A stretch of DNA of 53,628 nucleotides, filler included, from Sluysia triapertura (lineage: Eukaryota), in NCBI GenBank assembly GCA_046118255.1. It is 4 parts of 4 records of this genome, joined end to end, with 100 filler letters (N's around TTAATTAATTAA, not from the genome) between each part and the next. Parts side by side here need not be neighbours in the genome. Positions count along the whole stretch, not along the records: positions 1 to 16,969 come from JBJNIA010194489.1; positions 17,070 to 30,603 come from JBJNIA010034044.1; positions 30,704 to 42,308 come from JBJNIA010182901.1; 1 more part is not named here. The stretch is one strand, 5' to 3'. The position numbers were made by a program, and so were the translations under genes. Shown piece after piece: positions 1-53,628 of the stretch. Below the pieces are notes generated by a model. It did not search any database. It had not been told where the DNA came from and was given only the letters and a program-made list of their open reading frames with translations. Position 1 is the first letter of the stretch. Each line of letters starts with the position of its first letter.

Positions 1-20
1 TTTATTTTATTACCTTAATA

Positions 21-92
21 CAGTGGTGTCAAAGTGGCGGCCCGCGGAGGCAAATCATGCGGCCCGTAAAGCAAAAATGTTTGACACCACTG
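21..92. mobile_element. 72-bp hAT (Charlie-like) miniature inverted-repeat element
   Basis: Perfect 13-bp TIR CAGTGGTGTCAAA (21-33) / TTTGACACCACTG (80-92); internal GCGGCCCG motifs typical of hAT subtermini; 8-bp flanks do not match, so no TSD seen. Confidence 0.7.
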
Positions 93-550
93 ATTTAGAA
101 GATAATTTAATATCTACATCCAAACCAAAGTTATATTATTCTTCGATCATTAAACTTATACAAATGAACCTAATTGATATAATTAAAAATTATTTTATAG
201 TCAAATCCGTAGCGGATTATATTCACACAATAATTCCCGAATCATTCTACTACGAGACAAATAAATGTGACAATGAAAGTGAGAACGAACATCCAAGTTC
301 AAATGAAAGACTTAATCATGATTACGACAACAAAAATAATCAAAAAATCGAGACAACGACGGAATTAGATTGGTGAATCCTTAATAAAATTGTAGAACGT
401 TTATTGGATCAAATAAATAGAAGAGTTCATATTGGTATAGAAAGATTGAATGACAATAGATTTTTGTGATCACAAAGATGTTAAAGAATCAATTGATGAA
501 TCAATCAAGTCGGAGGCAATTCAAGTTGTATTAATCAAGCATAACGTTAT

Positions 551-1040
551 ATGAATGTCTCTAATCATACGCTACATGACAAAGTTTCAAAAGAAATCAT
601 ATCTGAAAGGATAAATCAATTAAATAAAGGCAGAAGGTTCAGGGAAACGTTGTACGAGCCTATCACTGATTATCAAACCAATGTTACAAGTTATACTGAG
701 GACACACAAGATACTCTTGCTACTAAAATTAATCGAATGCTATGCCCTTATAAATCAAATCTCAACGGTCAATGTCTAAAATTTGTAGCTATGTGCAGAT
801 TTGAACATACAATACTTGAAGAAACAATACTCTCTGACAGCTTTCCAACATCCCATAGAAACAGATTAAAACAGTTACTACTTTCTGTGATGAACAAATC
901 GATAAATATGGAAATTGTCCCGAAGACGAAATTCTTTTGTCAAAACAACGTTTCGGATTCAAATAAAGTAAAAATTTATAAATCTAATAACAAAATTTTA
1001 TTATTTATGACTTTTATTTTAGATGTCGGAACTTGTATAG
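551..1040 (+). CDS. Orphan CCCH zinc-finger protein (cassette cargo, unit U1); exons 551-967 and 1023-1040, true start may lie upstream
   Basis: MLCPYKSNLNGQCLKFVAMCRFEH (finger 743-808) = C-x9-C-x6-C-x3-H; phase-0 intron GTAAAA...TTTTAG 968-1022; homologous to the ORF at 19317-19685 (-). Confidence 0.6.
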
Positions 1041-1229
1041 ATCCCTCATGACATATTTTGGAAGATGCAACTTCAATTCATGTTTTAAATTTTATAATCA
1101 ATAAATTTCAGGAATTCTGTTTTCCTTCTTTCAGTTTAATCAATTTAAAAGTCATTTTTATAGTAAATGTTAAGTTTAAAGTTTTATATTTTAAATTTCT
1201 TAAAAGTTTTTATAAATTAAATAAATTTA

Positions 1230-2400
1230 ATAATATAATGAACATAATATCTACACATTTACTTAATCCAAAACATTTCAAGTTTAATCATTAACATCAG
1301 TGTAAAACATTTAATTCATATTTTAAAATCACTTTTTTAAAAAGAAACATTCTATTCAAAATGAAGTTTCTGTAACATCTTTAGTTATGTATTATTTCCA
1401 TTAAACATTCTTCTACCAGTTCTTTTCACATTTTAATTTTTCGTCTTTCGACATTTTAATGTCCTTTTCAAAGAAAATAAGAATCAGATCAAATATTTTA
1501 AAAAGCATTTAAAGTAAGAAAAAGAATTATTTTCATTAACAAGAAAGAAAAGAACTAAAAAGAATTTCATTTACAAGAATAAAAGATATATAAATTTTTG
1601 TATAATTATTTCTATTATTCATTTGTTACTTATGATTATCATTTTTATATTCAAAAGATCATGTAAGTTAAAGAAACATTGCATTTGTTTTATAATTTTT
1701 ACTATTATTTAATTTAATTTATTATTATTATAATTATTATTAATTTATTCTATTTTATATATTATTATTATCGCCATTGTTATTATTATCATTATTATTA
1801 TTATTTATCATAGTTTTAACTAAATAATTTTATCAATTTTGTTACCAACAGTATCATTTGTGATTATAACCTGTCATCAGTGGACAGTTTTTAATTTAAT
1901 GTCATGATGACAATTTCCGAGTCAACATACCGTGAAAGCTATTATGTTAATTCTATTACCATCAATTCAAGTCGAAATGTTCAGATACACAAATGTATGG
2001 CACAATGTCCATCCAAGTAGACAAATTCGGGACCTGTATCAAGTTTGGTGCATCTTGTCACTATTGTCATAATGTTTTGGAGATGAGCTAGGATAGTGTA
2101 AGGAACGTGATTGGTGGTGAACAAATGGATCAACAGGATCAGTCGTAACCTTCAATCTCAAGCTTTGGACAATATCATATTTTACAGTTATGTTAATGAG
2201 CCAGTATTTAAAGTAATTTTAAATTTTTATGATAAACTGACATTTGATTTTTATTATTTTTAAGGAACCCGAAATTTACAAGGATCATAGTATGCCTAAG
2301 ATGTTATGACGCGTTCAATATGATAAACAAATTAACAATTTTAACCATTTCTTAGATTGTATAATTAGATCCTTTAATAATAAATATGTGTTGTTATTCT
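1230..2400 (+). mobile_element. 5'-truncated, internally deleted TGTGGTGG-family cassette (U2) with decayed CCCH gene
   Basis: Leader ~1240-1330 resembles 8540-8640 (AATCCAAA(A)CATTTCAAGTT); box CTGTCA-TCAGT-GGACAG at 1871-1887; finger remnant 2006-2070 (MAQCPS/VDKFGTCIKFGASCHYCH); intron 2213-2264; last exon EPEIYKDHSMPKML*. Confidence 0.7.
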
Positions 2401-2999
2401 GTAAAGTTGTTAGAAAAAGAAAATAAATTAGAATTTTTAAAATTAAATTTGAGTAAATCGATAAGCAACTTTAAGAACATTCATAATTTAATTTATCTTA
2501 ATTTTAACGACAATTTAAAATAAAATCAAAGATATTATATATACCCCAAACAACTGGGTTATTTTCTAAAATATGTTTAATAAATTTCTTTGGATAAGCT
2601 GGTAAAATGTATTAATAAGACAGATCCAACAATAAAAAGAAACGATAATAAAATAAAAGCAATATTATCGTTATCCTCGCTACCACTATTGAATACCAAA
2701 AGTTTGAAAAGATATAATTTTTTACATATGGATAATGAAAAAAATGAACGTCTAAATATTAATGTATTTTTGTAAAAGCTGGGTTAAATTCAGGACAAAT
2801 TAGTATAAGCTGTTTAAGAATTCAAAGCGATTTATTTGCTTAAAAATGATAAAGTTCATCGTGGAGTTTTAAATTGTTTGTGTGTGTATGTTTATGGAAT
2901 TGTGAATTACAAAATTTAGACTACCGGGAGGAACAATGTTATTATTTTTGCAGGAAGTGCGTTATTTTAGAATTTACGTTATAATGTATTGAGGTGAAT

Positions 3000-3787
3000 G
3001 TATTTAACATATTGTGAATGATTGTTTATTTGAACTGTGGAGATTGTTTAAGTGGGCAATTTCTGTTTTTGTGTGTGGAGAGAGTAAATTAAAATTTTGA
3101 ATTACGAGGAGAACCACTACAAATATATCATCCGAATCGTCTACACAATCAATAGAATCTTCTGGTGACAACTCGGACTCCTCCAGATTAGGTTCAGAAC
3201 ACAACATAATAATGCTTAAATATCGAGAAACCAACACCATAATGGATTACATTATATATATTAGTAATTGCCCTCGTTCAATAGGCGAAACAAGAAGATG
3301 CTTCAGAACTTAAATAAAAATTCAAAATCATGAATATAGCTATAAATCATGGAAAAATAACAAAAAATCATAATTACAAATGTTTATAATAGGTACTAGA
3401 AATTGGAATTTATTTAGAAGAAATTAATCCTGCGGCATCCATTCGAAATTTATTGTATTTATTTGAAGCCTTTTATGATCGCTAAGCTGTGGCAGTCTCT
3501 GTTATGCATTTTGATCTATGTTAATAAGCTGTATCTTAGAATAATGGCGTCGATGGTGATAGTAATAATGTTTTGTAAAAGTTAAAATTTAATAGTGGTA
3601 ATAAATGAAAGTATTGTTCAATGAAAGTATTTTCAAAGTATAATCAATGAAAATTATTCAAAAAATATATGGGGATATATATGTAATGTTATGCATTGGT
3701 ATATGTAGAGTTTTAAGATGAAAATTTGTGTATGTATTTAATAATGAGAGTATACTGTAATCATAAGTGAAGAATTGAACCACCACA
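3000..3787 (-). mobile_element. TGTGGTGG-family cassette head (U3) facing U2, with decayed acidic orphan ORF
   Basis: CCACCACA at 3780-3787 (reads TGTGGTGGTTCA on minus, cf. TGTTGTGGTTCAC at 35040), followed on minus by a G-poor leader and ORF remnant 3004-3240 (SEPNLEESELSPEDSIDCVDDSDD). Confidence 0.5.
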
Positions 3788-4268
3788 AACGCCTTTCGAA
3801 ACGTGAAAATTACACAATACACCTAAAATTATTATTATTCGATTAAGTTCAATAAAAATCGAGGAAAACCAAAATTATCAGACAGTACTGAATAATTTAC
3901 TAACCCTGAGTATGTACTTCTAAACATGCCTTATTGATGATCAATATGAGAACAGCACACATAGTACAATTGAGATCATATTCAGAAATCATTGTTATTC
4001 AATAAATAAGCAGAAATGAAGCAATAATAAAATGTTTAATAGTTCTTATTAATCTACACAAAGTTGGTGATGTAAAATATTAAAAATTCGACAAAGATTC
4101 GAAATAATTTAACACAAAATTTGATAGATAATATTTATCAATTAATGTCGAGTTTTGGAAAACTGATCAACTGTAATTTACTTAGTATTTGTTGATTAAA
4201 TTGATTTCTTTTATTTGAAATTAGCGCTTATTTTTCATTAAAGTAGCACATTTATTGTTACTTCAATA

Positions 4269-4345
<77 letters not shown>
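4269..4345. repeat. (AAT)n microsatellite
   Basis: About 25 uninterrupted AAT units. Confidence 0.95.
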
Positions 4346-4346
<1 letters not shown>

Positions 4347-4440
4347 CATAGAAAATATATCTTGTTTTAACCAAAGTGTAAACAATATTTGTATTTATAA
4401 ATGTTTCATTAAGTACTTAGATATCTGAAAATAAACAAAC

Positions 4441-4786
4441 CTGTTTTCCATAGAAATTGGTATCTCCCAAGAAAGACCCGCGAGACCCGGTGAAACTGAA
4501 CATAGGCAGAGGTACTGGAATGGGCACATTGACGCCAACTAGACCCACATGGATATTTTGAGTAAACTTGCGAGCAGTGGCACCACTTCTTGTGAAAATA
4601 GCCGTACCATTTCCGTAAGGATTCTTGTTGATTAATTTAATTGCGTCCTCGAGCGTGTCCACTTCCAAACACAGCAGAACTGGACCGAATATTTCCTCAT
4701 TATAGCACTCCATACCAGGCTTCACGTTAGTAATAATAGTAGGACCCACAAAGTTCCCATTTTCATAACCGGGTACACGAATGTCT
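4441..4786 (-). CDS. ALDH6A1: Methylmalonate-semialdehyde dehydrogenase, penultimate coding exon
   Basis: [19 protein letters not shown]...EEIFGPVL...[32 protein letters not shown]; acceptor TTCAG|, donor CAG|GTTTGT; phase joins correctly to the 6849-7423 exon. Confidence 0.96.
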
Positions 4787-5902
4787 CTGAACACCAAATT
4801 AATAAGTACTTCTTGAATTTAAATGTTAATAAATCAGTAGTTTCTCGATATTTATCACCGAGAAATTCTTGAACACCGAGAATTATCGCAAATAATATGA
4901 TCATCCATTAGAACATAATTATTTTCATCACAAAAAAGATTAAAAAAGCAGTATCAGTTAGATATTCGAGTCAGAGAGATGCTGAAGGAAATCTAGTTAT
5001 TAGTAAAGCTTGAACTAAAACTGCTGATGATCAAATCAATAATCTTGGATCAATTAATTTCTTTTGCACTGGAAAATTGGCAGAATTAATAAGTAGATAT
5101 TCTAAATCTAATATATTTAGCTTCTGAAATTTAGGAATCCATATATCGAATAGTTATGAAATTGTGAACAACTTATGGCGTATCTAGATGCTTCTGTGGA
5201 TTTTACTTTAAACACCTTTTAAATCTGCTATTTCAATCTTTACTTCTCGTTATCACTGACTTTCATTTTAACACTACTTCTACCACGATTCGTACGTATA
5301 TTTAGATCTAGGATGAGCTGAAGGAAAATTATAGCGCTAAATAAATTTAACAATTACTATAAGAAAAGTTAAAACGTGAATTGAGAAAAAACAGTGAATT
5401 GGTGGAAATAGTGTTAATGATTTAAATATCCGTTATTGCATTTTCTGACCCACGTTCGAGTAGTTCCAACGAGTACATCGAGTGGCATTATGATGAAACT
5501 TCTATTTATGAAGAAAAACACATTTGAAGCTAAAAATGAAATTTCGAATTTGTCTTTAATAAAGATCTATACTTTGCACGATACTTACAACAAAGACATT
5601 TTAACTAAGTTGTTCAAAAATTAAAAATATTAGCTCAAATTTAATTTAGATTTATTTGTCATATCAAAGTTCGTCCGAACTTCAATGTTTGACTATTAGT
5701 TGTACTGTGCAGATATAAGGTCAAGGTCGTAATAATAATATACTATCATTGTAACAAAATAAAAAACACTTCTATAATAAATTCATTAAGAAATACATTG
5801 GGCACTAAAAATAGTCTCAAAATCCAACACGTGAGATACTGAAATACTTAAATTGACAATATCAACAAGGGTTTTCTCAATGTATTAGTATATCTCATTT
5901 AA

Positions 5903-6779
5903 CACTAGATGTACCACAACCGGTCACACGACCGCTTGTTTTGTTTTTTATCATTTTATATACAGGGTGTCCTAAAAGTTACCGAACCGCAAACTTAAGT
6001 AAAAATTAGATATCAAAAACGACAAATGCAATTTCTTCCTTTGTCATTTTATAATATTTTGGTTACTATTCACTTCCTTCTGTGAATAGCAGTAGTCTTT
6101 GGAATGACTTCTTTGTGCGTTCTTATTGATTTTATTCTGACGTCATGGCTTATTTTTCGTTCAGTGTGCTCTTCTGAGCCCTCATTCTTAAAACTGCAGC
6201 AAAGGACTTTAGATTTAAACGAACATATCTTTGTTACTAAGCAAGGATTAGCTGCAAGCATGTTAAAGAAAGATGGGAAGCAAATGTCAGAACACCCATA
6301 CGGCGTAAGTCGACAATGTTCAATCTTGTATCCAAATTTGAAGGAACTATGTTAATGAGTTCCCAATCTTCAACAAGACGGAGCACTTGCGCACTAGACC
6401 AAAGATGTTTGTCAATGCCTTCATGAAATAATTCCTAGACAATGGATTGGACGCCGAGGACAAATCGAATGGCCTGCCAGATACCCGGAATTCTAAAGAA
6501 TGCAGTTTATGCTAAAAAGCTTAGGACAATTGATCAACTAATTGAATTCAGCGCGAATGGAACCAAATTTCAGAGGAAACTTGCCAGAAAGTATTGAAGT
6601 TCAAGATGGACATTTTAAATATTAAATATACCTTTTAAATTTGACGTTTTTGATGTCTAATTTTTAGTTAAGTTTGTAGTTCGGTTACTTTTGGGACACA
6701 GTGCATAAAGAAATAAATGCACATTATTAAATAAATTATATTGTAATACATCTGGTGACCGGTGATGGTACATTTAGTA
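5903..6779. mobile_element. piggyBac-like MITE with TTAA target sites, containing a nested Tc1/mariner element
   Basis: TTAA|CACTAGATGTACCACAACCGGTCAC at left; GTGACCGGTGATGGTACATTTAGTA|TTAA at right (imperfect 25-bp TIR). Confidence 0.7.
5963..6703 (+). mobile_element. Internally deleted Tc1/mariner-superfamily element (WIGR/WPxRSPD type)
   Basis: About 65-bp TIRs (CAGGGTGTCCTAAAAGTTACCGAAC... / ...GTTCGGTTACTTTTGGGACACAGTG), TA at left; transposase remnant QQDGALAH*...PRQWIGRRGQIEWPARYPE at ~6371-6492. Confidence 0.85.
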
Positions 6780-6848
6780 TTAATGCAATGCACATATGTT
6801 TAAAGATATTCAGAATTACTTTTTGTCAATAATTTCGAAAACACAAAC

Positions 6849-7423
6849 CTTCCATCAAGTATTACATTAGCACCATCTTTCTCACTGCGACTCACAATGT
6901 CGAGAATTCGTTGTTTTGATTGCGGACTGATTACAGGACCCAAATCTGCACCCGGTTCTGTGCCTGCATTCACTTTCAGCTTTTTGGCACGAGCAACCAA
7001 GTCAGGAATCCAGTCGCGAGTGTCACCCACAAACAAAGCAGTACTCAAAGCCATGCATCGTTGTCCAGCCGCCCCAAATGCTGCCCCCACCAATTGATTC
7101 AATGCTACATCTTTCTTAGCATCCGGCATCACTACACCATGGTTTTTAGCTCCGATGTTTGCTTGGACACGTTTTCCAGCTTTAGATCCTCGCTCATATA
7201 TATGCTGCCCTGCTTGATTACCACCGACAAAGGAAATAGCTCGAATATGAGGATGGTCGCAAATGAAATCGACGGCTTCTCGTTGACCGTGGATTACATT
7301 GATGACTCCAGGCGGAATTTCAATTTCATTGCACAACTCCATTAGCATCATGCAAGCTCCGGGATCTCGTTCAGATGGCTTCAAGACCATCGTATTGCCA
7401 CATACCAATGAAAGAGGAAACAT
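6849..7423 (-). CDS. ALDH6A1: Methylmalonate-semialdehyde dehydrogenase, central exon with catalytic Cys
   Basis: MFPLSLVCGNTMVLKPSERDPG...AISFVGG...GAKNHGVVMPDA...AAFGAAGQRCMALS...ILDG; acceptor TGCAG|, donor AG|GTTTGT. Confidence 0.97.
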
Positions 7424-7519
7424 CTGCATCAAAATGAGAGTAATATATCAAATCTAATGTCTAATTTCAATTTGGGACACTATACAAGCACTTAAAATTT
7501 GGAAGAATCACTATCTAAC

Positions 7520-7827
7520 CCATAAAGGTATCATGGCCGGAAAGTTGAATGGAGTGATGCCTGCAGTGACTCCCAGAGGCTCACGATAACTCACAAGATC
7601 CATATCTTTAGAAATACTCGGCATAGATTCTCCCATTTGTAAACTAGTGATACTGCAGCAGTGTTCCACAACCTGCAAACCTCGCAGAACATCTCCATTG
7701 GCATCTGCGAGTGTTTTGCCTTGTTCTAATGTAATGTTTTGTGCAATTTTTCCCATATTTCGTTTTATTGATTCTTGCAACTTAAACATATATTGCTGCC
7801 TCGTTAGAATTGATTTTGACGACCACT
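7520..7827 (-). CDS. ALDH6A1: Methylmalonate-semialdehyde dehydrogenase, upstream internal exon
   Basis: WSSKSILTRQQYMFKLQ...ITLEQGKTLADANGDVLRGLQVVEH...PLGVTAGITPFNFPAMIPLW; 96-nt intron 7424-7519; acceptor could be 7827 or 7825. Confidence 0.96.
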
Positions 7828-9271
7828 CTAAATGAAATTTATTTGGTATGTTTATGTAGTTAATATAAATGTTTACACTATTAGCTGATAATAGGATCTA
7901 GATGAATGGTGCTGACCAAGTGAATTCAGCGACGTAAGGTCATTCATATTTATGGGCCCAAAACGTAACAAGAAAGTATAACAAAAGTATAATATAAAAA
8001 ATGAAATTCAACATGTTATTATCAGTTACTAAACGAACACGAACAAATGTCATAAACATTCGGTATATTTATAAATTCTAAGAAACTAACTTCGAATACC
8101 GAACAAATTTGTTGAATCAGCGATATTCAAATTATCAAAATCAGAAAAATTAATTAAAGATAAACCTGTTTTTGTGTGACTTTTTTTGATTGTAAAGCTA
8201 TTTTCGAAGTTTCGACGTATTTTTCTATATAGGGTCCCTATCCCCGCATAAAAACAGGTTTGACAGTATTTAACATTCATAAAACAAAATTTTAAAGTTA
8301 CACATTCGTTGTCATCTGTGGTGGCCAACCTCTTTATTCAAAATCACAATTATTAACATTTTACTTTTTCAGATCTATTAAAACCTTTTTACATTCCAAA
8401 ACATTTTAAATTCACAATCTCATAATATTAAAATCACACTTACATTCAAAACCATTAATGTGCATTTCAAATTTTATTTGAAATATTTTTTAATTCTCAA
8501 TTTTACAACATTAGAATCACAATTTACATCTTAAATTATCAAATATACATTTTATATGAATCCAAACATTTCAAGTTCACAATCTTTCAGCACTCAATCA
8601 TTAACACCTTTGAAAAACATAAACACACTTTAAAACCATTATAAACATCCGAATCCAAATAAAATTTTAGTCAAATCAATTTCAGATATTTTAAAGAAAA
8701 GAAATTCATGCTTAAAAGAAGAGAAAAGATTTATATTGCAATTTTATGCGTTTATGCGTTTTGTATAATTTTATTATTATTATTATCATTATTTCATTTA
8801 TTTTGTTATTTACATTTTAATTATTACTATTTTATTACAATTTATTATTATTTTTCATTTCATTATTTTTATCGCCATCTTTGTTACTACTAACTTTATT
8901 ATTCTTACCATTAACATTATTCATCAATACTACAAATACCATTTATATTAGTAACTGCCAGTAATTGACAATTTTAATTTGGGTGAGGCTCTTATCATTG
9001 TGTTAACTGTCAATTGCTGACAGTCTCATAACTGAGAATTTAATACATATCATTGCGTCACACCAACTGGCCATCCAATAATAGTTGATAAAATTAGTAG
9101 TGGTAATACAACCAGACTCAACAGTAGTTAATAAGAGTGTTCTGTGATTAAAAAAGAGACAGAAAAGTACTCTAAATATATATACTCAATTAACAGATAC
9201 CTAATTGTTAGAATTTTAGTTATTGTACGTTTAAAAAATTAAAAGGCTTAAAAGAAAAACAGAGGTAAAAA

Positions 9272-10399
9272 ATGCAGATCGATATTTTAAAAAGTATGCC
9301 TCGAAATCCAAATATCGAAAGAATAAAGTACATCAATGTAATCAAAATAGTAATAATTCAATGATTAAATTAGACCGATTTTATAGAAGTTGTAATGAAA
9401 TAATCATGAATGTTCCTCGTTTATCAATAAATCTTCAAGTACTGTAAATAAAAGTTTAAATCGATAAATTCTATGTAATTATAAAAAATCATCTAGATCT
9501 GTCAAAACATGTTACAATTACTTAGAAAGTTTTTATATTATGAAAATCGATCCTACTGTTTGTGAAGATAAATTGTATAACAATAACGTTGATTTTTTAG
9601 ACAATTTCAGGTGAAAGATATCAAAAACGAGAACTTATAAGCCATGGAATGTCGCACAACCAATATATGTGTTTAGAAAACCCATATGAAATAATAATTT
9701 CATATAATATGGCAAATCGTGGTCTCATGTTTCAAATTGATCATCCAGAAATTCATGCAATTTTGTATAAACACTTAATGCTTTTATTAAGACAAAATGT
9801 TCAAGAATCGGGAAAGTCTGATGTTATGCAGCTAAAAGATTTTAAGAACAGACAGATTATATGGAGTCGTATCACAAGATCGACTATTTCGTCTCATCAG
9901 CATTAATCGAGAGATATATTGAATTGATTTCATCATGGTTAAATATTGTTAATTGTGTTCAAGTAAATGGTAAAGGCCAATCTCGTTTCATGTCTATTTC
10001 AAACATAATCTCATCTAATCAAAAACGTATGGCGCAATGGCCCTCGGAGTAGATGTTTTTGGTACTTGTATAAAATTCGGCACATACTGCCCTTACTACC
10101 ACGATATATCTCAAATAAGTACTAATCAACATGAAGCAGTCGAACACAGAAGATTAGATGGTTTATTGGCCTCTTTAAACTGTAGATATTACCACAACGA
10201 CTTGAAGTTCAACAATTTTCAAGCTCAGGGACATTATGAAGATAATGATCCTCTTCATAAAGTAATTATAATTTTGTTATCCACGCAACCATTTATTTAT
10301 TTATTATTTATTTTTTAGGAATCCACAATTAGAACTTTTGATAATGTATCATATTTTGGACAAAAGAAGACAGAGCTCACAAATTTCATTAACATTTGA
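9272..10399 (+). pseudogene. Decayed CCCH zinc-finger cargo gene of U4
   Basis: Chain of frameshifted ORFs (9649-9906, 9861-10052, 10037-10318); finger remnant 10038-10102 (QWPS/VDVFGTCIKFGTYCPYYH); phase-0 intron 10262-10318; last exon ESTIRTFDNVSYFGQKKTELTNFINI*; AATAAA downstream. Start is approximate. Confidence 0.65.
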
Positions 10400-10579
10400 T
10401 ATAAAATTTAGATTTCATGTATGTCAAAATAAAATTTTATGCTTTTATTTTCTTAACGATTTTGATACCAGAGTAGAAATGAAAGTTTTTAATATAAAAT
10501 TATTTAATTATTTTCCTAACAACTCAATAAATTTTTATAATTTAATTTTAATTTGTTATTAACAATTAAACTAATGAAC

Positions 10580-11400
10580 TATACAACTCCAAAGTTTCGA
10601 AAAACTTGGACTATCATTAGTTTTAACAGTAGTAATGATTCTAGCGTTTTCGATAATTTCGAAGATAACCCATTTCCAACTTTATTCCTTAATAATCGAA
10701 CAGCCTTGTTATCATTTTCAGCTACTTTTAAATACATAAATGTTCAATAATTTTGTGTACATGAGATAATCTAAGATTTGTCTACTGGATTCTATTTAAT
10801 TCGTTGTAGTCTGTTTTAATCACTAAATCAAATTTCGACTCCCCAAAATTTCAGAAATTTTCAAAATTCATAAATTGTGCTTAAAAGGTCATTATTTAAA
10901 CAATATATATAATAATGAAATTAATAATATTTTTCGTTTTGTTTAATTCATTATAATAACATTATAAAATACATTTCTATCAGAACTTAAAATTTTACGA
11001 AATAGATCTACAATTCGTTAACTTCGATGATTTGATAACAGCAACAAAATTTTTCTTGTAATACATCACTCGAATTTTTCTTAGTACATAACCGTGACCA
11101 ACCAAATTTAAGTGTTCGTCCTCAGTAAGTGATTTATGTATATATGGTTGCATTTGCACAGGCACAGCTTCAAATACATGATTATCTTTTCGAAATAATA
11201 CTAAATATTGCGAGTTTTTATTTGTATCTACTAGTACAGGTTTATACCTTATATTTTATTGGTAAATGAGTAACACTCACTAAGACTTCTTTTTTCACTA
11301 TCTTCAATGGTGGCTTTAATGCACTTAATACAAATCTCGGAATACTTGTACAGGCTGCACGCAATCTTCTCTGTTTCTTCGAAAATTCGGAGATAATCAT
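10580..11400 (-). pseudogene. Decayed spliced orphan gene convergent with the CCCH gene inside U4
   Basis: Minus-strand open stretches DYLRIFEETEKIACSLYKYSEICIKCIKATIEDSEKRSL (donor GTGAGT at 11280) and YKPVLVDTNKNSQYLVLFRKDNHVFEAVPVQMQPYIHKSLTEDEHLNLVGHGYVLRKIRVMYY (~11000-11247); no recognisable domain. Confidence 0.4.
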
Positions 11401-13249
11401 TAATAAAATTTAATACATAAATACGTTTCTTGCCTAAACAGTTTTTTAATTCAATTTTAACACAAATTATTGATGAACATAAGTACTGATAAAGTAAGAC
11501 ATTTCACTGAATAAAAGTAATAAACTGAATAAACTGTTTGAAATGAAATATGACTAACATCAACATAATTAGTTATTATAATATTGAGTGATTTTATTGT
11601 GGAATTTTGTAATTTGTAGAGTGTGATTCGTAATTTTTGTTGAATTTATAAGATAATGTATAAAATATAATTAATGTGAGTGATAATAAAATTACTGCAG
11701 ATGACTGAAACACCACATTTTCTAATGATTTTTCTTCTTTATTCAATGTGCCAGGGTTTCCAATAACTAATTATTATTCTTGTTATTGTTATTATTAACT
11801 AAATCAAAACGCAAATGCAAAGTTTTATTGCCGAACTGTCTTCAAGGTAAAAAAACTATTTTTATAATATCGAAAATTATTAAACTTAGTGCGAAGCCCT
11901 TTTAATAAGCTATATAATATCTTAAAAGCACTAAATCATTGGCAATTATATTATTTTCAACATATCATTTAGTCCTTAATCTTTACTTCAAGTTAAAACA
12001 AAAACTAATTTCAGAATTTCTTATAATACTTTTGTTAATTACAAAAATGTTCAATTTAAATAAAAATTCGAACAAACTATCGATTATTTGCTTTATTTCT
12101 TATAATTCTGATAAAACTTAGAAAATTTAAACTGAATTGATGATAAAAACTTTCTATCAATTATGAATATCGAAGAGTTGCCAATAAGTAATATTTTTCG
12201 ACAATAGTATTCCAAATGACAATTTCAACAATAACCGCAAAATAACAAAATATGGATTACCAAAATTTAAACAATAAACGTAAAACCACGTACCAAAAAT
12301 TGAACAGTTCAGGAACAATAATCGAAAATTAAGTAACTACCACATCACTTTTTTGTATTTTGGTCTCAGTCTTTTATATAAATTCAGTAGTTATTTATTT
12401 TTTGACAAATTTTAAAATTAATTAACATTAAGTAATTTTTATTTATTTTAAAACTCGTTTTATTTATTCTAATAATTAATATTTATATTTCGGTTATATT
12501 ACTCAGGTTATTTGTTTACCTATTAAAATTATTATATTATTTTTAATATTATTATCATTTATAATTTCAGATACCCAACAAATAATATTACATTATGCAT
12601 AAAATATACATCGGTATTATAAAATTTAATGTAATGTCAATAGTAATAAAGGATATGTGTCGTATTACATTATGTACTTATAACGTTGTAATACTTTATT
12701 CTACCATGTAATGTAATATTCGAAGAGGTGAAATTAATCTCACTTCCATCTCGAACACCTTCAGATTTTATAAAGAACTCGAAAATAATTTTGTCTAGTA
12801 TGATTAATACAATCAGTCACAGACGGAAAGATGTTCTATCTTAAATAGGAATAATAAAATGACTATTGAGAACAATGTCAGAGAAAACTGATTAAAAATA
12901 TGCACAATAGATAATTTTTGAATTAAAGCAAATAAAATAGACACAATAAAAAAGGAACAATAAATAATTATTTTGAAAGAAGCAAAATAAAATCAAAGCA
13001 AAAACTTGAAACAGTCGTCAACAGTTAGAAAATAATCATTGAATATTTTATATAGTAAAGGAGTAATCACGTCAATTTAAATTAATTGTGAGCTTTTCAT
13101 AATTAAAGAGCAAAATCATGAGTAAAATCATTTACATCTCTTTTAATTAATCTGTCAAAATCAAACTTGGTATTCGTTTTGTTATTGCTCATAATTCAAA
13201 AGCGAAATAAGAGCTTTAGAGACTGTAACTTTATGCTATTAAGTATCTA

Positions 13250-14390
13250 ATTTATTTTTGTGTTGTGGTTATCTAAAGAAAATGCTTGATAAGTGAAATT
13301 TCATCGTGCAGCCTTAAAAGCGAGCACAGTGGTTGTTTGGCGAGTTGTCAAGAATTATCTTACTTGGCGTTAATATAATATAAGTTGTTTTTCGCACATC
13401 GCTTCTTTCTCGATAGCTTTAAGAGCTTCGATTCGCTTATGTTCAATCATAGTTCGTTCTTCTATCCAAAAAGGTACCATTTAGTTTTGTTATTTCAAAA
13501 AGGAAGTTTACAAAGATGATCAAATGTTCAATAACTACAATTCCACAATTACATTAATAGCATTGTTGTTTTTTACTTTTCCACTAATTCCAGTAATTCC
13601 CAATTTACTCATATCAATTGCAACAGCAAAGTAACTGCCAAACTTGTTCACCGAATGGACTTTGAAAGCAATTAATCCAATTTCAAGAATATTATTTAAC
13701 AAACAAAACAATATAATCAAATTGGATAAACATTGGATAAACAGATCATCATACTTAGAAAATATAGCTTCTTCTACTTGAAAAAGTGTCATTTCACAGC
13801 TAGACCGTTTTGAAGTTGACATTTTAGAATTCCATACAACAGTAGCGTCCGGAAAATTATTTTTATATAAACAAAATGCAATTTTGATAGTGGGAAAATG
13901 TGTCACTGTTATTTAAATTATTATTATATTTACTGGGTTTATAATAATGAGGAACATAAGGGTTATAACTCATGTTTGAAAATGAAATAACCACCATTGA
14001 GAAATCAAGACAGAATATTATGATGACTTGTGATAAAATAAGTGTATAAAATATTTGATTCAAAATGAAAAAATGAAAGATATGAAGAATTAAATTGATG
14101 TTCATGAAGATACCAATTCAAATATGCGACGTAAAATTGACGCATAAGGTATTATACAAAAGATTTCTGTGAAAAATAAATTTATTTCATTATTTTTTTC
14201 CTTAATTTCAATTAATAAATTGCATTATTGATATAATAATTTGTGTAATTTATATTTCCTTAAGAGAAATAAAGACTTACGAATGTGTTAATCCGGACAC
14301 GAGAGCAAATCTTTAATTGAAAAATGGAATGTATTACAGAACGTTAAGCAGTATCATAGCCGATAGTTGAGTTCCACAAAAGCTTTATAA
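13250..14390 (-). pseudogene. Decayed spliced orphan gene
   Basis: ORFs 13535-13906 and 13863-14105; donor GTAAGT at ~14280; short terminal intron GTAAGA...TTTTAAG (~13314-13363) followed by AATAAA, the same 3' layout as the cassette genes. Confidence 0.35.
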
Positions 14391-15399
14391 CCAAAATTTC
14401 TTTTCAGCACAGAATTAATTTAAATTGACTCCTTAAATTCGAGTATTACTGATTAACTTTTAATAAAATTTTATGGTACTTAGAAATTTTTAATTAAAAC
14501 TGACAAATTGATTCCTTAAATTCACGTAACACGAATTGACTTTCTAATAACTAAATTTCCTTTTAATAAATAACTATTGTCCTTTTAATAACTAAATTTA
14601 TCTTTTATATTCTTTCCAACATTTAGCATTTAGTATTTTTACAGGTAATTAACTTTCATAAATTTTGATATAATAAATTATATAATATCAGATACATTTG
14701 GAACATCTGGTTGCTTGCTTATTATCTATTATCATCAGTAACTATTTATCATTTTTTAAATTTCAGTTCTCAATTATCCTGTTATATTAGTTTATTATTA
14801 TTATTACTACTACTACTACAATTCTTATTATTTATTTTTTATTATTTTAGATTATTGTTCAAACGTCCAGATTTCTGACTCTGACATTATTATTTTATTA
14901 TTATTCATTAATATCCTACTTACATTTATATGTTTGACATTATTATTTTATTCTTATTGCAATATTATTATTAATTATTATTATTTTATTAATATTATCA
15001 TTGTTTTATAACTATTATTACTTCATGATAATTATAGTTTATTTTGGCATGACAGAAAGATGCCATTATTATTTTTCAGTAAAACAGTTTTATTAATTTT
15101 CCGAATAACCAATTTTTAAGAAAATAATAAACATTTTTATTATTTAATTTTGGATTTACTTCATCAAATAAATTAAATACACATAAGTTTTATCGATTTG
15201 GGTTGTTGACATAGTTGTAGTTCTTTTGATTGTCTTATTTATTGTTAAATTTGACTGAGCCGTACTAAATTTGCAAAAAACAAGTGATTATCTCGAGATT
15301 TTCATTCGATTGAAGTGTAATTTGCCATTTTACTAATTTAATCAAATGTGGGTAAGATACTGGATCAAATAATAATATTATTAATTATAATGCATTAGA

Positions 15400-16830
15400 A
15401 ATTAATGTTACAACAAGCTGTTATACGATTATTGATGACTCAAATATTGAATTTAATGGAATAATACAATGTCAATTAACAATTTTAGATGTAGACTTGT
15501 TTGTAACAACATTGGTATGGGACAGATGTATTATATGGAAGATTAGGATTTCTTAAAATACCATTAGGAGCGCACATAGTTATACCACAACAAAACCAAT
15601 TAAGAACAGAATTATCACATTATCACAATTCACCAAGACCGCCAACACCAACTCCAAATTGGGAAAATCTCGATTTGTGGGATTTACAATCACTCCATCT
15701 GGTGTAGAAACGTACAATAGTAATAATGATAGTAGTAATAGCATCAGCATAATGTTTATAAAATGAATTCAAAGTAATAAATTGCCTTACATAATAACTT
15801 GTATATTATTAGTTATTCAATTAATGATAATGGTAACATCATCTTCATCAAATAAAACAGAATATACTGATACTAGGAAGGAAATTTTCTTATCAAATAC
15901 TTTTAACCGATTTTTGACAGTAGAAATTGATAATAAAAATGAAGTCCCTAATTATAACTTGGATATATATTGCACATATTTCCAATCATTATCAATAAAG
16001 AAACCTTCAATAATAGACAATATTTTTAAATGCGAACATTCAATTTATTTTACTACAATTATAGGATTTTCATTTCATAATAAATCAATAACCATTAATA
16101 ACGGCAATAAGTACGATAATCAATATCACTAGTAAATTGAGTAACAATAAAATAACTAAAAATGTCAAGAAAAATAAATTAGATATAGAAATGCCTTTAT
16201 AATAGCACTTTTAGTATTTACAATAATATAAATGTTATTTACCGTTTATTACATAATTACTTGCAATAGAATTATGAGTTAATTATATGAAGCAAAATAT
16301 GATGTTGCTTACTTTAATAACATTGATTTCAATTACATATGCATCTCAAAGAATTTATAGATCAAAATATTTTGACTTTTACAAATTAAAATGATAAAAA
16401 CAATATTAAAGCACGTTATATATGCATTAGTCCAGCGAGACTCAATTTTAGTATATGGAAAATATACAAACACGTTATACCTAATACGGAAAACCTTAAA
16501 CGATTTACTTTCTGAAGATAGACATATTAATATTTATAAAAAATCAAACCAAAGTTATTAAACTCCATTTTGCAATTCCTCACAATATCCAGCAAAAAGC
16601 ACATTCTGCACAGACTATTCTTGCAATATTTTTCATTTTGACAGGCCTATTAAAAATATAAACTTAAACTTAAAGTCAGAACACAAAAAACACAAGAGAT
16701 ACTCTCCTGAATGACTTAGATGATATTGACAATGGATGTGGAGTAGTGGGATCCAGCTTACAAGATGAATACTACAACTGCAGCGATTCTTTGGACTATG
16801 TATTTGATTTATTAGAGTGACAGGAACTAA
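15400..16830 (+). pseudogene. Decayed orphan gene region with a CCCH-like motif (U5)
   Basis: Y*TPFCNSSQYPAKSTFCTDYSCNIFH at 16556-16636 (C-x11-C-x4-C-x3-H preceded by a YKT-like lead-in); other coding-like fragments at 15517-15708, 15782-16132 and an acidic tail at ~16710-16820. Confidence 0.4.
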
Positions 16831-16912
16831 CGAAATTAGAGACTAATTTTCCCAAGCGAAAATTATTTGTAGTAATGTAGTGATATATTTTGACATACAC
16901 TTATTTGATATA

Positions 16913-16964
<52 letters not shown>

Positions 16965-16969
16965 TATAT

Positions 16970-17069
16970 NNNNNNNNNNNNNNNNNNNNNNNNNNNNNNN
17001 NNNNNNNNNNNNNTTAATTAATTAANNNNNNNNNNNNNNNNNNNNNNNNNNNNNNNNNNNNNNNNNNNN
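16970..17069. other. Assembly gap with artificial TTAATTAATTAA linker, preceded by (ATT)n
   Basis: 100-bp N block with a central six-frame-stop linker; identical blocks at 30604-30703 and 42309-42408. Confidence 0.95.
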
Positions 17070-18269
17070 TATATATCTACCGAGAAATTGCATAAAAAGA
17101 TCGTTATTATTTTAATAACTTTTATTTTTGTAATATTAAACACCAAATATTTTTTTTAACAAATAGCGATTAATTAAATATTTTCCAATATTAAATATTT
17201 ATATATGATCAATTGTCATACTTAATAAATTATAACATAATTAAGAGTGGTAATTAAAAGTAAATTTGTCAAAATACTAACGTAATTTTGAAATTATTAT
17301 GGTGTCATACGTGAGAAAGTATGCTATACAAATTACATTGGTGAAATTTAACTGTACAAACAGTTGTAAGAGTCACTTTTTAAATGAAATGTGATTGGTT
17401 GTATCAGTTGATTAACTGTAGTGACATTTATTATGCAACAAGTAAATTTCGTATTTAAAATTTGAATGTTGTCAATGACAACTTGGAATGCATTTGAAAA
17501 TTGAATTGTAGTATTTAATGACATTGTGTTTTTTTGGTTTAGATAATTACTAGTTCAGTTCCATAATTAAATTGCTATTTGGATATAAAGTAATTTGATA
17601 ATAATTAGTAAGTTTTATTACTTTTTATTATGTAATTTTTGTATTTTAATTGGTCACTAATTTAGTTACCTTTTTTATAAATATTTCGAGCATTCAAAAT
17701 AATTAAAATCATATTTACAAATTGCATAATAAGTTTTTGATATTTGTAAAGCTTATGAAAGAGTAAAGTACAATTTCCTTAAGTTAATCAGTTTTTAAAG
17801 TTATAAAAGGCCTGAAATTTTTTGATTTTGCTTTCTCGAGTAAATATATCTTAATGTTAAACAAATACAAGATGTTCAGTTATTTATATATAAATTTTAT
17901 ATATAATTTTGGTTGAAACTGAATACAAGGCTTATTGTTTTAATTGCTCTAACTGTTTATCAGTTATACAATAAAGTTTTATTGTATTTAAATTATATTT
18001 AATCCTTATTTTCTTTGTAATTTTAGATTTTGATAGATACGTTTTATTTAGTATTTGCATTAATGTTACATACGTTCATTGTAAAATCTTTAATGTTTGA
18101 CAAAAGGTAGCTACAATTTTATTAAATCCTAAATTAGGAATTATTTTCAATAATTATTTAATCTAATTAAAAGATCTTCATTTAGTTTTAGAAATGTCGA
18201 TAATGCTATTTCAATTTTAAATGCTGTGTTATAGATTATGAAAACTTTATTTAAATTTAGAATACTAAA

Positions 18270-18359
18270 ATGAGTGGAGTTTATACAAGACGTTTTTTTC
18301 ATCTTCATAAACCAGAAGCATCTTTAAGTAGTCGATTTGGAGGTGTACCAGCTCTTATG
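18270..18359 (+). CDS. Uncharacterised EF-hand-like protein, first coding exon
   Basis: ATG...MSGVYTRRFFHLHKPEASLSSRFGGVPALM, donor GTAGGT; 43-nt intron to TTACAG. Confidence 0.65.
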
Positions 18360-18402
18360 GTAGGTAATATAGAATACGATGATATTTTATGATACCTTAC
18401 AG

Positions 18403-18502
18403 GAAAGAGAACCATCACCAATGCCATCGACAATTCGTCGGAGTACTCCACATTCGTTAAATCCATATATCGTACTTCCTCCGATTAGTTATCGAAAATT
18501 TG
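18403..18502 (+). CDS. Uncharacterised EF-hand-like protein, exon 2
   Basis: EREPSPMPSTIRRSTPHSLNPYIVLPPISYRKF, phase-1 donor G|GTTAGA that joins in frame to 26088. Confidence 0.65.
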
Positions 18503-18589
18503 GTTAGAAATTATGAATTTTATGACTAACACATCCAAAAAATACAATATTAATATTAGCTTTATTCCATTGTGCTGCGGCTTTTCAAA

Positions 18590-19055
18590 TATTTACCTAC
18601 GGAAAAATATTTTTGAGCAGGGTCTGGTTACAGTAAACGTCTTATGTTGTGCAGAGGGTGTTTCTGTAACTATATAAGCTAATATTTTATCTGAATAGAA
18701 ATACTCCTTAATTGTGGTCTTATCGAATGCTCAAAATTTTAATAATTTACTCTGCAACTTTCAATAATTAAATAGAAATAAAAATAATAACTTTATTATA
18801 CAAAATACTAAAGCTTTATAGCAATAAAAATACTAAAGATGATAAAAACAGTATTTTAAAGATTAAAGCTCCAATAGTACTTAATCTATTGTCTGTATTA
18901 TTTTAAGTATATATTAACATCTATACGTCGAGGATTTAATAATTAAATTTTACTGAATATTTAAGTAAAATTTTAAAATTTCAACTTCGAAGGTTGATAC
19001 TAGTTTATATACTAGTCATCAGCCGATAGGAATCGATGGAAGCTTCTATTGCATT
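18590..19055 (-). repeat. Interspersed repeat family X, inverted partial copy
   Basis: 18615-18675 is the approximate reverse complement of 23715-23775; 19005-19050 of 23120-23170. Confidence 0.75.
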
Positions 19056-19059
19056 TTTA

Positions 19060-20905
19060 ATTTATAATTGTTTTATTAATGTGGTTTAATTTATTGTACA
19101 GAATTAAAATTATTAAATTGAAATTGTTTGTTATTAAAATTTTATTTACTTTATTAAATATTGTTATTAAAATATGAACTTGAAAATTACGATTAAGTTT
19201 CATTGTTATCTTCATTAAATAAATTGTTTTAAATTCACTTAGAAAAAATAACAAGTCGCACAAAACATTGAACTTACTTATATTAATTAAACTACGAGTT
19301 ATAAATTTGACACCAATTATCTTCCGAATACGATTAATTTAAGATCAGTAAAGTAATATTTAAATTTTACTTTTATGTTATCTGGTACCACTCGATCGTA
19401 TTGTAGATTTGTGTGACTGTTATTGAGCATGTCGAATTGTTCCATATAAGTATATTGTACTGGAGAAGTACTTAAAATTGATAACAGCTTGTCTATTCTG
19501 TTGAGATGTAGGATAGCATCTGTTGAATTATTTCCAAACTTTTGGAGTTCGTCAGCTGTGTGGTAATATTTGCGTCTTGTGACATATCTTGAGCATTCTC
19601 CGGTTAGTGTTGTTATGTACGGACATAGGGCCGTCTTATAATGTTTGTTGAAATCTGCTAGAGTTGACATCTTTGTGCATTGCAATTTGTTACCAGACTA
19701 CGATGAATTGAAACGAATAATTTCCGAATTGATGTTTGAAGTTTTTGATTGTATTGAGCACAGTTTATTTGTCATAACAAATAAATCAACATCTACTAAT
19801 AGATTGATAGGCATAAGCATAAATAGTTTTATTTAATCTCCAGATATTGTCATATATCTTTATCAATCTGTTTCATTATATAAAGCTAGCTAATCAAGTG
19901 ATAAACTAAATGGTAAAATAAGTCTGTTCATGATTGGACGACCAATAGAATTATATATTGCTAAATGTGTATTTGTACTCAATGAGACGGTGAGTATGTA
20001 TGCCCACAATCAAACTTCCATTATTCGACTGTCGGCATTTGACAGTAAATATTATCGACACAGTCTTGTTTAATTAAGCTATCAATCACTGGCAGTTACT
20101 AAGATGTGTTCAATGTTAATATTAAATTATTGATATTAACATGATAATAATTAAATAGTAATACTAATAATAATACTGATAATAGCAATAATAAAAATGG
20201 TTAAAATGATAATAATAATAATAGTAATAATGAATAAAATAAAATAATAATAACAAAATAAAAACATAAACCTCTTTAATATCGTCTAAACACAATCTTT
20301 CTTTTAATTTTATTTACTATTTTCTTAACACATTATGAAATGAAATCCTTGAGAATCATAAATGATGTTCTTTTATCTTTGTTGATTATCTGGATACTTG
20401 GTTTCCTTCTTTATGCTTTTCGAATTATAAGTTGTAAATAAGATTGTGGTTTGGATATTAAAAGATTGTGGATTAAAAATGTTTTAAGATATTAAAAATG
20501 ATTTTAGTAAATCTAAAAGAAATGAAATACAGCAACGGTTTTGATACGTTCTAAAAGGTAGTTATACAATGTTAACAAATGTCCTTATGATTGTACTGTT
20601 ATGTAACTATGAATAAAATGTTTTTAATGAATTTTTAAAAGTCTGTTATTAATCTGAAAGTGAATGTAATGTTAATGTTATGAAGTATGAAATAGAAATG
20701 TTTTGAGAAGGTTAGGATACGGTTTTTGTGGAAGTAAAGGAAGTGAGATATGAAAAGGTTTAGATGAAAGAATAATTAAAATGTTATGGAATGTGATTTT
20801 TTGTGACGTGTGTTGAATTAAGTTTGCAATATTTTGAATTAACCTTTTAAGTAAATCATTGATGATTTTCCGTATTAAATGTAAATTTGATGTTACGTAA
20901 TTTTA
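19060..20905 (-). mobile_element. TGTGGTGG-family cassette (U6), first ~90 nt missing, with CCCH cargo gene
   Basis: Leader 20600-20905 (minus) aligns closely to 26985-27170; boxes 20079-20095 and 20029-20045; TGATTGGACGACCAAT at 19931-19946; finger YKTALCPYITTLTGECSRYVTRRKYYH (19560-19640, third Cys mutated to Arg); candidate phase-0 intron 19321-19370. Confidence 0.8.
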
Positions 20906-21191
20906 AGTTTCAAAAGTATAGGACGCATTATGCAAACTTTTTATTTAAGGGACTATACAACAAATTTTGAATATAAAGTTTTAAAATAGCAAAGGTAATT
21001 AATTCTGATATGGAATTGTTGAGCAAGTTTGCCACACTTCTCAAATGTGAAGTCACAAAAAGGCGACCCTCGTGTAAATTCAAAGCTGCGAATTATACCG
21101 AATTCAATTTTCCTGGATACTTGATAATTTATGTCAGTTCTGCTTGAAACTCGACAATAATCGGTGTAATTCTTGCTTACCTTGTCGTATA

Positions 21192-21668
21192 CAGTGGTGG
21201 CCAAGTTATTAGACTAAAGACCGTTTTTCAAGGATACTATGAAACTATTAATCAAAAGTATATAAAAATATTGTCACGAAAAATGTAAAATGTTGGAAAA
21301 TAACTACTTTCTCCAAAAAATTCTGCTGAAAGTAAAATAATAGATTAAAATACTGAGATCCAAAACATACGGAAATTTTATTCATGTAGCATGATACTAC
21401 AAATCAAATACGTACAAACTGTTGTATATCAGTACTTTGTTTACCCTCCTTTGTTATCCAATAGTTTCCTGATCCTTAAAGGCGCATGCCATGGATGAGC
21501 TTCTCGCCATCTTAATGCCATACTTTTATCAGGGTTTCAATAAGTTTATGGGTAGAAACTTTCCTTTTGACAATCGCCCACAGATTTTCTATGGGATTCC
21601 AGGCCAGGGTAGCAGCTTAACACCATAAACACATTTTTCTGTTTAGTCTAATAATTTGGCCACCACTG
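21192..21668 (-). mobile_element. Internally deleted Tc1 element
   Basis: TA|CAGTGGTGGCCAAGTTATTAGACTAAA ... TTTAGTCTAATAATTTGGCCACCACTG|TA; minus-strand remnant GVKLLPWPG/NPIENLWAIVKRKV; second copy at 51766-52210. Confidence 0.92.
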
Positions 21669-22378
21669 TAACACTGTTACCTTGATCTTATGTTCTTAGT
21701 GTTATAAAATAATTCTGCTTTTAAATCTACATAAAACCGTAATAGATTGGAAAATTCTGAAACAATTTTCTTTAATTTGATTAAATACTTCATTAAACGT
21801 TTATTTAAATGGTAGTAACTGATTCAGATGTGTTGTCGACGAAGTTTCGGGCACTATCTTGAAGCATATCTTCACTTAGAGGCATATCTTCGAATCGATC
21901 TCTTTGAGTGGAACTTTTATAGACTTTCTAAATCGCTTTCTTAAGTCTACTTCATCAGCAAAATTCTTGTCCAATAACAATTTCTTTAACATTCTTCAGT
22001 TTCTTTCTATATTCCTCTTTACAAACTCAGTACATTCACTTTCAGTTTCGTTCATCCACTCATGACAATCATCAAATATGCACTTTTAATATAATTCAAT
22101 TTAGTGCATTATCTTTCAATTATTTTATTTACTAAACTGAGTAAATACGGAACAAGAAGCAGCAGATTTATTTTCCATATACAAATTAATAAAAACCTTT
22201 TGAAAATCAATTTACAATTCACACAATTTTCTCTTGCATAAAACAATGAAACATTTGTGAATTAATACTTGAAATATTTCTATCAAAAGCAACGGATATT
22301 GTTGTATCCTTGGTTATATTACGTCCGAAATAATTTGCTTATAGAATACAGTAGTTTAAGATATTATTAGAAACAGTT

Positions 22379-22522
22379 NNNNNNNNNNNNNNNNNNNNNN
22401 NNNNNNNNNNNNNNNNNNNNNNNNNNNNNNNNNNNNNNNNNNNNNNNNNNNNNNNNNNNNNNNNNNNNNNNNNNNNNNNNNNNNNNNNNNNNNNNNNNNN
22501 NNNNNNNNNNNNNNNNNNNNNN
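22379..22522. other. Assembly gap
   Basis: Run of 144 N. Confidence 0.95.
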
Positions 22523-22658
22523 TTAATTATAATAATAATAATGATAAAACAAAAGTTTTATTTTATTAAAGTAATGATGATTATCAATAATCAATAATCA
22601 GATCCATACCTAACTTGAAATAATATCACATTTCACTAAGAACTTTATATTAGTATTG

Positions 22659-23815
22659 TAGGTTGTCATCACAACCCTCTAAAATCATGTAAAATGTTAT
22701 TAACCCATTCCCTGTTTATTTATTTTTCAAGGGCATGGTTGAAAACTAGGTATTTTTTTATTAGTGAAAATGCGAAGACAAAATAATTTTCTTCTAATAG
22801 AAAAACAAATAAAACTAGACAAACAAGGTAATAAAACATAGAATGTAATATTAAATAATAACAAAAGAAGTGTATAAAGATATTTCCGACGTCGTTTTAT
22901 AAATATTACGAAGATTACACTTATTTTTTCGTTTGATTGTTTTGGTCCGTATATGTACAGGATTTTATGCTCTGGTCAGTTTTAGTTCCCCCGTAAATAT
23001 ACGGAATAAACAGGGAAGGGGTTAAAACACTCTAAAAAACATTTAAATCACTTTAAAAATATTTATTTTCCAAAAAGGAAATTATTTTTCGAAAAAGAAA
23101 ATTTGCTTCTAAAAATAGAATAGAAGCTTCTATAATGTTCATCGATTTCTATTGGTTGATGACTAGTATATTAATTTAGCATCAGTTTAATTTAGTAGCC
23201 ATTTCTTAATCACCATTTTGGATTTGGCTACAATTTGATTTATAAATTTTCACCGAGGAAAAAACGATTTATCATGCAATTAAATAATCAATTTTTAATT
23301 GGCTATCCTCGTCAAATCATTCAGCGTTATTAATATCATTTATTAGTAGGGCATTTTAGGAAAACAAGCTGAATTTGATTTATCATTCTCGCAAAGATTT
23401 AGCAAGTTACATTTCTATAAGTTCTTTCAATCATACAGATTGGAATAATATAATCATACGGAAAATCATTTATTTAACTTTGTTTAACTCTACCTTCTGA
23501 GGGTAAATTTTATATTCAACTTATATTATAAAAAGAGAAAATTAAAGATCCTTTGTGATTTTAATTGTTATTTCTATTTGATTACACTCTTTCATTTCAT
23601 TAATATTCAGTTTATACCATAAAAGAAGATGATTGTTTAATAAAACCGTCATAAAACATTACAATTATTAAATAATTAACGACTCTCAGTCATTTTATGT
23701 CAAAATTTGCTTATTATAGTTACAGGAACACCCTCTTTACGACATAAGACGTTTACTGTAACTGGATCCTGCTCAATTTTTTATTTTGCCGTAGATTTAG
23801 ATTTAAGAAAACTAT
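22659..23815 (+). repeat. Interspersed repeat family X (probable non-autonomous DNA element)
   Basis: TAGGTTGTCATCACAACCCTCTAAAATCAT and GCTTCTAAAAATAGAAT...GATGACT blocks shared with 50026-50225 and, inverted, 18590-19055. Confidence 0.7.
22704..23021. mobile_element. piggyBac-like MITE inserted in family X
   Basis: TTAA|CCCATTCCCTGTTTATT ... AATAAACAGGGAAGGGG|TTAA; absent from the family X copy at 50 kb. Confidence 0.85.
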
Positions 23816-24239
23816 AGCAGTATTACAAATTAAACTTTTAGTTTAAACATTATAACGCTTTCTTCATGTGTGATTGTTATTCGACAAGGAGGTATTGAAA
23901 CAGTGGCATATCGAAATGTGTCAGTATTCGTTTTATTTAATGAATTCGTGAGATTTATTGGACACGAAGCTAAGCAACAAGTTTCCAACATTCCAAACAC
24001 CATTTTTAGGAAATTAATAACGTTCCATACAAAGTTTTTACTTGCTGTGCACCTGACCTAGTCAGAAGAAGTTCCAGAAGCAAGTTTAAGTACTAAAGTT
24101 GTGTAAGAAGAGTGTTTTATTGCAAACATAAATCGAGCTAAATTAATACATGGCACTACTGGTTTCAGCTGTTTCTGATGGAATTACTTGTCCGGACTTT
24201 CCTGAAGTAGATTAAGAAGCTAAAGAATTTGTATTTGTA

Positions 24240-24700
24240 TTGAGTTGGTGCATACATTCGTGCGGTTTTATTTGTTGCAAAGAAAACACACCAATTTCTT
24301 GTTTTAACTGATTTGAGTTGTATGCATAGATCTGAATTATCTATTTAAATCATTTTAGACTAACTTTCACTTTCATTACCCTCATTAAAATGGAGTGTCA
24401 ACTAGATAAAAATGAACATTTCCGGCATCTACCCCTTTTCTATTTTAATCAACATTTAATAGAATGGAGAAAGGCAGTCAGTAAACGAACAGCACAAAAG
24501 TGGTTTCGAAAAATCACCAAGCTTCTTCAAACGTGGGATTAACTATCTGCAACAACGGTGGAAAGAAATGATCGAGGATTGAGACTGAGATATTTGTTTT
24601 TTCATTTTGTTATCTGGAATTTTTTGCATGGTTTTTATTCTTGATCAATATTCATTTTTCATATTTGTGAAAAACCCCACGAACTTATGCACCAACCCAA
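24240..24700 (+). mobile_element. Internally deleted mariner element
   Basis: TA-flanked 30-bp TIRs TTGAGTTGGTGCATACATTCGTGCGGTTTT / AAAACCCCACGAACTTATGCACCAACCCAA; remnants MECQLDKNEHFRHLPLFYFN, AVSKRTAQKWFRK, FFKRGINYLQQRWKEMIE. Confidence 0.92.
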
Positions 24701-25205
24701 TAGACGTGATGAATTATTTAATGTTATAAAAACGAAATGATACTAAATTATTTTAAAAGTTATCATTGTAAATATAAATTACGAAAAGAAGATCGATATT
24801 TTATAAAATAAATTTATTTAAAATGACTGAAATGTTTCTCGTAGTTGTAACATTCTCTGTACTGGGCTTGTTATTATTTAGAGAAGTTTACCAAGCAACT
24901 TCATAAAGAAAAGTCGAATGAATTTATCCCATCAATGCAACAATTATGTTTACGTTCCAAGAAGGAAGTAATGTGTGTTGAGTGTGTGTATTTAAATATG
25001 CAATTTTATAAAATAAAGAAACACGTATTGTGGACAGTTTCTGCACTCTGCGTAATCTAATGTCTTGTAAGTTTTAATACGAATTCTATTGATGACAAGA
25101 ATCATTATAAGACATAAGAATTATATTAACAAAGAAGACTTTAATATTCGAAATGAAAAAGATCGCTAAAACTAAATTTATGTATAAATATTTCTTTATT
25201 TTGTA

Positions 25206-25751
25206 CCGTGTTTCCCCGAAAATAAGACAGCTTATTATTTTCATGTATCGAATTTTGAAATTTCTAACTATACAAAAAACAAGAAAACCAATCTACCAAC
25301 TTACTAATGATTAACACGTTTTATGTTTAAAAACTACTAACTATGAATCGTTCAAAAATGACCATATCGTCATCCTCTGGAATGTCTTGCAAGTCACACT
25401 GGATTCAAAAGTTCCTGATGAGTTTTCTTTTAACTGAATTTCATTTTTTAAAGTCATTCTCAAGGATATTGTGCGACAAAGGAGAAATGCTTTGATAATT
25501 GATAATAAAATCTTTTGCTTGGAGGATTGTCTGAAAGTGAATCACAATCAGCATCTTGTTATAGTCAGTCACAGTTTGAAAGTGAACTAGAATGTATTGT
25601 AATTTAAAGCTAATTGTGCTTTAAATGCGTCATCTCAAGCCATTCATTAGGTATCCTAATCGGCTATCAAGCAGGGTTTATTTTAGGAATAGGTCTTAAA
25701 TTAAAATCATCCTGAAACATCACGCTAAGTCTTATTATCGGGAAAACAATG
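25206..25751. mobile_element. pogo/Tigger-like non-autonomous element
   Basis: TA|CCGTGTTTCCCCGAAAATAAGAC at left, degenerate inverse GTCTTATTATCGGGAAAACAATG at right. Confidence 0.65.
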
Positions 25752-26087
25752 CTTTTAAAATTGTTATACTTTGAAAAATAAAATTTTCGAACAGTTTGTT
25801 CATGCCGTATTAAACAATATACGCAGATGAGTAATTATCCGTCATCATCCCTCTCACCGTTACTGTGTTTACCATAAATTGCCATATTTATTCTTTTGAC
25901 ACTGAATTGCGGCAAATTTGAAATAAGGGTTTACAAAATTGAAACAAGGGCGGAAACCCAATATAAAATGAGCTTAATTCAGCACAATTGGACTTTTTCA
26001 TTCTCGTATTATGATCATGAAGCACTATTCCTTCACTCCCTTGCTGAATTTCGTTAAAACATTTTAATAATTTTGCTTATTTTTAAG

Positions 26088-26431
26088 GTTCTCCGCAAGA
26101 TGCACGAACTCCATTCAGCAACACTGTTGGTATTTCTTCCAGGCAACAGACTCACTATCCTCAATCGATGATCCATCATTCTATCTTGGACCATTTATTG
26201 TCATCTTTAGACGAATATAACAATGAATATACCCTGCCATCCCTACCAATTGTAATAACTGAAGAACAGGAAGCTGCTATCATGTTAGAAACTAGTTACC
26301 AACTTAGTGGAGCATCACATTACGATCCTAACTCACTCAAGGAGCTCTATCTTACTTTGACTAGTCTTGATACTGAACTGACGGGTTGTTTGGGTTTTGG
26401 CGATTTAGTGTTGTCGTTCCAGCGAAAAGGA
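26088..26431 (+). CDS. Uncharacterised EF-hand-like protein, exon 3
   Basis: Acceptor TTTTAAG|; GSPQDARTPFSN...DPNSLKELYLTLTSLDTELTGCLGFGDLVLSFQRKG (helix-DxxxxG-helix EF-hand-like); donor GTTAGT; in phase with exon 2, but the join crosses a gap. Confidence 0.65.
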
Positions 26432-26898
26432 GTTAGTCTTGAATTAAGTATTACTATAAATGTATAACAATAATAATCTCATTTGTTGCCAATATAAAAT
26501 AAATTTCACAAAGACCTCAGTAAAACAGAAATTCGACGAATTATTAACTTGTCATTTACTAGAACGTGCGATTTGATACTTGGTAACTTGGTAAGACTTC
26601 CAGCTTTAACAATCTCAACTGTCAAGAGTGTTTAAATATTTTCATAAAGATCAAAAGTACTAACAAACACCTACAAACAATGCCTTTTTGTTAGACCTAG
26701 CTTAAGAGACAACAAAATAAATATGTAACGACTTAAAAGTGCAGTAGGCGTATCTGTAACTGTGATTACAAATTCTGAGCTTCGAATCATCTGTATAACT
26801 TAATATATCTTAGTATAATGTCTTAATAACAGAGGTTCAAATTTATCACATTATGCCTTATTTGAATTTAGAATTTGACTGCTTATTCTACTATAGCG

Positions 26899-29355
26899 TG
26901 TGGTGGTCGACCCAATACTTCGAAATTGTATTCCAATATTTCACAACATTTTATAACTCATAATAAATCCAAACATTCTAGACAAATTTCGTAACATCAA
27001 TTTTACATTCAATACCAAAATCATCAAAGATCTACAACAATAATTCAAAATATTGCAAACTTTATTCTTACCTTCTCAAAACATTTTTAATTCATAACTT
27101 TATATCATTAAAATTATATTCATTTTCAGATTTACAATGTACATTTAAAAATTCATTAGAAACACTTTTAGGCATTATTTAATAACATAAAAATCACAAT
27201 TACACCTTAAATCATCGAACACACATTTCAAAATATTTCAACCTTTCAATCTTTTAACATTCAGCCTCTAATATCATCGAAAAACATTAACTTAACTTTT
27301 AAATTATTTTTAGATATTACAATCAAAATGACATCTCTTCATCATCCTTAGTAAGTATGATTATCTTTAAACAATCCTCCGTCAATTCTTTCTACGTTAC
27401 ACATCTCGGTAATCACTGAATAAAGCCTCTTTTAAAGAATAAAATCAGAATGTCTTTCAAAAGCTTTCAAAGATGAAAAGGACATCATTTACATAACTTC
27501 ACTTATTTATATTTAAACTAAAGAAATTTCATTAGTTAAAACTTTCTACAGTATTTTCGGTTGATTTTCGTATTATTGTTATTTTTATTATTAATTCATT
27601 TCAATTCATATTATATTTTATTATTATTATTACTTTATTTTATTTAATATTGACCCCATTTTATTATCATTTATTTCAATATATCATCAAAATTAATAGC
27701 ATGTGTATCTGTTTATTCACACCCTGTCACCAGTCGACATTTTAATTTAAAACATTTTAGCAATCCTTAGGCACTGTCGACGGATGACAGTAAATTACAT
27801 TTCAGTCTAATCAAAAACACAATTCAATCCACGTGCACTCAAGCTCGTAATTTTAACTTATTAAATATAGCAATTGATTGGACGTCCAATCATCACTTGT
27901 AACAAAAATTATAAAAAAATGATTTTATAAGAGTTTAATTTTACAGTGTTAGCTACCATTTTTATTAATTGTATATTAATACTAATATTTACCAAAAATT
28001 AACTGCAGATTTTATTGAACATTGACGATCCAAATAAATAAATAAATAAAAAATTGTTTTACACGACATGTCTACGATAACAAGAAACATATCAAGATTA
28101 ATGGATCCCTTTTATTCGAACCACAAGACTGTGTTCAACTTAGTAAATTCGAAATTAATTTCATATTTGATTCGTTGATTGTTGTTAATGGAATCGGTGA
28201 TGAAACTTTGGGTTTAGATTCTCTAAGAAGTTTACTGAACGAAAGGATTGCTATGATTTTGAAGTTTTATTAGAGTTATATATTGACAAAACAATTAATA
28301 TGGTACCATTTCTAATTCTTATCCATAGACTATTTCGTCTTGTTTGTATTTCTTATGAAACTGGAATCACCGACAAAAATTTTGTTGCTATAAATAGTGA
28401 AATGTTAAATAGATTTAATGTTGAAAGTGAACAAGATGATGATACTATAACATTAAAAGGTTATTTAGTTTATTTAAAGTATGAGACTAAAACTATGTAT
28501 GATGAGTATAACAGCAAATGTCATGGAATGAAGCAGAAAGTGGATAGAAGAAAACGAAACTGTCTTCAGTATTTAAAACGATCGAAAGAAATAAAGTCAG
28601 ATAATAATTTTTATGTGTGCATATGTAAAACCCTTCGTGAGTTTCATTTCTTAGTAAAACTTTTCTCACAGTCTAATTTGGAATTACCTAATGATTTTAA
28701 TAGTCTAAAGCATGTTATACCATTTGATGTCAATAAATATCGCGTAAAAATAAAAAATGTTTTATAATTTATAATTTGTTGAATTATTTGAAATTATATA
28801 AAACTTTAGCGTTTAAATTCAACTTTGAACAAATAAAAATGATGTGCATCACCTTATTATTTTTCCTGCATAACCAGTATCAAAAGACCATAATTTAAAC
28901 GAAAACAATTTGAATTTCATATTCTTCAAACAAGCTACAGATGCATCAGGAACATCGTATATGGAAAGAGTAAAATTTACTTTAGGATATTGTCACACAA
29001 TTTTATTTGACAAATACGAACTCAAGGTTAAAATGAATTCACCTGATGTTAGTGGACCAAACAATTTTGTTGACAATGTTTACTTGGAAGTAATTCCTAA
29101 TCTTATTACTATCGAATTAAGTTATATTATCTATTTTTATTTTAGGATCCACAACCCCGTGCAGTCGATAGCATATTCTCGAATGAAGACTCGTCATAAA
29201 AACAACAAACAATTTCTTATTATAAATTTAGATATGGAATTTAAATGCGTTATAAATAAAATTGTTTATTTGTCCTCATTTATTTTTATTTCTAAACTAT
29301 GTAATAATTAAATTAAATAAAGCTAATATTACACTGTACAACTTTAAATACACAA
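26899..29355 (+). mobile_element. TGTGGTGG-family cassette (U7) with decayed cargo gene lacking a visible CCCH
   Basis: Starts TGTGGTGGTCGAC; G-poor leader; boxes 27724-27740 and 27774-27790; perfect palindrome TGATTGGACGTCCAATCA 27875-27892; broken ORFs ~28070-29089; intron 29090-29145; last exon DPQPRAVDSIFSNEDSS*; flanked by ATAGCG on both sides. Confidence 0.8.
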
Positions 29356-29418
29356 ATAGCGATTAATGATCAGAACAAATTATTGCTTAGGTGAAATTAG
29401 TAGTAGTAATAATAATAA

Positions 29419-30350
29419 TGTGGTGGACAGCATCTTCGCACACAATTTTAATACATCACACTACACTAAAAATCATATTTTTACAACACCCAAAGCACTC
29501 ATTTCATCAAAAATCATTAAATTTGTATTTAAAATTTAAAAACAAAGAATAAACCAAATGGAATTTCTTTTAACGCCTTTAACTTCATTAATTCTCTGTC
29601 GTAACCCTCTTTCATAATTTTTTATTATATCTTTCCTCCTTTTCATTTTACACCTAATACTTATTTCACGTGCTACTTCTTTACCTAAAAGAAGTATTAA
29701 CCAGTAATACAACTGTTAAATCCCTTCTGAATTCTATTAGTCAATCAAAACTCAGGTACAAATACCTGTTCTTCCGCTACTCAGAAATCATATGATCATG
29801 TATCATCAGTTTCATCTTATTAACCAATTAAATCCACGAAATTCAAATGCAAAGAAACAAGAAGAAGAACTGAATAAGCAACAAATTACGAAGATTAATG
29901 CATCAACGAATAGAAACAAAACAGCAGCATTATGAACATCAAAAGAAGCTACAATTTTATCAGCAATTTTTCAACAATTTGTAAATAATGAGGCTCATGC
30001 AACAATGTGTTTTCTAACAAAATATAGTAATGTTATCCATCGTATGTTGATGGTCTTTATAAACGTGACCTACAAAGATCAAGTTGATATAATCGACGCA
30101 AGTGACAGTTTGAAGATTATTTGGGCACAATTCAATGCACCCATTACCACAACAATATGTTGTAACCGTGATTCAATTCTAGAGATGAAGAAGTATCTTC
30201 CCTGTCGTTTCAAGTACGATATTTTGATTTTTATTTCCATTTCCTTTTAGTCAATTTCCATCCTTGTTTCATCCTTGTTAAAGTCCAACCTACGAAATGT
30301 TCAGGAATGTTACAACATTTTATATTTGATAAACTTTTACCTTTTAATTG
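29419..30350 (+). mobile_element. TGTGGTGG-family cassette, short-leader MEFLL subfamily (U8)
   Basis: TGTGGTGGACAGC; first ~180 nt align to the reverse complement of 39225-39363; ATG GAA TTT CTT TTA at 29558; candidate terminal intron 30214-30250. Confidence 0.7.
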
Positions 30351-30529
30351 TGTAATCATAATTAAATTAGATTTCAATTTTAATAAATGCCTTATTATTT
30401 TTATTATATATTTTTAAATAAAATTGAATGGAATTATAGAAATCATAAAGGAAAATTTTATAGACACAATGTAATCATCGATTTTGATAAATTTTATTTT
30501 AATAATCAATTGCTAAATATATTTCAATC

Positions 30530-30530
<1 letters not shown>

Positions 30531-30603
<73 letters not shown>
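30531..30603. repeat. (GTA)n microsatellite abutting gap 30604-30703
   Basis: Direct reading. Confidence 0.95.
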
Positions 30604-30703
30604 NNNNNNNNNNNNNNNNNNNNNNNNNNNNNNNNNNNNNNNNNNNNTTAATTAATTAANNNNNNNNNNNNNNNNNNNNNNNNNNNNNNNNNNNNNNNNN
30701 NNN

Positions 30704-30928
30704 CGATCTGTCAGTATACTCGATAGATTCAAAAACCATAAATCCAATCGCCGTGAAAATTTGGGAAATTATTAGGTATATCCCCGGGAAGGTTTTTGAA
30801 AATTTTATTGTTAATTTTCATTTTGATGTATTGTACACATTTGATCATTAATAAACTATGCTTGATTTATCAAAACTGCCTTTTTGTTCAAATTTTTAAC
30901 ATATCAACGCGTGAACGAGTACAGCTAG
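30704..30928 (+). mobile_element. Non-autonomous Helitron-like repeat, 3' part
   Basis: Shares GATAGATTCAAAAACC...AATCGCCGTGAAA...CCCCGGGAAGGTTTTTGA with 46869-47217 and 53461-53628; ends CTAG|T. Confidence 0.75.
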
Positions 30929-30957
30929 TTTAAGAATAAATAAAAATAAATAGAAAA

Positions 30958-31920
30958 TAAGCTGCCTTTGATACGGCATATCATGAAATATTACTTTGTG
31001 ATCTCCTAAGAATGTCTCATTTAGTGGAATAAAATGGTTTGAATCATATTTAAAAGAAAGAAGTCAATACGTTTTATTGAATAATGTGAAGTCAAGTGAG
31101 GTATTTGTAAAGCATGGAGTTCCTCAAAGATTGATACTTTGCCCATTATTGTTTGTAGATCAATGATGTTTCGAGTATAATTTAATCATGTTTAAATACA
31201 TACTGAATTTTAAGTGAATAACATATAAAATATTATTTAAAGAATAGAAGAACCAGTATCTGTATTGATAAAATTGTTTGGAAATAAATACTTGAAAATC
31301 AAATGAAGAAAAGTCAGAACTTATGATATTCAGTAATAAATGAAACAAAGTTATTTGTAAGTAGGAAGATCGTGGAAGCAAAACTAAAAGTACTAAATGT
31401 AGGCTGGATTCACAAATGAACATGGAAAAAAATTAATTATATTGTTAAAAGTGTAAATATCGATTAAAGAAAATATCAAATATTTAAAAATTTATTAATA
31501 AGGAAACTAAACTAATTGTTCATTCATTGATAATTAACAACATAGATTTTAACAGTGGTATATAATACTCAATTTCATATAGAAACTGTCATATATAATC
31601 TCATATATATGACATATATAATTTCGTATATAATCTGTCACCAAGACTAATTTTTAAGTAAGATCTCATGCAATACCTTATCTTAAAAAATTATATTGGT
31701 TACAAATCAAAGCAAAAGCAGAATTAAAATACTTCTATTGCGGAAATGCTGAATATTTTTTGGAAATAATAAAAAATTCGGAAAACAAATTGAATATATT
31801 AATTTATACGGAATGCGTTTGTTTCAAAAATATACAACCAGTTACCAGAGGATGTTAAATTTCTGAAAGATTATGAAATATTTAAGAAAAAGGAATGTGT
31901 TTTATGTTTCAGAACTATTA
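30958..31920 (+). mobile_element. 5'-truncated CR1/L2-clade LINE remnant
   Basis: RT motifs AAFDTAYHEILL...IKWFESYLKERSQYVLLNNVKSSEVFVKHGVPQRLILCPLLF (30961-31155); 3' part repeated inverted at 37885-38380. Confidence 0.85.
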
Positions 31921-33049
31921 GAGTGAATGATTTATTTTAAGCGTTTGTGATTTCTTATTTTACTGTAATTATTAGTCCAATACAAATTACTGAACTATTT
32001 TCCACAATGATGTTTTACATACAAATGAATTAAATTCTAATTTTTATTTTATTGATATCATGCATATTTGTATTCTGTAACTTTTCCTTGTGGCTATTTA
32101 AGTATGGTAGGTTCCGCTTTTTATGCTTTTTTTATTTTCATTTTCATTTAAGTACTTTTTGAAATATTTCTTTTCCATTTTTAGATTTTTAATCTTTTTT
32201 TGATAGCGCAATTTTATAATTATTTTATTTAAGCGATTTACATAATATACGAAAGAAATTAGCCAAATAATAGAAATGAACTACAGAAAAATTATTATAT
32301 AATGGAATCAAGGAATTTATTGGCTGCTATATAATATCAGTTCTAATAATAAAATGGAGTTATCTACAATCAGCACAAGTTGTAATAAGTATAATGTATT
32401 ACATTTTATTTATCTATCTTGACGGAATACAGAATTATGTATCAAATTCATTTTAAAGTATAATTGAAAATAATGAATTTTTACAAGTTTTTTAAGTTAA
32501 TAAAGTATTAAATATGTTATATCAAGTCGAAACACAAAGAACATGAAAATAATAAATATTTAAAATAAAGAGTTATTTTGTATCATATTACCTTTTACCT
32601 TCATAATAGCACATTTCTGTGTTTTTCTATGAACTTGAACTCAAAATTAGTTTAATCCATATTTGATGACTTAAGGCAGGTGTGTCTACAACCTGTACAA
32701 CATTACTTTACTTAAATATACGTAAACGAGGGCCTAAGTAATTACATTTATAATTATGTAGTGCTTTATTCAAAATAATGATATTTTATTTAAATTATTC
32801 ATGTTTTTTAATAAACCGACAAAACTGAACCTAAAAATATTTTTTATTTTCCTTAACAATATAGTCAACTGATACGAATATGTATACAAAAACAATAATG
32901 TAACTCTAAGAATAAATTCTTAAATAAAATAATTATGAAGAATTTTTTCTCTGAAAAATGGAAAGAACTATTTCAAAAGTACACTTAAAGAAAATAAAAG
33001 AAAATGAAAATAGAATAATAACATTAAAGATTGGTGTTTACCGCACTTA

Positions 33050-35040
33050 ATTAGCCAAGTGAGGACTAACAAATCAAGAGAAATATTGTAGATATAAATG
33101 AATGCCATTGATAAACACAATACAAATAAATATTGAATTGAGAATTTAAACTGAATATTATTTTAAGATTGTGATCTGAATGGTATTTAACAGAATTAAT
33201 GTTACATTTATTATTTTTTACTAAGAAGATCGTAAGAATGGCTGAGATAAGTAAGTAGATCAGTTAGGAATTTTTTCAATTCTATTATCCTTAGTGCCAG
33301 ATTCTTTAATAACTTAGCAGGTTCGATATAACGTCTATAATAGTAATTAACAAGGCGCCAGAAATTTATTTTCGAATTGATAAGGGGACGATCTGCCTTT
33401 TTTATATTGACACAACAATAGAAAAACTAAGTTCGCATTTATAAAATATTTAAGAAAATTAATGTCACTTCCTAGAACATTCCAAGAATGAACACTGAAC
33501 TCTAATATGATCTCGAATAATATGCCTCCGTCTTACAACACTATTTATCTTATTTTCTTTACACATTTTGAGTTTCTGTTTCCAGAATTTCGCAACAATG
33601 GTTCGATACTTTCTTGACTTGATTTCCGCAATTCATCATAATCATGTGAAAACCTTTTATAACGGTTTCACCATTTGACCTACGATCAAACATGCACTTG
33701 ATATATTTACTTTGTTCGTTTATATCTTCATTTATCTATCCAAAATTTTATTTTAAACTGAAATAATACGCATTGAATTGTAATACGTATTGGAGTCTCT
33801 TCGGAATTATGTTCATAAGTTTGTTGTATTGATTCTTTAATTAGACTGTTACAATCATTTCGACTTAAACATAAAAATATAATTGAACTACATTCTCCTG
33901 AATCTTTTTTAAAGAATAATAAATGATGTATTGGTGAGACCAAATTAATAAGTTGAAATTTGACGTAAGTTTCGCACAACGTTTCATCTTTATATGAAAA
34001 GGACTGAGTGTCATGATTAATTATTAGATGAGATGGAAATTGAATGTCATGCATGCGATTTATTTCATATGTATTAACATTTGGGACTTGGTGATCTTAT
34101 GATATTAAGTACTTTTGATTGCATAATTTTTCATCTTGAATAAAAATCGGGTCAAAAATTTCAGCATGGTTCTCGTTCGAGTAAATTGATAAAAAATTCA
34201 TAAAAATTAAATTATATTGCGAGATAATAAAAGGTGCTTGCTTTGGAATCAAATAAATTATACAAAGGCAGAAAATTTCGTCAATTTTTGTTTTTGCCAA
34301 AAGTTTAATATAATTGTTGTATTCTTAATTGTTTATTTGCCAGTGAATAGGCAACCTTTATATCCAATTTTCATAGATTACCAAACAGTGACTATATCAT
34401 ACTAATTACTAATGATGTCCTTAATGATATCGATGATGATGATGATGATGAATTTTAATTAATGTCGCTAGAACTACTGTCATTTTGAAATTAATTTTGT
34501 ATTTATTTTATTTATTAAAATTAAATAAAATTAATATATCTTAGTAATTTAATTTAAAGTTATTTTTAAATTAGACTTATTCTTTTAAATGATTTTTCTT
34601 AAGTTAGAAATATTATTTTAATTTATTTATATTTAGCCTTGTAGAAAATCATTAGATGTTTTGAAATGCATAATTGAAAGTATAATATGATATAAAATGT
34701 GCAGAAAGATATAAAAAATGTTCTGAGAAGAATATAGTATGGTATTAACTGAATAGATTAACAAGTTTTAAGAAATGTCTATGTAATTTGCAATATACAT
34801 CTTCAAGTTATACTAAAGATTGTCAGAAGTATGAACTGCAGTTTATTAATGAATGCGGTTTAACATAATGATAGAAATGACGTAACCTGATGTTTAAAAT
34901 ATATGAAAAGATATGAAGAATATAAAGTGAGAAGTTGTAAGAATTCTAATATGTTTAAGATTGTAAATGATTTGTACTTAATGGTTGTGACAGATTTTTT
35001 TAAGATAATAAAATTGTAAGTTTTTTAGTGAACCACAACA
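33050..35040 (-). mobile_element. TGT-initiated cassette (U9) with long decayed orphan gene
   Basis: Minus strand starts TGTTGTGGTTCAC at 35040; ~400-nt G-poor leader; broken ORFs 34300-33230 (incl. 33728-34054, 34097-34300); short terminal intron GTAAAA...ATTCAG (~33176-33221). Confidence 0.55.
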
Positions 35041-37884
35041 CATGTACTTACAAAATTATATAAAATAAGATTGTAAGCATATATTTGATTGTAGAATAAA
35101 ATTGGTTGTACGGGAAATATTCATAATACAAAATAATTGATAAAAGTTTTCGTTAAAATGTAATGTCACTGAAAAATACTACATAACAAGATATAAAAGA
35201 TAATCAATCTGGTTGGTTGAGAATATTGAGAAGTTTAATGGAAATATTGTTGGAATAGATAACATTTGATACTTTTGGAGAATATTTTGAGATTAATTTT
35301 AGTATTTGTGGTCATTCCAAACTTTCTTACACTATTATAAACATAATAAATTAACTAAACAATACATTCCCATTCACTTATTCATCATCTTAGCTTTTTT
35401 ACACTTTTACACTCCACTCCGATACTAATTATATAATGTTAAATTAATTCGTATTAAAAATTTAAATAATTAATTTAAGAATTTTAAATTTATATTTAGC
35501 TTATTATTATTGTTTTATTTTTTGTTTATGTGAAGTTGTTGGATTACTTTATTTGGGATTGGATGCATTTTTTGGTATTTTCAAAAACAAATACTATAAC
35601 TAAGTATTAATAAAAGCAGGTTTTTAATTAGATTTTAAAAAATTATATTTATTACTTTTTTAATAAAGTTTGTTTATTTATCGGTTTTTCTTGGCTGTTA
35701 TATCCAAAGAAAACTGTAACGATGTTGCAATTAAGTGTTTGTTATTTAGAAACAAATAACTTTAATGAAGCAGTAGAATTACTTACAATATACAAGTCTT
35801 ATTATTAAGATGATAAATCTAAAGCTTAAGCCTCTAAAGGATTAAAAAATCATATTGAATCGATCCATTTCACACAAATGCTATAAAATTTTATGTTTCT
35901 GAAACTGAATTCGATATTGATTTTTTATTGCAATCTTACAATAGTGTTCATAACAAACCAGAAATGTATGAAGTACTCATCGTGTATTTTACATCAGTTA
36001 CAATTATGAAATTTCTTAGTTCTTTTTGGAAGTTGCTACAATTAAAGAGGATCATCGAATATTGAGTGAACTGTTGGAAATTTTGGAAAAATGTAAATGA
36101 TAGCATTTTCTAATCTGCTCTTAAATTATGGATGTTAAAGCGGATTATTTTGAATTTCAATGCACAATTTTTGAATTTATTGAAATTTTTCAATGAGGTT
36201 TTTATCAGTAAACGCTTTTTTTATGATTTTTCTTTTGTGATTTAGTGATCCAAAATTTTTACTTAATATTTGTGAATTCGAGTTTCAGTTGGCCTTAAAT
36301 ATAAATTTTATTGCATTAAAGATTTTAAGTTTAATATTGTGTTATCATAATTTGAATTCATATATTATCGTAAAAATACCATGTATAAGAGACGCTCTTT
36401 ATAAAGTTTTTAAAGCCCATGTTTTTTTCTGTAGATAAGCCTCGGCTTATCCATGGAAACATAAGTATTTGAATTTTTTAGCATCGTTTATATATCACTT
36501 TAATGATTGTTTTTAAGATATAAAGGTTACCCTATTAAATCTTTATTTAAAAACTATGTTAAACTTCTCTTTTCACAAACTAAAGTTGTCTTTTTCTGTT
36601 GTTTTAAAATCCCGTATATAAGTCTCAGTAAATATTTAAAAAAACAACTTTTTATCTTAGATAAGCCGCGGTTTATGCATGAGTGATAAGAATAAGAATT
36701 TCTTATGTCTTCTAATTAAAATTATTAAGTTATTGTTAACGTTGTTCCTTAAGCGCCCTAAGACCATCATGATTCTTTAGTCATTAAATACAATTTTAAT
36801 AATTTTAAATGTAATTATCTTACCTTAAAATTAAAGCATTAGTTGAAATATTGTTGGAGCATCTATTACTTGAAAAATATTTAGAGACATTATAGGATAA
36901 GTACGTTACCCTGTACTTAAAATACTGTTCAAATTAATTTTAAAAAATCGTTTCAGAAATATACGTTTATTAACTCGAATATTTCGTGGACGGATTTACA
37001 TTTTTAGAGATTATGATATTTTTAAGTCAGATTTATAATTCATTCAATCATATTTATATATTTGATAATTAACACTTTAATTTCGATTAAATAACGAAAC
37101 GTTTGTAGTTACATGTAATGACAAATGTATGATTGTTCAAATAATCTTCAGTATCACATAGTGTCAAGCAGGTTTCATTAACAGTGTGACTATCAAGGTT
37201 AAATAACTCCAGGTGATTTATGTGCATGGAAAATATATCAAATAAATATTACAGCATTTTGTGTATTGTCTTTAAAAATATTTTATCGTTAAATAATTAT
37301 AACAATTAATCATCTAAAACCTCAGTAATACTTACGTTATTATGAAAATACACACAATAAAGGTTGATTGGTAAAAGAGAATTTTAATATTATATTTAAA
37401 AATGAAAAATAACTTCAATATATTAATTAATAAATTTAATTTGTTATTTGTATTTTATAATTAGTTTAATATTATTTGTAATACTCGAAAGAAACATTTT
37501 ACAGATTTGGAATTAATATTACAAGTAATAATATCAAAGACGATACTATAATTAGATACTTGAAGTGTCAGTTTGGATAATAAATTATCCTTTAAATTGT
37601 AAGACAATAGATACATTAATATTAATAAGTACAAGTATTTATTCAGTAATTGTTAGAATATGTGTATTTAAGGTATCTTCACAAACAATTTTTACACTTC
37701 AATGAAATTCAATATAAACCATAGTTCAAAATATGAATGCTTTAATGAAATTCATTTTCTGTTTATTATATTGCAGAATTAATCACTAATAAAACAATCA
37801 ATAATAATTTATTAGTTTGTAAAATAGTATTATGGAAAATAATATCTACTGTAAAACAAATATTCAAAAGTGCTTAAAAATAAT

Positions 37885-38380
37885 ATTTCTGAAACATAAA
37901 AGACATTCCTTTTTCTTAAGTAATTCTTAATCTTTCAGAAATTTAACATCATCTGGTAACTGGTTGTATATTTTTGAAACAAACGGTATATTATCATTGT
38001 GGATTCCGTATTAGTTAATATATTTAATTTGTTTTCCGAATTTTTTATTATTTCCAAAATATATTCAGGATTTCCGTAATGGAAGTATTTTAATTCTGCT
38101 TTTGCTTTGATTTGTAACCAATATAATTTTTTAAGATAAGGTATTACATGAGATCTTACTTGAAAATTAGTCTTGGTAACAGATTAATTATTAATTGTGA
38201 TTTTTTCACTTTTCTATATGAAATTGAGTACAATATACCATTGTTAAAATCTGTTATTAGTTATCAATGAATGAATAATTAGTTTAGTTGTTTCTTATTA
38301 ATAAATTTTCGAATATTTGATATTTTCTTTAATTGATATTAACAATTTAATTAATATTTTTCCATGTTCATTGTGAATCC
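37885..38380 (-). mobile_element. LINE 3' fragment, inverted copy of 31405-31915
   Basis: Near-continuous reverse-complement match over ~500 bp (e.g. TTTTGCTTTGATTTGTAACCAATATAATTTTTTAAGATAAGGTATT). Confidence 0.85.
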
Positions 38381-38569
38381 ATATAGAATCCAATATATTT
38401 TAATCAAAAAGTATCAGTAAGTTTCTATATTAAAGCATTGCATCTTACCTATGGTGTAAATCGTTATTTCTTTGACTGTCTTTTTCTTGATTGTGTGCCT
38501 TTTTACTTATATTTTCGGAATGTAAAATTCGGACAACTTTCATTCAAACTGACAATAAAATGTCACAAT

Positions 38570-39363
38570 TAAGTGATAAGGCTACTTCGAATAAATAAAC
38601 AATTTACTGTAAAACTTCTTTTATTTCCCACCCCACTTTTTAACAATAAACATTCTCAATTTCTTATTTCTCCAACTCTACTTAGGAAAAATTCTAGGGA
38701 GCTCCTTGGTGCTTTCAAGGAGCTAAACGTTGGAGAGGATCCGAAAGTTGGACCCAAGATTTTGTTTATTTGTTTATTGTAAAACAAATAATTTTATTAA
38801 AACTTTCTTGACAATTACCAAAATTTGAGTAACTAAAATAAGCTTTAAGCATTTATTAAACAAAGAAATTATTGGATTGTTAACTAAATGTTTTATTAAA
38901 CATAAAATATTGAGCGATAAATATTGAAAGATCCTTGAACATATTGATGGTATTATGCTAAAATATTTGATATAAAAATAAGAATTAAATAAAAAATAAT
39001 AATCAAAATTGAAATGTAATATGTGGTATGATAAATAATATACCTTTGTGAGGGTTTCTTGACAAAACAGTTCGTGAATCAGTACATTGAATTGTAATCG
39101 ATATTCATGACTTATGTTTGAAGACATTAATGAGCAAGGATCATTGTTTGTAAATTGTTCAAGAACTAATAACAAAATTATGTATTGAGTATTTCGTTTA
39201 ACATCAAAAAATTTATCATTGTGTTAGATAATTAATGAAGTTAGAGGTAATAAAAGAAATTCCATTTTGGTTTATTGTTATTTTAATGTTTATTGATGTA
39301 ATGAATGTTTAGGTGTTGTATTGTGATGTATGAAAATTTTGTGTGAATAAGTTGGCCACCACA
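38570..39363 (-). mobile_element. TGTGGTGG-family cassette, MEFLL subfamily (U10), with a convergent plus-strand gene fragment
   Basis: GTTGGCCACCACA at 39351-39363 (13/13 match to the start of U4); ATGGAATTTCTTTTA on minus; intron GTATAT...TTTTAG (~38958-39042); plus-strand RELLGAFKELNVGEDPKVGP at ~38696-38755. Confidence 0.7.
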
Positions 39364-40090
39364 TTAATGAGCAATTTATTTGAGAGTAGAACAATTATGG
39401 TGTTCAATGATGCATTTAATCCATTTTAATACAATTTCAACTTAGATTTTACATGTTAAAATAACATCACTTTATATGTGAATCTAATATTTAATATGCA
39501 ATGACTCACAATGATATAACATTTTATCCAGGTTATAATACTAAATTTACCTATAATTTTATTTTTATAAACATAGTGTGCTCTCAACATTGAAACAAAA
39601 TAGACATTGTGAAAATAGATGCAATTGGAAACAAATTATATACTACTTATAATTTTTGATAAAATTAATTCTTTTTAAATCTACAGTTAGAAAAAATATT
39701 TTTCTTCAAACTATTAACTACAAACATTCTGCAATCACAGGAATTTCCAAAGCATCTATTGGAGTATAAAAATAAGTCAAATGTCAATGCACGATCGATG
39801 TGGCATACTTAATGATGAGTATTAGTTAGCAAGAGTGTATTGGGCTCTGGAAAAATATTTGTATTTTTTACGAAATCTTATTATTGAATTCACATTATAA
39901 TAAAATTGATGAAATTTATAAAAATTACGTCTCATTTTGTCAAATGCATTCTTCATTGTGTTATTTATTTTTTGATATCATTAGTTATAAATTTAAAAGT
40001 TATATTTTATTTATTATTTCTGTCAAAAAAAATATATAATTATAAAATAATAGAAATAAAACTCTTAATTAAGATTCCATTGGCATTTAG

Positions 40091-40358
40091 GTGTCTCACA
40101 AACCATTCAAATTGATGCATTTGTTACAATTAGACAGTTTGGAAGATAAACATGAATTAATGGCAACATTAGCTATTCCAGTGCCAAAATCTGAATGCAC
40201 CAATCATAATAGTAGTAGTCTCAGTTATAATCTTGGTTTACATATGGATTCAAGCAATATTTCTCAATTGAGTAATAAAACCAAAATACCCATTTATTCA
40301 TCTATTTGGAACGGTTTGGGTAATAATTCAACTTCTGTCCCACCTCATACAAAATCAA
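40091..40358 (+). CDS. Exon of a host gene (belongs to the EF-hand-like gene or to the GTPase N-terminus)
   Basis: TTTAG| acceptor, open frame VSHKPFKLMHLLQ...VPPHTKS, phase-1 donor A|GTAATT matching the next exon. Confidence 0.55.
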
Positions 40359-41414
40359 GTAATTGTATTGTATTATAAAAATTCAATGAAAATATCGATT
40401 ATGAATTTATTTTTTTCCTCTCACGAGCTTTTTGTACATGAAAATTTGATTCTTTGAAATGACAAGTTGGTTTTTTTATGTATATGGCTTTGGCACAAAA
40501 ATAGAATTTCTACTCAAAAGTGAGATTTTAGTAAACTAGATTTGAAATGCACGACAAAGGCATCTGTAATTATTTTATTCATGTTAAAGTTACATATAAA
40601 TATCACAACATTAATGTTCTTATTTTATATTTATTTTTTTAAAATAAGGCAGGATTGTGTTTTTAAAATTTCAAAAATGGATAATTGGAAAAAATAATTT
40701 CTTTTTGATATTTCTTTTGAATGTGTAAATATGTTATAAAATCAATAACTTTAATATAAATTTAGTTTAACCAAAGTTGCAGATGATGAGTCTGACTCGT
40801 CATTGTAATTTAACATAAGTGTGGAGTTTTCTTGCAGTAATGTGCGTCAATTCTCTAACATGTAACAATTGACAAGCGAAAGTAAATACGTTCAATATGT
40901 TTAAAAGGTTCAAATAAACTCAATGTATTAACAAATTTTTAGTTTTAAATGGTCGTTAATAAAATAATTGTATTTTAATAAAGTTTTAGTCAATTTTCAA
41001 AGGTTTTAGGATCCAAAAATGTTTTAGTAAAACTCACACTTTACATTGGTTGTCAACTATTTGTGATTTCCATGAGATATGGTTTCGGAAAGAATTAAAG
41101 ATTGTGAATCCTTTATTTATTCATGCATTTAAATTTAGGAGCGGTAGTTATACTGATAGTCAAACAAATAATTTATGGTTTATATACTAAATTGAATTTA
41201 TAGATTAGTTTATTTAACCTATGTTTGTCATCTTAGTGTAATTTTATCGTAACATTTTTTGACTATTTATAGGACAGATCTTTAAAATAAATCTAGCACA
41301 TGTAAGAACAATAATGTTAGTTCTTTTATTAAAGATTTATTTAAAAAGACCTTAATAAATAATTAAGTAATAAAAAATATAACTTATTACAATAATTTGA
41401 TTTTAATTTTAAAG

Positions 41415-41610
41415 ATTCATTCAATCAAAACCACCGATTAACAGAATGGTTAGTTGAAGTACCAGTTAGATTGAGAGCTCTTCCGGAGTTTTGCCGCCAA
41501 ATATCACTATCACTTGGTGCTTGTGCATCTTTCATTTCCTGTCATATTTCAAATTCGAGTGTTGGTAATAATGAAGATTTTACTCATATCACCTCTAACA
41601 GTCTTTCAAA
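41415..41610 (+). CDS. Exon following 40091-40358
   Basis: TTTTAAAG| acceptor, open frame NSFNQNHRLTEWLVEVPVRLRALPEFCRQISLSLGACASFISCH..., consensus donor AA|GTAAGT. Confidence 0.6.
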
Positions 41611-42234
41611 GTAAGTTTTTAACTTAAGTTAAATCTATAATTTGATAACTACAAAAATCTAACTTTAGATATGTGTTAGATAGAATTTGCCTGTTATGTA
41701 TCTCCTGAACAGGACACAGTTCTTCATAATATGTTCTTTCCGAGATTATTTGTGATTTTTAATGTTTTTATACTTTTATACACTTAAATATTGGTATAAA
41801 ACTGTTTAATCAAATACGTCATATTTTCTATGTAAAAGACTGACACTATCTTTATATTCAGTTTCAGTATTGCTGCTAGGTTTTTTTCCTTTCAGCTAAT
41901 ATGGGTCCGCCTAGAGAGTACGTTTTACGTGAGTTATCACTACGTCTCTATAGGAATTTGTAATGTTGGTGGAGTACGTAATCGGAGATGAAGGATTGAA
42001 CCGCTTCAGTAATATTGTTAAGATTTGTGCTATTTTTAATTTATACTGTTTAATTATAATTCGGCATATAACACCTTTAATATTTCATTTATTAACATTT
42101 ATTAATAATTAAACTTATTAGATTTATTTGTTTTATTAATGATTCAACATTCACATTTATTATATTCTCAACTTTCACATTATAACCAACTTTTGTTCGA
42201 TAAACATGTTAAATATCCTGCTTATTTACTTATG

Positions 42235-42236
<2 letters not shown>

Positions 42237-42308
<72 letters not shown>
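42237..42308. repeat. (TTA)n microsatellite abutting gap 42309-42408
   Basis: Direct reading. Confidence 0.95.
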
Positions 42309-45300
42309 NNNNNNNNNNNNNNNNNNNNNNNNNNNNNNNNNNNNNNNNNNNNTTAATTAATTAANNNNNNNNNNNNNNNNNNNNNNNNNNNNNNNNNNNN
42401 NNNNNNNNATTGGCATCCATTGTTAAAATTTTAAAAATGATTTGTTAAAACAAAATTTCTTATATAGATTTAAAATATTAAATATTCTTATGAAATTTCT
42501 TTTTTCTAATAAAATTCTTAGTTAATTTGTTCTAAAAATCAAATTAATATTTCATTTTTTTGTTCAAAAATTTCAATTTATTGTTGTTTTATAATAAATC
42601 TAATATTCACTTTATTTTATAAAAATAAAATAATTATAAAATGTAGAGAATATATATCATTAATTATAAAATATAAGCCAAAAATAATGTCCAAATAAAT
42701 TAATGTATATCAACTTCAACAATATGTCTAAATTATGTCTAAATCATGTCAACTTCAACATATATGTTTTGTAAAACTTTAGAAAATATTGTCTTTTTAC
42801 ATACAATCACTTTATTTTCTGCCGACCCTAATAGAATGATTATCAAAATGATGTGATTATTTTCTGGGCTTATATAATGGTGTTTGTGAGATTTTGTCGA
42901 ATGCATGGACGGCATACATATAAGATGGTCTCTAGACCAAGAGAAAACATGCATTGTTTGTAGTTTATGGTCAGTGTGACAGAATGTGCAGAATGATATT
43001 TGTCGCTATTTCTTGAATATGGATATTAAACCGACATCTTACTGGGAATTTATTTCGATGACCGACATCGTTAAGTATCATCAAGTAAGTTTTAGTCTTA
43101 TTTAATGTGACGTATAAATTCATAAAACCTTCGATATATTAATGGCATAGACTTTTACTTATCAAAATTCAAGAATCCTTGTTGATACTTATATCAAGAT
43201 GAATATAAACAAGACTAAAATTTTTATTACATGTACATAAAACAAATACATATTTATACTTTTTAAATAAATTTTTAGTGTTTATTTCTCATCGTTCATT
43301 GATTAAAAAATCCGTTGAAATTTAATAAATTTTTTAAAGATATTTTTAATAATTATGCGATAGTAATTGCTATAGATAATAAGCGTCTTCAATTCTAAGA
43401 CTGATGAAATGCTATGTATTTATAACCTCGAAGTCAAAATTTAAATCTACAAAATATTAATACCAATAATTCAGACTCTCTGTAACCGGATCTCTTTGCG
43501 TTGCACATAACATATTCTAAATTTATTAGATCCAATGAAACTGTAGACTTTTCCTTTTTCAAATCTTTGTTGACTAGTTTTACCAAGCTAATTAATTTTA
43601 ACCTCAAACGTTCAAACGAACTCTTACTTATTCTTCATGATTCTTGCTCGAACTCTTACAAATTTCATCACTCAGTATTCTATTCTATTTTCTTACCTAT
43701 ATAAAGTTCTATTTACCAAACCTCCACCATCCTTTTCTAAATACTGAAAGCTGCATAATTCATCATTTTAAGCGCATTAATACCATGAAATTATAACAAT
43801 TTAAAAACATCAACATAAAATCCCGAGTTTATAAAACTCTTCATCGCAAAACACATTATGTGGTTATTATTGAATTAAGAAATAAAATAGTAAAAATTAA
43901 CCAAGACGCGTATCCTATTTTTCAAGTTTCTGCGTATGTAGAAATTAATAATTTTAATGGAACATATTTATTTATACTAATTTTTACAAACTAAAGCAGG
44001 AAATTACACGTTATTGAAATTAAACTTGTTAAAAGACACGAATCAAATAATTAACAATAGTAAAGAATTCTTTTACGAAGATATAATGTTAACCACTGAG
44101 TTAAAATGCGAGAATTGGTAGATAATTGTATTTTAGATTGATAAAAATTATATTTTATCAAAATATTGTAGTTAGTGGTTAAATAAAGTTTGTGATACAT
44201 TGAAAGTCAATAATATATGTAAATACAACAGATTACGACGGTTTACTACAAAGACGCTCTTATGAACGGAATTATTTGGTTGTACATAATAATATTTTTG
44301 CGACAAGAATATTGCAAGAGTATCACGTAAGAAACTGTAATTATAAAATAATAATAATAATGAAATATTAATTAAAATAAACAATTGTAAAAATGTAAAT
44401 TAATATGTAAACTAAATGAATGTAATAATATGTAAGTTATTTTCAAATTTCTTTTAGATTTTTATAGAAATATTTTAATAATTATTTATAAAATCATACT
44501 AAATTAGAATAATTAATTATAATTTCATACTAATTAGATTTTCAGATAATTTAAAATATAAATATTAATTTACAAATGTTGAAGTTCTAAAATTTTTTAT
44601 CTAAAATTTTAATCTAAAAATTTTTATCAGTCTTTAATTAACACGTTTGAAAAAACTTTTATTTTCGTTTATGGATTCGGTGAACACATTTATAGATTAA
44701 TTATTGTTCAATTATAAAGTTTAAAGTAATAAAATAATAATTTAAACTGTTATAAATATCATATTATTAGACTATCGATAATTAATATAAAATAAATAGA
44801 TTTGGAAAATACTACACGAAGACTACACTATAGATCTACACATTTTTATACATCTATTAACGAAGTGATTCATCAAGTCTCGACAAATTTTGAACGCTCC
44901 ACAAAAATTATAGCTATTCGTTTGTCCAGCTGCTTTAGATTTCTTACAATTCTTATTGGAAAGAGACATTTCAATCTTTATCTACTAGATATACAAAAAT
45001 ATTCCGGATTTGATCAAAATTTTTAATATGTTCCATGAATTCATAAGTTTATTTGTGTTAAGTTTACGCTATAATTTTAGCGTCAAAATCGACGTAAAAT
45101 AACTTCATTTCGACAACCAAGTATTCACCTGAGTCAAATTTAATTTTTAAAATCATAAACAAATTTTGGAGCAATCATCAATTTTAATAATCACAATTTT
45201 AATAATATATGTATATTTACATCTTATCTAATTCTGTATTCTAAAGTTTTATTATTTGCCGAATAAATTTTTTGTTATTAATTCTCTTATTCGTTAATAA

Positions 45301-46868
45301 TAATTAATAAAGCAAGTTAGAAGAATTAATATTGAAAGAACTAAAGTATAAACGATTTTAGAATAAAATAAAATTCATAACGTTAAGAATTTTATAATTA
45401 AGAAACCATTGGAAAGTATTTGTGACAATTATGAACGATCCTCATTTGATAACATTAATTGCTACTAAACTTGTTAAAGAAAGCTTGTCATAGTTTATTT
45501 GACTTAACTCTTATAATTTGTGTTTTCTTTAAATCATAAATTATAGGCGGACCCTTCACATATAAACTCGTTTCACAATTGTTGATATTTTAAGCAAGAG
45601 TACCAACAGGTAAAAATATCATTTATTTGTAAAGGTTTATAAAATATTTTATTAACAAATATATTCGAAATTGTTTAATCAAAAACGTAGTGCTGACGTA
45701 TAACACGAGGAATTATTTTCATGCTAAAAGTTATTACAATAAGAGAAAGTCATATCAAAAGTTAAGATGATGTTTAAATGAAGAAATATGTTATAAAAAT
45801 CTTATTTTATAATTGATGCATTTTAACAAGAATTTTAGCCGTCATTAAATCTGACGAAATAAAGTTACAAGTTTTTTACCTGTATATAAGGTTTTCGTTA
45901 ATATAAACCACTTTCTAAATGAACTTACTAGATTATTACATAATTAGATGGCTACGAATTATTGAGAGTTGTTACTATTAATATCACAAAATTAATGGTG
46001 ACTAAATTGTGATCGTGGTTGAAATTTTCATTGGTTTATATACCAGCTTCTATCCAATCACCTTCTGCACTATAAAATAAAATCATTTTTATCTTGAATA
46101 CTTACTTTTGTAAGTAAATAATTATTTGAAATTTATTTTTATCATATTTTAAAATAATATTATTTATTATTATTATATATCTATTCTTGTAAGTAGATCA
46201 TTTTTTATAATTAATGAATTTAAATTTTTTCCATAATGATTTTTATTAATAAATATTACTTTCCAAATGAGATGGTGATGCTTTCGAGCTAACATTTTTA
46301 AAAGGTCGATGAAATCTTTCCTAAACTGATAAAATCCCATTAAATTGTAATACATTTAATCTAGTAACTTGTTTTATGTTATCTTTCAATATATTTAACA
46401 GCATTTGAAATTTGATAGCAATAATATTTAATTCGGATTTACTCATTTATCCATTCATTCATTAAGTAAAATCCAAACTATAAAATAAACTATTTTAAAT
46501 AAGGGAAAATCAATAAATGATATAGTTTTAATCTGACATAAAATTAATCGTATTATTGTTTTTCAATAGTCATTTTAAAGAGACTCATAAAATCACGTTT
46601 AAATAAGGACAACCTTTTCAATGTTGGAAATAAAAGTTCTAAAGAGTCATCGACTCATTTACAAGCATTATAACATTAAAAGAGTTCACTTAGTATAGTT
46701 TTACTACAAGTGTAAAGTGAAAATTAAAAATAATTACGATTCCTTCATAAGTTCAGATCTTTGATTCTTTCACAAAAAAACCTGCACAAGTCATTAAGTT
46801 TGTAATGGTGAACTCATTAATTTAATTATGACTTTAAGTCATTTACTTTAAGAAAAACGTCAATTATA

Positions 46869-47217
46869 TCTATATATGTATAAAAATGAATTATGACTGT
46901 CTGTGTGTACTTGGTAGATTCAAAAACCATACAAATCGCCGTAAAAATTTGGGAAATTATTAGTTATATCCCAGGGAAGGTTTTTGACAATTTTTTTAAT
47001 CAGAGTTGGGGTTCTAGGTGCGACCATGGTAACCATGATTATGTATGTTTTGTACATATGTTATATTCAAATGACATATATGTAGGGATAATTTTATTGT
47101 TAATTTTCATTTTGATGTATTGTATACATTTAATCATTAATAAATTATGTTTGATGCATCAAAACTGCCTTTTTGTTCAGATTTTTAACACAGCAACGCC
47201 TGATCGGGTATAGCTAG
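46869..47217 (+). mobile_element. Complete non-autonomous Helitron-like element
   Basis: A|TC 5' end, imperfect subterminal hairpin (GCCTGATCGGGT), CTAG|T 3' end, no TSD; three copies in window. Confidence 0.8.
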
Positions 47218-49164
47218 TTTTTAATGTAAAATGAATATAATGATATTATCGATATTTATTTTGACTAAAATTTATGTATTTATTTATTTGCCTATTATTA
47301 AAATTATGGTTTTTATTAAAAATTATTATAAAATAATAAATTTAAATAATTAACACAAATTATTTGTTAAATTTAAAAATAAAAAGATAAAATTATTCGT
47401 TAAAACTAACGAATTAATCAATAAAATTATTTGTTTTAATTGTAAGAACAAATTCAAGCCAGTATTGAGTATAAAAACATAAACGTATTAAAATTTCATA
47501 CACAAATTTTTCGTTTAAAAATCTTAATAATCGAGTCAACAAAGGTATTTTGTTGGATACATTTTCACTAATTAATTAGGGAAAAAATTATTCAGTGCTA
47601 CGAGAAATTCCAGTTTATGTATTTAATTAGTTAGTTTTATTTAGTAAGGTTTTGCAATAATTTAAAATTTTGCTAATTAAAATATTACTTAAAATCAATT
47701 AGCTAAATTTTTTGGTTATCGTTTAAATTGTATAATCCAGTAATTATTTTCAAAATCATTTCACACAAATTTATTAATAAAAATAATCTTTATAAATTAT
47801 CTATATCAATTATTATTTATCTTTGCTTTATGTATTAACTGGTTTTGATTATTTATTTGGCATTATAAGAAAGATTATCATTTGGAATTCACTTTCCGTA
47901 ATTCAGAAACAGTGATATTCATATTTCCTATTTCTCAGGGAATTGTTTCAAATACGTGGAAGAAGTCTTTTTTTCCAATCCAAATTTGGAGAAATATTTC
48001 GACTTTTGTAAGAATTTTTCGTTCACAACGAAGTTTCTTGGCATTTTGATTAGAAGGAGGCGTATCAATAGATGAGATAATACTTTTAAACAATTGTGCT
48101 GGATTTTTCTTAACCTTACACTAACAGAATAAAATAAGATTCTACTGAGTTCACCAACGTACTAGGCTTACCGGTTAGGGATATTAATTGATTACCGGTT
48201 TAAATCAATTAAAACTATAAAATTTAATATGGCGGTTAAAAATTTGATGAAATTATTACAGATTATATATCAAATGATACAATTTTATACAATTTATTAA
48301 AGGTTATATTAATAGTTATTTTACGAAAATCCAATGAAAATGATTAGTATTAACTCTTTATTTTACGAATCAGAATGAAATTCTGATAAAGCTTCAATGC
48401 TCTGGAAATTTTATAATTTTGAAGCTATATTAGTTATATTAAAAGAACTCGAAATTAATTGTATATTACAAAAATTAATAAAATGTTATAGTACAAAATT
48501 CAATGGTACGATTATAATGGATATATAATTTACGTAATTAACTAGTAATTAATTAATTCAAAGGAATGTTTTAAATGGTATTTTTCGATAGAACCACGAA
48601 AAGGTTCCACATGTTATTACAAAAATGAAGTTAAGTGTAATTTACGTTTGATACTTATTAGTATCTAATCCTTACAAAATAAACTAACGTTTTACAATAA
48701 TTAAATAATCCTTTAGATGTATCTTAATCTTCGGTTGAGAGAGGAATGTAAGAATGTATCTGTGTTTTTTCGGTTACGCTTTTCTTGTTCGAGAAAATAA
48801 TTGAGACAAAACAAATTTTGTGCGTGTATTTATAAGTATTTGTTGACCTTGATAATTTAAAACAAAACAAATCTTAAAATATCTAATTTTCAAAAATTTA
48901 ATTTTTTAAAACAATATTTTTCGAAAAATTTTAAATAATATTTAATTTAATATTTAATAAATACTTAAATAAATACTTAAATTCCAAATAATCGTAAATA
49001 AATAAAACAAATATGCAGATATAATAATTGGTACGCAATTAACCAAAATCGATAAACTATTAATCAGTATAAATATAAAATACAAAATAAAATCAATGAA
49101 TTCAATGAATGTGTGTATTTACAATTGGAAGAATTAATAATTGTGGATTTTGATATCAATATAT

Positions 49165-49364
49165 ACTGTAAAACTTCTTTTATTTCTCCATCCATACTTA
49201 TGAAAAATTTTAGAGAACTGATCGGTGCTTTCGAGGCGCTAAATGTTGGAAAGGACCTGAAAGTTGGACCCAATTCTTTACCTCGGGTTCAGAATGAAGT
49301 TGTTCCTGCAGCTGTACAGAATCAAAAGAAAGAGAACAAGACATTCTCGATGAATAATAAATAA
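49165..49364 (+). repeat. Second copy of the RELxGAFxxLNVG orphan coding fragment
   Basis: Aligns to 38605-38760 with several third-position changes. Confidence 0.7.
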
Positions 49365-49666
49365 TTGATACTTGGTTTATATCTTTATTGGAGGAAAATA
49401 ACTTTTTAAAAAAACTTCTAGCGTTTCCTAGAATTTCTTCAGTAGTATAAATTGATAGCTCTTAAACGTCACATTAACTAATATTGGATAGGAATTCGAT
49501 GACCAATTGAATGTGGCTTCCAATATGCCCAAGTCTAAGAAGCATTGCTATGATTAAATAATAATAATAATATATAAATGATAATTTTCCTAATTATTGT
49601 AATTATTTAATTTAAGCTACTAATAATAGTAAGTAAATAAAATTTCAGGATGCATTATAATTTCAG

Positions 49667-49992
49667 GATGCAACATATGAATCATTATTTGAATGGGCAG
49701 ATTTAGTATTAGATGTATTTTCAATAACAAGTCGATCGAGTTATTATCGAGCTTTAGAAATAGCACAGTTATTTTTTTCTATACCAATTTCGAAACAAAG
49801 TTTTATATCCAAGCATCATATAAGCATGAGTAGCTTAACGTCTACAGATAACAATAGTAATGCTAATAATAATAATAATATTGGTGTACATTTAAATCAA
49901 AATAGTCGAAAATCGAAACATTCGATACATAAACGTCATAAATCAACTGTCTTAGTAATGGTGGGTAATAAAGCTGATTTAGCTGATCTTAG
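49667..49992 (+). CDS. Ras-like small GTPase of RERG/RASL11/RASL12 type, exon with G4 motif
   Basis: DATYESLFEWADLVLDVFSITSRSSY...STVLVMVGNKADLADL; acceptor TTTCAG|, donor AG|GTATGT. Confidence 0.85.
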
Positions 49993-50025
49993 GTATGTTA
50001 TTATTATTATTATTATTATTGTTGT

Positions 50026-50225
50026 TAGGTTGCCATCACAACCTCTAAAATCATATATTATGCTTTAAAATTATTTATAAATCTTTAAAAATGATTTTCC
50101 AAAAAAAGAAAATAAAATTTCTAGAAAATAAAATTAGCTTCTAAAAATAGAATATAAGCTTCTAGAATTATTCCTTCGATTCTTATTGGCTGATGACTCT
50201 TATATAAACTACGTTTACTGTAACC
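50026..50225 (+). repeat. Interspersed repeat family X, short copy
   Basis: Matches 22659-22700 plus 23030-23170 plus CGTTTACTGTAAC (~23749). Confidence 0.75.
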
Positions 50226-51510
50226 TTAGGTTAATAGTTAAGAAAATCACAGAATTATTATTATTGTTATTATTATTTCTCTATTTGTTTGTATGCGTCA
50301 CACAAAAATGCATACAATTCAATTTAGTGTTTTGTTTTTTAAATCAATAATTCACATTTCATTGGAGAAATCAAATATGTACGTAGTTGAGTAAGATTTT
50401 TAAAGAATTTTAGATTTAAAAAAGAGAATATTTTGTACATATTTTGACCATGAAATATGTATTGGATATATTTATGGATTATTGTGATCCGATTATATTT
50501 GAAACGAGAAAAATTAAGCGGAGATTAAATGAATATGGAAATAGTGGATATACAGTGTAGTCAATGAAAGTGTTTTCACATCCATTGTTATTGCACAAAA
50601 TAATCTTTTGCAAATCAAACGATGTTATCGCGCACCAATTGTAATAGTTGAAAATAAGTAGATTTCCGGTGAAGAAGAATCTAAAACATGAAGTGTACCA
50701 TTGTTCGAAGCTTCAACTAAACGAACTGCTTTCGAAATACTGTAAATCTATTTAAGAAATTCAGTAAATTTCTTACCTGTTATTCTTATTCTTTTTGTAT
50801 TAACGAGTTTAATTATATAATTGATAGATTTGTCTACTATTGTTTTGTGATTTTGTTTGGATCTTTGGAATTTTTGACTTTATTTCTGGTATCATTTTAA
50901 TTTAACTTTAAAAAAATGTGTAAAATAAATTTAATTTCAAGCTTCATAAGATCTAAACTCTAAATGGAAGTTGGAATAGCCTCTCACCGATTGAAATAAA
51001 TCTCCAGCAAAAATCAAGACTGAATTATAGCTTAATTGTTAACTCCTATAACGCGGACTCAAAAAAGTAATGAAGGGTTTTTGTTAAGTTTAAGATCAAA
51101 CATTAATAAAAACAATATTAAATACATTTAAGAAAAAGATTCTTTTGTGATGAAGTTTTATGTTTTAAATACTGAAAAGTAATTTCAAACTGAATCAATT
51201 TTGGAGGGAATGAAATACATTAACAATTACTTCATTACAAGATTATTATTTTTCTTATGAAAGCAGTAGGTAACATACACAAAGCATATTCAGATTCAAT
51301 AATATTCACTCCGACTTAACCTTTACAAGCACCATAACCTTGAGATATAACAACACATTAATTAAATCTTATACAACACATAAACATCACATTTAATCCT
51401 CTTATCAAATAATTTAAACTTTTTAGAAATTAATTAGAATATTATTCAATAAAAAAACTCCAAAATAAGCGAACATTCATAATTTTTAATAAAATAACTA
51501 TAAAAGATAT

Positions 51511-51735
51511 TTATTTATTGTCAATTGCTCTGATTAAATATTCGCGCATAAACCTAAAATATGAGTTACAATCTTTTCTACTGATATCCAAATTTGATTG
51601 CATTAGTTTCCATTTTAGTTGATCTTCTGTTTCATAATTTGCAGATTTTATGTTATTTTTCCATTTCGAAAATACTTCTTCAATTGGATTAAATTGTGGA
51701 TTAAATTTTATTTCATGATTATTCTTGACACACAT
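51511..51735 (-). mobile_element. IS630/Tc1 (DDE_3-type) transposase C-terminal remnant
   Basis: PQFNPIEEVFSKWKNNIK...ISRKDCNSYFRFMREYL resembles the SPxLNPIE motif region. Confidence 0.75.
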
Positions 51736-51765
51736 ATATCAGATGCAAGATGTGATTTATATATA

Positions 51766-52210
51766 CAGTGGTGACCAAATTATTAGACTAAAATAGGGAA
51801 AAATATATTTTCTACCCTGGTCTGGAAATTTTGTAAACATGAATCCCATAGAAAATCTACTCATAAACCAACCATCAAGACGGAACTTATTGAAACTCTG
51901 ATAAAAGTATGGCATCACGATGACGAGATCAAAGACTTGTGACCCAAGCTCATCCGTGGCATGCCTTTAAGGATCAGGAAATTATTGGATAACAAAGTAC
52001 TGATACAACAATTTGTACATATTTGATTTGTAGTAAATTGTGTTATCATTCTACATGAATAAAATTTCTGTACATTTTGGATCTCAATATTTTTATCTAT
52101 TATTTTACTTTCACCAAAATTTTTCCAACATTTTACATTTTCCGTATCATTGAAAATTGTTAAATTTTATCACAAAAATGGTCTTTGGTCTAATAATTTG
52201 GTCATCACTG
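51766..52210 (+). mobile_element. Internally deleted Tc1 element, same family as 21192-21668
   Basis: TA|CAGTGGTGACCAAATTATTAGACTAAA ... TTTGGTCTAATAATTTGGTCATCACTG|TA; PWSGNFVNMNPIENL and LIETLIKVWH...GMPLRIRKLLDNK remnants. Confidence 0.92.
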
Positions 52211-52568
52211 TATATGCATTATACGTAATGATTATCGTATTTGATAAATTATTTTCCTCCAGATTAATAATAAAATTAGACAAAAAAGATTTATACTCTT
52301 ATAATTTCTAGTCTGATTTCATTTGCTCTTCTTATAATAAGCATAATTTTTGGTTATTGATTGTTTTAATGCAATGTTTAAATTATATTTCTGTCCCATC
52401 AGACTTATTATTTCATTCACCATCTGTTCCGTCAATATAACGCTTTTTAGAAGCAGAAAATTTAAAATAAAAATAGAAAAACTACTATTGGTCAATTATT
52501 TCGTATTTAACCAATCCAATTTTAAGATGATAATTATCATTATAATATTAATAATTATTATTATTTAG

Positions 52569-52977
52569 ATTAGTTCAATATAACGAAGCTTTGGAAGCTG
52601 CTGCATCTTTTAAAGTTTCTTATCTCGAAACTAATGTTGTCGATTATGAAACCATAGAAACGATGTTTCTTGAAGCAATACGACTTTTAATTTCTTCCAA
52701 TACTTATTCATCTTCCAATTTTTCAATTTTATCGAATCATAATCCTGAAACTTCATCTTCAACGACCAATCATCATAATACAGCCTTACATCCATCTTCA
52801 GAATCATCATCATCGCCATCTTCTTCTCCTGGTATACAATCAGCAGCGTTGAAGAAAAACAATTCAAATGTTAGTAATATCGATTTAAAAAACAATATTA
52901 CTAATCTATCAGCAAAGAAAAATCCTGCTATTTTCAGTAGATTATTTAGCAAAAAACAAAGTGACTTAAAAAAATAA
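52569..52977 (+). CDS. Ras-like small GTPase, last exon
   Basis: RLVQYNEALEAAASFKVSYLETNVVDYETIETMFLEAIRLL, Ser-rich tail, basic end AKKNPAIFSRLFSKKQSDLKK*; phase 2 joins to 49992. Confidence 0.85.
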
Positions 52978-53460
52978 ATTCACATTTTTTTTGGATTTAT
53001 TTAGCTATTTTTATTTATTTATTTATTTTTCATATATTCATTTACAAAGTTTTATTAGTTTTACTTACTTATTATTTAAAGTAGTTTAAATTTTTTAGAA
53101 TAGATTATTTTAATATCTGTTTTTAATTTTTTTTTGATAAACAAATTGATTATAAAGATTATTATTTCGAAAAACAGTATGATGATTATTAACGACATAA
53201 ACATAACTTTTTACTTAAAAACTTTAATAAAAGTTTCACTTGATTTAATGTATTATGGTTAAAATATATATTACAATTCGGAATTAACAATCTAAAAATA
53301 AACATTTTTATTCGATTTTTGTTTCATGTGTGTCATATTTGTTGGAATTTCTTCTATAGTATGAAAACATTGTTACAGAATGTTTAATAAATTATAATGA
53401 TTTCGTCTGTCATCTAAAAAGTACCCATTTTAGGGCTTATTCAAGCTAATGCAAAATTTA

Positions 53461-53628
53461 CTATATATATATATGAATGTGTGTCAGTCTGTCTGTCTGT
53501 ACTCGATAGATTCAAAAACCGTACATCCAATCGCCGTGAAATTTTGGGAAATTATTAGGTACATCCCCGGGAAGGTTTTTGACTATTTTAAATCAGAATT
53601 TGGGTTCTAGGTGCAACCATGGTAACTA
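53461..53628 (+). mobile_element. Non-autonomous Helitron-like repeat, 5' part truncated by the window end
   Basis: Aligns to 46870-47035. Confidence 0.8.

Follow-up and report, generated by a model that had tools for sequence, protein, structure and literature searches.

TG-started, gene-carrying cassettes dispersed in a genomic window of Sluysia triapertura, tentatively read as gene-bearing solo LTRs

The solo LTRs of Ty3/Gypsy and BEL/Pao elements, which build up through LTR-LTR recombination (PMC5408684, in part), resemble the cassettes described here in their TG start, lack of inverted repeats, promoter-like content, dispersed copies, and one 6-bp duplication. Unlike them, the cassettes hold a whole intron-bearing gene that varies by unit, and they have neither a conserved CA end nor internal gag-pol in the window, i.e. 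the whole 53,628-nt stretch of DNA (four joined records) that we analysed. Burro (GYPSM1), a giant Gypsy element of planarians, likewise combines an AT-rich invertebrate host, a high copy number, and accessory ORFs for regulatory proteins; compared by its description (PMC6431247, in part), it differs in carrying these extras in or just upstream of a giant gag-env-pol polyprotein of 4,900 aa, no part of which was seen in the window. The TGTNR pattern is given for the ends of both Gypsy LTRs and Ginger elements (PMC2836005, in part). Ginger1, Ginger2/TDD, and GingerRoot, as far as the available parts of their descriptions go, share with the cassettes the TGTNR start and introns in element genes, and GingerRoot also 6-bp duplications and captured intron-bearing fragments; the terminal inverted repeats of GingerRoot (100-150 bp) were, however, not found in the cassettes (PMC6839031, in part). 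Those of Ginger1 and Ginger2 (40-300 bp in the partial descriptions) were found in none of nine units, and the cassettes are therefore not Ginger elements; the target sites of Ginger1 (CCGG/CCGT) and Ginger2 (RTATAY), with their 4-bp duplication, are also absent from the left flanks of nine units.

A gene inside an LTR has its precedent in MMTV, where the sag ORF occupies this position. MMTV and Cer1 each have one fixed accessory gene, whereas the cassettes bear unrelated cargo in homologous frames. Cer1 nevertheless offers a parallel, in that unspliced genomic RNA is exported beside a spliced accessory mRNA (CERV; PMC10309623, in part). Pack-MULEs, LARDs, and Terminons are non-autonomous or giant elements with captured genes (PMC6431247, in part). 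The cassettes differ from them in having no inverted repeats (Pack-MULE), no LTR pair round the cargo (LARD), and no hammerhead or telomeric repeat (Terminon). Helitrons end in 5' TC and 3' CTRR; the conserved cassette end reads TG.. or ..CCACCACA, which is not Helitron-type. The first-pass annotation could match the system to no described family, and this stands: we found no description of such cassettes in the literature covered (Repbase, Dfam, and most subscription journals lie outside it).

Units, starts and leaders

We distinguish eleven units in the window:

Unit Z, 545..1150, + strand: start outside the window or lost, 3' end approximate; putative CCCH-finger ORF 545-1048 (168 codons); candidate terminal intron 968-1022 (55 nt); an upstream ORF, 2-373, may belong to it
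Unit A, 1190..2420, + strand: type I leader without TG start; (ATT)n tract; ends approximate; broken, putative CCCH-finger ORF 1951-2088; candidate intron 2213-2264
Unit C, 2500..3787, - strand: start TGTGGTGGTTCA at 3787, 3' end approximate; G-poor leader without relatives among the other leaders; decayed ORF 3007-3246
Unit B, 8317..10560, + strand: start TGTGGTGG, 3' end approximate; leader of type I with an (ATT)n tract (8760-8900), two palindromes (8955, 9007), and a CCAAT-type inverted pair (9066); broken, putative CCCH-finger cargo 9601-9903 and 10019-10261; candidate intron 10262-10318
Unit D, 10600..11717, - strand: start TGTGGTGTTTCA at 11717, 3' end approximate; G-poor leader; broken orphan ORF 11252-11503 and 10998-11255; tail-to-tail with B
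Unit E, 19060..20962, - strand: type I leader, with TGTTGT at 20962 as a possible decayed start; ends approximate; (ATT)n tract, two palindromes (20095, 20045), and a CCAAT pair (19946); putative CCCH-family ORF 19320-19697
Unit F, 26899..29355, + strand: most complete unit; start TGTGGTGG, end near ...TACACA(A); leader of type I with an (ATT)n tract, two palindromes (27724, 27775), and a CCAAT pair (27877); orphan cargo 28046-28764 and 28874-29089; candidate introns 28744-28809 and 29090-29145
Candidate target-site duplication ATAGCG of unit F, left copy, 26893..26898, + strand
Candidate target-site duplication ATAGCG of unit F, right copy, 29356..29361, + strand
Unit G, 29419..30531, + strand: start TGTGGTGG; type II leader; between (TAR)n tracts; start codon and first 13 codons common with unit I; broken orphan cargo; candidate intron 30214-30250
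Unit H, 33400..35040, - strand: start TGTTGTGGTTCA at 35040, 3' end approximate; G-poor leader; orphan ORF 33731-34483, broken by 7 stops among its 251 codons
Unit J, 35307..36300, + strand: start TGTGGTC, 3' end approximate; G-poor leader; decayed, ORF-like cargo; faces H head-to-head across 266 nt
Unit I, 38770..39363, - strand: start TGTGGTGG at 39363; leader of type II; orphan ORF, short and unlike the cargo of G beyond codon 13; candidate intron 38958-39043

Their rough boundaries sum to 15,733 nt, or 29% of the window, in agreement with the earlier estimate of over a quarter. The pattern TGT(G/T)GTG has 15 matching sites in the window, among them all seven starts named in the first-pass annotation, at 8317, 26899, and 29419 on the + strand and at 3787, 11717, 35040, and 39363 on the - strand. 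Each of the seven is followed by a G-poor leader, as had been claimed: in the 250 nt after the start the G content is 2.4-6.8%, versus 9-18% at the other eight sites, and just 4.4% of all 250-nt windows have 7% G or less. The exact string TGTGGTGG occurs five times, versus a mean of 0.29 and a maximum of 3 in 200 Markov simulations. An eighth start, TGTGGTC at 35307(+), had not been named before; altogether TGTGG or TGTTG opens eight units and fits TGTNR. Two end types are discernible, TGTGGTGGnCrrC (B, F, G, I) and TGTkGTGkTTCA (C, D, H, perhaps J), the former with 4 matches versus 0 in 100 shuffles, the pattern being derived from those same four sites. TGGTGG was also considered as a primer-binding site and rejected: no LTR precedes it and the following bases vary.

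Nine leaders (J left out) were compared pairwise, in 36 pairs. Those at 1230, 8317, 20905, and 26899 form type I, with four of their six pairs above z 7 (z 7.6-30) and two weak ones (1230-20905, z 0.3; 1230-8317, z 2.6); the truncated units at ~1230(+) and ~20905(-) are thus homologous to 8317 and 26899, as first proposed. The leaders at 29419 and 39363 are linked as type II (z 14), and those at 3787, 11717, and 35040 match none of the nine. The shared architecture seen at first pass accordingly holds for the TG start and the G-poor leader and fails as one sequence family, since there are two leader families, of four and two units, and the others are unrelated. The sequences of G and I are alike from TG through codon 13 and differ beyond it, while B and F have their last intron and exon start in common (z 6.9; 0/200 shuffles) and their cargo ORFs gave no BLASTP match to each other. 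Unrelated cargo is framed by homologous leaders, in one pair also by the same last intron. The palindrome block has no supported RNA structure (covariation term +0.94), and we therefore read the palindromes as DNA sites.

Copies, host setting and cargo

Evidence on copies comes from the contigs of one DNA run aligned to 22540-30525, a run possibly from the source sample and so not independent. This was the single run listed as containing the sequence; the list has no RNA run, from which nothing follows for expression. Over the flank 26011-26811 the summed depth is 28-40, with one contig (25707-26958); it rises to 236-2698 for the bins of F and to 319-10,954 for G, depth not being a copy number. 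The 40 variant rows listed, out of 935, name 10-30 contigs in the F cargo, 5-14 in the G cargo, and 118 in the G leader; one listed row inside the F cargo rests on a single contig. Contig depth places the start of F to within a 267-nt bin, and the six loose contig ends listed (beside 2,138 unlisted) all fall outside the units. Since the one-contig flank reaches the start at 26899, beyond which many related contigs follow, the cassettes are dispersed repeats, cargo included, and the contigs and the 26899 boundary uphold the earlier view of the units as dispersed and gene-carrying, present in many copies that begin at a defined point. Tandem or segmental duplication is contradicted at this single boundary examined, with its one-contig flank followed by repeats.

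The same boundary bears on a host origin, in which the units would be lineage-specific host gene families with a common promoter motif, multiplied by ordinary duplication and many of them now pseudogenes. The TGTGG.. start would then be a RUNX-like promoter motif, and the promoter-like palindromes and CCAAT pairs, the host-like intron signals, and the four unrelated leaders, with just the motif and G-poverty in common, would suit such families. Repetition, however, starts in the motif's bin with single-copy DNA upstream, where promoter duplication would bring upstream DNA along; unrelated ORFs stand behind homologous leaders; and the copies are broken, in both orientations, and among host exons. 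We hold a host origin to be improbable.

The units had been placed in or near host introns; a position inside introns was not borne out, the first and last ALDH6A1 exons not being found in the window. The ALDH6A1 sequence is 64-75% identical to animal proteins, and in a quick, unfinished tree (110 of 120 matches used) it forms a long branch outside the arthropod clade, otherwise unplaced. As first reported, no mobilisation gene was found in the six frames of the window, and a six-frame Pfam scan, of limited sensitivity, found no gag, reverse transcriptase, or integrase remnants beside any of the 11 units. Matches to Ras and DDE_3 were seen with single ORFs and missed by the six-frame scan.

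Stops and frameshifts interrupt the cargo ORFs. Those of Z, A, B, and E may represent a decayed CCCH zinc-finger family, an assignment made by sub-threshold matches: PF25427 matches them at E 0.002-0.11, below the cut-off, and a profile of the four ORFs has six PDB matches, three of them CCCH chains, with a best E of 0.012. A CCCH finger has the form C-x7-9-C-x5-6-C-x3-H, and the cargo of unit E is missing the third cysteine. A MATH/TRAF reading of that cargo, which would recall an accessory ORF of Burro, is a lead at most, with an atlas score of 0.88 (sub-0.9) and no TRAF Pfam match at E<=0.5; CCCH fits better. The F cargo ORF has no homologue in the atlas, by phmmer among 1.84 billion proteins, or in viral and metagenome contigs; none was found for the Z cargo ORF, nor for the four-ORF profile among longer proteins. 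For C, D, G, H, I, and J the cargo search covered Pfam, to which PHROGs was added for D, G, H, and I. The cargo had been called orphan ORFs, and is indeed without outside homologues in these searches, although the ORFs are not intact and independent, being broken and in four cases mutually related. Structure models are poor (pLDDT 37 for Z and 44 for part of H), and the best fold match of the H model, at Z 6.3, is uninformative with so poor a model.

Integrated segments of a multipartite DNA virus, or a virus-derived gene-delivery system, would have a common region and one spliced gene each. The layout of common region plus variable gene agrees with this, and the repeated palindromes could be replication or recombination sites. 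Viral contigs, however, hold no relative of the F or E cargo, the type II motif is absent from viral and metagenome contigs alike, no PHROG match among 14 ORFs is better than E 0.002, and the single H model searched (pLDDT 44) matches no viral fold at E<=0.001. A viral origin is accordingly very improbable in our estimate.

Far ends and candidate modes of movement

No common far end emerged among the 11 regions compared. A CA end is plausible for F and weak for I, and TG...CA with a flanking duplication is plausible in one of nine units, namely F, where a 6-bp direct repeat (it could be 6 or 7 bp) lies on both sides, one base off a CA. The chance of the ATAGCG duplication is about 0.03 (270-nt range, F alone); exact but AT-rich 6-mers flank five other units, so this single convincing duplication is weak evidence. 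The TG end is conserved and the far end is not, which leaves each unit one conserved end, not two; of the TGT...ACA termini suggested at first, the TG start survives and the ACA end does not. In none of nine cases is the start matched, within 4 kb, by an inverted copy that clearly exceeds shuffles (best score, unit C, 27 vs 20.3 +/- 2.5), as expected of an LTR and not of a cut-and-paste transposon. A short terminal intron, claimed as a usual feature, has candidates in 6 of the 11 units (seven introns, 37-86 nt) and was not seen in those at 3787, 11717, 20905, 35040, and 35307; intron-like strings are common, with 18 strict donor-acceptor pairs in the window. AATAAA fell away as a unit feature, and carries no weight, because AATAAA/ATTAAA occurs 3 to 11 times in every 3' region examined.

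The two end types could also be the left arm (TGTGGTGGnCrrC) and right arm (TGTkGTGkTTCA) of Pack-type, non-autonomous DNA transposons with degenerate ends, inward promoters, and captured genes. MuDR is a precedent for an inward promoter in each arm. Both end types are real in the sequence, the facing pairs A/C, B/D, G/H, and J/I each join opposite types, and a 500-nt segment has equal orientation relative to G and I. Movement at the DNA level keeps introns, and GingerRoot captures intron-bearing gene fragments (PMC6839031, in part). Nevertheless, terminal inverted repeats are lacking; the outer flanks of B-D, G-H, and J-I show no duplication, while F, a single unit, has its own; the G/H pair crosses a scaffold gap; C and D are not homologous, nor are the A/C and B/D junctions; and the 500-nt segment, much less diverged at 84% against 66% for the G/I leaders, fits a separate younger repeat. 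We consider such transposons unlikely.

One sharp end with variable far ends would also agree with target-primed (non-LTR or Penelope-like) mobilisation and one fixed end, as would the missing starts of A and E, the (AGT)n tract that ends unit G, and a duplication of 6 or 7 bp at F; Penelope-like elements, moreover, have accessory ORFs (PMC6431247, in part). Either the RNA would have its 5' end at TGTGG and be driven by an internal promoter, or an opposite-strand RNA would end in ...CCACCACA, so that the cargo is antisense and its introns survive. In the antisense version A and E would be truncated at the priming end, which this mechanism preserves. No far end showed a poly(A) tail, no reverse transcriptase remnant turned up in the window, and no hammerhead or other Rfam match appears in it at E<=1, although divergent hammerheads could be missed. 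Target-primed movement therefore seems quite unlikely to us.

Proposed origin and meaning

The cassettes are probably remnants of a mobile-element family that picks up genes and disperses them. Three kinds of mobile system had been left open at first pass; the Ginger option fails for want of terminal inverted repeats and a Ginger target site, virus segments have no positive evidence, and solo LTRs fit best. We tentatively favour solo LTRs that carry genes, or else non-autonomous units derived from LTRs and mobilised in trans (probability about 0.45), a reading that is unproven because a CA end and target duplication occur in one unit only. It has to accommodate several contrary observations. 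Solo LTRs are usually accompanied by some internal fragments, and none lies beside any of the 11 units. Several units are close neighbours (F-G 63 nt, H-J 266 nt) and A/C and B/D are apparently tail-to-tail, an arrangement that solo LTRs do not predict. There is no conserved CA end, convincing duplication is limited to one of nine units, and four leaders are unrelated (J outside the pairwise test).

As solo LTRs, the units would have been inserted long ago by several retroelement lineages, related or convergent, in which an LTR, or LTR-derived non-autonomous unit, carries its own accessory gene. The TG end would be the U3 end recognised by integrase, and the palindromes and CCAAT pair behind (ATT)n an internal promoter for the cargo, whose mRNA would be spliced and subgenomic, the intron staying in the unspliced genomic RNA; by analogy of fold, the CCCH cargo would encode an accessory protein that binds RNA. 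Cargo may be exchanged through template switching or recombination, enzymes would come from full gag-pol elements elsewhere in the genome, and LTR-LTR recombination would have left the solo cassettes in the window.

It is an unlikely idea that the cassettes belong to an undescribed animal mobile system acting as a natural expression vector. Unrelated genes would be swapped into a fixed frame made up of the integration end, the leader, either a promoter or a start codon followed by signal-like first codons, the terminal intron, and the polyadenylation region, and every new combination would be amplified in trans to many copies. Such a system would be a cassette factory for lineage-specific spliced genes that fits no LTR, Ginger, MULE, Helitron, or Penelope family. 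If the partner proves to be an ordinary family of Gypsy or BEL elements, what remains is an odd LTR family. At about 29% of the window, many units would be misread as host orphan genes by standard annotation. If they are LTRs, they would be an unusual case in an animal, each with a complete, exchangeable spliced gene and in high copy, and, on a question still open in genome evolution, they would point to a tangible way for orphan genes to arise and disperse.

Genomic setting of the cassettes

The window is eukaryotic sequence of 74% A+T with four gaps, and the following features accompany the gene-carrying cassettes:

16970-17069, 30604-30703 and 42309-42408: gaps of 100 letters each, centred on a 12-letter linker of stop codons
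22379-22522: gap
4420-7897 (-): ALDH6A1 gene
49661-52974 (+): Ras-like gene (Pfam Ras, E 0.005) with long, repeat-filled introns
21188-21670, 51762-52214 and 5947-6717: remains of elements whose ends are inverted (51514-51738 matches DDE_3 at E 0.005)
30707-30931, 46870-47220 and 53461-53626: short repeat containing a TCTG tract, present three times
20-92: small element with inverted repeats, lying within the reading frame that precedes unit Z (ORF at 545(+))

Because of the linker, adjacency across the three 100-letter gaps may be artificial. Identity of the ALDH6A1 exon to animal proteins is 64-75%, and a quick tree puts the gene on a long, unplaced branch among animals, outside the arthropod clade; the host is therefore an animal. 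The first ~50 codons and the last exon of this gene were not found in the window. We take the remnants with inverted ends to be Tc1/mariner-like; the TCTG-tract repeat presumably resembles DINE-1/Helentron-type elements, and the element at 20-92 is presumably a hAT-like MITE. A decayed ORF of about 240 codons at 13200-13912 (-), without a G-poor leader, had no Pfam or PHROG match.

Unit starts, leaders and their recurrence

All seven TG starts named by the first-pass annotation are present at their sites (units C, 3787(-); B, 8317(+); D, 11717(-); F, 26899(+); G, 29419(+); H, 35040(-); I, 39363(-)). A loose start pattern matched 15 times in the window, and just these seven are followed by a leader of at most 7% G, which 4.4% of 250-nt windows attain; exact TGTGGTGG has 5 occurrences where 0.29 would be expected. 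With a relaxed scan, one more start came to light at 35307(+) (unit J), head-to-head with the unit at 35040, and the total comes to 11 units, including two truncated ones (A, ~1230(+); E, ~20905(-)) and the ORF at 545. Within rough boundaries they cover about 29% of the window, in agreement with the earlier estimate of over a quarter. The idea of a single sequence family did not survive pairwise scoring of the leaders, which split into type I (A, B, E, F; four of six pairs at z 7.6-30), type II (G and I; z 14), and those of C, D and H, which matched no other leader compared. Common to type I units are an (ATT)n tract and a CAAAACATTT core (four copies in the window, none outside type I); they also have palindromes that follow the pattern CTGYCA-N5-YGAYA, and B, E and F contain a CCAAT pair in inverted orientation. 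Since the palindrome block gave no supported RNA structure, we take it as putative DNA binding sites; the palindromes and CCAAT pairs are presumably look-alikes of TALE-homeodomain and NF-Y sites. Another G-poor, (ATT)n-rich stretch, 14700-16129 (+), has no TG start, and is followed by an ORF (15767-16129(+)) and by a cysteine-rich frame on the minus strand near 15500-15720; it could be another decayed unit or an exon of the host.

Contigs from a single public DNA sequencing run (X1), which may be the source sample, were compared at 80% likeness over 22540-30525. The flank at 26011-26811 has a summed depth of 28-40 and one contig, whose end lies 60 nt into F; the bin containing the F start reaches a depth of 723, and depth across F is 236-2698. 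For G it is 10,954 in the leader and 319-376 in the cargo (the carried ORF), depth in X1 not being equal to copy number. Among the variant rows listed (40 of 935), the F cargo has 10-30 contigs named, with a single contig in one further row, the G cargo 5-14 and the G leader 118. These contrasts show that leader and cargo both recur, with leaders much commoner than any single cargo, and they place the beginning of the repeat within the 267-nt bin containing F's TG motif. The region 22540-25743 holds several very high-copy repeats (summed depth in X1 up to 76,000). At 26087-26464 (+), 435 nt upstream of F, lies an ORF that is single-copy, resembles an exon and has a splice acceptor; no family was found for it.

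Modularity and cargo

Modularity is the most striking feature of the cassettes. In G and I, the alignment begins at the TG start and extends past the start codon over 13 codons, after which the two diverge. Besides a type I leader, B and F have in common the last intron and the beginning of the final exon (z 6.9), although the ORF of B belongs to the CCCH group and that of F is unrelated to it; for A against B, the last intron and last-exon start give z 3.9. As to the proposed terminal intron with AATAAA, six units have candidate introns where their ORFs end, seven in all (37-86 nt, GT-AG ends). They stay candidates, not proven introns, because the window has 18 strings of similar form and polyadenylation hexamers throughout.

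The cargo ORFs of Z, A, B and E are related (32% over 56 residues for Z and E), score weakly against the CCCH model (E 0.002-0.11), and as a profile gave six PDB matches, three of them CCCH fingers (best E 0.012); cargo E also has a sub-threshold TRAF lead in the protein atlas. The ORFs of F, G, H, I, C, D and J are unrelated to this group and to one another, J being judged from its translation, and no outside homologues were found for the cargo ORFs searched. The ORFs are broken, that of G for example by 5 stops in 218 codons and that of H by 7 in 251. Between F and most other contigs, 5 of 8 listed differing sites fall at first or second codon positions, in this small sample a spread as neutral decay would give. 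Host gene families are a very unlikely explanation of the units and virus segments an even less probable one, these two being the worst fits.

Ends, mobilisation and affinities

Within 4 kb, none of nine starts is matched by an inverted copy of itself, and the 11 regions have no common far-end sequence beyond intron similarity and AT-rich noise. ATAGCG stands on both sides of F, one base from a CA, with a chance of about 0.03 for F alone, nine units having been examined; five other units have exact 6-mers too, AT-rich ones. No duplication stands at the outer flanks of the facing pairs B-D, G-H and J-I. A 94-nt repeat (83%) occurs at 38664-38757 and 49180-49273; its first copy adjoins I at the 3' end and may have truncated this unit. 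An AT-rich 500-nt segment forms an inverted pair (31405-31920 and 37881-38381; 84% identical, core 95%), its two copies oriented alike with respect to the type II leaders of G and I. As first noted, no mobilisation gene is in view: six-frame Pfam scans, of limited sensitivity, gave just ALDH and one CCCH match in 24 frames, and the mobilising partner is unseen.

Passages of PMC2836005 describe Ginger1 and Ginger2 as requiring terminal inverted repeats and specific 4-bp targets, and passages of PMC6839031 describe GingerRoot as requiring inverted repeats of 100-150 bp; the cassettes depart from the former on both counts and from the latter on its inverted repeats. In the relevant parts of PMC6431247, Burro extras sit in or beside a giant polyprotein, which is absent from the window (Burro is set apart by this description, not by LTR sequences), and Terminons require a hammerhead, whereas the window gave no Rfam match. 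A literature search that covered few subscription journals and neither Repbase nor Dfam showed no description of such cassettes.

A solo LTR is the best fit, because of the TG start without inverted repeats, the promoter-like content, the dispersal with unique flanks and the one 6-bp duplication; however, no CA end is conserved, a convincing duplication is confined to F, no internal fragment lies beside any of the 11 units, and neighbouring units are closely paired. This pairing, with two end kinds facing each other in four pairs, leaves some room for a two-armed DNA transposon, which we consider unlikely; target-primed insertion, which one fixed end and variable far ends would suit, is a little less likely again. 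A gene inside an LTR has a precedent in MMTV. The sense-strand intron is a difficulty for the LTR reading. LTR elements can nevertheless export unspliced genomic RNA and make spliced accessory mRNAs, as described for Cer1 CERV in PMC10309623. Unspliced genomic RNA of the cassettes would likewise be exported while a spliced accessory mRNA is made. Given the Cer1 CERV and MMTV precedents, we put gene-bearing LTRs or LTR-derived non-autonomous units at roughly 0.45 despite the intron. It is doubtful that the cassettes, as a system swapping and amplifying spliced genes, lie outside every known family; they are a genuine mobile system, present in many copies and carrying genes as exchangeable cargo, and most probably represent a novel form of LTR-type element.

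Follow-up and report, generated by a model that had tools for sequence, protein, structure and literature searches.

An orphan family of CCCH-type zinc-finger genes in decay: four or five dispersed copies, most of them broken, in Sluysia triapertura

The x9/x6 ligand spacing that concerns us here is found in one finger of Unkempt (UNK/UNKL), and the second loop of MBNL1 is likewise x6. Unkempt, as described in PMC4358403, carries six tandem fingers and a RING domain, whereas the family that we report here has a single finger, no RING match in the scanned frames, and members that are short (100-144 aa), multicopy and decayed; the likeness lies in Unkempt being the best Pfam model and in a finger length without net difference. 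The fingers of TIS11/ZFP36 and of nematode POS-1 (PDB 1m9o, 1rgo, 6nzl) are the best solved-structure matches (6nzl, E 0.003) and share the conserved glycine and aromatic positions and, with one copy, the YKT-x-LC lead-in, but they are tandem, whereas our copies have a single finger and the lead-in in 1/4 of cases. Roquin (PDB 8rhs) resembles the family in having a single CCCH finger with a helix extension, and PMC11381341 describes the binding of AU-rich RNA and a C-terminal helix that stabilises the finger. Unlike Roquin, the family has neither a RING nor a ROQ domain, its conserved helix begins 10-17 residues past the His, and no PDB match to Roquin was obtained from the window sequences.

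We propose that the copies are small spliced genes, each with one Unkempt-like x9/x6 finger and a helix, belonging to a lineage-specific family that was duplicated at the DNA level together with an upstream block and that undergoes birth and death, a reading to which we give a probability of roughly 55%. The window, by which we mean the whole stretch of DNA that was analysed (53,628 nucleotides, filler included), holds a decaying orphan CCCH-finger gene family in four or five scattered copies, U1 to U5, most of them broken. The host genome is that of an animal and is AT-rich. Each copy follows the same plan of finger, helix, 52-57 nt phase-0 intron and short last exon:

551..967, +: U1 exon 1, 139 codons from ATG, stop-free; the sole copy with four in-frame ligands
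743..808, +: U1 finger, C-x9-C-x6-C-x3-H (Pfam zf-CCCH_UNK E 0.013, 24 residues on 24 positions)
854..880, +: U1 conserved helix HRNRLKQLL (predicted helix, pLDDT only 50-60)
968..1022, +: U1 predicted GT-AG intron, phase 0, 55 nt
1023..1040, +: U1 last exon, 5 codons and stop
2006..2070, +: U2 finger, a base missing after Cys-Pro; stop at 2089-2091
2111-2212, +: U2 helix region, in a different frame from the finger
2213-2264, +: U2 predicted intron, 52 nt
2265-2309, +: U2 last exon
9235..10049, +: U3 intervening orphan frames, spread over several reading frames, homology to other copies or Pfam not detected
9990..10052, +: U3 lead-in frame, its ATG 16 codons ahead of the first-ligand site, ending in TAG
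10037..10261, +: U3 frame that carries the finger, starting from an internal ATG, first ligand absent; ligands 2-4 in 10038-10102, helix at 10142-10168
10262-10318, +: U3 predicted intron, 57 nt
10319-10399, +: U3 last exon
19371..19670, -: U4 exon 1, 100 codons, YKTALC lead-in; donor 19370, acceptor tentative
19560-19625, -: U4 finger, Arg at ligand 3
19482-19508, -: U4 helix
28046..28764, +: U5 orphan frames of 75 and 187 codons, intervening, without homologs
28913-29089 (unit 28913..29199), +: U5, probable fifth copy, degenerate
29090-29145, +: U5 predicted intron of the same kind as in the other copies, followed by the last exon

Chance does not account for the homology of U1-U4. In a set of 1524 six-frame segments, the top three non-self matches of both U1 and U3 are the other three copies, and the top two matches of U4 and U2 are two of the three others. 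When the four finger-bearing segments were shuffled, 0/1000 shuffles reached the observed score in five of the six pairs (72/1000 for U4-U2), and the exact finger motif appeared in 0/60 simulated windows. U5 is probably a fifth, degenerate copy; its protein similarity is not significant (best pair 8/1000 shuffles, the other four pairs 257-778/1000). The gene structure common to the copies is likewise established, with a predicted intron of the same phase in 5/5 units (the U4 acceptor being tentative) that scores highest among all candidates, under hand-set weights, in U1, U2, U3 and U5, and that begins, in U1 as in U3, 159 nt past the His codon.

All four finger peptides listed by the initial annotation are present where it placed them, the conserved helices that it saw in U1, U3 and U4 are confirmed, and its statement that the finger DNA is far diverged holds (blastn between fingers, no match at E 1e-4). 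The full C-x9-C-x6-C-x3-H motif in one frame stands for U1 only, U2, U3 and U4 being broken as read, and the YKTxLC lead-in is found in U4 and in none of the other three. U2 and U3 need a frame change, since each is one base shorter than U1 and U4 just after the Cys-Pro or Trp-Pro codons; in addition U3 has Trp for the first Cys and U4 has Arg for the third. A six-frame scan of the window for C-x6-11-C-x4-7-C-x3-H returned two matches, one being U1 and the other, at 16571, an x11/x4 string that is unrelated, and no further finger. A glycine preceding the second Cys and an aromatic residue (F/Y) at Cys2+3 and at Cys3+2 are kept in 4/4 copies.

The spacing had been presented as unusual, a description that we do not retain: it fits the Pfam Unkempt-like model, shares the MBNL1 second loop, and lies within the C-x4-15-C-x4-6-C-x3-H ranges given in PMC2267713 and PMC2478707, a definition that U1 alone satisfies in one frame. 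By itself, the x9/x6 loop spacing is a known type and unsurprising. A literature search with the single notation "C-X9-C-X6-C-X3-H" did not find that exact string. Among the literature matches listed, no paper ties such a finger to a transposon. Pfam zf-CCCH_UNK (PF25427) ranks first for 4/4 copies, yet at 15.8-19.5 bits against a cut-off of 31.1; residue and profile spans are equal in all four (24/24, 31/31, 19/19, 20/20), an indirect comparison, by length, and the canonical CCCH finger compared takes 34 profile positions for 32 residues. A PDB search with E up to 10 matched no Unkempt chain, and POS-1 and TTP-type fingers score higher. The initial annotation named, as a finding that would refute its claim, best matches to a conserved CCCH gene of the host with like spacing; Unkempt partly answers to this, though its sequence similarity to the copies is weak. 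Assignment to the TIS11/ZFP36 type is not supported, as the copies carry one finger per unit with longer x9/x6 loops and not tandem C-x8-C-x5-C-x3-H; that both loops are one residue longer than those of TIS11/ZFP36 is correct, and appears as two gaps in the alignment. The broader claim, that the copies form a family of homologous CCCH-type fingers whose loops are x9/x6, is supported, the Pfam, PDB and Atlas leads agreeing on CCCH.

Outside the window the family is an orphan in the collections searched. A word-indexed protein search with U1 gave 0/23 candidates at E <=0.1, as did one with the U5 orphan frame (0/25), and an HMM search of 1.84 billion representatives returned no family homolog, its three matches being a repeat protein and two CCCH proteins of a generic kind with several fingers. 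A PDB phmmer search with U4 gave chance matches only. TRAF/Sina-like Atlas leads for U4 (scores <=0.82) were rejected; one third of shuffled proteins reach an Atlas score of 0.8. The AlphaFold model of the U1 protein is uninformative (pLDDT 41).

Lesions are established in the family. As read from its sequence, each of U2-U5 is damaged or truncated, while U1 may still encode a protein of 144 aa. The lesions are probably real, as a host gene in the same window, which served as a control for indel errors, runs without frameshift over 411 codons:

7520-7831, 6849-7423 and 4441-4788 (span 4441..7831), -: three intact exons of the host methylmalonate-semialdehyde dehydrogenase (MMSDH) gene

Past purifying selection is established from the comparison of U2 with U3. 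In the downstream frame the two differ at 5/5/18 sites by codon position (binomial p 0.0008), with pN 0.21 and pS saturated; for U3-U4 and U2-U4, pS and pN are similar at about 0.6, saturated.

The copies also have in common what lies ahead of them. U2-U5 are each preceded by a homologous non-coding block of ~800 nt ending in CTGTCA-N5-TGACAG sites, while U1's own block lies outside the window:

1080..1900, +: U2 block, non-coding, AACATT-rich with AAAGA and TTA repeats, homologous to the U3, U4 and U5 blocks
1871..1887, +: U2 palindromic site CTGTCA-N5-TGACAG, 1 mismatch
8317..9100, +: U3 block, beginning at TGTGGTGG
8955-8971 and 9007-9023, +: U3 palindromic sites
9075, +: U3 CCAAT
19930..20930, -: U4 block
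20079-20095 and 20029-20045, -: U4 palindromic sites
about 19933-19946, -: U4 inverted CCAAT pair
26899..27890, +: U5 block, beginning at TGTGGTGG
27724-27740 and 27774-27790, +: U5 palindromic sites
27877-27890, +: U5 inverted CCAAT pair

The common block is established by homology in 6/6 pairs (z 5.1-13.8; U2 against U3, U4 and U5 z 5-10, local shuffles), and 7/8 window matches to CTGTCA-N5-TGACAG (<=2 mismatches) fall within the four blocks, with 0.8 expected in total. A coding role for the block was rejected, codon-phase bias being absent and gaps falling in multiples of three in 20/85 cases. Silent sites are less well conserved than the block, and what lies between block and finger differs from copy to copy, a combination left unexplained by plain duplication of a gene.

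The best reading of these sequences is that the family comprised RNA-binding regulators, duplicated with their promoter and since mostly decayed. An intact member would bind zinc and stack its finger on single-stranded U/A-rich RNA via the two conserved aromatic positions, and the role of the helix would be to stabilise it or to bring about oligomerisation, on which a lone finger would depend for affinity. TGACAG is given as the MEIS site in PMC7224207. The block carries CCAAT boxes as well as paired TGACAG sites of the TALE type and may be a tissue-restricted promoter, plausibly active in the germline. Taken this way the family is a modest case of orphan RNA-binding genes with fast turnover, in an animal that is poorly sampled, and the germline CCCH expansions of nematodes are comparable.

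It would be of greater importance if the block proved to act in cis for a mobile element with a spliced RNA-binding gene. The initial annotation made the finger an element cargo, possibly acting on element RNA or on silencing; this is unsupported, as the searches turned up neither terminal repeats nor target duplications and neither RT nor transposase, and 3/4 of the fingers it listed are broken as read. Its proposal taken as a rival reading, in which block and gene form a non-autonomous cassette, mobilised for example through Penelope pLTRs or a DNA transposon and carrying an intron-containing CCCH gene with variable extra frames, seems to us somewhat unlikely. It accommodates copies that lie on both strands and are dispersed around host-gene exons, as well as the conserved block with variable intervening content; TGTGGTGG starts 2/4 blocks, and separate TGTGGTGG ends (29419+, 39363-) form an inverted repeat. 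Penelope pLTRs are described as able to mobilise intron-containing host genes, and those of Adineta vaga resemble our units as intron-containing genes dispersed with a non-coding cis block (PMC3846280), but the flanking direct repeat pair, TSD, Penelope ORF and ribozyme of that system were not found here. A second block copy 3' of the gene is absent in every unit, and the 3' flanks are non-homologous (z <=2.7 in 10/10 pairs). The longest direct or inverted unit-end matches are within shuffle range in 4/4 units, although old copies could have lost their repeats, and a search for target-site duplications, with unit ends undefined, gave no flank match above shuffles in 4/4 units. Rfam returned no match at gathering for the whole window and none at E up to 1 for positions 1-30500, no hammerhead was matched, and no RT, GIY-YIG or DDE motif stands in a credible context. 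Blocks as LTR pairs were rejected, the next TGTGGTGG block after U5 being dissimilar (z 0.2). Improbable in our view is a mobile cassette of an unsampled animal lineage, in which the conserved ~800-nt cis block, with its paired terminal CTGTCA-N5-TGACAG sites, both mobilises and expresses the intron-containing single-finger gene, and the finger of a long-lived subfamily (U2/U3) arises by a conserved non-canonical frame change or an internal start.

U2 and U3 have a common frame offset with signs of selection on either side, an observation that the family model leaves unexplained, and a real recoding without a slippery site would be of greater importance. We nevertheless regard as decidedly improbable a U2/U3 subfamily in which a conserved frame change (by editing, or by a programmed shift of -1 or +2 where a stop codon stands) links lead-in to finger. 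The offsets are identical and in the identical place despite saturated silent sites, the upstream frame adds differences of 2/1/6 by codon position (p 0.04) to the downstream bias, and the offset is the sole frame lesion of U3 between 9990 and 10399; but the break has no slippery heptamer, the downstream structure is not stable (z 0.03 and -0.37), U3 has lost its first ligand and U2 has additional breaks. The downstream frame of both copies contains an ATG, so that an ancestral deletion, with translation then initiated internally, accounts for the selection seen in that frame; for parallel loss in two copies under decay we estimate a chance of roughly a few percent. A 26-nt intron at the break was rejected, as codons homologous to U1 and U4 would be lost, and upstream introns as the cause of the other frame changes offered weak candidates only.

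A viral origin, with the units as what is left of an endogenous large DNA virus or of a virus-like element with many small orphan genes, is highly improbable. Numerous orphan frame remnants do lie nearby, and in the Atlas the U1 finger region has as its top match a Nucleocytoviricota cluster of 123 aa (0.87, a lead only), but the spliceosomal intron is conserved, PHROGs gave for 13 frames two weak matches of unknown function (E 0.002-0.008, not credible), Pfam viral-family matches are weak and sub-cut-off, and no homolog is present among the 1.84 billion representatives. Chance look-alikes in AT-rich DNA, to which the full motif in 1/4 copies and the sub-cut-off Pfam scores might point, are barely conceivable, being refuted for U1-U4 by the shuffle tests, the common intron position, the upstream block and the codon-position bias.

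The paired palindromes of the blocks were also considered as an RNA hairpin: the folds are significant in U3 (z -3.3) and U5 (z -2.7), not in U4, and the arms pair across copies at 10-13/17 positions, nearly equal to the 11-14/17 within copies.

The finger copies in this window are members of a real, largely decayed orphan CCCH gene family, whose main interest lies in a conserved palindrome block upstream and in an unexplained frame offset shared by U2 and U3. The four peptides of the initial annotation were confirmed at the positions claimed, and a region with similar context is probably a fifth copy:

743-808, U1: full C-x9-C-x6-C-x3-H in a single frame
2006-2070, U2: one base shorter than U1 and U4 directly after the Cys/Trp-Pro codons; further stop at 2089 and second frame change ahead of the helix
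10038-10102, U3: one base shorter at the same point; ligand 1 is Trp
19560-19625 (-), U4: ligand 3 is Arg
28913-29199, U5: probable copy, placed by context, its protein similarity not being significant

U1-U4 were mutual best matches among 1524 segments compared, 0 of 1000 shuffles reached the pair score in five of the six copy pairs, and the exact finger motif arose in 0 of 60 simulated windows. On these sequence comparisons U1-U4 are homologous, which is backed independently by the upstream block and the intron. The lesions are unlikely to be sequencing errors, since the methylmalonate-semialdehyde dehydrogenase (MMSDH) host gene, our control for indel errors, aligns over 411 codons with neither stop nor frameshift. 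As read, U1 is the sole copy that could make a complete finger, and its lesion-free coding capacity could extend to 144 aa.

Pfam zf-CCCH_UNK was the top model for all four copies (24,736 models ranked), though its scores of 15.8-19.5 bits fall below the 31.1-bit cut-off. The residue span equals the profile span in 4/4 alignments, while a canonical finger lays 32 residues over 34 positions, so that two extra positions are built into this profile. MBNL1 has x6 in its second loop. The spacing called unusual in the initial annotation is not novel. An x9/x6 spacing occurs in an Unkempt finger, and descent from Unkempt is possible; among solved structures, POS-1 and TTP types were the best by sequence, with two one-residue gaps, and no Unkempt chain was matched. 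Plant surveys, in which the family is delimited by C-X4-15-C-X4-6-C-X3-H, record x9/x5, x7/x6 and x8/x6 spacings (PMC2267713; PMC2478707). The exact x9/x6 string was not found in the literature under the one notation searched, nor were family members among 1.84 billion representatives.

Every unit carries a phase-0 GT donor 3′ of the helix, exactly 159 nt past the His codon in both U1 and U3. In U1, U2, U3 and U5 the donor opens a predicted AT-rich intron of 52-57 nt with a T-rich acceptor, the top-scoring candidate in each under hand-set weights; the U4 acceptor is uncertain. Downstream of the intron the gene closes with a short exon. Between U2 and U3, the 22 codons of the finger show 5/5/18 differences at codon positions 1/2/3 (p 0.0008), and 11 of the 13 residues that the two share are reached via different codons. 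pS is saturated and pN is 0.21, a value biased downwards because segments were first picked by protein similarity. This codon-position bias and low pN indicate a family that was protein-coding over a long period; U1-U2 and U1-U4 point in the same direction, and in U1-U3, U2-U4 and U3-U4 saturation is too high to tell.

Upstream of the U2/U3 break, in the other frame, differences fall 2/1/6 (p 0.04), and selection is therefore apparent either side of one offset common to copies saturated at silent sites. The offset may reflect an ancestral deletion with internal initiation, and both copies hold a downstream-frame ATG nine codons ahead of Cys2; it may also reflect parallel loss. True recoding is very improbable, as both a slippery heptamer and downstream structure are absent at the break.

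A non-coding block of ~800 nt precedes each of U2-U5, running from an AACATT-rich, G-poor stretch through AAAGA runs and degenerate TTA repeats to CTGTCA-N5-TGACAG sites. U2 carries a single site; U3, U4 and U5 each carry a pair at a spacing of 50-52 nt. CCAAT boxes follow the palindromes in U3, U4 and U5. All six block pairs are homologous (z 5.1-13.8 against local-composition shuffles), and 7 of the window's 8 palindrome matches fall inside blocks, with 0.8 matches expected in total. Neither codon periodicity nor an Rfam match was found for the block. TGACAG is described as a MEIS homeodomain site (PMC7224207), and TGIF-type TALE proteins are described as activating spermatogenesis genes in flies (PMC3494694); we infer that the block is a promoter. 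U1 has no block within the window, its upstream sequence consisting of broken frames and a 72-bp MITE. Weak block similarity at 14380-15120 (+) and 41950-42310 (+) (z up to 4.2 and 5.7), where the palindrome is absent, may mark older block copies or merely TTA-rich sequence.

The units may instead be element cargo, as first annotated. That proposal has a precedent in intron-containing genes flanked by Penelope pLTR (PMC3846280), and it suits the good conservation of the block as well as a block-to-finger interval whose content varies between copies. In this window, however, every unit lacks a second block, the 3′ ends are not homologous, terminal repeats or target duplications do not exceed chance in any unit, and no credible RT, endonuclease or transposase motif was found.

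In the gene family reading, copies would be born with their own promoter and presumably expressed, then diverge, then die. An intact member would fold a single, putatively zinc-binding finger, whose two conserved aromatics could stack on single-stranded RNA by analogy with other CCCH fingers. The single finger of Roquin with its C-terminal helix is reported to bind AU-rich RNA (PMC11381341), and Unkempt ZnF1-3 to prefer A/U-rich RNA at low affinity (PMC12136788). A lone finger would be weak, and the conserved helix thus probably stabilises it or recruits partners.

The host DNA is AT-rich and eukaryotic (GC 18-40% per kb across the window). The spacers at 16970-17069, 30604-30703 and 42309-42408 (44 N, a 12-base TTAA repeat, 44 N) are not biological, and each adjoins a microsatellite or AT run. 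MMSDH has three intact minus-strand exons within 4441-7831, is 79% identical to its best homolog (94 proteins compared) and is placed near molluscan and rotifer sequences with weak support (0.32-0.74). The host is therefore an animal that has no close protein-level counterpart in the set of hits examined. An HMM search found the first ~85 codons and last exon of MMSDH nowhere in the window; the gene may be a partial duplicate, the missing exons may have fallen into gaps, or very long introns may host the units.

Other repeats and genes in the window
29419-29600 (+), 39226-39366 (-): inverted ~180-nt block pair, both starting TGTGGTGG, z 15, 10 kb apart
3114-3121, 3780-3787, 11710-11717, 35033-35040 (-); 8317, 26899 (+): TGTGGTGG-like motif
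3361-3486, 15878-16003 (+): orphan gene family remnants, z 11.3
3807-4030, 130-350 (+): orphan gene family remnants, z 5.5, marginal among 136 pairs
21191-21668, 51765-52214: Tc1/mariner-type MITEs, CAGTGGT- terminal inverted repeats, TA flanks
21-92: 72-bp Tc1/mariner-type miniature
5954-6712: ~760-bp Tc1/mariner-type MITE, 74-nt TIRs, inside an MMSDH intron
30707-30931, 46870-47220, 53461-53626: family of young repeats (83-91% identity) with a CTGT microsatellite
18979-19059, 23035-23184, 50067-50211: repeat with ATTGG, TGATGACT and a TATA-like run
49661-49992, 52569-52977 (+): two exons with N/S-rich insertions, probably encoding a Ras-family small GTPase (Pfam Ras E 0.011, below cut-off)

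The young repeats resemble Helitron/Helentron-type short elements. The TGATGACT repeat copy 3′ of U4 holds CTGATGA and a short stem; a proper hammerhead core is not present there. Inward of each ~180-nt inverted block lies an orphan frame, the two being weakly similar (38 of 1000 shuffles), and the pair may mark the two termini of an old element. The TGTGGTGG-like motif, with 5 exact window matches and 18 one-mismatch matches against 11 expected, is followed by ~300 nt of A/C-rich, G-poor sequence and may be a terminus or promoter motif. Finally, a peptide resembling VDVDLFV is encoded at two places, one upstream of U4 and the other near 15490.

Follow-up and report, generated by a model that had tools for sequence, protein, structure and literature searches.

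What is the role of the paired palindromes that stand in the heads of a repeated gene cassette of Sluysia triapertura? In the window, by which we mean the whole stretch of 53,628 nucleotides analyzed here (GCA_046118255.1; four records joined end to end with filler), an earlier note had picked out seven 17-mers resembling CTGTCA-N5-TGACAG. It read them as an operator for a dimeric protein, serving either as a promoter module for the cargo gene or as a recombination/replication site.

Seven boxes and their polarity

All seven 17-mers were recovered, distributed over four cassette units (c1–c4); a fifth unit, c0, has its head to the left of the window. Unit c1 carries box 1 at 1871–1887 (plus strand, CTGTCA-TCAGT-GGACAG), c2 carries box 1 at 8955–8971 (plus) and box 2 at 9007–9023 (minus), and c4 carries box 1 at 27724–27740 (plus) and box 2 at 27774–27790 (minus). 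The pair at 20029 and 20079 belongs to a minus-strand unit, c3, which corrects the earlier note: box 1 is the copy at 20079–20095 (minus) and box 2 that at 20029–20045 (plus). The fixed pair spacing was borne out as 52, 50 and 50 bp.

The seven boxes proved genuine and much more frequent than chance would give. Searching the window for CTGTCA-N5-TGACAG with up to two mismatches returned eight matches, the seven boxes and a solitary match at 25566, against an expectation of 0.96, and none of 100 shuffles reached this number. When spacer lengths from 0 to 12 were tried (13 lengths), matches with zero or one mismatch occurred only at a length of 5 (one and three matches, respectively). Among 60 first-order Markov simulations, none contained any box pair 40–65 bp apart. 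A symmetrised weight matrix scored the seven boxes at 17.8–25.4 bits and the next-best site at 12.2 bits; in leave-one-out runs every box kept its rank in the top seven.

The earlier note had named arms no better kept than adjacent bases as the observation that would speak against its proposal. The arms survived this comparison, which rests on the three full pairs of c2, c3 and c4: invariant columns amount to 14/19 in box 2 and 9/19 in box 1, as compared to 7/31 between the boxes and 9/41 just downstream, values that are partly ascertained because the boxes were found by their motif. Box 1 also falls below the best stretch of the head core (80/130). The arms are thus kept as claimed, but they span seven base pairs (ACTGYCR/YGAYAGT) rather than six. 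The outer A/T beyond the hexamer is retained in 11 of 14 half-sites, and the T of TGACAG is a variable position (T in 10/14, C or G in 4/14).

The description of the box as a simple palindrome with a diverging spacer was partly wrong. A box has a direction, reading ACTGYCA-NYART-YGACAGT, and box 2 carries box 1 in reverse complement (16/19 positions identical when reversed in c2, 15/19 in c4). Spacers match across boxes at 33/60 positions in inverted and 11/60 in direct alignment, and the inverted count is the top value among 240 column-order and strand permutations. With the two boxes related in this way, the spacer cannot be regarded as free. This directionality and the inverted relation between the boxes are new here. 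Within boxes, none of seven pairs changed on both sides, which indicates that sequence is kept and not just pairing. Both boxes of one unit change together, c2 and c3 sharing one type and c4 having another. From our reading of the sequence, the box at 1871 only looks single: it is a box 1, and it is followed by a shrunken box-2 remnant at 1900–1913 (plus strand, TGTCA-TGA-TGACA), which would overlap the likely start codon; in a predicted fold this remnant pairs with box 1. In three units a YTRA-T motif occurs 15–19 nt past box 2, and homology continues beyond it.

Architecture and spread of the units

The repeated cassette heads that the earlier note described do hold the boxes, with a cargo gene downstream of them. 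The units measure about 2–2.5 kb in an AT-rich animal genome and follow one order: a TGTGGTGG start, a G-poor conserved head, an ATT-rich tract, the box pair, a CCAAT dyad and a decayed, intron-bearing gene. The start is a sharp, shared motif, with TGTGG in all five exact starts. The head is strongly strand-skewed, its core is 69–79% conserved between units (cargo proteins: 26–37%), and a tract of 85–88% A+T abuts box 1. The pairs stand inside the unit, at distances of 638 and 825 bp from its TGTGGTGG start. They lie upstream of the likely start codon and, in 3/3 full pairs, upstream of the CCAAT dyad, which follows the end of box 2 at 42, 82 and 86 bp and is exact in c3 and c4. Units occur in both orientations, with tandem and inverted neighbours in one cluster.

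The c0 cargo ORF (545–1051, plus; z = 7.3 between c0 and c3) has a frame broken by stops upstream and a putative intron at 968–1022. Directly after c0 follows the c1 head (1080–1690, plus), which has no TGTGGTGG start and matches c4 with a local score of 170.5 (shuffle maximum: 92). Its ATT-rich tract (1690–1865, plus, 88% A+T) leads to box 1, the CCAAT region is missing, and the frameshifted cargo (1907–2450, plus; z = 17.2 between c1 and c2) contains a finger remnant from 2029 and a putative intron at 2213–2264. Unit c2 consists of a head of very high depth with the TGTGGTGG start and a G-poor conserved core (8317–8740, plus, 3% G), an ATT-rich tract (8760–8950, plus), the box pair, a degenerate CCAAT dyad with two mismatches (9066–9079) and a frameshifted cargo (9598–10450, plus) with a finger remnant from 10061 and a putative intron at 10262–10318.

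On the minus strand, the c3 head (20300–20950) is 79–83% identical to the c4 core and has no defined left end; it is followed by an ATT-rich tract (20100–20270), the boxes, the CCAAT dyad ATTGGTCGTCCAAT (19933–19946) and a cargo with two in-frame stops (19100–19853), the best-kept finger lead-in, YKTALC, and a putative intron from 19370. A candidate right end, chosen after the fact, reads TGTACAA...AAACCACA (19080–19100, minus), the inverse of TGTGGT. Unit c4 (plus) has the TGTGGTGG start and G-poor core (26899–27500), an ATT-rich tract (27540–27720), the boxes, the CCAAT dyad ATTGGACGTCCAAT (27877–27890) and a frameshifted cargo without a recognisable finger (28068–29311; putative intron 29090–29145), the 3' part of which is homologous to that of c2 (DNA z = 6.4).

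The cargo genes are diverged members of one family rather than unrelated passengers. All five share an intron position, the putative introns themselves having diverged, and all five contain stops or frameshifts. A CCCH finger is common to four of them. The ligand set C-x-C-x-C-x3-H is complete in c0 (C-x9-C-x6-C-x3-H, about 743–808), split by the frameshift in c1, short of one ligand each in c2 and c3, and absent from c4. Two matches to Pfam zf-CCCH_UNK (E = 0.011 and 0.016) fell short of the curated cut-off, and the finger resembles TIS11-type RNA-binding fingers (PDB 6NZL, E = 0.012; 1M9O, E = 0.23). CCCH clusters in the Atlas match the cargo at 0.81–0.84, as leads only. Our searches found no homologue of the cargo, which has no signal peptide.

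The head is a very high-copy repeat, with a depth hundreds to 2000 times that of single-copy sequence; this depth is summed over contigs and does not count copies, and the assembly may itself derive from run X1. The bin of the head has a depth of 15,154 and position 8396 one of 46,915; single-copy exons show 20.6–25.9 and the cargo 220–434, so that the head exceeds the cargo about 50-fold. The majority letters at 8396 and 8590 are those of c3/c4 and of c4, respectively. Over the boxes, depth is low (a bin value of 184, and 29 at position 8883), so that these data do not imply boxes on most heads, although all four heads in the window carry them.

Between c1 and c2 lie three middle exons of a methylmalonate-semialdehyde dehydrogenase gene at single-copy depth (4441–7836, minus, about residues 84–492). 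Minus-strand profile searches for the flanking exons found neither in the window: the best score for residues 50–72 was 15.6 (10th percentile of members: 78.2), and that for the last exon 20.8 (78.0). With the first and last exons outside the window, units c0 to c2 are placed in two different introns of this housekeeping gene, presuming that the missing exons are not micro-exons and that the scaffold, with its first gap at 16970, is not mis-joined.

The candidate ends of unit c4 read TGTG...CACA. Its left flank TATAGCG (26892–26898, plus) and the AATAGCG that follows the candidate right end (CTGTACAA...TACACA at 29354; 29334–29361, plus) are identical at 6/7 positions (chance 0.013 per random start). 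Such a candidate target duplication, 7 bp with one mismatch and of unusual length, was found at the expected end for one of ten starts, for a family-wise chance of about 0.12. We saw no clear right end in c1 or c2, and 49 Pfam scans of window ORFs returned no transposase, integrase, recombinase, Rep or binding protein for the units. The cassette is much repeated and probably mobile.

What the box pair may do

We put at roughly 0.5 the probability that the boxes are head-to-head protein-binding sites in the control region or promoter of a family of non-autonomous mobile DNA cassettes. The paired sites most likely switch on the cargo gene; they could instead be handles for moving the cassette. 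A protein-binding operator stands as the best reading, and the two functions proposed for it earlier, promoter module and recombination/replication site, remain the leading two.

As a mobilisation signal, a role that we consider unlikely but would take seriously, the pair would be a binding, recombination or replication site, used by whichever enzyme copies or moves the cassette. It might consist of double-stranded iterons beside an AT-rich unwinding tract. Otherwise it might fold as a single strand, box 1 pairing with box 2 to rebuild one arm-spacer-arm site, as in bacterial attC. The A+T-rich tract next to box 1, the strand-skewed head and a deletion in c1 that ends beside the boxes are in line with a mobilisation signal. 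The boxes pair over 43/51 cells (84.3%), two pairs changed on both sides, c4 folds well as DNA (z = −4.5 and −4.1), and the concerted change of both boxes also fits. However, the compensatory signal from these three sequences is not significant (58/500 shuffles), a slid control gives as many, c2 folds weakly (z = −1.2, −1.9), and c3 has no long stem (z = −0.3, −0.8). Both boxes are whole and internal rather than split at unit ends, and the Pfam scans revealed no recombinase or Rep. In the available account of integrons, each gene cassette has one foldable attC site with inverted arm-spacer-arm units around a variable center (PMC5027507). The two inverted units per cassette recall this arrangement; yet they lack an attC consensus (RYYYAAC/GTTRRRY), extrahelical bases and an integrase, their spacer is paired, their sequence is conserved, and the site lies 638–825 bp inside the unit instead of at a cassette border.

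Nothing would move by transposition if the units were an ordinary host multigene family, though a huge one, evolving by birth and death, in which the upstream region is homogenised, the coding part evolves fast and the boxes serve host transcription factors. The Hessian fly SSSGP genes, the products of which are secreted and which, by the accessible part of the source, conserve signal peptide, UTRs and intron (PMC2955719), show such tandem and inverted clustering with conserved non-coding and hypervariable coding parts. The far better conservation of the non-coding core than of the proteins, the common intron position, the clustering and the lack of long terminal repeats agree with this. Nonetheless, we find it quite improbable: all five cargo genes are broken, units occupy two introns of a housekeeping gene, head depth far exceeds cargo depth, and the start motif is sharp. 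The conserved features just listed for SSSGP genes are not retained, as the units have no signal peptide and diverged introns.

The chance is slim that the pair works as RNA, namely as a 17–19-bp stem, to which the cargo's own CCCH protein might bind, in the cargo mRNA leader or in an antisense transcript. The TIS11-like finger and RNA folds of c2 and c4 on both strands (z = −3.2 to −3.8) are consistent with such a stem, but for c3 the sense strand scores z = 0.1 and the opposite strand −2.05, and a stem could do without arms that are self-palindromic and fixed in sequence. A sense transcript would begin past the boxes, given that the CCAAT dyad stands downstream of them, and Rfam at gathering score has no match in the window. 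We give equally little credence to the idea that each unit, read from the opposite strand, is a long solo LTR. In that case the cargo would be an antisense accessory gene in U3, and hence would keep its intron; boxes and CCAAT would serve as enhancer/promoter of U3, poly(A) signals would come from the AAT tract, and R/U5, ending in CCACCACA, would correspond to the G/T-rich head. The TG...CA ends with target-like duplication in c4, the abundance of the head over the cargo and the strand composition of the head would fit. LTR retroelements feature paired LTRs, a primer-binding site and gag/pol, no remnant of which lies beside any unit; the duplication is 6–7 bp, and a 2.4-kb LTR containing a gene would be unusual. 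Helitrons, which start with TC and end with a 3' hairpin plus CTRR, do not match: the units start with TGTGG, and homology runs on past the YTRA-T that follows box 2.

The earlier note had linked TGACAG to TALE homeodomain proteins (Meis/TGIF/Prep). TALE and NF-Y co-occupy vertebrate promoters, and in the DECA-CCAAT composite of TALE/NF-Y/Sp2 the CCAAT box lies 10–12 bp from DECA, according to the portions available of bioRxiv 10.64898/2026.02.16.706105 and PMC6023610. TGACAG-like cores and CCAAT boxes do share one promoter region here, six of 14 half-sites read TGACAG exactly, and one, at 20079, reads TGATTGATAG, 9/10 to the DECA motif TGATTGACAG. Still, none of the 14 half-sites is a full DECA motif, CCAAT lies 42–86 bp away, the T of the core varies while the outer A/T is kept, and the directional spacer is left unexplained. 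The link was not supported, and TALE sites working with NF-Y are very unlikely. ZBED1/DREF sites do not match either; the half-sites of the boxes (TGTCR) resemble their contiguous palindrome (TGTCGYGAYA or TATCGATA) but are 5 bp apart.

A proposed control region in a probably mobile cassette

Parts of the preferred reading, protein-binding sites in a mobile cassette, have counterparts elsewhere. In the CERP2/CELE2 MITEs of Caenorhabditis, as far as the accessible text of PMC9757741 describes them, m1m2 motif pairs act as promoters read by the transposase-related factor HIM-17. These too are high-copy non-autonomous DNA elements with a motif pair of fixed orientation and spacing. Their two motifs differ and lie 12–28 bp apart inside terminal inverted repeats of an element described there without a gene, whereas the pairs in our units are inverted copies of one 19-bp pseudo-palindrome, 50–52 bp apart, internal, and ahead of the element's own intron-bearing gene. 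Ginger1 and Ginger2/Tdd elements, in the sections available of PMC2836005, have TGTNR termini, few-kb size, tolerated spliceosomal introns, terminal inverted repeats of 40–297 bp, target duplications of 4–5 bp and an integrase. The units share the size, the introns and a left terminus of the TGTNR type; it reads TGTGG in c2 and c4, and on the other strand the candidate right ends are TGTGG in c3 and TGTGT in c4. Unlike Ginger, they have terminal inverted repeats of at most 4–6 bp, a single candidate duplication of 6–7 bp (1/10 starts) and, within the units, no integrase but a CCCH gene. Type IV toxin-antitoxin operons carry two inverted-repeat AbiEi-type sites in the promoter ahead of the gene (PMC7319586, in the part available). 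We found the same box pattern in metagenomes as bacterial operator pairs 47–52 bp apart (L006, L007, L012 and L017), ahead of abiEi-abiEii-like operons and with inverted polarity where checked (L006, L007 and L017). Those systems are bacterial, the cargo here has no winged-helix domain, and the likeness, including the shared core, is by construction and convergent, because the loci were picked by the box pattern.

In the reading that we prefer, each 19-bp pseudo-palindrome would bind a dimer, the two halves of which would see slightly different sequence, and two dimers about five helical turns apart would thus sit on one face of the DNA. Together with NF-Y at the CCAAT dyad 42–86 bp downstream, they would drive or throttle transcription of the cargo, presumably a small CCCH zinc-finger protein that probably binds RNA. 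That the boxes of a unit change in concert suggests that the element itself may encode the binding protein. A folded structure would account equally well for the two compensatory changes that link the boxes. Because the introns are kept, the cassettes would spread as DNA, moved in trans by an enzyme not seen among the window ORFs scanned, and the candidate TG...CA ends may point to one of the integrase type. The cargo would diverge fast among subfamilies, selection during the active life of the element would keep the head core and the sites, and inserted copies would decay afterwards.

Host setting and layout of the units

Direct evidence came from the window and one public sequencing run (X1). 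The window is eukaryotic, with a G+C content of about 26% and scaffold gaps. A gene for methylmalonate-semialdehyde dehydrogenase is represented on its minus strand by three middle exons (4441–7836; E 8e-54); the closest database relatives are animal proteins from several phyla with at most 75% identity. The first and last exons of this gene were not found anywhere in the window. Because these exons are missing and no gap interrupts the sequence before 16970, we place three of the five cassette units (c0, c1 and c2) within two introns of the host gene. The missing exons imply that the introns measure no less than 9 kb and 4.4 kb, or more than 45 kb if the scaffold has been joined correctly.

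The heads of c1–c4 (n = 4) can be aligned with each other, and the units follow a fixed order: a TGTGGTGG start (present in c2 and c4), a G-poor core of about 350 bp with 3–6% G on the sense strand, a tract of 85–88% A+T, box 1, box 2, a CCAAT dyad 42–86 bp beyond box 2, and the cargo gene. All five exact copies of TGTGGTGG in the window open a G-poor stretch with a skew of −0.38 to −0.60, which is attained in 2.7% of 300-bp windows; the three that begin heads of other kinds have no box. We rejected the idea that the head is decayed coding sequence, since each of the six frames contains stops and no common protein signal emerged. Tandem periodicity within the head did not rise above background.

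TGTGGTGG also heads a second family without boxes, at 29419–30470 (plus strand) and 38760–39363 (minus strand). Over 183 nt the two heads agree at 65%; behind each come a decayed ORF and a stretch resembling an intron, and the 3′ parts are homologous (z 6.1). Minus-strand units at 10870–11717, 3130–3787, 2450–3121 and 33700–35040 combine TGTGGTGG-like starts and C/A-rich heads with unrelated decayed ORFs. Units of this kind are oriented tail to tail against c1 and c2, and several carry CAAAATTTT about 20–30 nt past the start; the head at 11717 is multi-copy (X1 depth 1,548 in its bin) and its cargo nearly single-copy. Repeats at 30707–30931, 46870–47220 and 53461–53628 are 83–93% alike and bear CTAGT at one end and a GTCT microsatellite close to the opposite end; we take them to be Helitron/DINE-like. 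Another family (18995–19065, 22660–23184, 50020–50208) ends in a short hairpin and CTAGT, and a 70-bp end piece of it sits directly behind the c3 unit. Tc1/mariner-type elements or remnants occur at 21188–21670, 51760–52214, 5947–6717 and 24336–24700 (weak DDE_3 and HTH_48 matches); the element at 21188 ends in CAGTGGTGGCCAAGTTATT, which oddly resembles TGTGGTGGCCAACTTATT, with which the head at 39363 starts. The window further holds a very high-copy repeat (15242–16492, X1 depth up to 108,066 at 15676) with ORF remnants that have no Pfam match, a 500-bp inverted repeat with copies 6 kb apart (31405–31920 and 37881–38381, 84% alike), and a host gene resembling the Ras family that contains low-complexity insertions (49650–52977, plus strand; weak Pfam Ras match).

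Sequence and polarity of the paired boxes

All seven boxes reported in the earlier note were recovered at its positions. With up to two mismatches, the box pattern matches the window 8 times against 0.96 expected, a count reached in none of 100 shuffles, and none of 60 simulations produced a pair. A spacer of 5 nt is the only one among 13 lengths tried that gives matches at zero or one mismatch. By weight matrix, the seven boxes score 17.8–25.4 bits and all other sites in the window at most 12.2. The proposed conservation of the arms relative to adjacent bases was borne out in the three full pairs: 14 of 19 columns are invariant in box 2 and 9 of 19 in box 1, compared with 7 of 31 between the boxes and 9 of 41 after them.

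The same note had described the spacer as diverging. This description holds only in part, as the spacers align through all seven boxes once four box-1 copies are set beside the reverse complements of three box-2 copies. In this orientation, the last spacer base is T and the second a pyrimidine in 7/7 boxes. Spacer matches across boxes amount to 33/60 for the inverted and 11/60 for the direct arrangement, the top result of 240 column-order and strand permutations. From this alignment and the inverted matches it follows that the box is a 19-mer with a direction, ACTGYCA-NYART-YGACAGT, and that the two boxes form an inverted repeat around a centre of 31–33 bp. Within one unit, box 1 and box 2 change jointly: c4 reads CAGT-CGAC and CCGT-CGAC where c2 reads TAAT-TGAC and CAAT-TGAC. 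When the two boxes are treated as one stem, pairing holds in 43 of 51 cells, and two of 17 stem pairs have changed on both sides (equalled in 58 of 500 shuffles); none of seven pairs inside single boxes has done so.

Cargo genes, copy depth and unit ends

The cargo genes are diverged homologues: among 594 frame pairs, c1 matches c2 (z 17.2) and c0 matches c3 (z 7.3), and homology between c2 and c4 (z 6.4) spans the intron and second exon. A suspected N-terminal homology of the c2 and c4 cargo stayed unconfirmed (E 17). Common to c0–c3 is a finger, complete in c0 only, for which support for the family name CCCH is weak but concordant. All five genes contain a GT–AG interval, a putative intron, at a shared position, and stops or frameshifts disrupt every one of them. 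A four-piece cargo profile gave no match at E 0.001 among 1.84 billion representatives. We detected no homologue of the c0 ORF among proteins of near length, of the c4 ORF among longer proteins, or of the c4, c0 and c3 proteins in viral contigs, and the Atlas gave no usable match for c4. A PHROGs search with 12 proteins returned only two weak matches, both to families of unknown function. Two structure predictions reached mean pLDDT values of 36.5 and 36.0.

To estimate depth, contigs of X1, the run from which the assembly may have been built, were matched to 4400–16880 at 80% likeness. This summed depth, which is not a copy number, is 20.6–25.9 on the host exons. In the bin where the c2 head starts it is 15,154, and at 8396 it is 46,915; the remaining c2 head has 2,646, boxes and leader have 184, and the c2 cargo has 220–434. 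Since the majority letters at 8396 are those of c3 and c4, and at 8590 those of c4, the signal belongs to the cassette family. The picture is one of many subfamilies with a common head core, each with about ten to twenty close copies.

Among the 15 listed of 204 joints in X1 contigs, none skips a unit. The c4 unit spans TGTG at 26899 to CACA at 29354, directly behind the gene, and is flanked by TATAGCG and AATAGCG (chance 0.013 per random start); such a target-like duplication was seen at a unit end for one of ten starts tested. A candidate end of c3, CTGTACAA...ACCACA, resembles that of c4, and c1 and c2 showed no clear right end. Among window ORFs we found no mobilising enzyme belonging to the units. 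Likeness of the units to Ginger elements (PMC2836005) is limited to a TGTNR start and the presence of introns; the units lack the long terminal inverted repeats, 4–5-bp duplication and integrase, and for this reason we did not assign them to Ginger. It is quite unlikely that the units form a static host gene family of the SSSGP kind (PMC2955719), and very improbable that each is a solo LTR. We rate them among non-autonomous, cargo-bearing DNA elements with a paired control site.

Function of the box pair

Both boxes lie complete within the unit, keep a fixed sequence, are set five turns apart and stand just upstream of the CCAAT dyad and gene. Their position, wholeness, fixed sequence and spacing amount to the anatomy of a promoter. 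With a probability of about 0.5, the box pair belongs to the promoter of a mobile cassette and would be read by two head-to-head dimers.

A doubtful but possible alternative is that the pair serves as a mobilisation site, either double-stranded or folded in a manner likened to integron attC (PMC5027507). Such a site would fit the adjoining A+T tract and the way in which the two boxes change jointly; the internal position of the boxes and the poor folding of c3 argue against it. Folding is strong in c4, weak as DNA in c2 and absent in c3. We consider it unlikely that the units are an undescribed animal class of mobile one-gene cassettes moved in trans, in which the pair would be a subfamily-specific recognition or recombination site for head–cargo exchange, possibly rebuilt by single-strand folding, and fast-evolving CCCH proteins would act on RNA, for example against host silencing. 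Such a class would comprise thousands of 2–2.5-kb intron-bearing units sharing the TGTGGTGG end. Action of the pair as an RNA stem is highly improbable; Rfam gave no match in the window. The earlier note had taken TGACAG as a TALE-homeodomain core; we rate TALE sites as improbable because only 6 of 14 half-sites are exact and the DECA–CCAAT geometry, as defined in bioRxiv 10.64898/2026.02.16.706105 and PMC6023610, is missing.

The pair pattern was absent from viral contigs and occurred in 17 stretches of metagenome contigs, none of them a relative: six tandem arrays (L001, L002, L008, L010, L011, L014), ten bacterial intergenic repeats or operator-like pairs, and one single box within an ORF region (L005). 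Inverted bacterial operator pairs of ACTGTC-N7-GACAGT precede abiEi–abiEii-like operons (L006:2130–2198, L007:1455–1523, L012:3002–3070, L017:2913–2976); they share core and polarity with the cassette boxes at a spacing of 47–52 bp, these loci having been chosen by the same pattern. AbiEi occupies two inverted repeats (PMC7319586). By this analogy, the box layout shows itself suited to what would be cooperative dimer binding, and no kinship to bacterial operators is implied. At L009, a similar pair separates a phage-integrase gene from a divergent operon, and 19-bp tandem satellites of the same palindrome, of TACTGTCAAACAGTGACAG type, occur near LINE-like neighbours (L002:1663–2074, L010:706–1117). 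Among animals, the closest working model is found in Caenorhabditis MITEs, whose m1m2 pair is read by a transposase-related factor (PMC9757741). The full-text collection searched, which covers few subscription papers and not Repbase, gave no description of the box pair or of a CCCH-cargo element.

If the promoter reading is true, Sluysia triapertura would harbour a very large unclassified mobile cassette family. The sole cassette gene would encode a fast-evolving protein of RNA-binding type, and short control sites would be the most conserved parts, the opposite of the usual transposon. The box motif would be a ready probe for the mobilising enzyme and the binding protein. Should the pair rather serve as a recombination handle, no earlier cassette-exchange system with this layout is known to us from any animal. 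Under the promoter reading, the family would offer a natural test of selfish DNA that keeps its promoter while the passenger turns over.
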